From NCBI RefSeq assembly GCF_030684315.1, contig NC_081356.1, forward strand, positions 28,545,197-28,609,196: a stretch of 64,000 nt of DNA, read 5' to 3'. This document shows, piece by piece, positions 1-64,000 of the stretch. Made by a program: the position numbers and the translations under genes. The notes beneath the pieces are model-generated. The model saw only the letters and a program-made list of their open reading frames with translations. It was not told the DNA's origin and did no database searches. Source of the stretch: Stegostoma tigrinum. Its lineage: Eukaryota. Within the stretch, counting starts at the first letter, position 1. Each line of letters starts with the position of its first letter.

Positions 1-90
1 TTTGTTTAATTGTTCACCACCATTCACAACTAGATGTGGCAGGACTACAGAGCTTAGATCTGCTTTGTTGCCTGTGGGATACTTAGCTCT

Positions 91-963
91 TGTATTGGAC
101 CAGACCAAACCCCCTTCAAATATATTAAAGCGATAGCCTAGACCCCAATTTTTATCTTATTAAAAGGTAAGTGTAAGGTGCTATGTTTCAGGTGTAATTC
201 GATTGGTTAAGAAAAATGTACTTTATTCTTAAACGAAAACAGAAATTGCTTGAAAATCTCAGCAGGTCCGGAAGCATCCAATAGAGATGAATTAGAGTTT
301 GTTTCAGATCCAGTGACCCTTCTTCAGAATGGAAGAACTGTTCAGAACTGTTCAGATGAAGGGTCACTGGACTTGAAACACTAGCTGATTCCTTCCCACA
401 GGTGCTGCCAGACCTATTGAGATTTTCCAGTTATTTTTGCTTTTGTTTCAGTTTTCCAGTTCTTTCAGTTCCCACTTTATTTTTACCCTACTGTTAAAAT
501 ACGAACAAAAGAAAGAAGAATTTGTACAACTCTAACTCCATTGAAAAAGTAACAGAATAATAGATTATTTAACTACTAACTGCACCGTTTTCCAAAATAG
601 TAACAAGCCATAAACACACCCTTTGCAATGGCAAATTCAGTAAATCAGATTGTTTCACATTCTCGTAACAGAAAGAACCCAAGCTTTTAGCTGTAGCAAA
701 GACAAAAAGAGAACGTAGCAGCTTCCACAATCAGCTTCAAAGCCCCAACAACTACTGAAAATTAAACTAAAACCCTTGTTCTGTGTGAGTCTGACTCCAC
801 CCATTCAGGCTGCTTCTATTGTTCCAACTTTAAAAAAAAACCTAAGGCCTCACAAGCTGTTTACTTCATTGGGTTCAAATAGACAGCTCAGTGCCTGCAT
901 TTTAAAACCTCTCTTCAGAAAAAAAAACAAAATTATGCCCCTTGAAGCCATAGCAGCATCACA
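91..963. mobile_element. Solo LTR with 4-bp TSD CTCT
   Basis: Begins TGT (91) and ends ACA (963). Flanked by CTCT at 87-90 and 964-967. Cleanly interrupts a LINE. Confidence 0.8.
233..460. mobile_element. Penelope-derived inverted-repeat element (family A) with two decayed hammerhead cores, nested in the LTR
   Basis: Arms 233-327 and 351-460 are reverse complements. Cores: CTGAAGA-A-GGGTC.ACTG.GATCT-GAAAC (minus, 301-327) and CAGATGA-A-GGGTC.ACTG.GACTT-GAAAC (plus, 353-379). Confidence 0.75.
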
Positions 964-2670
964 CTCTGTCAATCACTTGCTGCTTATGCTGTTTGTCATG
1001 CAAATAGTCCTGTTTGTTGGCTTCACCAGGTTGACACCTCATTTTCAGGTATGGCTGGTGCTGCTCCTGACATGCCCTTCTGCACTCTCCATTAAACTGG
1101 TAGTGGATGAGTGGTGGATATGCTGGGTCATGAGACTGCAGTTTGTGCTGGAGTACAATTCTGTTGCTGTTAATAGCCCACAGCGCCTCATAGATGCACA
1201 GACCGGTTGCTAGATCTGTACAAAGTCTGTCCCATTTAGCACGGTGATAATGCCACACAACATGATGAAAGTTATTCTCAATTGTGAAAGCAGGACTTTG
1301 TCTCCACAAGTACTGTGTGGTGGTCACTCTTATCAATACTGTCATGGACAGCTGAATCTTCAGTTGGAAGTTTAGTATAGATGAGGTCAAGTGTGTGTTT
1401 CCCTCTTGTTGGTTCCCTCATGACCTGCTGCAGACTTCGTATAATAGCTATGTCCTTTAGGACGTGACCAACTTGATCAATAGTGGTGCTGCCGAGTCGC
1501 TCCTGTTGGGATATATTGAAATCTCTTGCCACCCTTGTCACCTTCGGTGCTTCCTCCAACTGTTGTTCAACATGATGAGTACTGATTCATTAGCCAAGGG
1601 ATGTGGTAATCAGCAGGAGGTTTCCTTGTCCATGTTTAACATGAAGCCATGAGACTTCATATGGTCTGGAGTCGATTTTGAGGACTCCCAGGGCAATTCC
1701 CTTCCGACTGTACACCACTGTGTTGCCACCTCTGTTGGGTGCATCCTGTCAGTGTGACAGGACATGATGGTGTCTGGGATGTTGTCTCAAAGGTATGATT
1801 TCATGGTGGGATTTGAACTTGGGCCCCCAGAACTAGCTGAGTGTCTGGATTAACAGTCTAGTGATAATACCACTTGACTCACACTCTAGTAATCCAGATA
1901 GAGATATAGAATTAAAAAGGTGAAAATGATTCCAATCAGCACTTCATTAACTGTAACTGTGGACTTAATTTATCTGAAAGAGCATATTGTTTTAATTGTA
2001 AACTTAGAAATGCACTTGTTTCAGTTAACAACTAAATATGATTGGAATGGGAGGGAACTCTGAGCCAAGAGGGGAGCTATAGTAGGGTGGTAGTGACAGT
2101 TATTTATAGAGCAGCAGCTGCTCCATTATATTGGCAATGGTTGTTGTCTCGTTTAACATTGCCCAGGATCCGCAAGTGTTTTTCTTTCAGTCTCTCCTGA
2201 GCAGCAACAAGCCAAAGCTAAAACACTCTCACACAACTGATCTCGTTCCAAGAATGTAGGAGTAACAGAGTGACTGCAGTGAGAAAATACACAGCTAGGC
2301 AGGCAGACTGAGCTAGTGTGCTGGGCAGAAACATACTTTTAACTTGCTCTGATCCGCAGGAAGGGGGTCAGGCTTGGATCGGTCATTTGTTTCATCCCCT
2401 CAGCCTATTTGACTGCTCTGTGGATTTCAGAGCTGACAACACTCTACATTTGACATACATGTGAGAAGCTTGACACCATCGAGGACAATGCAGAATTATT
2501 GATCAGCACCTCATCCCTTACCTTAACCATGCACTTCCTTAAGCCCTGACTGAGTGGCAGCAGTATGTGCCATCCACAAGATATACTGCAACAGCTCACC
2601 ATTGTTCCTTTCACAGCACATTCCAAAGCCATGACTTCTACCATCTAGAAGGACAAGCATAGCAGATACA

Positions 2671-4350
2671 TGTTATACACTTGAAGATAAATGTCTTTGA
2701 ACGCAGTCTAGGCCCACGCTTTTAGTGAAAGCGTTCTTTCAGTTAAACATGCTCCTTAAAACTTAAACGCTGTTTAGCTGATTACCAGCTCCTAATATTC
2801 ATACAAACAATTCGCCCTCAATTAACCTTTAACTATATCCATCACCTGTTCCATCATTCTCAGGCATCCTTTCAGACCATGTTAGATAATAACATATTCT
2901 CTTTTATTATTTTTAAATAACCCAATAATAGTTTAGTTATAATGTTATAATACACAATCAAAGCAAAATATGCAAACTAGCAACATGTTGAATTCTTCTT
3001 TCCCCTTGCATGTTAAAGTTCCAATGATCCTTTTTCTACGATGTCCAACAATTTCTTTGAGCTTGCTCTTTTTCATGTTAAAGAACTAGATAACTGACAC
3101 CTATAGTTTATAGAATAGAAAATCCTTATAAGCAAACATACTCAAGTGCAGAAGAACGGGAAGACAGTGAGAGTTTACCATGTTGACCCACATGGTGCCA
3201 TCTTAGGTACCAGGTACCTAGGCATAGAGTGTAGATACAAAGCAGGGAAATAAAGGGAAAATGAAAAGACAAATGTTACATTACTGACAGTTATTTATAG
3301 TATATGTTAGAAAAAATGAGAAAGATAAACATCACAGTCTTTCTATTATGGGCCTGCACTAGATCAGCACATGAGGCTTCCACGTGGTCTAACTGGATTC
3401 GCAAGCCGCTGCCCACCTGCACCGGTCCTCAGTCCAACAACCATTCTGCTCTTCTCAGTCCTCCAGCCCACTGACCATCCCCACTCTGGCCTCCAGCCCA
3501 CTGACCGTCCCCGCTCTGCTCCGGCCTCCAGCCGACTGACCATCCCCACTCTGGCCTCCAGACCACTGACCGTCCCTGATCCGCTCAGGCCTCTAGTCCA
3601 CTGACCATCCCTGTTTCGCTTTGGCCTCCAGCCCACTGACTGCCCCCGCTCCACTCAGGCTTCCAGCTCACTGACTGTCTTTGCTCCGCTCTGGCCTCCA
3701 GCCCACTGACCATCCCTGCTCAGGCCTCCAGCCCACTGACTGTCACTGACTGCCCCCGCTCAGGCCTCCTGCCCACTGACTGTCCCCGCTCCACTTAGGG
3801 CTCCAGCCCACTGTCTCTGCTCCGCTCGGAATTTGAATTTGGAGATTTTTGCATGTCTTTCAATGTCTTTGTAAATGTCTTTGCCGTTAAAGTTCTTTTT
3901 AACATCCTTCTGATATTCTTAGCTTCCCAAGCTAAAGCGCAGCATCTAATTCCTTTTTCCACAAGAAAACCTATAAACTCTCTTGCAGTTGGAAACTTAT
4001 CACAGACATTTACATCTATTAACAACAAATTTCATTTCCTGGCATCTTCCAGTTATGGTCATTGCAGAAGACAGTGTTCTATTTTTAACCTTCTCATTGT
4101 TTTATTCACCTGAATAACATGTTCCATCTTTTTCATTGTTGTACTCAATTCTAATATTTCAGAACTGGGCGTCTGACGTTGTTAGGATGACCAGTCAATT
4201 CAACTGTCCAATTGGGCTTTGCAATTCTTCCACTTCTGTGATGAAAGGCTTTGCAACATTTTTTTGTGAGGCCCTACTTTAATTAATTACAATGGAACTA
4301 ACAGTTTCCGAATAAGATTATTGATGCGAGGTAACTCCTGATCCATTTTG
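2671..4350 (-). mobile_element. Ty1/Copia (GalEa-like) 3' fragment: end of RT, RNase H and 3' LTR (2671-2894)
   Basis: Minus-strand peptides ELQSPIGQLN, ILELSTTMK, FIGFLVEKGIRCCALAWEAKNIRRMLKRTLTAKT and KRASSKKLLDIVEKGSLEL*. The LTR is bounded by TGTTAT (2671) and ATAACA (2889-2894). Interrupted at about 3110-3850. Confidence 0.75.
3458..3830. repeat. GC-rich minisatellite, 30/35-bp units, about 11 copies
   Basis: Repeated GGCCTCCAGCCCACTGAC(C/T)(A/G)(T/C)CCCC(A/G)CT with an optional 5-bp CCGCT-type insert. Confidence 0.9.
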
Positions 4351-4369
4351 ATAAAATGAGACGCTGATG

Positions 4370-4630
4370 ATCTGAAGCAAAAACAAACAGCTGGAGAAAC
4401 TCAGTGGATCTGGCAGCATCTGTGGAGAGAAATGAGGTTAGTGAATGTTGTGGACACAATGGTGGGGTCATGTTCTGGGGGAGATAGGAGGAGGTATCTG
4501 AAAGCTGGCGCTCAGCCTCTGCAGTGTAGAGGTAAGTCCATCAGACAACAACAGCACAACCTTTGTTAGCAGGCTTAATTACAAAGTTGGGATTGGATCT
4601 GAGAGCACAAAGTGCTGTCTGTTCAAAGGA
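4370..4630 (-). mobile_element. Penelope-like fragment (family A terminus plus probable internal sequence)
   Basis: gctggagaaactcagtggatctggcagcatctgtggagaga matches the family A terminus at 42050-42095. Confidence 0.55.
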
Positions 4631-5779
4631 TGTCTCCCTGATTAAAACGTGCCTCCCTGGTCTTGACTGAGCACTTTGAGTTTGAGATGCGGCTATTTGA
4701 TCAAAACACATGCTGTATTTTTGCTACGTGTGAAGGTGTGATAAGGATGTAGTAAGGTGCCGTACAGCAACATGTCCAGCCTGTGATTGTGCCTACACTG
4801 AACAGTGACGCAAGGCAGAAATTTGTACTTCTGTTAGCTTCTGGCTGAGAGGACAAACTAAAAGGCAACACCTGGTAAAGCAAGGCAGGGATGCTGTGGT
4901 CTTCCAGGTAGTGGGGAGCAGCCCCAAGATGCAGCCTGGCTCAGTTAGTGAGCTGGGTACCTGTGTGCATAACATCCTCACAGCAGCATTGCAATGAAAG
5001 GTGCCAGTGTGCTTCAAAGTGCAGCTTTAAAGTGTAAGTGCTTTGGAAATGTGCCACGAGAGTGCGGTGAGGCTGGCACGTGCTACCCTGGACCACGCTC
5101 TGAGATGTTGGTGATGGGTGTTCGGGATTGTCCAGAGAAACAAGTGGTGATCTGAAGTCACTCTGACTTCCACGTTGGGAATTTCCAGTAACCCGTTTCT
5201 ACCCAATAAGTGATCAAATAGAAACCTGTAAATTAGTGGGATAACATTAAGTAGTAATGAGGGTGATATCGAATATAAATCCCTGTTAATGGGTCTCTCA
5301 CTGCTAACAGGCAAGAACTCACATCTTGAACTAAGGTGGAAAAAGCAGTTTGTAGTTCCCAGCATTGAGAAAGGCCTCGCTTGATTTGCTTGTGATTCTT
5401 CTATATTTCTTGCCACAGCCCATGTTGTTCAGGGTTTGGGAAGATTCCACCCAGATAGTTTTTGGGAAGAATTTCAGAGCTTGACGGACAGCTACCAAAA
5501 GTGAGGCAATAGCAGTCTACTCCAATGTGTTAATGAGATGACAATGCAACTTTGACACAATATCAAGACTCTGAGTGTAGGTGGAAGAACTATTCTGGAG
5601 AGTTGTAACATCACGATCAATATTCTATATAATAATACAAATTTATTGGCACACCACAGAGCTGGATAATAATAGATACAGCACATTCCAAGTTGGGACA
5701 GTATAGGCTGAGAGCAGCTTCTGTAGCGTAGCTCTGAGCCCTGACATCCAAACTTCATGGTAGGCAGAATCAATGAGGA

Positions 5780-6245
5780 CAGAGCAGTTTAGGGATGTAC
5801 ACATGGAGGCAGATCAATCCATAGTGTTAGCTCAAACTAGCAACAATCATTGGGAATGTGCAAGAGGCCAGAATTGGTGGACTGCAGAGATGTTGGTTTG
5901 GAGGGATGTTATGACACAGTTACAGAAAGATGACAGAGTTTGAGACTGGTGAGACCAAATTTGTAACAAAGCTGATAATTTTCCATTCAAAGCATTGCCA
6001 GACCAAATACTAGTTAAGTCCACCAAGGACAGAAGTGATACGTCAGTTGAATTTGTTGTGAGTTTGGGCACGGGCAGCTAAGTTTTAGGTGTGCAGTTTT
6101 ACAGAGGGTGGAATATAGAAGGCCAGCCCAGAGAGTGTTGGAATGGTCAGATCTAGAGGTGACAGAATGTGTAGGAAAGTGTTTCAGGAGCAGATGAGCT
6201 GAGGCAGGGATGGAGGTGAGCATTGTCATAGATGGTCATTAAGTG
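5780..6245 (-). mobile_element. Old L2-like LINE fragment
   Basis: Minus-strand peptide FPTHSVTSRSDHSNTLWAGL. A similar segment occurs at 45420-45790 (IETLIHDFANPRLDHSN). Confidence 0.5.
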
Positions 6246-6308
6246 GAAATACTAATTAAGTAATATGGAAGAGAAAGATATTACATATACATATTGCCTT
6301 AGATCAAT

Positions 6309-7557
6309 ATTTTAGCTAATTTGGTGGAATTCTTTGAGGACATTACTTGTATGGTGGACAATGGGGAACCTGTGGATGTGGTGTATCTGGATTTCCAGAA
6401 GGCATTTGACAAGGTGCCACACCAAAGGCTGCTACATAAGGTAAAGTTGCACTGTATTACAGGTAAGGTATTGGCATGGATAGAGGATTGGTTGACCAGT
6501 AGAAAGCAAAGGGTAGGGGTAAATGGGTGTTTTTCAGGTTGATGATCAGTGGCTTGTGATGTGCCTTAGGGATCAGTGTTGGGACTGCAATTATTTACAA
6601 TTTACATCAATGATTTGGTGTTGGGGACCAAGTGTGGTGTGTCAAAATTTGCAGTTGACACTAAGGTGAGTGGTAGAGCAAAGTGTGCAGAAGACAGTGA
6701 AAGTCTGCAGAGGGATATAGATGGTCTAAGTGAGTGGGCAAAGATCTGGCACTTGGAGCACAATGTTGATAAGTGTGAGGTCATCCATTTTGGTAGGATT
6801 AACAGCAAAATGGACTATGTTTTAAATGGTAAGAAATTGTAGCACGCTGCTGTGCAGAGGGACTTGGGTGTCCTTGAGCATGAATCGCTAGAAGTAGGAT
6901 TGCAGGTGCAACAGGTAATTAAAAAGGCAAATGGAATTTTGTCTGCCATTGCTCAAGGGATGGAGTTTAAAAACAGGGAGGCTATGCTGCAGCTGCATAG
7001 GGTCCTGGTGAGGCCGCACCTGGAGTACCCTGTGCAGTTTTGGTCTCCTTACTTGAGAAGAGATATACTGGAGGGAGTGCAGAGGACATTCACTCAGTTG
7101 ATTCCAGAGTTGAGAGGATTGGATTAGGAGGAGAGACAGAGTAGACTGGGATTACACTCATTGGAATTCAGAAAAATGAGGGGACATCTATAGAAACAGT
7201 TAAGATTACAAAAGGAATAGATTAAGTGGAGGCAGGGAGGTTGTTTCTGCTAGCAGGTGAAACTAGGACTAGAGGGCATCACCTCAAAATAAAGGGAAGC
7301 AGATGTAGGACTGAGGTCAGGAGGAACTTCTTCACCCAAAGTGTTGTGAATCAGCTGAATTCCCTGCTCAATGAAGCAGTTGAAGCTACCTTGCTGAATG
7401 TTTTTAAGGCAAGGCTAGATAAATTTTTGCACAATAAAGGAATTAAGGGTTATGGTGGAGTTGAGTCTCAAAAAGATCAGCCATGATCTTATTGAATGGC
7501 GGGCCAGGCTGGAGGGACCGGATGGCCTACTCCTGCTCCTAGTTCTTATGTTTTTAT
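6309..7557 (+). mobile_element. 5'-truncated CR1/HER1-type LINE (RT C-terminal half and 3' UTR)
   Basis: VDVVYLDFQKAFDKVPH, KFAVDTK, QRDLGV, LVRPHLEY..QFWSP, RTRGHHLK. 3' end cctactcctgctcctagttcttatg. Stops and frameshifts present. Confidence 0.95.
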
Positions 7558-8148
7558 GAATACATTAAAAACTGAGCTTTGTTGGTTACAATGCTGCGTT
7601 AATGTGAAGTGGTCCTCTTCTGGTGCCAGGAAAGGGATAAATTATTGGTTTTACTGTACTGTAGAAATTTGGCTTCCTAATGAAAAAAGCATCGAACGAA
7701 GAAGCAATGGGATGGTCAATGTTTGTCAGAAGGGAAGATCACATGTTATGATAATGCTAATTATTTCCTTTGGATTAGTGTAAAAGACACATCTGCAAAT
7801 TTAGAACTTACCCCTTCAGCTCTGCAACAGTTTGAGCTCTTGGTATTCTTTCAATTTGCTGCTTTCCATCGCTCCAGCTGCTCTCTAAAGCTCTTCACCT
7901 TTCTCACTCTTGAGAAACTTCTTAAAACCTACCTCTTTGACCAGCTTACCTGCTGTGCCTTCTTTAATGCCTGATAATGCTCCACCAAGGCACTTTTGGG
8001 ACATTTTACTACAGTCAGGATTATATCTTTATATCTTTATATAGACTATATCAAGTCTTTTTTGCATTTTCACTGAGTCTCTTTATTTAGTGCCGGTCTG
8101 TGAAAAATATTTGCATTGGCAAGACCTCTAATTTTGTAACTAAAACAT

Positions 8149-8154
<6 letters not shown>

Positions 8155-8185
<31 letters not shown>

Positions 8186-8370
8186 TTTCTGTCTCTCTGT
8201 CCACCCTGCTGCGTGCTCCTCACTCTCTTTCATCCTTCCTTTTCTCTCTGTAATCCTTTCCCACTTCCTCTATCTCTCTCTCTCTCTCTTTCTCTCCCCC
8301 CCACCCCCCACCCCGCGCTCTCTGTGATGTCCCCCCACAATCTCTCTGTCTCCGTCCCCCTGTCTCTTTC
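8155..8370. repeat. (GT)15 microsatellite followed by a long CT-rich pyrimidine tract
   Basis: GT x15 at 8155-8184, then a TC-rich low-complexity tract to 8370. Confidence 0.9.
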
Positions 8371-8844
8371 AGGCTTTCATGCCTTTGTGGCTTGATAAAA
8401 GAAACAGTAGGTGCGTCTAAACCAGAAACATCAGTTGTTCGACGCAGTTTACTCTTATTGCAGCTATTTAACCCCATCAGCTTTTATTGACAAAGGAAGC
8501 TGAAAGTTAATCTGCACATCACCGGTTTATGGACTGGCTGGCAATATTTATAAACTCCAGCCTTGATCCCACTCTAATAGTTTAGTGAAGGTTTAGTGGA
8601 TTGGCATTGCTTATTCTCACTATGCTAAATCACAGCCAAGCTGTCAACACTCCCTCTTGTGTTTATGGTTCTCTCAATGCTTTCAGCGGTTGAGTCAACC
8701 AGTATATTTTAAGCAACTTTTTTGCCGAGTCTTCTTGCAGATCTCAGAGATGGGCAGTTTGATGGATTGCAGAAACAATGAGCGTAGAGATATTGTCTGA
8801 CACACATTAATGGTCAGCTGAAATAAATTATCATGTTTGAAAAA

Positions 8845-10275
8845 ATTCATTCTTGGGTTAGGGGAATCCCTGGCAAGGCCAGCGTTTATTGCCCATCCCC
8901 GATTGGTGATGTTGAGCTGCCTTCTTGCATACAGCTGCTCTCCAGGTCAATGCTTTACTTTATTCACTCACGAGGTGGAGGCCTTGATGGCAAGGCCACT
9001 ATTTCTTGCCCGTCCCTAATTGCCCTTCGTGTGCAAGGCCGTTCAGAGGCCTGTTTGAAGTCAACCACATTGTCATGGCTCGGAGGTCACATGTAGGCCA
9101 GGCTGGGTAAAAACAACAGATTTCCATTCCTAAAGGACATTGGAGAAGCTGAGGAGGTTTTGTGTGAATCAGTATTCATTTGAGACTAACTTTGTATCCC
9201 AAATGTAGAGTGTGGTGTGATTTGAACCTACGTTCCCCAGCACATTAGCCAATGCCATTAGATTGCTAGTCATTGATACTACCACTTTCTATCTGAAGAA
9301 GGTAGTTAAAGAGTCAACCACATTCTTGGGGTCTGAAGTTACCTGTAGTCCAGACCAGGTACAAAGGACAGATTTCCGTCCATCGTGGCTATTACTGAAG
9401 CAAATGGGGTTCCCAGGTCACCATTAACTGAATTTTCAAAACCAGATTGATGCTTAATTTTATTTAACAGAATTTAAACTTTCTAGCTGCCACACTGGGA
9501 TTTGAACTTGTGATCCTAGATGGTTAGCCTATGCCTCTGGGTTGTCCACCCAATAACATGTCTGGGCTGTCATAGCTCACAGGAATTATCAGCAAGTGCA
9601 GACTATTTGGCCTCAAATCTGCTTCACCATTTCATAAAAGCACATTTGGTCTGATTGTGACCTGAACTCCACTTTCCAGTCTCCTTTCCCACAGTCCTTG
9701 AGTCATTCATTTATAAAAATCTATCCAACTCACCCCTAATCACCCAATCTCAACTACTATTCAGGGAAGTGAATTCCACAGACCCACAACCCTCTGAGTG
9801 AAAAATAATCTTCTAATCTCAATCCCAAATGGGAACCCTCTCATTTTTAAACCTCGTAAACAGTAAGGTGTTTGGCTGGACCTAGAAATTACAATTCCTG
9901 AGCTATTTGATGTTAGTAATTGGTTACTTCAAGCAGAAGCGAGTTACAAAATGAAACAGTCATTAATATCGAATTATATTGATAGTGGATCACTTTTTTT
10001 ATTGTTCATTGATGGAGTGTTGGCTTTTCCGACTAGGCCAGCATTTGTTGCCCATCCCTTACTGTCCAATGGGCAATTCAGAGTGAAAAAAAGATTACGG
10101 TGGATCTGGAGTCACGTGTAGGTCAGATCGGTAAGGTTGGCAAATTTAGTGAATGGATGAGTTTTTTTTAACAGCAATTGACAGTGGTAACACCATCAGC
10201 ATTTTACTTCTGTAAGTTTATTGAATTCAAATCTCATTGTTTGTCCTGGTGGGATTTGAACCCATGTTATCAGAA
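8845..10275 (-). mobile_element. Cluster of decayed tRNA-derived SINEs (about 8845-9290, 9300-9560, 10000-10275) sharing a 3' end with the LINE at 21774; a CR1 3' piece lies at 9580-9855
   Basis: Recurrent gccagcatttattgcccatcccta...agtcaaccacatt...ggagtcacatgtaggccag motif, ending in ggatttgaacc (reverse complement of a B box). Same family at about 17510-17770, 18940-19270 and 55840-55920. Confidence 0.65.
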
Positions 10276-10569
10276 CATTCTATGTTGCTGTTTCTATTAT
10301 TGGGTATTCAACTACTTCAAATCTCTCTCTCCCCCACTCTGGAGAGGGTGTTTGTGACCATTTCAAATGTCTAGGGTGACAAAGGTATCAAATGATTAAA
10401 AATATAAATCCTGGAATTTATTTTGTCTGATAACATTCCTCAGGCCATCTTACTACTGTACGTGAAACATGATAAGCTAACATAAACGTTGTAGCTATAA
10501 CGTCACAGTAGGAATTGTAGATTATGTGAGATTTGTTTTCATCACGGTGAGGGATGTGAGTTTTTGGAG

Positions 10570-11150
10570 CTTATAGAATGATACAGCACAGAATAAAGCC
10601 ATTCAGCCCATTGTATGTGTGCCACTTCTTTGAAAGTGCTATTCGAATAGTCACACTTGTCTGCTCTTTCCCTGTAGCCCTACTATTTTCATCCCTTTTA
10701 GTATTAATCTAATTCCCCCTTTGAAAGTTATTGCTAAAACTTCTTCTCCAAACATTTCAGGCAGTGTATTCCGGATCACAACATTTGCTTCATAAAAAAA
10801 TGGTTTCTTCAGCTCCTTTCTTGTGCCAGTCAATCTGCTTCCTGACCCTCCTGCCTTAGAACGAAGTCCTTTTTTTAACCCTAGCACAACTGCTTATGAT
10901 TGTGATCATAATAATAATAATAATGACTGTAATACTTTTCCACTGAATTTTCTCTGCTGTAAAGAGAAAATCTCAGCTTCTCTAATTTACTCTGCACAAC
11001 AACATTTCCTCGAACCTGACATCATTCCAATAAATTTCCTGTGCACATTCTCCAAGGGCCTGAAGTCGTCCCTAGCGTGTGGTGCCCACAACATTGCAGC
11101 TTAGGTCTGACTGGTGATTTCCAAAGGTTTAACATAACATTCTTGGCTTA
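10570..11150 (-). mobile_element. CR1 LINE 3' fragment
   Basis: Tail tagaatgatacagcacagaa...gccattcagccca, and gtggtgcccacaa (reverse complement of the QFWAPH region). Confidence 0.75.
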
Positions 11151-12542
11151 TGCATAGCTGCATGTCTCTGTTTTATATATGTATAGAAACAGTAAAAACT
11201 GAAAACCATTTAGATCAGTTGCCATTCACCCGTTGAGTCCTATGGGCACAGTTTTGAGCTGATTTAAAAATGGACTAGAACACGCTGGTGCTATATAATT
11301 TAAATCTTCACAGACTGTTCAGGTGGCAGAGGCAGTGTGACCAACTTCCTGACAGAAGATTCCTGGAACACTTTGGTGTGGGGGTGGAAAGATGCTGCTA
11401 AGGTTTAACAAGCTGGCTGCCAGGAGGCACATACTGTGCATTTGCAAAATTCGGAAGATAAAGTTACAGGAGTAGCCCAGCCTAAACCACCTAACATGAG
11501 ATAACTGTTGCAAACAGCATCAGTCCTGAAAGCGAGATGGTAAGATAAGAGTTTGAAAGGTGCCTTGGTGAGTAGCTGCAGTGCAACTTGTAGATGGTAC
11601 ACAGTGCTGCCATTGCTGAGAACTGGAGGATATAATGAGGATTTAAGGTAGCAAATGAGATGCTGAATAAGCAGGCTGCCATTAGCCAGAAGCACTTGGC
11701 ATACAGCAGTCAGCAAGTTGGGTATCTGCATTGAGCACCATCAGCACTCGGGATATGAATTGCATCCAGAATTGTATCTGTTCTGTGAAAGCATCATTTC
11801 TCAAGTTTCTGCTCCAATTTACTTGAGTTTTATCAAACCTGTCATGGACCAGCTTAATCAGGCAGTGCCTTATAATGTAATTTCTTTTAAACAAGGATTG
11901 CTTTGAAACATAATGCTTGCCATATCTAAAAGTGATAACTTGAGGCAGTTTAATTAAACAGTTGGAAATGGGTTTATTACAAAAAAAACTCAGCAATTTT
12001 AATTAATGTGCCTAGGCCACCACTCATAGATAACAGAATTTTAAACCCCTTAGAAAACTTTGAAAAACATAGAGAAACATTTATTGGGGATATTGAAGTG
12101 TAGTCAGTTTTCTTTAAATTAACAAACCTCAAAATATTTTAAAAGATGCGTATCTGTGGCATTACTCACAAAAAAAACACTTAATTTGAAGAGCCCCTTC
12201 AGACAGCCCCTTCAGTGCAGTTAATCTTGGTGATTCATTTATCAAAAATTAAATACCTTGCTCCTTCTTGCTGTGTTCTGCAGTTTTGGACAAAGTGTGT
12301 TGAAAATATCAGCACCACTGAGGAGCAACTCCACAGATTTTTATACATTTCCCTAGACTGCCATAATTTTGTCTGCTTTTTGTCATTTCAGTGTTGTATT
12401 GACGCCCTGGAGGGAGGTTTGTGTGGGTGGGGCAGGGAGACGTGTTTTTCTTGTGAAGGCTGAAGTTAACATTTTGATAAAATGTGTAAGTCTGTTGCTG
12501 CTTCGAAGTTCAGTAACTGCCAGTGTTCTCCTTGTTTTTCAG

Positions 12543-12799
12543 GTCGCTATGTCTATATTGAAGGCTCACATCGTCATGATGGAAAATTGGGCCTCCTTGC
12601 CAGTTCTGAACTGCGAGCTCTGGGAGAAAGCTGTGTGAGGCTTGTATATCAGATAACTGGCACAGATCCTGGAAGACTGAATATGTACTTTCGACCAGCA
12701 GGAAACAGCTTTGATTTTCTGCTCTGGTCTGCAAATGAATCATCTGACAGCTGGAAAATTGCTAGTATAGGTGTAAGGAACATAACAGACAAATCCAAG
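12543..12799 (+). CDS. mamdc2: mamdc2 internal coding exon (MAM domain 1 core), 257 nt, phase 1-0
   Basis: Acceptor ctccttgtttttcAG, donor GTacct. Translates (G)RYVYIEGS...SCVRLVYQITG...FDFLLWSANESSDSWKIASIGVRNITDKSK, matching recalled vertebrate MAMDC2 (GHYIYVD...SCLRLVYQIT...FDRLLWSAKEPSDSWLIASLDL). Confidence 0.95.
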
Positions 12800-12889
12800 G
12801 TACCTGCTGTGTGCAAGCAGATAGCTTACTCTTCTACTTAACCATTGTCAAGTAAAGAATCAAGGAAAACAGTGATTTAAGCTGTTAAA

Positions 12890-13360
12890 TATTTGGGATT
12901 TCTGCCTTAGCTCACCTACTCCTGATTTCATTAACCATGTTTTGTTACATTTACACCTGACTCCTCCAATATTGCACTTCCCCAACCTTCCACCTTCTGC
13001 AGACATGAGCTCACACATAATTCTGTACTTTAATTTTGCCAAACTCCATTTTGCTGATTGTCTCTTGACTCACAGTCCAGCAATGCAGCAACTGGAACAT
13101 AGCTTTTCTCATGTACACAAGCCCCTCCATGATATCAATCTTATCCTATCTCTGTAACATCCTACAGCCCTGAAACCTTTAAGATCTCCAATTTCCTCTC
13201 CTTCTGGCCTCTTGCACAACCTCAGTTCTCATTGCTTTATTATTGGATGCTGTAGCCTCAGCTTTTTGAGCCCTAATGTCTGGGAACTCCTCCTTGTGCC
13301 CTTGCAAATTTCTCTCCTCCTTAACATACTATTTAAACGTCAGTTCTCCTTCAAATATCT
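12890..13360 (+). mobile_element. L2-like LINE 3' fragment
   Basis: Decayed ...agccctaatgtctgggaactcc...ctccttaacatact 3' region. A similar end occurs at 7900-8020. Confidence 0.45.
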
Positions 13361-14172
13361 CTTCATGTGTGTCTTGGTGCTTAGCTTTGTTTGCTACTCT
13401 TTCCCTCTTTGCTATTGCTGTGCTGACAAAGGGGAAGTGCTGATGCTCAAACATACACTCATAGTGCGTAATACTGAACCTCCGGGAATAATGTTCAAAG
13501 GGCAGTAATTTCTATTGATTAGAATTTGATGGGATACTTCAGTTACTGAAAAGTAAGTAGTTTTCCTTTTCTCAATCCGACTGTGAGCGATGCTTTGAGA
13601 CTTTATTCCATAGTGCGGTCCTTTAACATCCCTACCATGTTTTGCATTGGTTATGTAAGCAGCTATCCAGAATACATTATTCATCCCCGATGACCCCAGC
13701 CACCACCACCAGCATCACCATCACCTCATCTCCCAAGTTTTCAATTCCCATAACCTAACATGATTTAGGGAGATCATCTGGTAAAAAAGACTATAAATTT
13801 TGAGATTAGTGGGGTAATTACCAAGCTGGTTTGATGAGATTGTCTTTCTGCATTCAGGATTTCGTTGAATAGGGAAAGTAATGTAGCTACAGTGAGACAA
13901 TTACGGAAAGCTACAAACATAAACCTTCTGCTAGGCTCAGCCAGGTGGGGATATAATGCCGAAATATTACTCAGGCAGTAGCTGTGGAGAAAAACACTGC
14001 TTCAGCCAATTAGTTACATCTGGAGCCTTATATCCAGCTTTAAATACATAATGGGTGTTTTTGGAATGAGTTAAATGGTCCCATTCATCCTCATCCTCTT
14101 GTCTTTGCCCTTTCATCTTTTCATGGATGCTACTAGACATGTTGAATGTTTCTGGAGTTTTCAGTTTATGAA

Positions 14173-14482
14173 TCATAGAATAGAATCCCTATGGTGTGGA
14201 AACAGGGCCTTCAGCCCAACTAGTCCACACTGCCCATCAAAGCGTCCCTCATAACTCACCTAATCTACACATCCCTGAACACTGTGAGAAATTTAGAATG
14301 GCTAGTCCGCCTAACCGGCACATCTTTGGACTGTGGGAGGAAACCGGAGCACCCAGAGGAAAGCCACACAGACATGGGGAGAATGTGCAAACTCCACACA
14401 GAAAGTCACCCGAGGGTGGAATCAAACCTGGGTCGCTGGCGCTGTGAAGCAGCAGTGCTAATCACTAAGCCATCATGGCACC
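14173..14482 (-). mobile_element. HE1-type V-SINE
   Basis: Reverse complement of the SINE at 37674, including the V-domain (gagtttgcacattctcccc...ggtttcctcccacagtccaaagatgtgc) and a HER1-like tail. Confidence 0.9.
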
Positions 14483-14954
14483 CTAATATTTCTATACACA
14501 GGATGAATAGTCTTTTGCCTTTGATGTCATATCGGTGCCTGTGGCATCTTGCTGTGTGCAGATATGTCTCCACATTCCCTCCGCTACAACAGTCAATGCA
14601 CTTCAATCACACCTTATCAACTATAAACACTTTGAGATGTCCTGAGGTTCTGCAAGGCTCAATAAAAATAAGCATTTTGCCCTGTAATTCAGCAAACCCT
14701 ACCTTACCACTGTTTTTAATGGATGGGGACAGCCTAGATAGTTAGGATTTGTGGTGTCTTGCCTTCAGAAGTTTAGGAGGCAGGATTAAACCGTGATAGC
14801 CACTGATGTGGGGAACTGCAGCATTTTCTCATTTTTTGTTATTACTCAAAGACAAACTGCACTGAGTAAATTAGGAGAGTCAGCTCAGATTTATTGCCCT
14901 GAATGTCCATTTGCTGTGAATTAGCCCAGTTCAACCATTCACATCTGGCCTCGG

Positions 14955-16320
14955 GATAGGAACAGGCAGAGGCCGTTCAGTGTCTCAAGCCTGTTCTATC
15001 ATTCAGTGAAATATGGCAGCTTTTTATTTCCACCTGCCTAACTTGCATAACCTTTGGCAAGCAAGCAGCTTTCCATCTCAGACTTAAATAATTAATTGAG
15101 ATAGCATCAAGTGTTCATTATTACCTGTGGGAGAGGGCTGCACATTTCTTAGCCTTTCCGAAAAGCAATGTGTCCTAACTTCTCCCCTGGTTCTGAGATT
15201 AAGTTCATACCTTTTTCCCAAAACTCCTCATCATCAGCAGAAGCAGTTTCTCTGTCAGTTCCTTTCAAGGTTCTAAAATCCACAATCAAATCACCCATTA
15301 AACTTTTGCATTCAGGGAAGAAGCCTAGTTTACATAATACTTCCTCTTAATTTAACCCTTAGAACATTGGTAACATTTTGGTGAATCTGCACTGCACTCT
15401 TTTGACCAATGTACCCTTTTCTAAGGTGCAGAGAGAAGCACTTTTCATGGAGTGTGCTGTAACCAAAGTTTTGTTTCACTTCAACAAAAATTCCCTCCCT
15501 TTTATATTTTAGGCTCTGGATATAAGGCCTAACATTCCATTTAAGACAATGATTATTTTTAGGTCTGATATTTTAGGGATCTGTGTACACGGACCTCTTT
15601 GGACCTACACTCTTTATAGCTTTTTAACTATATCATTAACACTCAGATGAATATTTCTTTGTTCTGCAATAAATGACCTCACACTGGCCTAAACTGAAAC
15701 TCATCTGCCAGGTTTCCCCCTTCACTTAACCTACCAATGTCACTTTGTAATCTTATGCACCAGTCTCTGTTACTTACTGCAGCATGATGACTATGCCATT
15801 GCCAAACATAGATGTACAGCTTTCTCCCTCAGGAAAGCTTCAGTGCTAAGCCATATCGCCGACTGAACATGCTTGTTCTGGTCAATAAAATCATTGCTGG
15901 CCTTTTCCATCATCTCTATATTCCATATCCATATCCCTTAAGTATTTTGTAATTTGTTTGTCAGTTTTTTAATTTGTCAATTATTATTCTGACGATGCTT
16001 GAACAACTGAACAGGAATTCCAACTGCGTTGGAGGATTCCGAAGATTATAAAACTCTCTGAAGAAATTTCTGTTCCTTCAGTCCTAAAATGCTGACCCTT
16101 TAACCGGAGTCTGTGACCCTTGTGTTCTAGGCTTCTCAGCCATGGTAATAGCCTGTCAACATCTATCCTATGAAGCCGTTCCATGAGATCGCTTCTGATT
16201 CTCCCGAGCCCCGGGGAATTAAAGCCTTTCTATTCTCTCCCCCTCCCACGACACCCCCCTAATCTCAGGAATCAAAACAGTAAACTATTTTTGCACCATG
16301 TCCAAGGAAATTATATCCTC
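14955..16320 (-). mobile_element. Two decayed CR1 LINE fragments (about 14955-15800 and 15830-16320)
   Basis: 3' tail ggaacaggcagaggccgttcag and peptide IDVDRLLP...KGHRLRLKG. Confidence 0.65.
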
Positions 16321-16329
16321 TGATGGGTA

Positions 16330-16470
16330 GTAGTAGTTCCCAAGCCCCAGAGGACCACAGGGCTGCTCTCTCATCAGAGAGAGAGAGAGATAACTGATAG
16401 TGAGTTGCCACCATACCTCAGGCAAGAGACGAGTTTGAGAAGATGGGATCTTCATGTTGACCTCATGGTT
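16330..16470 (-). mobile_element. tRNA-derived SINE fragment; second copy at about 25360-25540
   Basis: Shared accac(a)cctcag(g/a)caa..gagaag core. The 25360 copy retains ggaaccc (reverse-complement B box) and ccaactgag (reverse-complement A box). Confidence 0.55.
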
Positions 16471-16589
16471 GGAAGCAAGGTGGCTTGCCTCAGGCATCCC
16501 ATCCCTTGATGCCCCCACAATCAGGCAGTGAGTACAACATTTCCTATGTGGTATACTCCCTGTTTCATTTTGCTAATTCATTTTTGAGT

Positions 16590-16840
16590 TGTAGCCAATA
16601 ATTTAATTGTCTGGACCCAGGGGAATATGAGGAAGAACTGTTTTTCGGAAGGAAATTGTAATGATCTGGAACAAAGTGGTGCAAGCAGAGACAGTGAATT
16701 ATTTTAAGATGAAATTGAATGGTCACAAGAGGAAAATAAATTTGCAGGGCTACAGAGAATGGGACTGACTGGGTCATTCTATTAAAAGGCCAGCATTAAC
16801 TGAATTGGCTGAGTAGTCTCCTTCTTTGCTATTATGACTG
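16590..16840 (+). mobile_element. CR1 LINE 3' end
   Basis: gaggaagaactgtttt...atgatctggaac...ggctgagtagtctccttctttgct tail. Confidence 0.6.
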
Positions 16841-17924
16841 AGAGTCAGGTTGTGCAAGAAGGGAAAGGGTAAATAAAACAACTGCAGGATGTAAAAGTTG
16901 AGCACTGTGAAACATGGCATCAACATGGATTTTCCATCTCATGGTAGTTAAGAATATTTCTGACAGGGCCCTGCCTAATTCAGCAGCAACATGAAGACAA
17001 TTTATGTGGCATGTAGATCTTGCAGTTAGAATCTGCAGAGTTTTGGTGACATCTCAATGTGAGAAATGTGTTTTTAATATTTTATGAATGTTTCTCAACT
17101 CCTTACTTTCCTTTAAGTTAAAAAAGAAACTCTTAATGCCTTAAATGAACTTTACCACAATCTGGTAACATCACGAAACTGATAGAAGATCCAAGGTTAG
17201 TCATTTCAGAACCCGATGCCAAACCCGTGGCAGGAACCACATGAGCAGCTCAGGAAATTAGTTAAGAAAGTGCAAATAGTGTGTTTGCAGCTTTCGATAA
17301 TTTCCAACATCTGTAGGCCTTCTTTTTGTTGCTGGTGCTTTTTTTTCAAGGATGAGAAAGTTTGGAGTCAGGAAATACATTTCTCTTATTGACTGGATGC
17401 AGGCATCAATGTCAAAGCCTGCATTTAATGACCATTCCCATTTTGACACTGAGAAAGTGTTGAGCTGTGACCTTGAATATAACTCAGTTGATGCCACGCT
17501 GTTTCAGAGAAAGTTCAGAGTCACCCAAATTGCTGTGGGTCTGGAGTCACATATAGAATGGACCAGGTAAGGATGTCAGATTTTCTGCTCTAAAGGACAT
17601 TCGTAAATCAGATGGTTTTTATGGCATTACTCACATACACTTGTTGTTTATGACATTACAGTAGTTTTATGCTCTTTGTTACTCTTCAGCTTGTTCCAAT
17701 TAGTTGAAATCAGTGGGATATAAACTGCCATTTATGGATCATTAGTCTTAGCTTCTGGGGTTACAGTAATTAATCTCCAATCAAACCCATGACTTCGAGA
17801 ACTAGATGCCATCTACCCTATCCAGATATTCTGCTAAAGAGTTCGTAGCTGTAACTGAGCATTTTTTGAGGGCTTTTTGAGTTTTCTTGTTTCAGTTTCC
17901 TGACCTCTTGCAAGCATAGTATCC

Positions 17925-18275
17925 TGGAGCTTAGAAGGAGCCTATTCAGCCCACTGTGCCAGTGCTGGCTCTTTGAAAGAACTCTCCAACTGTTCCACTC
18001 CCACCTGCTTTTACACTTCAGTTTTTATTCTCTTTTGTAAATTACTGTTGAATCTTCCTCAACTCCCCCACCTCTCCTTTCAAGTGGTGCTTCCCAGATC
18101 ACAGCAAATTAGTGTGTAAAACAAATTAGCCTGAATTCCTCTTTTGGTTCTTTGGTCAGTTCTGGTAAATCTGTGTCCTCTGTTTACCCTCCCTCCCACA
18201 ACTGGAAATAGCTTATTCGCACTTACTCTTTCAAAACACTTCTTAACTTGCAAAATCTCTATCACGTCTCCATTT
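17925..18275 (-). mobile_element. CR1 LINE 3' end
   Basis: Peptide KLFPVVGGRVNRGHRF and tail agaaggagcctattcagccca. Confidence 0.7.
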
Positions 18276-19459
18276 TAGACATCACTGATGTAAGCGATTC
18301 TGCTGGGATGAATAAGGAGTTCCATAATGTTGCTGCAGATATTCTGAGTTGCGTGATTGAGAGATGCTGATTATTGTTATTAGGAATGCACACATTAGAT
18401 TCCCTCAGATATTTATGCCAACATTGTAGACAAACTGTGACTGAAAGATCAACTATTATCTTTACCCTGATTCAAAACAACAGTTAACTTTACTTTGAAA
18501 AGTCTCTCTGTGGCACAGAGAGGGAAAACTACTCAAACTAATATACTGTGCTCTTCCTCCTCCTTTTTTCCGCCACCAACATACTGTAATTATTCAACAT
18601 CTGCTGCCTCCAAAAATAAAACCAGTGGTTTTCTAACTCAGCAGGAGTTTGAAATGATTTCGCGTTCACAATTTAAAAATCTGTTCCAATAGACTAGGAG
18701 TGGGGCAGGGCTGTTCACCGACTCTGAGTTTGACCTTTAACTGTGCTAAATTGCCTTGCATAGGTGGTGACCTGTGTTCAGGGCTTTAATATCTCAAGGT
18801 CTGATGAGAAAGGATGTCTGATGGGTTAAAAGCATGTCAGTTGAGGAGAGAATTGAACTTCCTCGCCACACTTAAGCAGCTGGCTGGACTGGCTCGCACA
18901 CAATGAATGATTGTTTGAAGGAAGTACCAGGCACCCTCTTTCTTCATTCAATGGATGCGTGCAACACTGGTAGGGCCAATATTTATTGCGAATTCCTTGA
19001 GGTAGTGTTGGTGAGCTTGTTAGACAACGTTAAAGTGCCTCAAGCATCCCAGTAGGCCAGACTGGGTAAAGATGACAGATTTGCTTTCCTGAGGAACTTC
19101 GGTGAACCATATTGTTTTATAAGCAAGCTAATTTATTGTCACCATTACTGGTAGTTTTTTCATTTCAGATTTACTGAATTAACTAGGTTAAGATCTCCAC
19201 CAGGTGTAATGGAATAGGGACTTATATCTTGAGGTCATCAGGTCTGTAGGTTACCAGTCTAGTAAGATGACCGTCTGACATAGCAAGAAGCCTGCAAGGA
19301 TACACCAACAAAGTTTAATCATGTAGCTTTTTCTTTGCGCCTAGATAACTTGCACCCTTCGACATGTCACACCTTCATCACCAAGCACAGCTGTCCTGGC
19401 ATTTCCCCACAGTTCCCTTACAATGTAACTTGGCTTGTTCCTGAATAGGAATTGTTCCA

Positions 19460-19650
19460 TGAAGGAGAAAAGAGAGTTAATGTTTTGGGACCGGTGGCCC
19501 TTCCTCAGAGGTTCTGAGGAAGGGTCACCGATCTCAAAACATTAATTCTCTTTTCTCCTTCACAGATGCTGCCAGACCTGCTGAGCTTTTCCAGCAACTT
19601 TGTTTTTATTCCCGATTTACAGCATCCGCAGTTCTCTTGGTTTTTATTTA
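19460..19650. mobile_element. Penelope-derived family A element with a 50-bp perfect-register hairpin and two hammerhead cores
   Basis: Arms 19460-19509 and 19513-19562 match at 46/50 positions, with loop GGT. Continues to the family A terminus (cagcatccgcagttctcttggttttt). Confidence 0.85.
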
Positions 19651-19964
19651 GGAGCTGTTTCATGTTATGGTGACAAGGTCTGAAGAGACCAGTCATGGTC
19701 TCCTGTCTCACATTGCTGTGGTCCACTATCCCAGAATGCTTTGGTGCCAGGACTCCTTAGTGTAATCGGATACTCAGATCAGATAGCTGCTGGACATTTG
19801 GTGGCCAATTAAAGTCCTGAGGGCAGGATGGAAACATCTGGATTAGTGCTTTCTAAATATTGTGAATCCATTCATATTCCTGGTTGTCAACCACTGTTTG
19901 TGAAGAACTAGCTGATGGGGAGTAATCCCAGAGGTCCATTGTTCAGCTGCACGCTGTCACAGAG

Positions 19965-21560
19965 GACTGCAATATCTGTTCACAATACGAAATAATGCAG
20001 CGACACTGAGGCTATTTGTCTCATCTTGCCTATACTGGTTCTTTGATAGAGCTACCCAGTTAAACCCATTACCCGTGCCTCCCCTCTTGCACTTTTTTTT
20101 TATTCCTTTCAAATATAAATCCAATTTTCTTTTGAGGGTTAGTTTTGAATCTGTTTCTACTAACCTTTCAGGCAGTGCATTCCAGACCATCATAACTTGC
20201 TGTGTAAAATAAATGTTTCCTCATGCCTCCACTGGTTCTTTTGCCAATTACCCTGAATCTGTGTCCCCTAGTTACTGACCCTGCTGCCAGTGGAAACAGT
20301 TTCTCCTTGTTCACTTCTCGCAAAATCGTATTGAATCTCCCAGTCGTCTTTTGTTTTACTCAAAGGCAAACTGAATCATAGAATCGTTGCATTACAGAAG
20401 GAGCCCGTCAGCCTATTGTACCAGCTCTCTGAATGAGCAACTCACCTGCAGTGTTATTCTCCTGCCTTCTCCCCATAAGCCTGCGCCTTGTTCCTTTTCA
20501 GGTAACAATCCAATTCCATTGCAAAATTGTCAGTTGAACCTGCGTCCACATGTTGTCAGGCTGTGCATTCCAGATGCTGACTGCCTGCTACATGTAAGAA
20601 GTTTCTCCTTGTGTTGCCTTTGCTACTTTTGCCAGTTAGTTTAAATCTGTGCCTTCTAGTTTGCACATTGATGTGAACAGGGAAAAACTGTTTTTCTCTA
20701 TTTGTTCAATCCAGGTGCCTCATGATTTTAAATACCTCTCCAGGAAACACTCATTCCAGCCTTCTCTTCTCTAGTCCCAATTTCTTCAATCTGTCTTCCT
20801 AACAGAAGTTCCTCATGCTTGGAACCATCCTCCTGAATCTTTTCTGCACCCTCTCTGGTGCGTTCACACCTTTACAAAATGTGGTGCCCAGAATTGGATA
20901 CAATCCAACAGCTGAGGCTGAACTAATGTCTTGTCTGTGTGAAACACATAAGCTCCTTCCAGTTGCTCCTTAAGCCCCTATTAATAAAGCCGAGAATACT
21001 GAATGCATTAATCACATTCTCAACCTGTCCTGCCATGTTTAGAGTTTTGCCCTTTGTGGTCTCTTTCCACATTCTTCCTATCAAAGTGAATCACTTCATG
21101 TTTGTCAGCATTGAACTTCATCTGCCCCTTATCCACCAGTTGCATTAACTATGTCCTTTTGAAATTCTCTTGAGCTTTCACAATACTTCCATGTTTTATA
21201 ACATTTGCAAATTTTGAAATTTTGCCCTGTACACCATAATTGAGCTCATTAATATATATCAGGAAAACAAAGGCTCCCAACAGTGATGCCTGGAAACTCC
21301 ACTGTAAAGGTTCCTCCAGTCTGCAGAGCATTCATTAACCAATGCTCTGGTTCCTGACACTCATGTCCCTTTTATTCAGTGGGCTACAACTTTGCTGACA
21401 GGTCTGTTATGTGGTATTGTATCAAGTAGCTTTTGGAAGTCCACATGCACCACATCAACGCTTTTGTCGTCTCTCTGTGTTAACTCCTCAAAACACTCCA
21501 GGTTAGTTAAACATGATTCTTTTCCTTATGAAATCAATGCGGCTTTCCTTAATTAACTTC
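19965..21560 (-). mobile_element. Two tandem CR1 LINE fragments (about 19965-20340 and 20373-21560)
   Basis: Peptides VWNALPERLVE and FLIYINELNYGVQGKISKFAN; tail atcatagaatcgttgcattacagaaggag. Confidence 0.8.
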
Positions 21561-21773
21561 TCCAAATTCTCCACCAGTGTGCCACTTAGGATACATACCT
21601 GTGTATTAATCTAAAAGGGATTGTACAATGGAACAAAGTAGCTTTGCGCAAAAATGAAAAATGAAAGGAAGTTTGATCTTTACAAATCCAAAGTTGCTCG
21701 TCATTGTTTTAGCTCTTTGCTGTCTCCATGATCTTAAAACAGCAGCTGTAAGGCTAGAAGGGAATTTTAAGAA

Positions 21774-24090
21774 TTACTTGTGAAACATGGACATTGCCAG
21801 CTGGCCAGAATTTTTATTGTCTGTCCCAATTTGCCCCTGAGGAGGTGGTGGGGAGCTGCCTTCTTGAACTGCTGCAACCCACCTGCTGTGGGTTAACCCA
21901 CAGTGTCCTGTGGGAGGGAATTCCAGGATTTTGACCCAGTGACAGTGAGGGAACACTGGTATCTTTCCAAGTTAGTATGGTAAATGGCTTGGAGGGGAAC
22001 TTGCACTTGTTGGTGTTGCTATGTATCTGTCCTTCTAGGTGGAAGTGGTCATGGGTTTGGGTGGTGCTGTCTGGGGACCTTTGATGAATATGTGCAGTAC
22101 ATCGTGTAGATAGTACACATGCTGCCATTGGTGATGAAGGGAGTGGATGCTTATAAATGTGGTAGCAATCAAGTGGGCAGATGATGTCGGGCTTCCTGAA
22201 TGTTGTTGGAGCTGCACCATTCAGCCAGGTGGGGAGTATTCCATCACATTCCTGACTTGTGCTGTGTCAATGGTGGACAGGCTTTGGAGAGTCAGCAGGT
22301 GAGTTATGTGCTGCAGTATTCCTAAACTCTGACCTGCTTTTCTAGCCACTGTGTTATGTGATGACACTTTCAGGTTCTGGTCAGTGGTAACCCCAGAGAC
22401 GTTGATAGTAGGAGATTCAGTGATGGTAAGACCATTGAGTGTCAAAGGGCGGTGACTAGATTATCTCTTATAGGAGAGGATCATTATTTGGATTTTTATG
22501 GCGCAAATGTTACTTGCCACTTGTCAGCCCAAACTTAGGTATTGTCCAGAACTTGTTCCATTTGAACACGGGCTGCTTCAGTATCTGAGGAGTTGTGAAT
22601 GGTGCTGAACATTGTGCAATCATCGGCGAATACTCCCACTTTGACCTTATGATGGAGGGAAGGTCATTGATGAAGCAGCTGAAGATGGTTGGGCCTAGGA
22701 CACTACCCTGAGAAACTCCTGCAGAAATGTTCTGGACCTGAGGTGACTGACCTCCAACAACCACAACCATCTTCCTACCCGTCAGGTACGACTCTAACGA
22801 GTGGAGAGTGTTCCTCAGATACCCATTGATTCCAGTTTTGCCAGGGCTCCTTGATGCCACGCTCAGCTGAATGCAGCCTTGATGTCAAGGTCTGTCACTC
22901 TCACTTCATATCTGGAATTCAGCTCTTTTGTCCATGTTTGAACCAAGGCTGTAATGAGGTCAGGAGCTGAGTGGCCCTGCAGAATCCAAACTGGGTGTCA
23001 CTGAGCAGGTGTTGCTTGTTAGCACTTGATGACACCTTCCATCACTTTACTGATGATTGAGAGAGATTCAATTTTCCACATTGTCAATTAGATGCCAGTG
23101 TTGTAACTATGCTGGAATAGCTTGGCCAGGGGAGCACAATGCTTCACTACTATAGCTAGAATCACGTCAGGGCCATAGCATTTGTAGTATCCTGTGTAAC
23201 CAACCATTTCTTGATATCACGTGGAGTGAATTGAATTGGCTGAAGACTGGTATCTGTAATGTGGGGGACCACTGGAGGAGTTTGAAATGGATCATCCACT
23301 TCAGCCTTATCTTTTGCACTGATGTGTTGGGTTCTTCCATCATTGAGGACGAGATATTTGTGGAGCCTCTCCCTCCAGTGAGTTGTTTATTTGTCCACCA
23401 CCAGTCGCAATTGGATGTGGCAGGACTGCAGAGCTTAGATCTGATCTGTTGGTTTTAGGATAGCTTAAATTTGGCTGCTGTTTGCTGTTTGTGCTGTTTG
23501 GCATGCAAGCGGTCCAGTTTGGTAGCTTCACCAGGTTGATATTTTTAGGTATGCCCGGTGCTGCTCCTGGCACATCTTGCTGCACTCTCCATTGAACCAG
23601 AGTTGATTCCCTGGCTTGATGGTACTGGTAGAGTGGGGGATATGCCGGGCCACGAGCTTACAGATTGTGCTGGAGTACAATTCTGCAGCTGTTGATGGCC
23701 CACAACACTTAATGGATGCCTAGTCTTGAGTTACTAGATCTGTTTGAAGTCTGTCCCATTTAGCACGGCGATAGTGCCACACAACCGAGGTTATTTGCAG
23801 TGTGAAGATGAGACTGACTGTCCACAAGGACTGTGTGCTGGTTGCTGTTACTGATGCTGTCATGGACATGTGCATCTGCAGCTGGCAGAGTTCTAAGGAT
23901 GAGATCAAATATGTTTTTCCCTGTTATTGGTTCCCTCACCACCTGCTGCAAACTCAGTCTAGCAGCTATGGCCTGTAGAACATGACCAGCTTGATCAGTA
24001 GTACTGCTGCTGAGTCACTCTTGGTAGTGGACATTGAAATCCCCCACCCAGAGTTCATTTTGTGCCTTTGCCATCGCCTCCCCTGACCCT
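21774..24090 (-). mobile_element. CR1/L2-group LINE ORF2 (endonuclease C-terminus, RT and 3' UTR), decayed
   Basis: GVSQGSVLGPTIFSCFINDLPS, QQVVREPITGKNIFDL, VWHYRRAKWDRL, AQVRNVMEYSP. Confidence 0.9.
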
Positions 24091-24109
24091 CCATCTGGAG
24101 CTGTCCTGG

Positions 24110-24509
24110 GAGAAAGAAAGAAAATGTTCATTATATAGTGTATTCCACAACAAAACATTTTTGAAGTGTAGAAAACAGTCAATGTTCACACTGCAGGCTC
24201 CCACAAACGGCAAAGCAATGATGATCAAACAACTTACTTTGAGTAATGATGGTTGAAGGATAAGTATTGCCTGGGACATTATTGGAAGGCCTCTGCTCCT
24301 CTTTGAAATAATGTCAGAGTATCTTTACATCCATGTGAGAAAGCAGACAAAGTCCCTTTGGAAAGGAACCACAACTAGCCATCTAATAGTTCCTCAGTAC
24401 TAGAGGAGAGTACTAACTGGGATCTTACCCTTAAGATCATAGAATGGGATTTGGCCCACAATCATCTGAGTTAGAGGAAAGAGTACTACCCAATAAGCCA
24501 GAACTGACA
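24110..24509 (-). mobile_element. Deu-domain SINE (SacSINE1/AmnSINE-like), decayed
   Basis: ctgctcctctttgaaataatgtcagagtatctttacatccatgtgagaaagcagac...cctcagtac...gagtactacccaataagcca resembles the recalled SacSINE1/AmnSINE consensus. A 3' piece also occurs at 14510-14680 (+). Confidence 0.6.
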
Positions 24510-25785
24510 TATGTAAAGAATGAAAGATTTATGCTGCTATCTTTTGTGTGGGTGTGTGGACTGTATTGAATTCTCCACAAAATACTCAAGGAACAATACA
24601 ATGAAGGGCTAGATTTTATGAGGGACATGTTGTTTGCCTGTCTCTAAGAGAAAGCCTAGTCACAAACTGAGCGACTTTAACAAACAGACTGCCCACAGTG
24701 ATAATGTGCTGGTGACAGCCTTTTAAGCTCAGCATGGGATTTCTGGCCTTCATTGATCATGTTTTCAGTCTGATCAACCAAAATTGGCAATGTTTTCCAA
24801 ACTGAAAAAAATGCATGGTTGTGAAAAGCTTGACATAAATGAAAGTTTTCTTCAATTCTCCCAGGAGAGCTCCCAGATTGTGAGCAGTCCCATAATGAAA
24901 ACAGCATGGTACCATGGGTGGGGGTGGGGGGTGGGGCGCGGGCGGAGGAGGGAATGGGGATAGACACCCTCAGTGGGAAGGGTTTGGGAAGGACCATCAA
25001 GCTTTGGAGGCTGGAGGGTGATGGAGAGGGAGGCATTAGGGCTTGGGGTTACCATCTTGGGATGGGTATGTCCAAAATGTGAATTGGTCACAAGCAAAGA
25101 AGGCACTCCCCCTTTCCTTTCCACTTTTTCACCAGAGTTGCCCATTCTCACCTGCTTTCCCCTGCTAGCTGCATTATGGCATGGGCATCATTATTTTCAG
25201 GTCAATTGACTTGATAACAAGCTTGTTGACGGTAATGAGTTTTTTTTTCGTGAATGGTGGGCAGGCACTGTCATTGACTTTGACATTCACCCAAATAATC
25301 TGTGGTGGGAAGTTGGCATGTTGACGTGTGGTTCATGATAATTCACTGGAGTTTAGTAAAGATACCATAGTCTTAGTCTCGTTAGAGGTAGATGACTTGT
25401 GGTGAGTTTAACCTGTGGGTCACCACACCTCAGACAAAGCTGAGAAGGTGGGACCTATGTGGAACAAGTATGGAACCCGTGCTGTTGGCTTCACAGTGCA
25501 TCACAAACCATATGTCCCACCAACTGAGTATCCAAACCCCTCCTGTGTGGAATGGTAGCCATCTTAACGAACACATGTAAAATTTGGCTGGGATGTTATT
25601 TAGAGATGGGGGAAATAATCCTGTAATAATTACGCCAACTTCAGTATATTGTGACATCAGCTAAGAATCACTTGGCAAAACTGAAGAAATACTCTGTTTG
25701 TTACAATTCATAAAATGTTCCACAGGAAACGTAAACCATTATTTACAAATGTTTTACAATAATGCACCTTACTGCTTCTGCACAG

Positions 25786-25870
25786 ATTCTTCTAGAAGCT
25801 GTAGTCAGTCCAGACCCAAAGGCTAGTATTGCAGTTTTTGAAATCAAAATCTCTCCTGGTTACTGTATTG
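25786..25870 (+). CDS. mamdc2: mamdc2 internal coding exon (end of MAM1), 85 nt, phase 0-1
   Basis: Acceptor cttactgcttctgcacAG, donor GTaagt. Translates ILLEAVVSPDPKASIAVFEIKISPGYCI (cf. ILIEGVLGQGNTASIALFEIKMTTGYCI). Not in the ORF track. Confidence 0.95.
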
Positions 25871-26270
25871 GTAAGTTTATTTAATTACTACAGTAAAATG
25901 AGTACCAGGTTGCTGAGACTGATCTTTTATTTGTTAAGTAACTGAAGCCAATGTTGAATACAATGGTTCAAGTAGGGAACAATTGTGTGTCTCAGCAGTT
26001 GAGCAAAATTGCCAATGCTTCAGTGGCAATTTTAATTTTAATTTTAATAAGTTCGATAACATATGAAATAGGAGAAGCTCATTTGGCTTATTGAGCCTGC
26101 TCTGTCTTTCAATAAGATGCTGGCTGATATTCTGTCTCAACTCCCTCAATGTCCTAAACAATATCGAGCTAATCTTGAATATTTGAAATGACTTTTTTTT
26201 AGAAATTTACAAAAGTAATTTAATTTCTGTAGTCTCCATTGCCAAAATAATAAACTATGTATGGCTGTAT

Positions 26271-26785
26271 TAGAACATAGAACATAGAACAATACAGCGC
26301 AGAACAGGCCCTTCGGCCCTCGATGTTGTGCCGACCTGTGAACTAATCTAAGCCCTTCTCCCTACACTATCCCATCATTATCCATATGCTTATCCAGGGA
26401 CTGTTTAAATGCCCCTAATGTGGCTGAGTTAACTACATTGGCAGGCAGAGTGTTCCACGCCCTTACCACTCTCTGAGTAAAGAACCCGCCTTTGACATGT
26501 GCCTTAAATCTACCACCCCTCAATTTGTAGCTATACCCCCTTGTACAAGCTGAAGTCATCATCCTCGGAAAAAGACTCTCACTGCCCACCCTATCTAATC
26601 CTCTGATCATCTTGTGTGTCTCTATTAAATCCCCTCTTAGCCTCCTTCTCTCCAATGAGAACAGACCCAACCAAGTCTCTCAGCCTTTCTTCATAGGGCC
26701 TGCGCTCCAGACCAGGCAACATCCTGGTAAATCTCCTCTGCACCTTTTCCAATGCTTCCACATCTTTCCTGTAATGGGGCGACCA
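26271..26785 (-). mobile_element. Young 5'-truncated CR1/HER1 LINE copy (515 bp)
   Basis: (TAGAACA)n tail; WSPHYRKDVEALEKVQRRFTRMLPG; LFSLERRRLRGDLIE; TRGYSYKL. Confidence 0.95.
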
Positions 26786-27194
26786 TATTCTTGAAGGTTT
26801 CCCCAAATAGCCCTTCCTCTCCAACCACCTTGCCTAGTTAAATTGCCAGCTTCCGCCAATCACTAAAGTGTTTGAAGAAATGTAAAAACAAATTACTTTT
26901 AGTGCTCTTATAATTTTTTTTCTGATCTTAGTTCCTTGCAGCAGTGTGCAGGAGACTGCAGTGTAATCCTGGAGGGTTGGCAATGCCTGTTGCTGACCCA
27001 ACTTGGATATACTTCAGGTGCCCACAAGGCATGGATTGCAGAATTTTGGGATGTTTTACACCTATCCTGTGTTTCAGTTGCAAGAGGCAAATGGATCCAC
27101 TTTCTATATCAGAGTTTAGGCTTGATTCTAAACTTGATTTTACTCTGCATGCAGCACTGATATTTGATTTCATGAAGTGTTATCACAATTACAG

Positions 27195-27332
27195 TGTGTA
27201 CCTTTGAAGAGAATCACCTTTGCGGCTATAACAACAGGTGGAACCCAAATCTCAACTGGCTTGTTGGTGGAGGTTCAGTTCGAGATTCACCCACAAACCT
27301 ACCAACTGATCATACATTGGACAATGAGCAAG
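27195..27332 (+). CDS. mamdc2: mamdc2 internal coding exon (start of MAM2), 138 nt, phase 1-1
   Basis: Acceptor caattacAG, donor GTatgt. Translates (V)CTFEENHLCGYNNRWNPNLNWLVGGGSVRDSPTNLPTDHTLDNEQ (cf. CDFEENHLCGFVNRWNPNVNWFVGGGS...QDHT). Confidence 0.95.
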
Positions 27333-28029
27333 GTATGTTTTCTATCACTTAAATATTTCTGATGGACTAAAACAAAATCTGTTTTCACTTCTGAAAGGCT
27401 GCTAAAATATTTTCATGAAATTTATCATACAGAGCAGGAACAGGCCGTTCAACTCATCATGCTGGTTCTTTGAAGGAACTGTTCAATTAGTAGTACATGC
27501 TGTTCTATTACAGAAATCTCACTGATCTGCTTCTTTTATCGTCTCGAAGCCTGAATTGGTCAGAGTGCAATCTTCCAGATTATCTTTTTCTCCTTATTGA
27601 CCAGTGTTTCTCCAACATTTTTCCTTGCTTCCTCCTGAAGGTTGCATGAATCTGTATGAGATCAGGGTGTGTGGTATTGATGATAGGAATGAGAGTCTCT
27701 TCATGATGCCCCAGCCAACATCAATGTAGACTTGACTGTATCGATTAGTTAATCTTCTCCTGGTACCCTTATTTTCCGTGGGCGTGTAAGTAACAACATT
27801 ATTTGAACAAATAAAATGATCTCTGTCTTTGTACTACAACATGAGTAATATGATTGTAAGAAATATGTGCAGGAGTAAGTCAATTGAAACTTGAACCCGT
27901 TCTGCGGAATTGACTAATGCAGCGATAACAGCTGTTCTAATGTATGTTAACTTCACTTTACAGTCATTCTGCATAATCCTGGGCTGTCATGTCCATTCAT
28001 TTTTGTCTAACTCAGCATTGAATATATTT

Positions 28030-29240
28030 TTATATGGGGGTTGGGTGAGGTAAAAGCAGTTGGTGTTGTCTGTATGGACTTCAGTAAAGCCTTTGACAAG
28101 GTCCCTCATGGCAGACTGGTGCAAAAGTTTAAGTCACAGGGTATCAAGGGTGACCCGGCAAGATGGATACAGAACTGGCTTAGTCATAGGAGATAGAGGA
28201 TAGCAGTGTAAAGATGTTTTTAGGAATAGAGGGCTTTGACTAATGGTATTCCACATGGATCAGTGCTGGGACCTCTGCTGTTCGTGATCTGCATTAATGA
28301 TTTGGAGGGAAATGTGGCTGGTCTAATTGGATGATATAAAGATTGGTGGAGTTGCTGATAATGAGGAGGATTATGAGAGGATACAGCCTGATAAAGTTGG
28401 AGGCATTTGCAGAAAAACAGTGGCTGGAGTTTAATCTGGACCAATGTGAGGTGATACATTTTGGAAGGTTGAGTACAGGTGGAAATTATACAATGAATGG
28501 AGGAATCCTTATGAGTATTGATATGCAGAGGGGGCTGGGTGTGCAGGGTCCAAGATCACTGAAGGTAGCAGCGCAGGTAGATAAGGTGGTTAAAAAAGGC
28601 CTATAGCATGCTTGCCTGCATTGCAACAGGTATTTTTGAGTATAATTATAGGCAAATTATGCTGCAGCTTTATAGAACTTTAGTTAGGCCATACTGGGAA
28701 TATTGTGTACAGTTCTGGCCACCTCACTACCAGAAGCATGTGGATGCTTTGGAGAGAGTACAGAAAAGGTTTACCAGAATGTTGCCTGGTATGTGGGATT
28801 TTAGCTATGGAGAAAGGTTGGATAGACTGGGTTTGTTTTCACTGGAACACAGGAAGATGAGGCGTGACCTGATAGAAGTTTATAAGATTGTGAATGGCAT
28901 GGGTAGAGTGGAAAGTATGAGGCTTTTCCCCCCAGGTGGCGAGGCAAAGCACTATGGGAAACAGGTTCAAGGTACAAGGTGGAGGGGAGTTTAAAAGACA
29001 GATGTGTGAGGCAGGTTTTTCACACAAAGGGTGGTGAGTGCCTGGCATGCGTTGCCAGAGGACTTGGTGGAAGCAACACAATGGCAGCATTCAAGAATCA
29101 CCTGGACAAATCTATGAGTGGCAAGGGAATAGAGGGATACGGATCCTGTAAGTGAAGATAATTTCAATATGGAAGAACAAACTGCGGTGACGTGAGCTTG
29201 GAGAGCTGAAGAGCCTGTTCTTGTGCTGTATTTTTTTTTG
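28030..29240 (+). mobile_element. CR1 LINE RT and 3' end
   Basis: DFSKAFDKVPH, GSVLGP, LVRPYWEYCVQFWPPHYQKHVDALERVQKRFTRMLPG. Confidence 0.92.
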
Positions 29241-29309
29241 TTCTTTATAAAGACTCAGCTTCCATGGCTGTCTGCGCGACAAAAATACAAACAGTAACGA
29301 TCCAAATTT

Positions 29310-30800
29310 TTGCCCACTCACCTCATCTAATATTGCTGAAGAGTCTTTGTGTGCTCCTCACGTCTTACTTTTGTATCTATCTGTGCATCATCATCAAATT
29401 TGATGACAATTCAGTTGATTCGGTCATCTAAATCACTGATATAGATTGTAAATAGTTTAGTTCACTGATCCCTATGCATCTCACTGGCTACAGTTTGCCA
29501 AATGGAAAATAACTAGTTCACTGGTATTTCCTGTTAGTTAGCCAGTCCTCTATTAATGCTAATCTATCACCCACACACCATATTTTCTCATCTTGTGCAG
29601 TGACTTTTTTAAACTGTGTTATGGAATCTGCTTAGACCATTTCTACCAATTCCCCTTTATCCTCCGTATAGTCTGTATCCTCAAGAGAACTTTAACATGT
29701 TTGTCAGACTCAATTTCCTTTTCACAAAATTGTGTTAACTTTGCCTGCTTAGGATTTTCTGAATGTGCTGCAATGACTTCTTTGGAAAAATGCTAGAATG
29801 CATTATCAATGACAAATGCTTGGATAACTTCCAGCTTTCCGTCTCCCTCTGTTATTATATTTATGATTTCTAAGTCACTTTGAGGTGCCATGTTATTCAG
29901 CCACTATAAGGAAAGGAAAGTTGTCCTAGATTAATTCCAATGTGAATTGGAATGTCAAGGGAAAATGTACCCTAGATCAACTTTGTTTTAGCATGAAATA
30001 AAAATAAATTACCTCAGCTCTCAATAAACTTGTGGTGGATGAAGTGTACAACAACTTTCAGGATGCAGAAGTCTGTCATGCATTATATCATTGACAGCTG
30101 GCAGGAGCACAGAACTGCCGCAGTGGGGGACCATCCAGAAAAACATTCTGACCACATATGAATAAAGTATTGTATGTTAAAGAACAAACATCAGTTAGGC
30201 GCACAGACCATCACAGATCTGCAGGAAAGTAATACCGTTGACATCTGTAACTAAACAATGGCATAAATACTTCTCAAGAAGTATTTTCTCCTAGCAAAAC
30301 ACATGATGACTCCCAAAACCAAGAGAAAATGCCAAAGGATGATTGTCATATGGCTTTAGGTAAACCGTTGAATTCGTGATGAAGGACTGCAATTATGTGG
30401 AGGATGTTGTGTTGTTTCTCTTTTAGCAGGAAAGGATAAAGGGAGATGAGGTGTTGGAAATTACAATGAGTTCTAATAGTTTAAGTAATAGAAACTGTGT
30501 TGAATGGCAGAAGGATCAGTAACGGGAGGACACAGATTTAAGGCAATTGGCAAAAGTACCAATGGGAGATGAGGAGAAATTTTCCTTTGCTGCAAATTGG
30601 TATAATCTGGAATGCAGAAAAGGGCATTGGAAACAGATTATTAGTAATATTCCAAAAATACTTGGATTAATACTGGAAGAGAAAAACATGCAAGACTGTG
30701 GGAAGGAGTAGTGGGGTGCAACTAATTGGCTGACTCTTTCACTGAGCTCGCATGGACACTTTGGGCTGAATGTCCTCCTTCTGTGCTGCCTGATTCTATA
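29310..30800. mobile_element. Old CR1 fragments (29310-29850 minus; 30380-30800 plus 3' end)
   Basis: catcatcatcaaatttg (reverse complement of the KFADD region), and ggacacagatttaaggcaattgg...gggctgaatgtcctccttctgtgctg tail. Confidence 0.6.
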
Positions 30801-32824
30801 ATTCAGTGGTCAGTAGAGTCCAATATTCAATAAGCCACTGTATTCTGTTATATTTTGATATTAATAAAGATTAATAAATATTAAAGAGCTATAGAAAATG
30901 GACTAAAGTAAAATTTATTAAAACATTAGAAGGGTCAACTTTTATTCTGATTATGAATGGGGGGAGTAGGGTGCATCCAGGTAGGCACTGATCTCTCAAC
31001 CAAATGTCTTATTGCCACAAACAAGGGTGGAAACTCACCGACAGAAAAAAATTAGATGTCTATTTAAAAGACAATGCAATGTCAGTAAGGAAGAAACTCA
31101 GAAGTATTTGACAGATGGGATTAGTTTAGAATGGCATAATGGTCGCCCCAGACGTGGTGGGCCGAAGGGCCTGTTCCTGTGCTGTACTGTTCTGTGTTCT
31201 ACGTAAAACTCAAACCAGTGAGTTTGTTCTTAATCAGTCCAGTCAAAACACCTCCCCCTCCAAACCTTCAGTGAATCATCATTTAATTTGTTTTGCTTGA
31301 GATTGAATGAGTATTTCTGGTGCCAGTTGGGTAAGCATTGGTGCATGATTATTGGGTTTTATTGAATTGTAATGCCACTCATGACATATGACTTTGTTCC
31401 GAAAATTATCCCAGAGAGCTTTGGTTTCTCTCTCTCCCCTCGACTGTGTCAGTGTGATATTCAAGGGTGTTTTTAATATGATTTCTGACAGTGGCCATGC
31501 TGGAGCTGTAGCATGTATTCACCTAGAATAAAATGGAATCTAGCTTTGTGAATGAGGCAAGCAACATTACAGCAACAAGCAACTGTAATGCGTCAGTTTA
31601 GACTTTCAAACCAGATTAACAGGGCGTGGTATTAGCCACAGTGCAGTAGAGCGCAGCATTGTTATTCAGAATGGTAAAGGTTGGTGAATTGGTTAAGAAA
31701 TGTTTGTGTACTTGTCATTACTTTATGGAGAAATTATTTTTGTTTAACAACTATTATTGAACAGCAGGGAGATTGCTGTTTGTGTTTAAATCAATGACTT
31801 ATTTTCTAGGAATTTCCAAAGTGGGTTCGTGGTTAAACAACTCCATCTGTGTTTGTGTGTTAGTCAGCAGCAAGAGAGTAAATTGCATGTCGTGCCAGAG
31901 GAAAGAATGATGTTTCCATTCATGAATTAAGATGCGAGTGTTCTATTCTGTGTGTTGCGTGATGATTTTGTGATGTGCAGCCATTGCAAAAGAAATAAAA
32001 CTAAGGAACCCTCGAATGAGAATGTGACAACATGAATTATGAAGAACATAGCAATTAAAGAATATACAGTACAGAAATAGACCAGTCATTCCAACTTGTC
32101 TATGATGGTATTTATGCTTCTGAAGAGCCTACTGTCACTCCTCTTCATTCTCTATCAACATATTCTTATGTTCCTTGTTTTTTAGCTTCCCCTTCAATGC
32201 ATCTGTTCTTTCCACTTACTCATGAGTTTCATTCTCTCTGGCTGAAGTAGATTCTCCAGAATTTCCCATTGGATTTATTAGTGACTGTCTTAGCTTAATG
32301 TCCCCTAATTCTGGATGTCCTCATAAGTGGAAACTATAAACAATTCTAAGCAGGTTAGAGGGATTTAAGTCAAGATGTACTTCTATTCTTTTATGATGAG
32401 AGTTTATTGACTTCTGCAGTTTTACCCCTCTCATTCCACCCTCGGTGTTATACATGCTCCTCATGTACAAATGCTCAGACACCAGATAGCCAACACCTGT
32501 TTTCTTCTTAACCTGAAATAAAGACATTAACAAATTTAACAATGTACTTAACCAGATATAAACAAAATCACTTCTTATAAAAATCAAAATGTTAAATGTA
32601 TTCTTTCCAAAAGTAATGTGTTTTTCACTTATGTTGCACATAATAATATGACCACCTCTAACAGATCCCACATTCCATGTTCTTTTAAATAATTTATTTT
32701 TCACATATTGAAATAATTATGAAGCAATTAAAGAAAAAAATCAATGTCCTTATGAAATTTTGCACGTTCTCATTTCAGTCTTCCATGTTCTCATCATAAC
32801 ACAATAAGTATGTCTTTGAGAATA

Positions 32825-33045
32825 CGAGTCAGTTCTGATATAACTCATGTTTCTTCAATGCAAATTGGTTTTAACGTGATTGAAGGATTATGGAACGCTA
32901 TTTGTAGCACACAAACTTTCCCCACTTTTAATGTCTATAACGCAATTCTGTCTCCATCACTTTAAAAGTCGCACTTATTGCGCAATTTTCTTATATTGTG
33001 AAGTCGCACGAGAATGGAACTATCGCGTTATATCAGAATTGACTG
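32825..33045. mobile_element. Tigger/pogo-like MITE, about 220 bp
   Basis: Terminal inverted repeats AGTCAGTTCTGATATAAC (32827-32844) and GTTATATCAGAATTGACT (33027-33044), 17/18 match. TA on the left, TG (decayed TA) on the right. Confidence 0.75.
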
Positions 33046-33293
33046 TGTTTCTTAGGGCAAACGTTTCTCTTTGTAAAATAGTCTGACAGTTGGTGACTAC
33101 CCTATTTTAGTTTAAAGATCTTTTCAACATTCCTTCATGTTAAGTAAGGTCAATTCACAAAGTTTTGTCTGCATCACTCTTTGGCAAATGAACATTATTC
33201 CAGAAATAATGATTATCCATGTAACATTCCAGAGGCAAATTGTTCTCAGATTGCTCCTTGTCTAATTTTTTGAAGGAAACCTTCAAAACCTAT

Positions 33294-33651
33294 ACCTGAT
33301 CGAGGTGTACAAGGTAATGAGAGACATGGATAGAGTCAATAGCCAGAGACTTTTCCCCAGGGCAGGATTGACTGCCACGAGGGGTCATAGTTTCAAGGTG
33401 TTAGGAGGAAGGTATACAGGAGATGTCAGAGGGAGGTTCTTCACCCAGAGAGTTGTGAGCACATGGAATAGTTTGCCAGTGGTAGTCGTGGAAGTGGAGT
33501 CATTAGTGACATTTAAGCGACTTCTGGACATGCACATGGACAGCAGTGAATTCTGGGGAATGTAAATTAGGTTATTTTACTTTTGGATTAGGATTATTCC
33601 ACGGCACAACATCATGGGCCGAAGGGCCTGTACTCTGCTGTACTTTTCTAT
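33294..33651 (+). mobile_element. CR1/HER1 3' fragment inserted in the Copia RNase H
   Basis: YKVMRDMDRV...TRGHSFKV...FFTQRVVSTWNSLP; tail gggccgaagggcctgtactctgctgtac. Confidence 0.9.
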
Positions 33652-36600
33652 AAGGACACCTCTGCACCAATTGCTTTTACCAGTACCAGTATTTCAGCAA
33701 ATAAAGGTACTTTTAACTACCCTTCCATTTTCTCGACTTCCCAGAAGAAATATCTATGTTTATTGTTCTTTACAGCCAAGAATATAATAACCCCTCCATC
33801 CTGGCATATCCATCTGGAAGACCAGGATGTGAAGCATCTATAAAAATGTCTAGCTTTATAAATTCTGGATCACCCAAAGCCGGAAACTTGAGTGTGGCAT
33901 TTCTTGGATTTAATTTCTTTCATAAAAACATAAGAAATAAGAGCAGGGGTAGGCCATTCACCATTCAGGCCTGCCCTGGCATTGTATAAGATCATGGCTG
34001 ATCTACCCCAGGGCTCAACTCTTCTTTCATGCCAGTTCTTTTTAGCTCTCAACTCTTCAATATTTCAAAAATCGGTTGACCTCCTCTTTAAATACTTCCA
34101 GTTGATCTTGCCTCCACGGCTCTGAGGTAGCAAATTCCAGATATTCACCACCATCTGGAAGAAGAAATTCCTTCACATCTCAGTTTTAAATGCATAACCC
34201 CCTAATTCTATATGTCCCTAGTTTGAGGTTCCCGAACAATGGAAACATCTTCTCAACATCTACCATGTCAGGTCCCCTTTTAAATCTTATATGATCCCAT
34301 CTCATTCTTCTAAACTTTCATGAATAAAGGCCAAACTTGCTCAGCCATTCTTGATAACTCAGCCATTTCATCCCAGGAACCAGCCTGGTGAATCTCTTTT
34401 GAACTGTCTCCATTGCCGGTATATCCTTTCTTAAATACAGGAGCCAAAGCTTAACACAACACTCCAGGTGTAGCCACAGTACAGTTGGAACAAAACTTCC
34501 CTGTTTTTAAATTACAGGCCCCAAACAATAAAGGCTAAACTGTACTTGTTGTCGTCATTACTTGCTGCACCTGCATGCTAATATTTTGTGTATCATGCAC
34601 AAGAATGCACTTGTTTGGAATCCCACTCCATTTAAAACGTAATCTGCCTTTTGATTCTTCCCACTAAAGTGCATGACTTTACACTTGCATACATTAGCCT
34701 CTGGTTGCCACATTTTTGCCCACTTGCTCAACTGTTGATATCCCCTTGCAGATTTTATGTCCTTATCACAAAATGCGCCCCCATCTAATTTTGTATTGTC
34801 AGCAAATCTGGAGATGTCACACACTGCCCCCTCCTGTGGGTAATTAAAAAGATGGTAAATAATTGACACCCTATGTCTGATCCTCGAGGCACTTCACTAG
34901 TTGCACCTTTCCGACCTAAAAAAGAGCCATTAATCTCACCTCTGTATCTTCTGTGTATTAACAAATCCTCAATCCATGCTAATATATTACCCGCAACACT
35001 GTGAGCTCTCATTATATGCACTAATCTTTTATGCAATACCTTATCAAATGCTTTTTGAAAATGCAAATATAATACGCCACTGGTTCACCCTCTGCCTATT
35101 ATATCCTCAAAGAACTCTAGCAAATTTGACAATGTGGTTTCCTCTTCACAAAATGATATTGGCTCTGTTTGTCTTGTTAAACCTTCCTAAATGCCTTGGG
35201 GGGGCTGTTTCTTCCGAGGTAATGAATTTTGACATTTTCCCAATGACAGATGTTAGGCTAACTGGCTTATGGTTTCCTACTTTTTCTCAGCCTCCCTGAT
35301 GCAAGAGCTTCCCAATGAAACACTTGATTTATTTTTATTTCTTGCCAATCTACTTACATAAATTTTCTTCCCTTTTTATTAGTTTTTTAGTCATTTGCAG
35401 CTGGTTCCTAAAAACAAAACCCAATTCATCACTACACTGATAGGGTAGTACTGTTAACAAAGGAAGCTATGTCCCTGTCCTTCTTGCTTATTTTTCTGGA
35501 ACATTGAATACCCTTGAATATTGATTTTTGGATCCTGGTCACACTGCAACCATGTCTCTATAATTGCTATCAAATTACATTGAGTTATTTCTATTTGTGC
35601 TACAAACTCTTCTAGTTTTATGAATACTTCATACAAATGGATAAGGAACCTTAAGCCCTGTTTTTTTTTAGTGATTACTTCATCTCTGGTTCAAATATCT
35701 GCTGTACTTTGCTGCTTTTATTTTCTGCCCCTCCCTGTCACACTTTAACGATCATTTGCCTCTTTGCTATCTCTGCACTTCTCCTCTCTGGTTTCTTTTT
35801 GATTTTTTTTAGTCTTCCCTTCAATTGACTTCTTCCTACCCCAGTAATTAATTATCTACAACCTAGTTATATGTTTCATCAGCACACCAGCCCCAGTGTG
35901 GTTTAAATGAAACCCAGTCAAAAGATCAGCTCTCTGTTTCTCCATTATTGGTAGCAGTGCCCCACCAATTGGAGCCTATTTCTCCACACCTATCTTTGAG
36001 CCACTTATTTACCTCTCTCATCTGACTTACTCTAAGCCAATTTACACACGGCTTAGGTCGTAATCTAGAGGTTCCTACCTTTGTGATTCTGCTTTTTAAT
36101 TTAGCCCTGAGCTGCTCATAATCCATCAGCAGAACCTGTTTCGCAATGCTACCTACACCATTGGTACTGCGGTGGATCATGACACCTGGATCCTCCCCCT
36201 CCCATTCCAAGTTTCTCTCCATCCAGAACAGATGTCTCATACTCAAAGGCAACAAAAGTCTTTGGAATGCTCTGTCTTTGCTGCAGAGGGCAGCAGCTTT
36301 TGCCCAAATTATGCCACACCCATTTAATGATTCATTTCCCTTTCCCTGGCGCTCTATTTTGGTGCTGTTGTTAAATTTTTCACCCTCCTTGCAGCCTGCG
36401 CCTTCATCCAAACTAAAAGCAAGAACTGGCTGGGCAAAGGCTGCTAAACTCTACATCTCAATATCTGCCTTACTGCAGTCACACCGTCCTGTCTCTGACC
36501 ACAGACAGCCCTGATGTAATTAATCTAAGGGCAGTGACTGTTTCCTGAGATGCCACTGTTCAGGCCACCTTTCCCCTTCCTGGTGTCTCAGTGTCCACAG

Positions 36601-36716
36601 CTCAGACACTTGCTTAGCAACTCGGAACCAAAATTCTTTATGTAGGCACAAATTTGGCTGCCAATTTTGATGTTTAATATTTGAAAAGTGAATTTTCTAA
36701 CTGTACTGTGCAGCTG

Positions 36717-36950
36717 TAATCACACCTGGACTGACCTATCCCCTCCCTACCTCCCCACCTATACTCTCTCCACCTATCTTCTTTACTCTCCATCTTCGGT
36801 CCGCCTCCCCCTCTCTCCCTATTTATCCCAGTTCCCTCTCCCCATCCCTCTCTCTGATGAAGGGTCTAGGCCCGAAACGTCAGCTTTTGTGCTCCTGAGA
36901 TGCTGCTTGGCCTGCTGTGTTCATCCAGCCTCACATTTTATTATCTTGTA
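36717..36950 (+). mobile_element. Penelope-like 3' terminal repeat fragment (family B) containing a hammerhead core
   Basis: Reverse complement of about 54260-54530, where the same sequence follows a GIY-YIG C-terminal ORF fragment. Small family B pieces also lie at 37022-37060 and 43334-43406. Confidence 0.8.
36854..36881 (+). ncRNA. Minimal type I hammerhead ribozyme core (family B)
   Basis: CTGATGA-A-GGGT.CTAG.GCCC-GAAA-CG-TC. All core residues are intact; the ACGT stem III is palindromic; stem I is only 2 bp. Confidence 0.65.
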
Positions 36951-37673
36951 ATCATACCTATTGATTTAAACCACTTGATCAGTTGAAAAGATGCAACATC
37001 AATACTTACAATCACCTGGGTTAGTAGGAACTGCCGATGCTGGAGAATCTGAGATAACACATGTTATCTCACTTATAATCACCTATTTTCCTGTGATGTT
37101 ATACTGCAGGCATGACAGTTGAAATAAGTTGAAGGGGCTCTCTGGTGCTGTTTCTTTTAATCTCCTGCTGTTGCTGCCCTTCTCTTACAGGCCTTGTCAC
37201 CCAGTCTGCTTCACTGTGGTGTTGGTCTGCTGCACACCCCTCAAGTAAACTTGTTTCAGCAGTTCCAATATGTCATAACTGGTATCTGATCTTGTCTGAC
37301 TACACAATCCGTTCAACTGACTATTCGAACGTTTTAATTAAGTTTCTACCATGGCTGAAGGATCCAGTTTTTATAAGAACCTGCCTCTATTATTAAGGTG
37401 CACTTGATTTGTTCTAAGTTAAACTCTTGATTGCTGGTCACTCCTAACTTGTTCAGCTTGCTAACTAATCCTGCTAAAGGCCCCTGAAGTTTTAGTCCCA
37501 AGCCTAATTTCCTTTTTATTGTATATACCACAAATTGTTCAAATTTTGCATAACCTCACTATTAAAAAATCATCAGTGTGGCATAACAGTGCCTGCTACT
37601 TTCTGTGCATGACACTAACCAAAGATTACTTTTAACTGTACACAGTCCGATTCCAACAGGATGGATCTAACTG

Positions 37674-37990
37674 GGGAAGCACGGTGGCTCAGTGGTTAGC
37701 ACTGCAGCCTCACAGCACCAGGGACCCGGGTTCGATTCCAGCCTTGGGCGACTGTCTGTGCAGAGTTTGCACATTCTCCCTGTGTCTGCGTGGGTTTCCT
37801 CCAGGTGCTCTGGTTTCCTCCCACGGTCCAAAGATGTGCAGGCTAGGTGGATTGGCCGTGCTAAATTGCCCATAATGTTCAGGGGTGTGTGGGTTATGGG
37901 GGGCGATGGGCTTGGGTGGGATGCTCCAAGGGGCAGTGTGGACTTGTTGGGCCGAAGGGCCTGTTTCCACACTGTAAGATATCTAATCTA
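37674..37990 (+). mobile_element. Full-length HE1-type V-SINE with 9-bp TSD ATCTAACTG
   Basis: A box TGGCTCAGTGG (37685-37695), B box GGTTCGATTCC (37729-37739), V-domain, HER1-like tail and (ATCTA)n end. TSD at 37665-37673 and 37991-37999. Confidence 0.95.
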
Positions 37991-38069
37991 ATCTAACTGT
38001 GAAGTATCACGTTCTTAATGGATCATTCACCCCATAGAACACAGTTGTTTATTTTAATCATTTCCCTTC

Positions 38070-38294
38070 TGTAGTGATTGGAACCAAGTGGATCTTATTG
38101 ACTGTGAGTTCCTTGATTGGGGTTGTTAATCTGGGCCAACTGGGGAGCCCTGGCTGACAGATATGAACAGGGGATTTAGGATCTCCTCAGTTCAGGGAGT
38201 GATTCAGAGGTAGCTGGCTACAGCCAGTGTACTGTGCACGTGTTACTAAAGGGTGACTTGGCGATAGGATATTGGCCTCTGTGCGGTTACTTCA
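38070..38294 (+). mobile_element. Solo LTR (about 225 bp) inserted in the Copia RT
   Basis: TG...CA termini. Copia RT coding sequence resumes on both sides (KPLKEVGDK | EGK...YGVND). No clean TSD. Confidence 0.65.
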
Positions 38295-40865
38295 ACTTTT
38301 GTCTCCAACTTCTTTAAGTGGCTTCAAAAAGATCCCCCTTCGGAAAAATTTGCCCCTTGCGATAATGGTGCTTTTATATCATTCACAGGAATATTTTGTA
38401 AAGACTGAAAAAATGTTTAGGCTTGCTTTTCTTGGTGTATGGGAATCGACAATAATAATTTGGACACTCAGTTTCTCTTAGAAACTCCAACCATTAGTTT
38501 GGCTTTAGCCTTGTATACTGTCAGGAAGCACTTTTTTGGTGCATATCTACCTGGGTGATAACCCTGCCTGTCCTGCGCTTCAGTGTATATATGCCAAGTT
38601 CTTTCCCACTTTCCAACACTTTGTTTGACCATTCTTTGTCAACTTAGTTTCTAAATTGTTAGTAACAACTAAACCTTGCTAATAAAGTTTTCTATTTCGT
38701 CTGGTATTCCTGACCTGTTCCATAGCCTTCGATCTGCTGAAACTGTATGCTCTACTTGCCTGCCTATCTTGTTCCAGACTACTTCAAGATCTCCCCATCC
38801 TATGATCTGAGTTCCTTTTGCCAGTCTGACATTCCCTTGGACCACTTCACATTCAGAACTTGCCCTGTCTTTCCTGGCCTTCCACATTTTTACACCATTT
38901 TACCAATCTATAGTTCTTGCCCTCTATCTGTTACCTTTTACATTTAGCCAATCCTTGTACTTGCCAATGCCTTTCCCTGCCCTCTCTGAAATGGTGACAT
39001 TCCCCATTCACTGGCTCCTTCTGGAAGTAATGTGCCACATGCTAGCAGTTGTCCAGTGAAACAAATATCCTTCATTTGTTCTTCAGTGTCACTGTATCCG
39101 TTTTGAGACAGCCTTTAATCATCAGAATCTACTCCTTGTCATTGTCGAACAAACATCTGCGCAGTTTCCAGGATGTCTCATCACTAATACTTGCTGGACT
39201 CTGCAAGTGTGTAATCAGTGCCAATTAGTTTTGAGGAATGTTCTCAACAATCAGTTTGATTGCTATCGTATCGAATGACTGTTCTTCCAACACTATCTCA
39301 AAGCTGACCCAAACTTTTCTGCTCTCACTAGCCTTCTGTTTTCTAACGTACCCTGATCCCTGGATTAATTGTTTTTGAAAAAGCATTCTATTTCTGATGA
39401 TTTTGCATGATGATGGAAAGCGTTCCAAATTTTCTGAAATCTCAGCCTTTGTGAAAACCCTTCTCTGTGCATGAAAAACATTCAGGTGCTTGTAAAAAGT
39501 GGAGCTAATTGTAATCCCTTCCCATGTGAGGGGATGATCATTTATTGCTGAAGGAATTTTTGGATTTTTCACAAAAACAAATTGATATTGATTGTAGCCC
39601 TCAACCATCTGCGGTGAGTTATTTGCATTGACTACCCATGCCAGGGCAGATGTTAGTTGAGAACTTGATTGCTAAAGTTTTATGAATCATCTATTATTGC
39701 ATGTTTTTTTTATAAACTCCATTACTAGAGGGGCTTTCTGCTGCTGTATTCATTATGACGTTGTTCATATTTTCACATATCATTGGCAAATTCCACGACT
39801 GCCAGTTAGGAATTTAGCTGGTTCCCTGTGCAATTCTTCACTATCATGCCCACAATCATCTTTCTCTTTTCTAGTTATTATTATAGACTGACTAAATGTC
39901 ATTACCAAAATCGCATTGTCATGCAGACAAATTGCTAGATGAAAATATTTGTTACCCTTATCCCATATCTTAAAGTTCATTGCTAAAACATCAATAAAAT
40001 CTCTTGCTAATGGTAGATTCACTACAAAGTGTGATGGTGTCTTTCTACATTCTTTTTACATATATCTTATGTATTGCTAATCTATCTGTAAGTTTGGTGT
40101 ATACTTCTTGGCCCTTACTCCTGCATCATTTAGTCAGAATTTTTGACCTGTGAAAATCTGGATGGGCAAACTGCCGATGTAGTATTGAAGCAATTGGCTT
40201 TTTTTTCTATATTCCTTGATGTAATGCTTCTTTAAGATGTTTATTATACAAGTTAGGTTTCATTAAAGGGAAACAATAATGAAATGAAATCTACAGTTCT
40301 TCCAAAAACAATTGCCTTGCCATGTTCCATACCTAGTTTTGTTTGAGCATTTTCTAAACAGAATGTTCACAAATAAGGTAATTCAGTTGATACCACATCT
40401 ATGCTATAATGAAGTGATTTTACATGGAATTGCTACCTTGTTCATTGACTTAGATGTATTATCATCCCTGAACCTGAAGCGTATATCATTCTCTAATTCC
40501 TTACCTTACTTTGGTCCTCATTATTTTCATAATCAGGGGAATGCATCAACTAATCAACTCCACACACTGGATACACATTCACTGTCCAACAAAGCACAGT
40601 TGAATGTATTTGCAACTATTTGTTACTGGACTGAAGCTATTTGTGACCATTGCAATTCCTCCTGCCTGATCAGTATCACCCTAAACTCCTTTTGAAACTG
40701 TTGTGTTGAATGTCACTTGGCCAAACTTGTTGTTCCATTCAGGATGACGTTTAGAGTCAATGAATGAAACACCTGTTGACCGTTCCTGCCCATTCCTGAG
40801 GTTCATTCATGTCTCATCGTTCCACAATTCCTGGCGTCTGTCATAAATACCAGAGATGTGTCTCA

Positions 40866-41323
40866 AGAACTAAGAGCAGGAGTAGGCCATCCGGCCCCTC
40901 GAGCCTGCCCCGCCATTCAATAAGATCATGGCTGATCTTTTTGAGACTCAGCTCCACTTACCCGCCCACTCACCATAACCCTTAATTCCTTTACTGTTCA
41001 AAAATCTATCTAGCCGTGCCTTAAAAACATTCAGCGAGGTAGCTTCAACCTCTTCAATGGGCAGGAATTCCACAGATTCACAACCCTTTGGGTGAAGAAG
41101 TTTCTCCTGACCTCAGTCCTACATCTGCTTCCCTTTATTTTGAGGTAATGCCCTCTAGTCCTAGTTTCACCTGCTAGCACAAACAACCTCCCTGCCTCCA
41201 CCTTATCTATTCCCTTCATGAACTTATCTATTTCTATAAGATCTCCCCTCATTCTTCTGTATTCTAATGAGTATAATCACAGTCTACTGAGTCTCTCCTC
41301 ATAATCCAACCCTGTCAACTCTG
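40866..41323 (-). mobile_element. CR1 3' fragment inserted in the Copia gag; same subfamily as 6309-7557
   Basis: EAGRLFVLAGETRTRGHYLKIKGSRCRTEVRRNFFTQ is nearly identical to ORF 7226-7486. Confidence 0.92.
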
Positions 41324-42000
41324 ATTTTATGATTTAATGATTTTATGTTTCTTCTTTCTTATTGACTCTTGTGCCCTATATCTGGATGGTCTTGATGGCC
41401 ACTGCAATTGAAAATCCTCCATTCTTTGTGTTATTTCTAATGATGCCATGGTGACATAAAAGCTGCTGGCAGTTATTGTTTCAAAGGCTTCTGACATCTT
41501 TTTCAACAGCCTGTTCTTTCTGAAAAACTAGTTCCAGATTATACCAGGACTGTCTCCACTTTTGACCCTTCATAATCCAACAGTTTAAAGGCAAACACTG
41601 AGTTAGCAATCTTCAAGTATAACTTTTGCAATCCTGAAAATAATCTGTTCAGTTCCATTCTGTAGTCTTCTGTGGAATATCTAGCCTGTTTCTGACCATG
41701 TCTCATTTCATTTAGTGCATTATCTTCTAAATTTTGTCTATAATTTTGACAGAATTTCAAAACTGACGTGTGTCCAATTGGTGTGCCTCCAACTCTGGGA
41801 ATACTTTAAATCTGATCTTACTCCTAGTAGGAAGCGAAAGTGCCAAGTTCACCTTGTTTTTTTGCGGGTGAAGATGTAATCTAATTTCACATATCCGCTT
41901 ATTTTTCTATTGATCATGAGTTTCAACTTCGCAAAACATATCCTAACATTTTATAAATGTTTTCAGCCATTTTTCTCCAAAATAACTTTGATAACAAACT

Positions 42001-42132
42001 AAAAACCAGAAGAACTGCGGATGCTGTAAATCAGGAACAAAAACAAAGTTGCTGGAAAAGCTCAGCAGGTCTGCCAGCATCTGTGGAGGAGAAAACAGAG
42101 TTAACGTTTCGGGTCCGGTGACCCTTCCTCAG
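42001..42132 (-). mobile_element. Penelope-derived family A single arm, little decayed
   Basis: aaaaaccagaagaactgcggatgctg...gctcagcaggtctg...gttaacgtttcgggtccggtgacccttcctcag; CpGs retained. Confidence 0.85.
42103..42132 (-). ncRNA. Minimal type I hammerhead ribozyme core (family A)
   Basis: Minus strand reads CTGAGGA-A-GGGTC.ACCG.GACCC-GAAA-CG-TT, then AACTC. Stem II is a perfect 5 bp. The 5' arm of stem I is lost at the element end. Confidence 0.65.
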
Positions 42133-42789
42133 ATGACAAACTTCTGTTTGAAACAAACCTTTGTTTCCGATGACCACCTTTAGGCTTACTATTGGTGGAC
42201 TCTAAGCCAATTGGAGAGATTGAAATCCAGGCACAGATATTTTCCTTTGTGAACATTTTATTGACTTCCTCAGCCGTACCTGTCTCAATCCACCCTCCAT
42301 GTTACTGGACCCCTTTATACACATGTACTGGACAACTAATAGCCAGCACTTATTATTTCTTCACCTGAAACAAAAATGTTTACAAACTTAACAATGTGAT
42401 CAACCAGACATTGACAGAAATATCTCTTCAATGCCTATCATATCAAACCCTTTAGTAATTTTAAACATTGGTTATCTTTAGCCCTCTCTTCAACCTATAT
42501 GGGTCAAATGCTTCTTTGATATTTAATCAAACGATAGATCTCTTGATTCCAAGTAATTTATTGCATTGACTGAAAGCTTCCAAAACATTCTGTTGCTGTA
42601 GAAATATTATCTCAAATTGCCAGGAGTTTAACTGTATATAAATAAAGCCATAAATATTAATTTCCGCAAAAGATCAATTGTGAATTTTAAAGTAAAATAA
42701 AGTACTCCTATAGGCAATGTAGTGCACTTATTTTCTTTTGATATGTCCCTGCTCCTGGTAAAACTTCCCTAATTAGAGTGAACAGTATT

Positions 42790-45700
42790 TTAATTGCCCA
42801 GATCTCAAGAGACAGTCCAAATGAAAGAACAATTGTGAAATGCTGGAAAATCTTCTAATGACTGTCCAAAGTCCAGCCCCACGAAAAGGTGAGCAGAAAT
42901 CTGGAGCTGTGTCCTGTAAAAGATTGAGGCTGGAAATCAGTTGAAAATTTCAGAACTGAGATTAATAGATTGCTGTTAAGCAAGAAGATTAAGATGGTGG
43001 TAGACCCAGTAATGAAGCAGGTGATGACGACAAAATGACAGAAATATTAATAATCGCTTTGCCACAACATTCTCAAGGGAAACTAATGTGCTGGAAGAGA
43101 TAAAAAAGAATTCAGTGGAAAAAGAGATGATGTGAAAATTTTTTGCCTTCACGTGTGAGGTGTGAGCATTTGAAACTTGACATTCTTGCATTTGTTCTGA
43201 TGAGTGCAAGATGATAAGCTTTGGCAACATGATCCTCTGTTCAGCAGAATTAAGATCATAAAAAATATAAATATTTATAAAATAGAAAGGAAAGCGATCA
43301 TTGCTGGATGAATCAAACTTGGAGGATAAAAGTTAACAAAGTGTGAAGCTGGATGAACTCAGCAGGCCAAGCAGCATCTCAGGAGCACAAAAGCTGACAT
43401 TTCGGGAGAAAAGTGCCTGATCCAGAAAGATTGCATCATGTCTAATGATGCGCGAATAGCATGAAAAGAAGTGATTTTTCACAGAGTTTGCTGCAGAACC
43501 GTTATGCTCACCAGTTACGTTGTTGATTTAGACTCAGAAGTCAGAGATACAATTTCAAAATTTGAGAGAAGAAAGAAGGATATGAGAGGGTGAGTTAAGG
43601 TGGGGTGGAAGGCAGCTAGCCTTGATATGATAGCACTCTTTCTGTGCTGTAAATGCTTTGTAGCTGACATGAGTAGACATTTAAGATACTGACCAGCCAG
43701 AATCTCAATGGATGGTTAAATGGTCTCAAGGGAATGAATGACTGCCTCCTGTTCCAATGTTTCGGACGCGTCACTGTAGTGAAAACAATAATTCTGTCCC
43801 TTTCTCCTCAGATGCTGTTTCTCTGATATTTTATGTTTTGGTTTTGGATTTCCAACACTATTTATGCCTGTCGTATTGGTTTCATCAGAATTTAAGGCTA
43901 TAGCAGGACAGATTTTCACTTTATCGCCCAATTTTAAAACTTGCATCACATACATTACAGAAAGTACAATTTTCAGTTCTGTTTGCTCAGGGAAGCTGGG
44001 CTGGCTCTTCTTAGAGCAAGCAGGTCAGGGGAGGTTGAATTGAGGTGTTCAAAATTCTGAATTGAAAGGCATTGTTTCCACTGACAGAAGGACTGTTGTT
44101 GGTAAAGGAATTAAAGCGGAGTTCTAAATGCCAGTACAATTAATGAAGGGATTATAAAAGGAGATTCAATAGAAACTTTCAAAAAGTGGAGAGGATAAAT
44201 AAGCGAAGATCAGAAAATTGCACGCTGGTTGAGATAAATTGGATAACTTTCAAAGAGCCATCTCAGGCACAGTGAGTTGAATGCCCACCTTCTGTGCTGA
44301 GTCATTCTTATTAGAACCCATGGAAAACCTTTTCCATTTTAATCTGACTTCCCCTCCTTGTTCTTGTATGTTAAATTACCGAGTAATGGTGCTCTGTTAA
44401 TCATCATTCATGGAGTCCAGGTTACTGTGGAAATATGTATTTTTACATGCATGTTGGAGCCTGGAGTAATGAGTACTGATGCTAGAGACTCCACATTGCT
44501 TCCCATAACATCACTGACCAGGAATCTCTCCTTTGGTTACTACCTGCCAGTTGTGAGTTACAAGTTGACACTCAATCTGTTTCCATGTGTAATGAAGGCA
44601 TCTTCCTTGGCCATCAAGTCTGGGATAGGAATTTACCCTGAGCTTCTGGATCAGAGGCAGGGTCACTACCCATTACATCACAGAACCATCAAACTACTGA
44701 TTGGAAAATCTACATTTTTTACAGCAAAGTAAATATATCTTATTATCAGATTGTTATGACTATTAAATGATCCACTTTATTGTTTTTTCAGGTCACTATA
44801 TGTATGTTGATGCTATCTACACCACAAGTTTACATGAAGTTGCTCAGTTAATGTCACCGGTGACAACTTCTGCCCTGCTGGGATGCCTGTCCTTCTTTTA
44901 CCAACTGGAACAGACTCAATCCAACTTATTTGTCGTTTATACAAAGGACAGAATGGGACATTATGAGGAGGTGTGGAGGGCAAATAAATCTACACACAGT
45001 TGGACCTTGGTAAAAGTGAATATTAAAGCAGCGCATCCATTTCAGGTAAACATTTCTGTTGTACAATAATAATTTGTATGGCATCGCAAATCAAACCATG
45101 AAACAGTGGTCGTCAAAAGACATTTAGGAGTACAGGTTGATTAATCATTAGAATGAAATAAAATAGGTAAATCAACAGGTATTGAAAATAATCCAGGAAA
45201 AACTAATGGAATGCTGGCCATTATGCTAGGGAAATTGGATACAAGGGGATAGAAGTTATACTTCTGCTATAGCAAGTCCTGGTTGGGCCACACCTTCTGT
45301 ATGTAGGCTGTTCTGGATATCACATAAGTTGAAGAACATGTTGGACTTGAGGGAAGTACCATGTTGATTTACCAAAATGATATCTGGCCTCCAAACAACA
45401 TTGAGATATTAAACAACAGCAGCATCAACAGCTCCTTGTATTTTGATACAGAGATACTGCCTTCAGCACCATGGAGCATTCCAAACTATTTCACATGTGC
45501 TTCCATGAGCATTGTGAAACAGAGAATGATACTGAGCTACATGGGATATTGGGCTGGATTTTCACAGAGCTTGGGAAGTTCCATGGGATACAAACCAGAG
45601 ATATATTGGAATGATCAAGCCTAGGATTAGCGAAGTCATGGATAAGGGTTTCAATAGCATATGAACAGAGATGGGTGAAATTGGGTGATGTTACAGTGGC

Positions 45701-46490
45701 AATAGTAGGCAGTCTTGGATGTGACATGAATAGGAGATGAAAAACTCATCTTGCGATCAACCAGATCATTGCCAAAGAAAGAGATAGAGTCTGTAGAATT
45801 CTACTCCCAGATTTCATAATAATTACAAGGATACCTAAATTGCCAGAAATTAGAGGTTCTGTGTTTAATGGAAAGATTGAAAAGGCTGTAGTGTCCTGAT
45901 AAGATGCCTTTTAGTATCTTACAGGTAAAGTTTTAATTGAGAAAGATTTACATAGGATCAAAGTTAATTTGGGTTGATTTGGTTGCAGCAAGGTGAGATT
46001 GATGATGAGAATGTAGTTCAGGATAACAGCAGGGAATGGTAAAATCCCCATTCCCTCTGAGATAGAATTAGGTCCTTCTTCACAGAAAATAATCACAGCA
46101 CAAGCTGTGGTTCAGCAACGTTCAAATAATCAAGGATTCTACTGGAGGTGAAGAAGGGGTAATTGGATCAAAGTTTAAGGTATTAAGGGCAACGTCTTGT
46201 TAGAGAGAAAGTATTTCTGTTAGTTGGGGAATCTAGTACTAGAGGGCAGAGTCTAAAAATTAGAGCTGAATTTTTCAGGAGTGAAATTAGGAAACTCCTT
46301 GACACAAGGGTTGGTAGAAAGTTGAAACTCTCAATCACAAATAAAAGCTGAAATGAGCTCATTTGTTAATTTTAAATCTGAGGTTGATAGATATTTGTCA
46401 GCCCAAGGTATTAATGGATTGGAGCAAAAGAGTTAGGTTTCATTAAATGATGAATGATCTTGAGGGGTAAAACTGTTTTGTCTTGTTCCT
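42790..46490. mobile_element. Scattered old CR1/L2/SINE remnants around the 44792 exon (CR1 3' ends at about 42790-43030, 43990-44310, 45190-45370, 46200-46490; SINE at about 44440-44690; L2-like at about 45420-45790)
   Basis: Recognisable CR1 3' motifs (tagtactagagggcagagtctaaaa, ttctgtgctg tails). Highly decayed. Confidence 0.5.
44792..45045 (+). CDS. mamdc2: mamdc2 internal coding exon (MAM2 core), 254 nt, phase 1-0
   Basis: Acceptor ttgttttttcAG, donor GTaaac. Translates (G)HYMYVDAIYTTSLHEVAQLMSPVTTSALLGCLSFFYQ...YEEVWRA...AAHPFQ (cf. GHYMYVDSVY...EVAQLISPLTT...GCLSFYYQ). Confidence 0.96.
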
Positions 46491-48148
46491 TGTTCACGCA
46501 GCCGATTCCAGCTTTCCATTAAGCATAGAACCTCTCAGTTCAGACAACATCCGTGTAATCCTTATTTTTTGCACCTTAATTAATGTTTGTATATCTTTTT
46601 AGGCTAATGCAGAACAGATCTGTGCAGAGAACTCCAAGTGCTGCCTCACTAAGTTTCTATACATGATAACTTCTTCAAAATTGGCATAAATAAGATATGA
46701 AGCGATCATAAGATATTACAAAGGGTTCCATAACAAGTATGACCTATTTGTTCCATAAAAAGTATTAATTTATTGTTCTCTTTCTGATGTACTATTTTGG
46801 GATTTTGCTTTTTTCTTTCAAATTTATAGTCATTAGGATTCTTTTTATATGTTTACTTTCCTATCATTTTTTAACATCCAAAAAGGTATTTTGAGCTCCT
46901 TCATTTTCTGCCTTGAAATGCTTAACTGGCAAAACGTGATTTTTTTTTTCTCTTTCACTCTCTGGAATGTGTTGGGATGTCTGCACAGTTAATGCGTGAG
47001 AGAAACCATCTGGTGTCTCAGGCAGTTACTAGTACAGTCATATATAGATATGTTCACATGTCAAGCTTTTCAGCAAAAGAAAATAAAGCACTGAGGGAGA
47101 TTTTTAGATCATGAACTCAGTGTTTCCATAATGAGGGATAGATTTGGATGGACTGCTTGGGATGACTAAAATGGAACAATTCAGAAAGGAGCTCTTTCCA
47201 GAAATGTTGGTTGCTTCTAAAGACTTTCCCATTCAAGCGGAGCTGTTTGTAATGGATATTCTGAAGCGACAGTTTGTTTACGTGGGAATGGAAAGAGCTT
47301 CAATTTGATTTCATTCGGGAAAATACAATAATATCAAGTGGCTGCGCTGATTGAAATCTATCAATTTTGTCCGCAGGAGTGAGCTTTCACCCATACGTTC
47401 ATGTTTCATTGTGATAACTACTGTTAGTGACTGCACTAATTTAATGCCAATGGCAAAGATGGGGCCTCCAGTCACATGAAATTGTGGAGTTTTACTGAAT
47501 AGGAGGAGCCCGTTTGTATGTGTCTGGCTCTCTGATGGAGTTACACACTTAATCCTCTTCCCTTATGCATTGCATGTGCATTTTGTTGTACAAATATTTG
47601 TTCTCTTCCCTTTTAAAAGCGATTATATAGAGCACTCGATAGCCTCACAACACTCTCCAAGCATAAATTTACACATTTATCTTATAATAACCCCTCATTA
47701 GTTTTAAACATTGTTTTTTGCTTCTCTAGTGTCATTTTAAAAAACTTCAATTTATTTAGGATTCTCATCTGATAACAAAAATCTCTTTTCTCTTGTGTTA
47801 CCTTTCTGAATGTCTTCTGCACCCTCTCCATGTAGCTCAATATCTTGATAACTTTCCTAATTTAAGCTACTCTCAACTGGATATGACAGCTCCTGGAGCA
47901 AATTGGGAATGGTAGACACAGAGGTGTTGTGGTAGCTATATGTTTGAGCATTTGAAAGATGGGATGGTTTGGGACAGGAAATGGAGAGGACAAATGTAAT
48001 GAGAGGTAGAAGCAATGTTCATTGTGTCAAAACGATACATGAACTGGTGTGCCAAAACTGAGGGAGCCATTTTGGCTAATGTCAGGGTGGGGGAGGATGG
48101 ATGAAAAACCTTTGTGAAGGGAGCTGGAGATAACACAGATGGAACGTT

Positions 48149-48661
48149 TAGAACATAGAACATAGAACAATACAGCGCAGAACAGGCCCTTCGGCCCTCA
48201 GTGATGCACCGACCTGTGAACTAATCTGAGCCCATCCCCCTACACTATCCCATCATCATCCATATGCTTATCCAAGGACTGTTTAAATGCCCCTAATGTG
48301 GCTGAGTTAATTACATTGGCAGGCAGGGCGTTCCACGCCCTCACCACTCTGAGTAAAGAACCCGCCTCTGACATCTGTCTTAAATCTATCACCCCTCAGT
48401 TTGTAGCTATGTCCCCTTGTACAAGCTGACGTCATCATCCTCAGAAAAAGACTCTCACTGTCCTCCCTATCTAATCCTCTGATCATCTTGTATGTCTCTA
48501 TTAAATCCCCTCTTAGCCTTCTTCTCTCCAATGAGAACAGACCCAAGTCCCTCAGCCTTTCTTCATAAGGCCTTTGCTCCAGACCAGGCAACATCCTGGT
48601 AAATCTCCTCTGCACCTTTTCCAATGCTTCCACATCCTTCCTGTAATGGGGCGACCAGAAC
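48149..48661 (-). mobile_element. Young 5'-truncated CR1/HER1 copy (513 bp), twin of 26271-26785
   Basis: Same TAGAACATAGAACATAGAACAATACAG tail; FWSPHYRKDVEALEKVQRRFTRMLPG...TRGHSYKL. Confidence 0.95.
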
Positions 48662-49004
48662 AGCATGCGTTTCAGGAGAGACTCAAAGTAGAGGTACAGA
48701 GCAAGATCGTGCAGCTGAATAGATAGACTTACATATTTGGTTTGAAGAACCCCATTGATTCCCCACATTTTAGTGAAGGTAAGAACAAAATAGGCAAAGA
48801 AAGAAGCTCCAGAAGAGTGTTACACAGAAAAGAGGTCTTGGGTAGTCCTGGTTTCTCATACACGTGGAACATTTGGGAAGTTTTAGCAGAGTATGATGCA
48901 CAGTAATACTTGTCATGTATGTGAAAATTGAGATAGAAATATAATAAATTAATGGACATATTGTCAGATGCAGACATAAAACTTTATAGCATTCTAACTT
49001 AGTT

Positions 49005-51270
49005 ATAGAATGATAGAAAGACCGCTCAGCCCATCTTGCCAAGACTTGCTGTTTGAAGGAGCTATCCAGTTGGAATCATTCCCTTGTTCTTTCCCCAGAG
49101 TCCAATTTTATCCAACTTATTTATTTATCCAATTTCCTCTTGAATGTTATCATTGAATCTGCTTCCACTTCTTCTTAAGGCAACATGTTCCAGATCATAA
49201 CAAACTTATTGTGAGAAAGAGAAAACATTCCTTCGGGTTCTATTGCCAATTTCCTGAAATCTGTGTCCTTTATCAACCCTTCTATTAAAGGAAACAGTTT
49301 CTCTTATTTTCCATCTCAATCAGACAATTTGAACACATCTATCAAATCACCTCTTTACTTTCTCTTCTCCAACAAGAACAATCCCATCTCCACATTCTCC
49401 AAGGAACTGATATCCCTCATTCCTGGTAGTAAAAGTTTAAGGGAGGGAGGGTGGTAACTTTTCCTTGAAAGAATGGCGAGAGTGGGTGACTTTGATTTGG
49501 GGGAAAGAACATAGGAATGTAGGAAAAGGAGTAGGCCACTCAGCCCATTGACCCTTATCTGCTATTCAATAGAATCATGGCTGATTTGTGGCCTAATTTC
49601 ACATGCCTTGATATTCTCGCTTAACAAAAATTTGCCAATCTCAGATTTAAATTTAACAATTTAATTAGCATTGACCACTGTTTGAGAGGGAGAGTTCCGA
49701 TCATTCACTACTGTTTGCATGCAGTAGTACTTTCAAGCATGTCTCTTGAATGGCCAGGCCCTAATTCTTAGACGGTGTCCCCAGGTTCTAGAATCTACAG
49801 CTAGTGGAAATAATTTATCTTTATCTATCCTGTCTTGTCAATATCCTGAAGACTTTAATTACATCACCCCTTAACCTTCTAAATTCAAGAGAATAAAGGC
49901 TTAAATTTATATAATCTCTCCTCATTACTTAATCCCAGAAGTTTAGGTACCATACTTGTAAATCTGCATTGAACCTCCAAGGTTAAAACATCCTTCCTAA
50001 GATGTGGTAACTAGATCTGTTCAAAGTCCTCCCAATGAGGTCTAACAAGGGTTCTGTATAACTGCAGCATATCGTCTTCATCCTTATACTCCAGACTTTT
50101 AGATGTAAAGGCCAGCATTCCATTAGCCTTTTTGACTATTTTCTGAACCTGTTCATGGCATCACCCAAATCTCATTGGATATCCACTGTATGTAATTTTT
50201 TGTCTTCTAGAACAAGTAGTCTGATTTATTTATTTTTGGTCTGAAATGGATAATCTCACACTTGCTTATATTAAAATCCATCGGCCACAGCTTTGCTCAT
50301 TTACCTAATCCATTGTTGTAATTTTATGCCTTCATCAAAACTGCCTATAATGCTGCTCAATTTTGTGTCATCAGCAAATTTGGATATTTGACTTTTTACG
50401 CCATTATCCAAGTCACTAATGAATATTGTGAATAATTGAGGCCCCAGCACATATCCCTGTGGAACACTACTAGTCACATCCTGCTAATTTGTTTATTTAC
50501 CCATTATTCCAACTCTGTTTCTTGCCACTGAATGAAGTTCCAATTCATGGTAGTAATTTGCCCTTAATTCTGTGGTCTTTCACCTGAGCTAACAGTATGA
50601 TGTGTGGGACTTTATCAGAATTCTTCTGGAAGCCCATATAAATAACATTCACTGACAGCTTTTATCCACCAGTTTTGTCACCTCTTCAAAAAACTCTGAG
50701 ATTTGTGAACTATTAAGTACTAATTATTAATTTTTTGCCGGTATTTTCCTATTTTTGAGCTTTTTAAAAAAGATTTTGTGAAATTTCCCTGCTGCCTTGG
50801 ATTTATTTGATTGTTTCTTCTCCCTTTCCATTTTTCAGTCAGCCTCTTCACTCTACGGTCACTGCTTCCTGGATATTTACCTGCTCTTGCATTTAACCTC
50901 TTCGTTCCACTTTGCAGATTACAGAATTGTTACAGTGCAGAGAGAGGTCATTAGCCCATCATGTCTGCACCGGTTCTTGGAGTACTCAACTTTAATCTCC
51001 TGACCTCCTCCCACAACCCTGCACATTGTTTCTCTCTAAATAATCACATAGTGCTCTCTTGAATAGCTCAATTGAACCAATGTCTACCACTTTTCCAGGC
51101 AGTGCATTTTATACTCAAACTACTTGCTGTGTGAAAAAAATATTTTCTTATCTTGCATTTATGTTTTTTTTGAAAACCATTTTTTAATTAAACCCTCTGT
51201 CCTCAACCTATTTACAAGTGGAAACCATTTCTCCCTGTCTGTACAAACCCTTATGATTTCAAAGCATTGC
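49005..51270 (-). mobile_element. Three decayed CR1 fragments (about 49005-49430, 49505-50710, 50915-51270)
   Basis: Repeated 3' tails; gtgtcatcagcaaatttgga (reverse complement of SKFADDT); ccctgtggaacac (reverse complement of VPQG). Confidence 0.75.
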
Positions 51271-51364
51271 AACAACAATTTACATTTAGATAGCACCACA
51301 GCTAACTGTCTTCAAGTGCTCTTCAGGAGCAACTATCAAATGACATCCAAACGAGGCCAAAGAA

Positions 51365-51555
51365 ATGCAATTTGGGTGAATTGGCCTCGTCAAATTGTCC
51401 CATGGTGTCCAGGGATGTGTAAATTAAGTGGATTAGCCTTGGGATATGCAGGGTTACGGGGTTGGGGTGGGTCTGGATGGGATGCTGTCAGGGAGTTGGT
51501 GTGGTCTTGATGGACTGAATGGCCTGCTTCCACACTGTAAGGACTCTACGATTCT
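51365..51555 (+). mobile_element. HE1-type SINE 3' half
   Basis: gggtgaattggcc...aaattgtcc...tggactgaatggcctgcttccacactgtaagg. Confidence 0.7.
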
Positions 51556-52440
51556 ACCTTTAGAGATTATAGGGCAGATGAACACATGCTTGGTCAAAGA
51601 TTCACGTATGAAACATGCCTAAGGAGGAGAGAGGGGTGGAGAGGTTAAGGGTGGGAGTTCCAGAGCTGTGAGTCTCGGAAACGCTAAGGGGATGTGTGAG
51701 AGTGCAGAAGCAGAGGAACTCGCAGATCGACAATACTAAAACTAAGTGTCAAAAAATACAAGATAGTCACTAACAAATTTAATAGGGATTTCAGGAGAAA
51801 TCTCTACCCAGAGATGTAGAATTCATTATCACAAGAAATAATTACAAGGATGCACTTCAGGAAAAGATAGGTATACGCATGAGGGAGATTGAATTGTAGG
51901 ATATTTGATGCAGCATAATGAAGAGTTGGAAGGACGCCGACGTGGAACATCAGCATTTGCATAGACACATTTGCTAGAATGGTCTATTTATGTGTTGTTG
52001 GTTCTAGGTGATTATAACCTGTGTCAAAATATGCCTCCAGCACACCAGTTTTCTAGCAATAATTCATGAAAGTCTCAGGAAGAAAAGCTAATAAAGCTGG
52101 CAAATGAAACATACTGATCTGCATTTCATGTATTTTAAATTGGAGGATCAGTCCAGTTTGTTTATTTACAAATTTTTTGTCACAGCTATCTAGAATTTGT
52201 AATAGTATTAATCATTTTCATTTCTCCTTCCTCAGTGTTGTTTCTTCTCTTTATACCCTCCCCTGTTTGCGATTTGCCAGTGGTGGTCAGAATGCAATAA
52301 TTTGAACTTCTATGGCCTGACAAACTCCCAAAACGTTTTACAGACAATGAAGTGCTTTTTAAGTGTTGTCACTTTTGGAATGTGCTTCAGAACCCAACAT
52401 GTGGAATGTAGTGTTCCTTACAATGTAAAACAGTGACACA

Positions 52441-53095
52441 GTCATAGAGTCATACAGCACAGAAGAGTCCCTTCAGCCTCCCCTTTGTCTCCCCCTTCAT
52501 TCTAGTTATCGAGCCATAGAGATAAACAGAATGTAACAGACCCTTTGGTCCAATTAGTCCTGCTGACCAGGTTCCCAAACAAAACTCGTCCCAGCTGTCT
52601 GCATTTGGCCCATATCCCTCCAACCCTTTGCTATTCATGTAATTATCCAAAGGTCTTAAACGTAGTAACTGTACTAGCAGCCATCACTTCTTCTGACAGT
52701 TCATTCTACACACTAACCACTCTCTGTGTAAAAAAGCTGTCCCTCATGTATTTTGTAAATCTTTCCCCTCTCACCTTAAAAATTTGCCCCCTAGTTTTGA
52801 ACTCCCCTTCCTTAGGGAAAAGACCTTTGCAATTCACATTATCTGTATCTCTCATGATTGTATAAACCTCTACAAGGTCATCCCTCAATCTCCTATGGAC
52901 CAGTGGAAAAAAGTCCCAGCTTATCCAGCCTATTTTTTCATATCTCAAACTCCCCCCCCCAATTCCCAGCAACATCCTGATAAACCTTTTCTGACTTTCT
53001 CAAGATTAATAATATCCTTCCTATAACAGGACAACCAGAACTGCATGCAGTACTCCAGAAGGGGCCTTACTAATGTCCTGTGCAACTTCAATAAT
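52441..53095 (-). mobile_element. CR1/HER1 3' fragment
   Basis: RRLRDDLVEVY...LFPKEGEFKTRGQIFKVRGERF...FFTQRVV. Confidence 0.88.
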
Positions 53096-53511
53096 ATTTA
53101 GATAATGTTTGGAACATCAGCCTATTCCCATTCCTGTCAATGTCAGTTTGTTATTGGGTTTGTCATTTCTGGCTGGATGTAATGATGGAGATTTTATCAC
53201 ATGACTCACACAACCTCTTGTGGTGTACCTTTAAAGGGATGTATCTTAAGCTGCTGCCCTCCACTATCCACCATGTGACAAGATGAAATGTGTAATTCCA
53301 TGTGGTCTGTTTATATCCATTTCTGTCATCTGCCCACACCATTTGGAAAATAAGGATAGCGGTGTGTAAACGACACCTGGGCAAAATCCCTACATGGTGT
53401 CCCTCATTTCCAGGCTTCGCTATTTGTGTGAAATCAAAGACTGTAATCATGTCTGAGATGTTCTAGCCTCCCCGCAACTCATTATTCTGGATGATGTGAT
53501 TGGTTTTCCAG

Positions 53512-53605
53512 ATTGTGTTCGAAGTTGCATTCAGCAGCACAAAAGGAGGTTACGCAGCATTGGATGATATTTATTTTTCCTCACAGTTCTGTGACAATAA
53601 AACAG
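53512..53605 (+). CDS. mamdc2: mamdc2 internal coding exon (end of MAM2), 94 nt, phase 0-1
   Basis: Acceptor tggttttccAG, donor GTgagc. Translates IVFEVAFSSTKGGYAALDDIYFSSQFCDNKT (cf. VIFEVAFNGPKGGYVALDDISFSPVHCQNQT). Confidence 0.95.
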
Positions 53606-53663
53606 GTGAGCATTTTCATTTTCTGCCTTAATTGAGTAACTTGTACATAGGTTACCTGAATGA

Positions 53664-54150
53664 AAGCCAAAAGAACTGCAAATGCTGGAGTCAGAAACAA
53701 AAACAGAAATTGTTGGAATAGCTCAACAGGTCTGGTATCTGTGAGGAGAAATCGGAGTTAATGTTTCAGGTCCGGTGACCCTTCCTCAGAATTGATGGTG
53801 GCTAGGAAGGAAATTGGTTTTAGTGCAGAATATGGGGTGGAAGGAGGGTGTGAGTAGTAAATGATAGGTGGAGGCAGGGGTGTTACACATTATCCATTGT
53901 TAGCCACTAAAAGTCCCCATTAACAGCTATTAATTTGCCTAGGCTGACAATTAGCCACTCCTTTGTCTACCCAATGGTTCTTTTCTCTATTTGGGCTCTA
54001 TCGTTTACTCCTTACCCCCTCCCCCCACCCTATCTTCCGCAAAAATAAACTCTTGCCTGGCTATCATCAGTTCTGATGAAAGGTCACTATTCCCAAAACA
54101 TTAACTTAGATTTCTCTCCACAGATGCTGCAATTCCTGCTGAGATTTTCT
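53664..54150. mobile_element. Penelope-derived family A element with long inverted arms and two hammerhead cores
   Basis: Left arm 53664-53870 and right arm about 53995-54150 are reverse complements. Cores at 53760-53789 (minus, intact core) and 54073-54102 (plus, decayed). Confidence 0.8.
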
Positions 54151-54230
54151 AGATGTACCATAGCCATCTCTCCTCACAAAGGCATTTTTATGGCTGTTGA
54201 TCTTAGGTAATATGATCAGTATGAAGAGAT

Positions 54231-54908
54231 AGTAGCAAATGCAGATGCTGGAGAATCTAAGATAACAAAGTATAGAGCTGGATGAACACAGCAGGCCAAG
54301 CAGCATCAGAGGAGCAGGAATGCTGACGTTTTGGGCCTAGACCTTTCTTCAGAAAGGGGGGAGGGGAAAGGCGTTCTGAAATAAATAGGGAGAAGGGGGA
54401 GACAGGTAGAAAATGGATAGAGGAGAAGATAGGCTGAGAGGAGACAAACAGGTCAGGGAGATGGGGATTGAGCCAGTAAAGGTGAGTGTAGGTGGGGAAT
54501 TAGGGAGGGGATAGGTCAGTCCAGGGAGGACAGACACATCTAGGGCGTGGGATGAGGCCAGTAGGTAGGAGATGGAGGTGTGGCTTGATGTGGGAGGAGG
54601 GGATAGGTGGGAAGAAGGACAGGTTAGGGAGGCGGGGACAAGCTGGGCTGGCTTTGGGATGCGGGAGGGGGTATGGAGATTTTGAAGCTTGTGAAGTCCA
54701 CATTGATACCATTGGGCTGCAGGGTTCCCAAGCGGAATATGAGGTGTTGTTCCTGCAACCTTTGGGTGGCATATTTGTGGCACTGCAGTGGTTGCAAGAA
54801 CAGCACCTCATATTCCGCTTGGGAACCCTGCATCCCGATGGTATCAATGTGGACTTCACAAGCTTCAACATCTCCCCTCCCCCTACCACATCCCAAAACC
54901 AGCCCAGG
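54231..54908 (-). mobile_element. Penelope-like element 3' end (GIY-YIG endonuclease C-terminus, 3' UTR, hammerhead) with an inverted duplication
   Basis: QRLQEQHLIFRLGTLQPNGINVDFTSFK on minus and EQHLIFRLGTLHPDGINVDFTSFN on plus. Hammerhead core at 54325-54352 (minus). Confidence 0.88.
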
Positions 54909-55029
54909 GTATGTCATAACATCTCTGAATAGGTTGATTAGAAGATATTCAAAATTCCACATGCCTCTTGCTCATTGTTGAATTGATTCATTGTAGTCAG
55001 GAAATGCGATGGACGAGCTTCGGGTGGGC

Positions 55030-55167
55030 TGTTCTGATGAAGAGCCATTGAACTCGAAACTTTAATTCTGCTTTCTCTTCAGAGATACTGCCAGACCTGC
55101 TGAGTTTCGTCTGCAGTTTCTAGTTTTGTTTGATTTCCAGCATACACGGTCCTTTGTTTTATTTCAG
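55030..55167 (+). mobile_element. Penelope-derived family A-like single arm with hammerhead core
   Basis: GTT-CTGATGA-A-GAG.CCATTGAA.CTC-GAAA-CT-TT-AAT (core 55034-55063), then ccagacctgctgag...ttccagcat terminus. Confidence 0.7.
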
Positions 55168-55956
55168 CTTCAGATGGAATTGGTCAGTTTTCCAAGCCAT
55201 TCTGTACCTCAAGAAGAATGGTCCAAATGAATATTGGCTAAAGGTGCTTATCTTCCAGCTAACAACAGCTTCCAACTCAATAAATCACTGTTATGATCTC
55301 AGCTGATGGTAATACTGGACTGGTCAGATGGCATGGAAATCTGCATTGATAGATTATATGCATTATTTTTGCAGTTTGACTTCAGTGATGAGTCACTGGA
55401 CATACTCACACAAAGCTGTCAATGTTCTTTTCACAGAAGAACACAAGTTTATCACATAAAAGAAAGTTAATTGAACTAGATATATATAAGACAATTTTGA
55501 AAGGTTTCAACATCAACAGCAGTAACAAAGATTAATCACTTTTCCCAACAGTGCCCATTTACATATTTTCAATCCCAGTCAGCATTATTTCTGCTGCACT
55601 GCAGTATTACATTGCAGTATTACAACTTTATGATTTTTCACTCATCTGATTTTTTACAGTTTTGATGGCTTAGACATATTTCTAGCTGTTGAGGGCCTGG
55701 ATTTCTTTTCAGGGCTCACAACCACCAGAATTCTACAAACTAAACCCTTTCATCCAAACACTTCTTAAAAGCTCAATTTCTTCTCTACCTAAATGAAATT
55801 GTTCTTCAAGCAATGCTCACTGTTGGAACTATATTGTTTCGTGGGATGTGAAACTCACTGGCAAATCCAACATTTGTTGCCTGTCCCTAATTGACCTGGA
55901 ACTGAACAGCTTGCTAAGCTATTTGAATCTTTTTTAGATTCACCTGCATTTATATA

Positions 55957-56268
55957 GTCATAGAGTTATACAGAAACAGACCCTTTGGTCCAACTCCTCC
56001 ATGCCAACCTGATACCATAAATAACTCTAGTCCCATTTGCTAACATTTGGCCCATATCCCTCTTAACTGTTAGTATTCATGTACCCATCCAGATGCCTTT
56101 TAAACGTTGTAAATGTACCCACCTTCACCATTTGCTCTGGCAGCTCATTCCATATAGGCACAACCCTCTGCATGAAAAAGTTGCCCCTCAGGTCCCTTTT
56201 AAATCTTTCCCCTCTCACTTTAAACTTATGCGCTCTAGTTTTGGACTCCCTACCCTGTGGAAAAGAGT
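55957..56268 (-). mobile_element. CR1/HER1 3' fragment
   Basis: FPQGRESKTRAHKFKVRGERFKRDLRGNFFMQRVVPIWNELP. Confidence 0.9.
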
Positions 56269-57755
56269 AAACCAGCAATATTAATACTATGTCCCCATCC
56301 GTAGATCAGGATACCTTAAGAATGTCCATTAAGTTTAATAGAAGTTACAAAATAGAAATAGTCTATCTTGCCCAACTACTTAAGCCAGCATTTGTCTTCC
56401 ACTTATTGTTAGATCTTATCTTGTTCACTAATATGTTTGGCCTCCTTATTTTGTTTTGTTACTCATTATTGCTGTCCTTCTTTTGCCATCACCAAGGTTG
56501 GCTTATGCCCTCAAATGGACACCACCATTAAAAAGCACTTGATTATTCTCCTGAGTACAGCACGGAGTGTATTATAGAAGTTCAAACTTGAATTGCCAAT
56601 CCTCTGGCTCCAGAAAGTGAAGACTAATCTGTCAGAGACAGGGGAGAAACCTCCTGAGTGCATTAAATAATTTTCTGAATGTTTTTGATTATTATATAAT
56701 TATCGGACTTTGAGGCAAGGATAAAAGTTGTTTGAGTGATGGGATGGGTGATGGGCAAACACAGGTCGCTGATGGCAGCACGGTGCTAGGAATTTGGGAT
56801 GCGAGGTGAAACTTTGCAATGTGCATTATGACCAGACTTGGCAATCATTGAGACTATCTTCTGACATTCAAAATCCATTTTAAGTACACTGCTACAAACA
56901 AGCACAAACTTGCAATTAACTGGACTAGTTAATGTCTTGGGAAGAAAGAAGTTTGTGTTTTGTACAGTGTTCGCTTCTTGTGCAGGATCAACTTGTAGTT
57001 GTTTTAAAGCTGAGTTGCTAATTATACTTTTACTGTCTGAGTTAACAGTTTCTTCTTGAACTTAGCAATGTTCTCCATTATAACATTGGTCTATATTCAT
57101 TCATTAACCATTCCAACTGTTTTGGATCTGGCAGAAGTTCAGATGCCACGGCTTATTTGGCAGTGAGAACATGGAACCATTTGTTTTGCTGAGTTCTTCC
57201 TATCTAAAGCCTGTATTGTTTGCTCAATTTGTAATCAAAATAAAACAAAAATATCTGTTCTGACATGGAGCAATTATTTCATACAGTTGAACTAAGCGTG
57301 AGAATCAGCTGTTTTAAGAATTTTGCTTTCTGTCAAGGGGTATTTATAACTTTTTGTAACTTTGCTCCATGTCACTGTGAGACAAGCTAACAGAATTATT
57401 CAGTCACTATTTTAGCCCCTTTATCCTCTTTGTATTGAGGTGGGGGTAGAGGTTAAAATTGACCCAGTTAGCAACCTGGAAGGAGATTGTCATATTGATC
57501 AACTCGCTGCTGTCGATTCTCAATAAAATCCAAGCGAGTTCAGCTTTCTCAAAGGTTATTTCCAGCTCTAACTGTCGTGGGCTGTACTTGGTGCAGTAAT
57601 AGATTTTAGCGAGTCTCCTTAAAGGGGTTAGCTGTATCAGAGTAGCATTTGAAATGATGTGCTTCCCAGTCATGTGATACTGCAATGCTCTTGTAATCTT
57701 TTGCACACAATACAATTTATCAGTCACAGCATTTTCTATCTTTGTTGAAATGAAG

Positions 57756-57902
57756 AACTAATATTCGACCCATCTGTGGCAAACTGCAACTTCGATCAAG
57801 ATTTGTGCAATTATTCCCAAAACCACAAAGATGGCACCAAGTGGACGAGACTGATTCGAAAACCCAATGCATTTCATTTTGGAGACCACACAAGTGGAGT
57901 AG
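57756..57902 (+). CDS. mamdc2: mamdc2 internal coding exon (start of MAM3), 147 nt, phase 1-1
   Basis: Acceptor ttttctatctttgttgaaatgaAG, donor GTaagt. Translates (E)LIFDPSVANCNFDQDLCNYSQNHKDGTKWTRLIRKPNAFHFGDHTSGV (cf. ELLFSAVEASCNFEQDLCNFYQ...WTRV..KPN...GDHTTGLG). Confidence 0.93.
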
Positions 57903-59465
57903 GTAAGTATTAAGCTGTGTCTGTGTGTTAAATCATGCAGTGTCCTTCCTATTGTTTATATTCTGTGCTAAGGAGAGGGATATGGCCATTATGATTGAAC
58001 AGGTATGATATGTTGCACTCCTATGTCTTATGGTCTCATGTTCAATATGACAGAGACTGGAAAAATGCATGATCTTTATTTAAAAAATTGGCAAACCATT
58101 CTTTGTGCATACGCACAGTAAACAAGGTGAGTAAACTTTTGCTGGTATACAGTATTCTATCTCTTTTGAGCAAGATGCTGTTAGGAGAAAAATTATATTC
58201 TTTCTATCTCTTCATTCTCACAATTTCTGTATATTTTATATCTCTGAAATAAGCAAAAAGAATGGTACACAAGTTTTTATTTTCAAGAACTACATTTACA
58301 AGACATTTGCTTTTGAAATGACTGTTCTGTTTGGATTGGAATACAGTCATGTATAAATGTCTATCCTAGTCTGCCGTAGCCATGAGTTCTCTACCAAACG
58401 GTACACCCCTAAGGCAATCATCGTAATATTCATTTCAATGTGAGCTGCCATTGCTAAAGACAAACTGAAGATCACAAAGGAAATGCTGCTTAAGAGAAAA
58501 TAGCTGAAGCTTTTCCTTTGCCAACTCTTGTTCACGTTACTGGGGGACATGAGGAAAAGCTGGAAATTGTTCCACAACACTGGAAGAAGTATGCAATAGC
58601 AATAGATTTATTGAGCAAACCAGAACAAATGTAAGTACCACAATTACATCACTGTTAGGAAAAGACTGTTTCAAAATATATACCACCCTAAATCTCTGAG
58701 TTAAAAATAGGAAAAATTTTAAAAGCTCTGAAGGCATGCTTTGAGCCCCTTGTAAACATTACATATGGACAACAGGTATTTGATATTAGGGACAAAGTGA
58801 AAAAGAGTCCATTGATCAATATGTAACATTATTAACTTAACCTGCGGAAACCTGTGAATTTGCACAATTAAAGAATGAACTAATTAGAGATGGGATTGTA
58901 TTAGGAATAAAGAATCTAAAAGTGAAATCATACCTGTTGAGACAGGACAAATTTACACTTAGGATAGCAATTTCCCATGCTGAATCCGAAATGACAGCAT
59001 TTTCATGACAGAACACATCTGGTTTGCATTATACTGATAGATACTCTAGGCACACAGGGCAGAACAATCACAAATAACAGGATGCAAATACTGTGGAAGA
59101 TTTCTTGCAGTAGAGAAGTAGATATGTATAGCATGTGGGAAAGCAGTGTTCTCACTGCAAAAAGCTGCATCACACACAAATCTATGGTTAAAGAGAAATG
59201 TAACAAACAGGAACAGATGGCAGATGCAGAGGTTGGCTGAATATTTTGATAAACGTTGTACAATAGGTTGGCTCTGTTAGGTTTACAGGTGAGACATGGT
59301 TTATGACTGTTGGAATGAGGATTGCAGAAAGAGAACATTAGATCAGTATAAAATGTTATCTGGACACTGGTGCATCATGCAACATCATGACCTTCACAGA
59401 CCTGTACAACGTGGTTTTGACGTAGCAATCCAAACTGAAGCCCATCAAAATAACATTAAAACTAT

Positions 59466-60750
59466 AGAATCATAGAATCATACGACATAGAAACAGGCCC
59501 ATCAGTCCATCATGTCTGTGCTGACCAACAAACACCAAACTACACTACTCCCATTTACTTGCATTTGGTCCACAGCCTGCTATGCCCTGGCATTTAAGTG
59601 CTCATCCAGATGTTTCTGAAATGTTGCAAGAGTACCTGCCTGCACCATCCTCTTAGGCCAAATGTTCCATATTTCTACCATCCTCTGAGCGAAAAGAGTT
59701 TTCCTCAGATCCCCTCTAAATCACCTACCTTCACTTTAAACTTATGATTTCGGGTTTTAGATACGTCTGCCGTGGGGAAAAAATCTCAAGATCTACTCAA
59801 TCTGTGCTTCTCATAATTTTGTACACCTCAATCAGATTTTCCCTCAGCCTGCTCTGCTCCAGGGAAAACAAACCCAGCCTATCCAATCTTTTCTCATGGC
59901 TGAGATATTCTATTTTCAGGCAACATCCTTGTAAATCTCCACTACATCCTCTCCAGTGCAATCATATCCTTCCCATAGTGTAACCACTAGAACTGCACAC
60001 AGTATTCCATCTGTAGCCTATCCAATACTCTATAAAGTTTCAACAAGACTTCCCTGCTTCTATATTCTATATCCTGGCTAATGAAGGCAAGCATCCCTTA
60101 TGTATACTTCACCACTGTATCTACCTTTGCTGACACTTTCAGGGCTCTGTGGGCTTATGCACCAAGGTCCCTTTGTTCCCCAGTACTCCCTAGAGACCAC
60201 CCATTCATTGTGTAAATCCTTCCCTTATTAGACCTCCCAAAAATGTATCACTCATCCTTATCGAGATTAAATTGCATCTGCCATTGCTCTGTATCAGACT
60301 GTAACCTGACACCATCCTTCTCACTGTTAGCAACACTGCCAATGTTCATGCCACATGCAAACTTACTAATAATGCCTTCTACATTCATATCCGAGTTACT
60401 AATGTGCATAAAAAACAGCGAAGGCCCCAGCAGTGACCCCTGTGGTACGCCGCTGGTCACAGGCTTCCAATCACAAAAACCATCCCTCTATCTTTGCCTC
60501 TGATTTGTGAGCTAATTTTGGATCCGGTTTTCCAACTTGCCTTGGATTCCATGGGCTCTTGCCTTTTGGAGCAGCCTTCCTTTTAGGACCTTGGCAGAAG
60601 CCTTGCTGAAGTCTGTGAAACTCACGTCAACTACACTACCCTCATCGATATATTCAGTCAACTTTGCCAAAAAAAGTGAATTAAATTGGTCAGACATGAT
60701 CTTCTTCCAATAGTGCCTAATCTTGCCCCACCTTTCCAAGTGTTGATTAA
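59466..60750 (-). mobile_element. CR1 LINE inserted in the Gypsy protease region
   Basis: SGVPQGSLLGP, DFSKASAKV, (agaatcat)n tail. Gypsy KITLKL|YDGT is split at the junction. Confidence 0.9.
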
Positions 60751-61749
60751 TATATGATGGTACCATTCTTCTGCTGATAGGACACATTACTGTGTGAGCC
60801 CATTGCAGTAGTGTAAACAAGAATGTGGAGATCCCGATCATAGTCAACAAGCAAATGACACTTATTTCAGCTGCAGCAAGTCCAAAGTTTCGGCTGGTTA
60901 CCTTCGACATGCCCAAAGAGATTTGCAGCATGTTGTGGTGCACATTGAAGATGGGGCACATTCTCCACAAATACAAAGGTGTATTCACAGGATTAGGGTA
61001 TCCTCCAGAGAATATCAACTCAAAGCAGATGGGAATGCAAGACCAAATCAGCAGCTGCATTGGAAAGCCTAAAAGACAAGATAAAATAACCGGAAAGGAA
61101 GAGAGTAATGAGAAAAGTGATAATGCCTGCATTACAAACAAAATGGCAGCTGAAAACCAACCTGAAAAATTGAGAGTTTGCATTGTTCCAAAGAATCTAA
61201 ATCAAGTTCTGAAGCAATCTCACTACCTCATGCCAACCATTGAAGGGATTTTGCCACAACTTGCAAAGGCAAAAATCTTCACCACCCTCAGATACAAAAG
61301 ATGGTTCCTGCGAAGTGAAGTTAGATAAAAGCAACAGTTGTGTAAATACATTCTCGACATACTTTGGGAGGTACAAATGATTGTGTTTGTAGTTTGGCAT
61401 TTCCACTGCTCCAGAAGAGCATCAGTGCAGACAGCATGAGGTAGTTTGCAATCTTCCTGGAAAGGAAGTTTAGTGGATGATCTGCTAGTTTATGGATGAG
61501 GAGACAATGTAAAAGCTATTGCTGATTACAATCAAACTTTAGTGTGACTGCTTAATAGAGCTAGGGAGGTGAAGCTGAATGTAAACACGAAAAATGTACA
61601 ATTAAGTTAAGTATCATGTCCCAACTCATGGCCAAGACATACAGTAGTATTGGGCACAGAACAAGGAGCAACGTCTATTAACATCAAGCAACTAGTGACA
61701 ATGCTGAGATACTATGGTGTAATTAATGAAGTCGTTTTGCAGCATGGTT

Positions 61750-62540
61750 CCAGTGAACCAGGACTTAGAGACTGCCAGACAGAGGAGTTATTATTGAAAC
61801 ATAAGATTCTTGGGAGAGTTAGGCTTGTTACAGAGATGGTGTTTCTGTTCTTGGGAGAGTCTAGAACCAGGGAGCATAATCTCATAATAAGGGGTCACAC
61901 ATTTGAGATAGATATGAGGAAGATTTCTTTTCTGAGTCGATCTATGGAATTCTGAATTGAATTAGCTTTATTGTCACATGTACTCAAATGAGTACAGTGA
62001 AAAGTTGATAAGTTGTCACTTACAGTGCCATCTTAGATACAAAAGTACTTATGTACAGCTTCTTCAGTTACAAGATTAGTTATATTGTAACAATATTACC
62101 AACACAGAGTGCCATCTCAGTTACAGAATTTTTAGGTACATTGCTTAGTTACAGAACAGAGAAATGATGATAAAAGTTACTTTACAGCCATGCACGGTAT
62201 AACCACAGGTCAGAAAAACAAAAAGTTGAAAAGACAAAACATTGCTTCTTTACTGCAGATGGTTGTCGAGGTTAGATCATTAAGTATATTCAACGCTAAG
62301 ACACTCAGACAGATTTGTGCATCAGTGAGGGAATTGAGAGAGATGGGCAAAAGGCAAGAAAATGGAGTTGAGGATTATCAGATCAACCATGATCTTATTG
62401 AGTGGTGGAACAGATTCAGTGTGCTCAGTGGCCTACTTATAAGGTAGGGGTGGAAGTTAGATAGACCTTAGGATTAGGGTAAAAGTTCAGCACAACATCG
62501 TGGGCTGAAGGACCTGTACTGTACTGTACTATTGTCTTGG
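61750..62540 (+). mobile_element. CR1 3' fragments inside Gypsy, themselves split by an unclassified insert (about 61955-62240)
   Basis: FLGESRTREHNLIIRG before the insert; MVVEVRSLSIF and CR1 tails after it. Confidence 0.75.
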
Positions 62541-62640
62541 ATCTTAGGGCCTAAGAACTTGGAGCGATCCTAATGCAGCAAGAGCAACTGGACCTATTTG
62601 CATTCAGGGCACTAACACAAACAGAAGATCATAACAATAT

Positions 62641-62836
62641 AACAAAGAACTACAGATACTGAAAATCTGAAATTAAAAACGGAAATTGCTGGAGAACCTC
62701 AGCAGGTCTGCCAGTATCTGAGGAGAAAAAGCAGGATTAACATTCTGAGCCTGAAGAAAGGTCACTGGACCCGAAATGTTGACACTGCTTTCTCTCCATA
62801 GATGATGAATTTCTGCAGCAATTTCTGTTTTCATTT
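62641..62836. mobile_element. Penelope-derived family A inverted-repeat element inserted in the Gypsy RNase H
   Basis: Inverted arms; plus-strand core CTGAAGA-A-AGGTC.ACTG.GACCC-GAAA-TG-TT at 62751-62780. Confidence 0.8.
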
Positions 62837-64000
62837 GTGAAAAACATTGTGCCCATATCGAGAAAGAGTGCCCAGCCATTGTCTTCGCTTATAAGCATTT
62901 TCAACATATATATATGCGGAACAGGCAAAGTGACAGTCAAGTCTGATCACATACCACTAAAAATGCCCCTCAAGCTGCTACTATCTGGTCCAAAGGGACA
63001 GCAAAAGCTGTTACTCCAGTTCCAGTGATATCATCTAAATGTGACGTACTAGCAAAGGAAGTAGATACATGTTGCAAACATGCTGTCAAGAACAGCCATC
63101 CGAGTGAGTAACATGGTTGATGCTACTATAAAATGTGAAACTCCTCTAAGGTTCAATGTGAAGCTGCAGCTGAAGTCATCAATTAGCACAGACACTGAAA
63201 GTAACAGACGATGCCTTGCTCAAATCAAACTATCCACCAAGATACAAATCTCCAAGTGCCGCAAGAAGCAGTGATAAAAGGATAGCCAAACAGCATCAAG
63301 GACTTTTCTGTTACTATGAGAGCATATTGGGCAGATAGAACTGAATTGAACTGCCCAAGCTGGCAGCTTGAACAAAGGAAATCGAGTAATTATCCGGAAA
63401 GAGTTGAGAGGAGAGATGTTAAATCATATCCTCACGAGACAGTGAATTGAATCAAGCTTGAGGAAGACAAGAAGATGTGCTTCATTGGCCAAAATTAGGA
63501 AGGAAATCACTGACTAGATCAGCCATTGTGTTACTTGTAGGGAGCACCAAGCTAAGTATGCTAGACAGCCACTGATGACACATGATATCCCAAACAGCCA
63601 ATGGGTGCAGCTGAGAGTAGCTTTCTCCACACTCGCAGGAAGTGACCTTCTTGTTACAGTAGAATACTGACGGGTGGACCAGCTGACTTCAATGACTACC
63701 ACTGCGATGGCCCAGTGCCTAAAAGAACCCATCAGCCATTTTGGCATTCCCAACACTGTTATTCGTGACAGTGGCTTCCATTTCATGACAGAAATCTTCA
63801 GTCACTTCATGAAAGATTGGGAAATTCAGCACCATATGTCATCTCTGTGTTATCTCCAGTCAAATGGAAAGGCTGAGGCATCAGTGAAAATCACCAAATG
63901 AGTCATAAAGAAGTGGAGCAACTCCAATGCAGATGTATGTAAGGCAGACCTTGTGTGGAAAAACACAGCCATGAAGGCATGGGAAAAAATTAATATTGCA

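Follow-up and report, generated by a model that had tools for sequence, protein, structure and literature searches.

Hammerhead-like motifs in the MAMDC2 region of the shark Stegostoma tigrinum probably mark truncated Penelope-like element insertions

The MAMDC2 locus and its hammerhead-like motifs

The stretch of Stegostoma tigrinum DNA analyzed here (the window; 64 kb) holds 11 hammerhead-like cores in eight insertions belonging to two related repeat families, A and B. An earlier sequence-only reading of this DNA had listed 11 such sites in two families; all 11 were located where it had placed them, and every one could be assigned to one of two related families. The host gene, identified by tblastn, is MAMDC2, which lies on the + strand in six exon blocks spanning 12536 to 57910 (Table 1), and the window yielded no exon for residues 1-47 or for those past 377. 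The sequence-only reading had assigned all of the motifs to mamdc2 introns. The gene was named correctly, but the sites at 301-379 and at 62751 fall outside the span of the exon blocks, and we infer that they are intronic because the exons encoding the two ends of the protein were not found in the window. Relative to MAMDC2, six cores are in the sense and five in the antisense orientation.

Table 1. Exon blocks, repeat insertions and hammerhead-like cores in the window
Feature	Positions	Strand	Details
MAMDC2 exon block	12536..12802	+	tblastn range, residues 48-136
MAMDC2 exon block	25759..25869	+	
MAMDC2 exon block	27194..27340	+	
MAMDC2 exon block	44791..45063	+	
MAMDC2 exon block	53506..53604	+	
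MAMDC2 exon block	57755..57910	+	
Family A inverted insertion	233..473	both	Arms joined just upstream of cores; 12-bp direct repeats 220-231, 474-485
Family A tail-only copy	4352..4461	-	No core; absent from the sequence-only reading
Family A inverted insertion	19460..19650	both	16-bp direct repeats at 19446 and 19649
Family A copy	41990..42142	-	Cut at the core's 5' edge; full tail; 11-bp direct repeats
Family A-like copy	43750..43858	+	Old, decayed; absent from the sequence-only reading
Family A inverted insertion	53659..54157	both	Each core preceded by a pyrimidine-rich stretch of about 125-157 nt
Family A copy	55016..55177	+	Begins roughly 6 nt before the core; complete tail; 12-bp direct repeats, borderline
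Family A inverted insertion	62642..62853	both	Core-less arm and tail on -; core-bearing arm, no tail, on +
Family B truncated copy	36715..36959	+	3' UTR, core, short tail; 13-bp direct repeats
Family B copy	43330..43406	-	Begins inside stem II; no complete core; absent from the sequence-only reading
Family B insertion	54235..54907	-	PLE ORF end (54660-54788), 3' UTR, core, long tail; inverted ORF-end copy 54790-54907(+)
Family A core 327-	298..327	-	U16.1 deleted; C11.1>T; no stem I
Family A core 353+	353..382	+	U4>A (CAGA instead of CTGA); U16.1>C
Family A core 19508-	19479..19508	-	G12>A
Family A core 19514+	19514..19543	+	G12>A
Family B core 36854+	36854..36881	+	Full core; 4-bp stem II; ACGT palindrome; 2-bp stem I
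Family A core 42132-	42103..42132	-	Core bases all intact; stem I 5' strand absent
Family A core 53789-	53760..53789	-	Core bases intact; C11.1>T; G16.2>A
Family A core 54073+	54073..54102	+	G12>A; stem II broken; exact AGTT/AACT stem I
Family B core 54352-	54325..54352	-	G12>A; G10.1>A
Family A core 55034+	55034..55063	+	Core bases intact; one compensatory stem II change; palindrome broken
Family A core 62751+	62751..62780	+	Core bases intact; G10.1>A; stem I lost

Family B is linked to a Penelope-like element

At 54235-54790(-) the family B core lies downstream of the C-terminus of a shark protein with reverse transcriptase (RT) and GIY-YIG domains, about 308 nt behind the end of the ORF, as in EN+ Penelope-like elements (PLEs). 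A tblastn search with the shark proteins P0001 and P0002 matched the - strand from 54788 to 54311 in three collinear pieces that run through the core, and also matched 36719-36895 at 90%; the translation of the insertion containing this second match and the read-through C-terminus of the shark PLE protein P0002 are 90% identical across 59 residues. P0001 has hits to the GIY-YIG (E value 8.6e-5) and RVT_1 (E value 9.3e-5) domains. The portion of the PLE ORF present in the window consists of its last 43-55 codons, and a Pfam search of this stub gave no match, its identity being supplied by the homologues. The three family B copies begin at different points: one reaches into the ORF, one starts within stem II, and one begins roughly 133 nt ahead of the core.

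Family A insertions

The Penelope origin proposed in the sequence-only reading is thus direct for family B, through the ORF, and indirect for family A. Profiles of the two families match each other reciprocally across the core and tail (E values 3e-11 and 6e-11), and this homology, together with inverted arms, one-sided tails and target-site-like repeats, points indirectly to a PLE origin of family A. No ORF was linked to family A by tblastn of the window or by two protein searches with read-through frames; one of these gave 0 hits and the other four short predicted proteins, three of which were compared to P0001 and had no similarity to it. Among the core-bearing insertions of both families, five of eight have an inverted arm, with the tail on one arm only. 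The insertion at 19460..19650, for example, has 50-nt arms that are 92% complementary, a 3-nt spacer, and a tail on the + arm only. The PLE traits of 5' truncation, an inverted 5' copy and an optional 30-40 bp tail are found in both families. Direct repeats of 10-16 bp flank six of the 10 insertions tested, four of them above the 95th percentile of random pairs.

Family A copies begin anywhere between about 157 nt ahead of the core and a point within it, and in five of eight insertions the junction is no more than about 20 nt upstream of the core; this clustering at the core edge is tighter than random truncation predicts. The window contains solo and inverted copies, and no head-to-tail tandem units with a hammerhead. 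Elsewhere, head-to-tail joints of the family A unit occur in a few contigs, the commonest joint being found in 9 contigs of run X1 and 19 of run X5, a point against the view that all copies are plain truncated insertions. No tRNA gene was found, nor did the sense strand of 10 copies contain a match to an A-box or B-box.

Conservation of the core and its stems

Cores were scored at 11 positions (C3, U4, G5, A6, G8, A9, G12, A13, A14, A15.1 and U16.1). The sequence-only reading had reported CTGA-N-GA-A-[stem II]-GAAA-NN-TH at all sites, which holds for five of the 11 (36854+, 42132-, 53789-, 55034+ and 62751+) but not for the other six, namely the four with G12>A (19508-, 19514+, 54073+ and 54352-), 353+ and 327-. 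The majority sequence of each family nevertheless has a complete CUGANGA ... GAAA ... UH core. Position 7 is indeed variable, with T, A and G among the copies, and all 11 cores have an extra A following A9, between positions 9 and 10.1. Only 36854+ keeps the full core along with stems I and II and the palindrome, with a predicted cut after 36881.

The stems are less regular than had been described. The AGTT/AACT stem I attributed to family A is exact in 54073+ but not in the other eight of nine family A copies; 19514+ retains four pairs with G-U wobbles, and 42132-, cut at the core, has no stem I. At least two adjacent stem I pairs are present in seven of 11 cores, the stem being lost in truncated or inverted copies; in family B it is 2 bp, and between families A and B three of its four pairs show double changes. 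For stem II, said to vary with pairing kept, one true double change was found (55034+), but the other changes among the window copies are single-sided. The G10.1-C11.1 pair is G-C in five cores, G-U in three and broken in three. The ACGT palindrome at 15.2-16.2, where there is no helix III, is kept in three of 11 (36854+, 42132- and 54352-), and five further copies are one CpG-type transition away from it.

A strict descriptor gave five hits in the window compared with 0.37 +/- 0.62 (maximum 3) in 200 dinucleotide shuffles. Four of the five are family members; the remaining match, 39394+, is in neither family and was treated as chance. Rfam covariance models returned nine matches in the window at E<=10 with no hammerhead family among them; the miRNA matches among these are the inverted arms. 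When two core copies were co-folded, the active dimer was not the lowest-energy form under energy models that do not score hammerhead cores. A search for the core pattern in viral and prokaryote contigs gave 0 and 0 matches.

Abundance, decay and methylation

Family A is matched by approximately 72,000 aligned contigs in each DNA run (a depth-weighted figure and not a copy count), which bears out the suggestion of high abundance. Among the variants listed for contigs aligned to copy 42132-, G12>A was found in 23, 16 and 15% in three runs, a loop CpG change in 21, 15 and 14%, and changes at a tail CpG in 27-29, 19-23 and 20-25%, compared with 0.4-2.5% at four non-CpG positions. Loss of the catalytic G12 keeps pace with that of a non-catalytic CpG (23% vs 21%), and the inserted copies therefore look neutral. 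Most appear to be catalytically damaged. In a bisulfite run three core CpG cytosines were read as T in 28-35% of reads, as compared to 73-85% at non-CpG cytosines; one tail CpG was read as T in 68% of reads, and therefore methylation is not uniform.

Comparison with known hammerhead-bearing elements

Minimal hammerheads (min-HHRs) have the consensus CUGANGAH G..C GAAAN-palindrome-UH, with U17 common, and are described in the Xena, Poseidon and Neptune PLEs of metazoans and in coelacanth and Xenopus families (Cervera and de la Pena 2014, PMC4209133). The shark cores match this published PLE consensus, in agreement with the minimal type I class proposed in the sequence-only reading: they share the type I core, the extra base between 9 and 10.1, the G10.1-C11.1 pair, a CG palindrome replacing helix III, U or C at position 17 and, in copies that keep two or more stem I pairs, a putative short helix I (PMC4209133). 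As in the min-HHR PLEs, the motif of family B lies behind an RT-EN ORF, and the shark copies are mostly solo and truncated and include opposite-strand pairs. In Fig. S3 of that study, whose 40 species include no chondrichthyan, the row for the Acropora Neptune element is closely similar to family B (PMC4209133). Family B may derive from a Neptune-type EN+ PLE (Craig et al. 2021, PMC8557442), an assignment made from one feature of P0001, the presence of a CX2-5CxxC linker. In coelacanth and Xenopus, 4,000-9,000 intact motifs were counted (PMC4209133); 11 cores in 64 kb and the contig totals above suggest more copies in the shark, although the counts are not comparable.

The anole Poseidon element PAc is similar to the shark families as well: its hammerhead lies about 100 nt before the 3' end of the insertion, its 3' ends fall into two classes, and its flanks are AT-rich (Frangieh et al. 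2024, PMC11167929). Cleavage of PAc was shown to require the element's protein and to be dispensable for insertion in vitro (PMC11167929). Non-LTR retrozymes are likewise small non-coding hammerhead-bearing repeats related to PLE ends, but are head-to-tail tandem units, in contrast to the solo and inverted copies of the window (Cervera and de la Pena 2020, PMC7229834). Our literature search found no publication on shark PLE hammerheads; a 2026 preprint reports retrozymes in one chondrichthyan genome (Li et al. 2026, bioRxiv 10.64898/2026.07.22.740005).

Origin of the motifs

The 11 motifs are very probably minimal type I hammerheads at the 3' ends of PLE insertions, likely 5'-truncated by-products that are now decaying neutrally in MAMDC2 introns. 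In published accounts, PLE insertions form pairs on opposite strands at distances of 100-700 bp, occur as truncated solo copies, and carry inverted 5' copies and a one-sided tail of 30-40 bp; inverted arms with one-sided tails are a described signature of truncated PLE insertions and favor this origin. The link to an ORF is demonstrated for family B and inferred for family A. That the motif might be a chance resemblance within an ordinary repeat, never a ribozyme, is so improbable that it can practically be set aside. Such a view could appeal to the lack of an Rfam hammerhead match, to the non-independence of the copies and to a within-window covariation of one double change, with no excess of doubly changed pairs over shuffles (4 vs 4.2). 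It does not account for the agreement with a published consensus, at the position expected downstream of a PLE ORF, or for the recurrence of this core in other hosts, where stem I is made of different pairs and the flanks cannot be aligned, 72-173 nt behind the end of a PLE ORF in 19 of 35 metagenome-contig matches. For these PLE-linked cores the covariation score was 0.313 vs 0.211, reached in 2 of 500 shuffles in a control that ignores relatedness.

The sequence-only reading had further proposed that units of 130-500 bp have been spreading as non-autonomous elements. This is not the reading that the evidence favors: the 5' ends vary, the arms and tails match those described for truncated PLEs, most copies appear catalytically damaged, and G12 changes at the neutral CpG rate, so that the copies are best read as 5'-truncated PLE ends rather than independent mini-elements. 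The bunching of family A 5' junctions beside the core leaves a weak form of the idea with a low probability. In this form, family A would include a core-plus-tail unit of about 140 nt with its own RNA, comparable to a SINE or a non-LTR retrozyme monomer, which PLE proteins copy and mobilize in trans. It is unlikely, to about the same degree, that family A is a self-propagating 140-nt ribozyme SINE in sharks, with tens of thousands of copies and a 5' edge set by the hammerhead fold or by a short transcript; if true, this would place it among the most abundant ribozyme-bearing repeats in a vertebrate. Besides the bunched junctions, the missing ORF link and the chondrichthyan retrozymes reported to derive from PLE ends favor a short family A unit, as does the poor agreement of loose ends upstream of the core past about 6-11 letters (2,548 contigs), although this figure is biased toward short copies because contig counts favor junctions with unique flanks. 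Against such a unit, 5' ends differ between copies, two arms extend 125-157 nt further upstream, the window has no tandem pair, the box motifs are absent from the sense strands searched, and G12 is unprotected.

It is also very unlikely that one or more sense-strand copies were co-opted to cut or regulate MAMDC2 pre-mRNA. The best candidate would be 36854+, a sense-oriented copy that retains its full core, stem II and palindrome, but it appears to be young (its translation is 90% identical to an element of another shark), its stem I has only 2 bp, the window holds no sense family B partner for it, and the predicted pairing probability of its stems in their local context is 0.0. The near-even split of the cores between strands, the inactivity of minimal PLE hammerheads as monomers in published work, and the protein required by the anole hammerhead (PMC11167929) likewise speak against such a role.

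For the preferred origin in truncated PLE insertions, published PLE work suggests that the hammerhead of the parent element would have to form a dimer, or be assisted by the protein of that element, in order to cut, that reverse transcription would begin at internal RNA positions some 70-135 nt past the core, and that uncut RNA would be copied through the core. Two start points would give the optional tail, and copying of family A would often stop or fold back just past the core. In inserted copies, the G12>A and C11.1>T changes, which would disable most of them, are likely due to methylation of the C11.1-G12 CpG.

Significance

PLE-borne hammerhead elements are of a kind already described in 2014, and their presence in sharks fills a taxonomic gap for a known class of RNA. 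There is no sign of a role for the motifs in MAMDC2, to which they are likely of no consequence. The data also suggest why such motifs vanish, as the catalytic G12 is part of a CpG and disappears no more slowly than the background. With so many copies, sharks would provide a good natural sample of where PLE reverse transcription stops and of whether it uses cut or uncut RNA.

The eleven cores and their state

All 11 hammerhead cores that a sequence-only reading had listed in the MAMDC2 region were found in place, and they represent eight insertions of two related repeat families, A and B. The motif given for them holds at every core base in five; the other six are altered. Among the 11, the core at 36854 alone joins a full core to the ACGT palindrome, a stem II of 4 bp and a stem I of 2 bp. 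With a strict descriptor the window yielded five matches, four of them family members, where 0.37 ± 0.62 were expected from 200 shuffles, and the Rfam check that the same reading proposed found no matching hammerhead model for the window. Profile searches of the window recovered four further pieces, coreless or decayed.

Hammerhead and repeat features of the window (core state at 11 scored positions: C3, U4, G5, A6, G8, A9, G12, A13, A14, A15.1, U16.1)
Feature	Position	Strand	Remarks
Core	298-327	-	U16.1 lost
Core	353-379	+	U4>A and U16.1>C
Core	19479-19508	-	G12>A
Core	19514-19543	+	G12>A
Core	36854-36881	+	complete
Core	42103-42132	-	complete
Core	53760-53789	-	complete
Core	54073-54102	+	G12>A
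Core	54325-54352	-	G12>A
Core	55034-55063	+	complete
Core	62751-62780	+	complete
Coreless or decayed piece	4352-4461
Coreless or decayed piece	37017-37060	-	family B tail end; 60 nt from 36854 copy, opposite strand
Coreless or decayed piece	43330-43406
Coreless or decayed piece	43750-43858
ORF frame	54624-54971	-	retrieves P0001, P0002
P0002 alignment	54788-54311	-	three collinear pieces
P0002 alignment	36719-36895	+	90% over 59 residues
Inverted repeat of PLE ORF end	54643-54907		118 bp, 91% complementary, intronic; predicted hairpin -222 kcal/mol
Presumed acceptor-like tails	19537-19568, 54096-54126, 55057-55087	+	family A
Tandem repeat	3416-3816		units of ~30-35 nt
Repeat, two copies	26270-26793, 48148-48665		93-96% identical; presumably LINE-like 3' end, typed from ORF motifs

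Hammerhead identity and covariation

A consensus for the minimal hammerhead of Penelope-like elements (PLEs) was published by Cervera and de la Pena in 2014 (PMC4209133). It shares with the shark cores the same core, the extra base, the G10.1-C11.1 pair and the palindrome, and the U at position 17 of family A recurs in many of its rows. When metagenome contigs were scanned for the core pattern, 35 matches turned up at 33 loci, nearly all of one family and partly redundant. For 19 of the 35, the same strand carries the end of a PLE ORF 72-173 nt upstream, which the search pattern did not specify; five of the remaining 16 have fewer than 70 upstream bases. The metagenome flanks gave no alignment with the shark copies. 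The repeat family of these loci (L001-L033), which lie in host DNA within metagenome assemblies, has the same core but another stem I, placed some 105 nt past a PLE ORF; in tblastn pieces this ORF and the shark protein share 37-62% identity.

Ten of the 11 window cores (the one at 327 omitted for its deletion) and four of the 33 loci made up a covariation set of 14 rows, in which both sides of stem I pairs change between families. The covariation score was 0.313 versus 0.211 (2/500 shuffles), and pairs with double changes numbered 4 versus 4.2 in shuffles, no excess; the shuffles ignore the relatedness of the rows. Together, the consensus fit, the ORF-linked metagenome matches and the stem I changes argue that the motif is maintained at the level of the parent element.

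Relation to Penelope-like elements

The Penelope origin proposed for these copies stands directly for family B, through ORF homology, and indirectly for family A, which was joined to no ORF by tblastn in the window or by protein searches with read-through frames. By homology, family B represents the terminal part of a PLE. Its ORF frame retrieves two shark proteins: P0001, with RT and GIY-YIG domains and a C-X4-C-X2-C linker of Neptune type (given as a feature of that clade in PMC8557442), and P0002, a prediction that extends across the 3' UTR and takes in hammerhead sequence. The core lies 308 nt downstream of the point where the ORF match ends. Of the three family B copies, one begins within the ORF, one some 133 nt before the core and one inside stem II, as in ordinary 5' truncation.

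Family A profiles retrieve B copies and vice versa, over core and tail (best E values 3e-11 and 6e-11). Four family A insertions consist of inverted pairs in which only one arm keeps the final 30-40 nt of the tail, matching a published drawing of PLE insertions. Of 10 insertions tested, with boundaries placed by eye, 6 lie between direct repeats of 10-16 bp; against 500 random pairs, four scored above the 95th percentile and two were borderline, and four insertions had none. Four short predicted proteins contain family A sequence. In 5 of 8 family A insertions of the window, the 5' end or a fold-back lies at the core's 5' edge; other contigs show several opposite-strand joints there, partly reflecting where the reference copy ends.

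Abundance and decay of inserted copies

Four runs were aligned at 80% likeness to 41900-42260, the region around the family A copy at 42132. Three of them yielded 72,633, 71,729 and 9,652 contigs, and the fourth, a bisulfite run, 2,437 reads; nearly all fell on the 140-nt element. The contig totals, which are not a copy number, reveal a very abundant family A repeat in at least three organisms and bear out the high abundance anticipated from the sequence; we estimate 10^4-10^5 copies.

C11.1-G12 is a CpG. In the three contig runs G12>A made up 23, 16 and 15% of depth, change at a non-catalytic loop CpG 21, 15 and 14%, change at a tail CpG 27-29, 19-23 and 20-25%, and change at four non-CpG positions 0.4-2.5%. 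Although the tail CpG changes somewhat more often than G12, the loop CpG does not, so G12, the general base, shows no clear protection. Among the bisulfite reads, T stood at three core CpG cytosines in 28-35%, close to the genomic mutation level, compared with 73-85% at non-CpG cytosines and 68% at one tail CpG; this pattern fits methylation plus deamination, with the reservation that alignment favours less-converted reads. The inserted copies look mostly dead.

The host gene

The window's host gene, MAMDC2, runs on the + strand, and its six exon blocks span residues 48-377 of a bamboo shark protein at 73-100% identity, best hits that point to a shark as the source; six cores are sense to the gene and five antisense. 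Cleavage of its pre-mRNA by the cores would be unlikely, since the inverted pairs are predicted to form long hairpins in which the core is buried and the stems of the 36854 core have near-zero predicted pairing in their local context. The inverted PLE ORF-end repeat is likewise predicted to form a very stable hairpin, as are the other inverted pairs in the window, and such hairpins could be editing or small-RNA substrates.

Proposed mechanism and known relatives

Beside the demonstrated anatomy, family B ORF link and decay pattern, we propose that the parent hammerhead would cut weakly, as a dimer or aided by its own protein. For an anole element, PMC11167929 describes hammerhead cleavage with the element protein, insertion that does not depend on this cleavage, and two internal start sites of reverse transcription, which determine the tail. 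Whole-core copies would have to derive from uncut RNA, since a cut product would start after position 17, and family A copying may often stop or fold back at the 5' edge of the core. The family A tail right after the core resembles a splice acceptor: TTAAC spans the predicted cut site in the manner of a branch point, there is a pyrimidine tract, and AG precedes ATGCTG; AG-ATGCTG also occurs in better-kept family B copies. This stretch might mark the end of an intron of the PLE itself or, in sense copies, be a cryptic acceptor.

The 2014 paper (PMC4209133) describes the class, solo truncated copies and opposite-strand pairs in fishes, coelacanth, lamprey, Xenopus and reptiles, with no chondrichthyan in its PLE hammerhead alignment and none of six shark and skate terms in its supplement PDF text. 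Li et al. 2026 (bioRxiv 10.64898/2026.07.22.740005) report tandem retrozymes in one chondrichthyan; their supplements may list these families. Our search, confined to the literature, turned up no description of PLE hammerheads in sharks. The hammerheads are real and of a known kind, and the shark members appear to be new.
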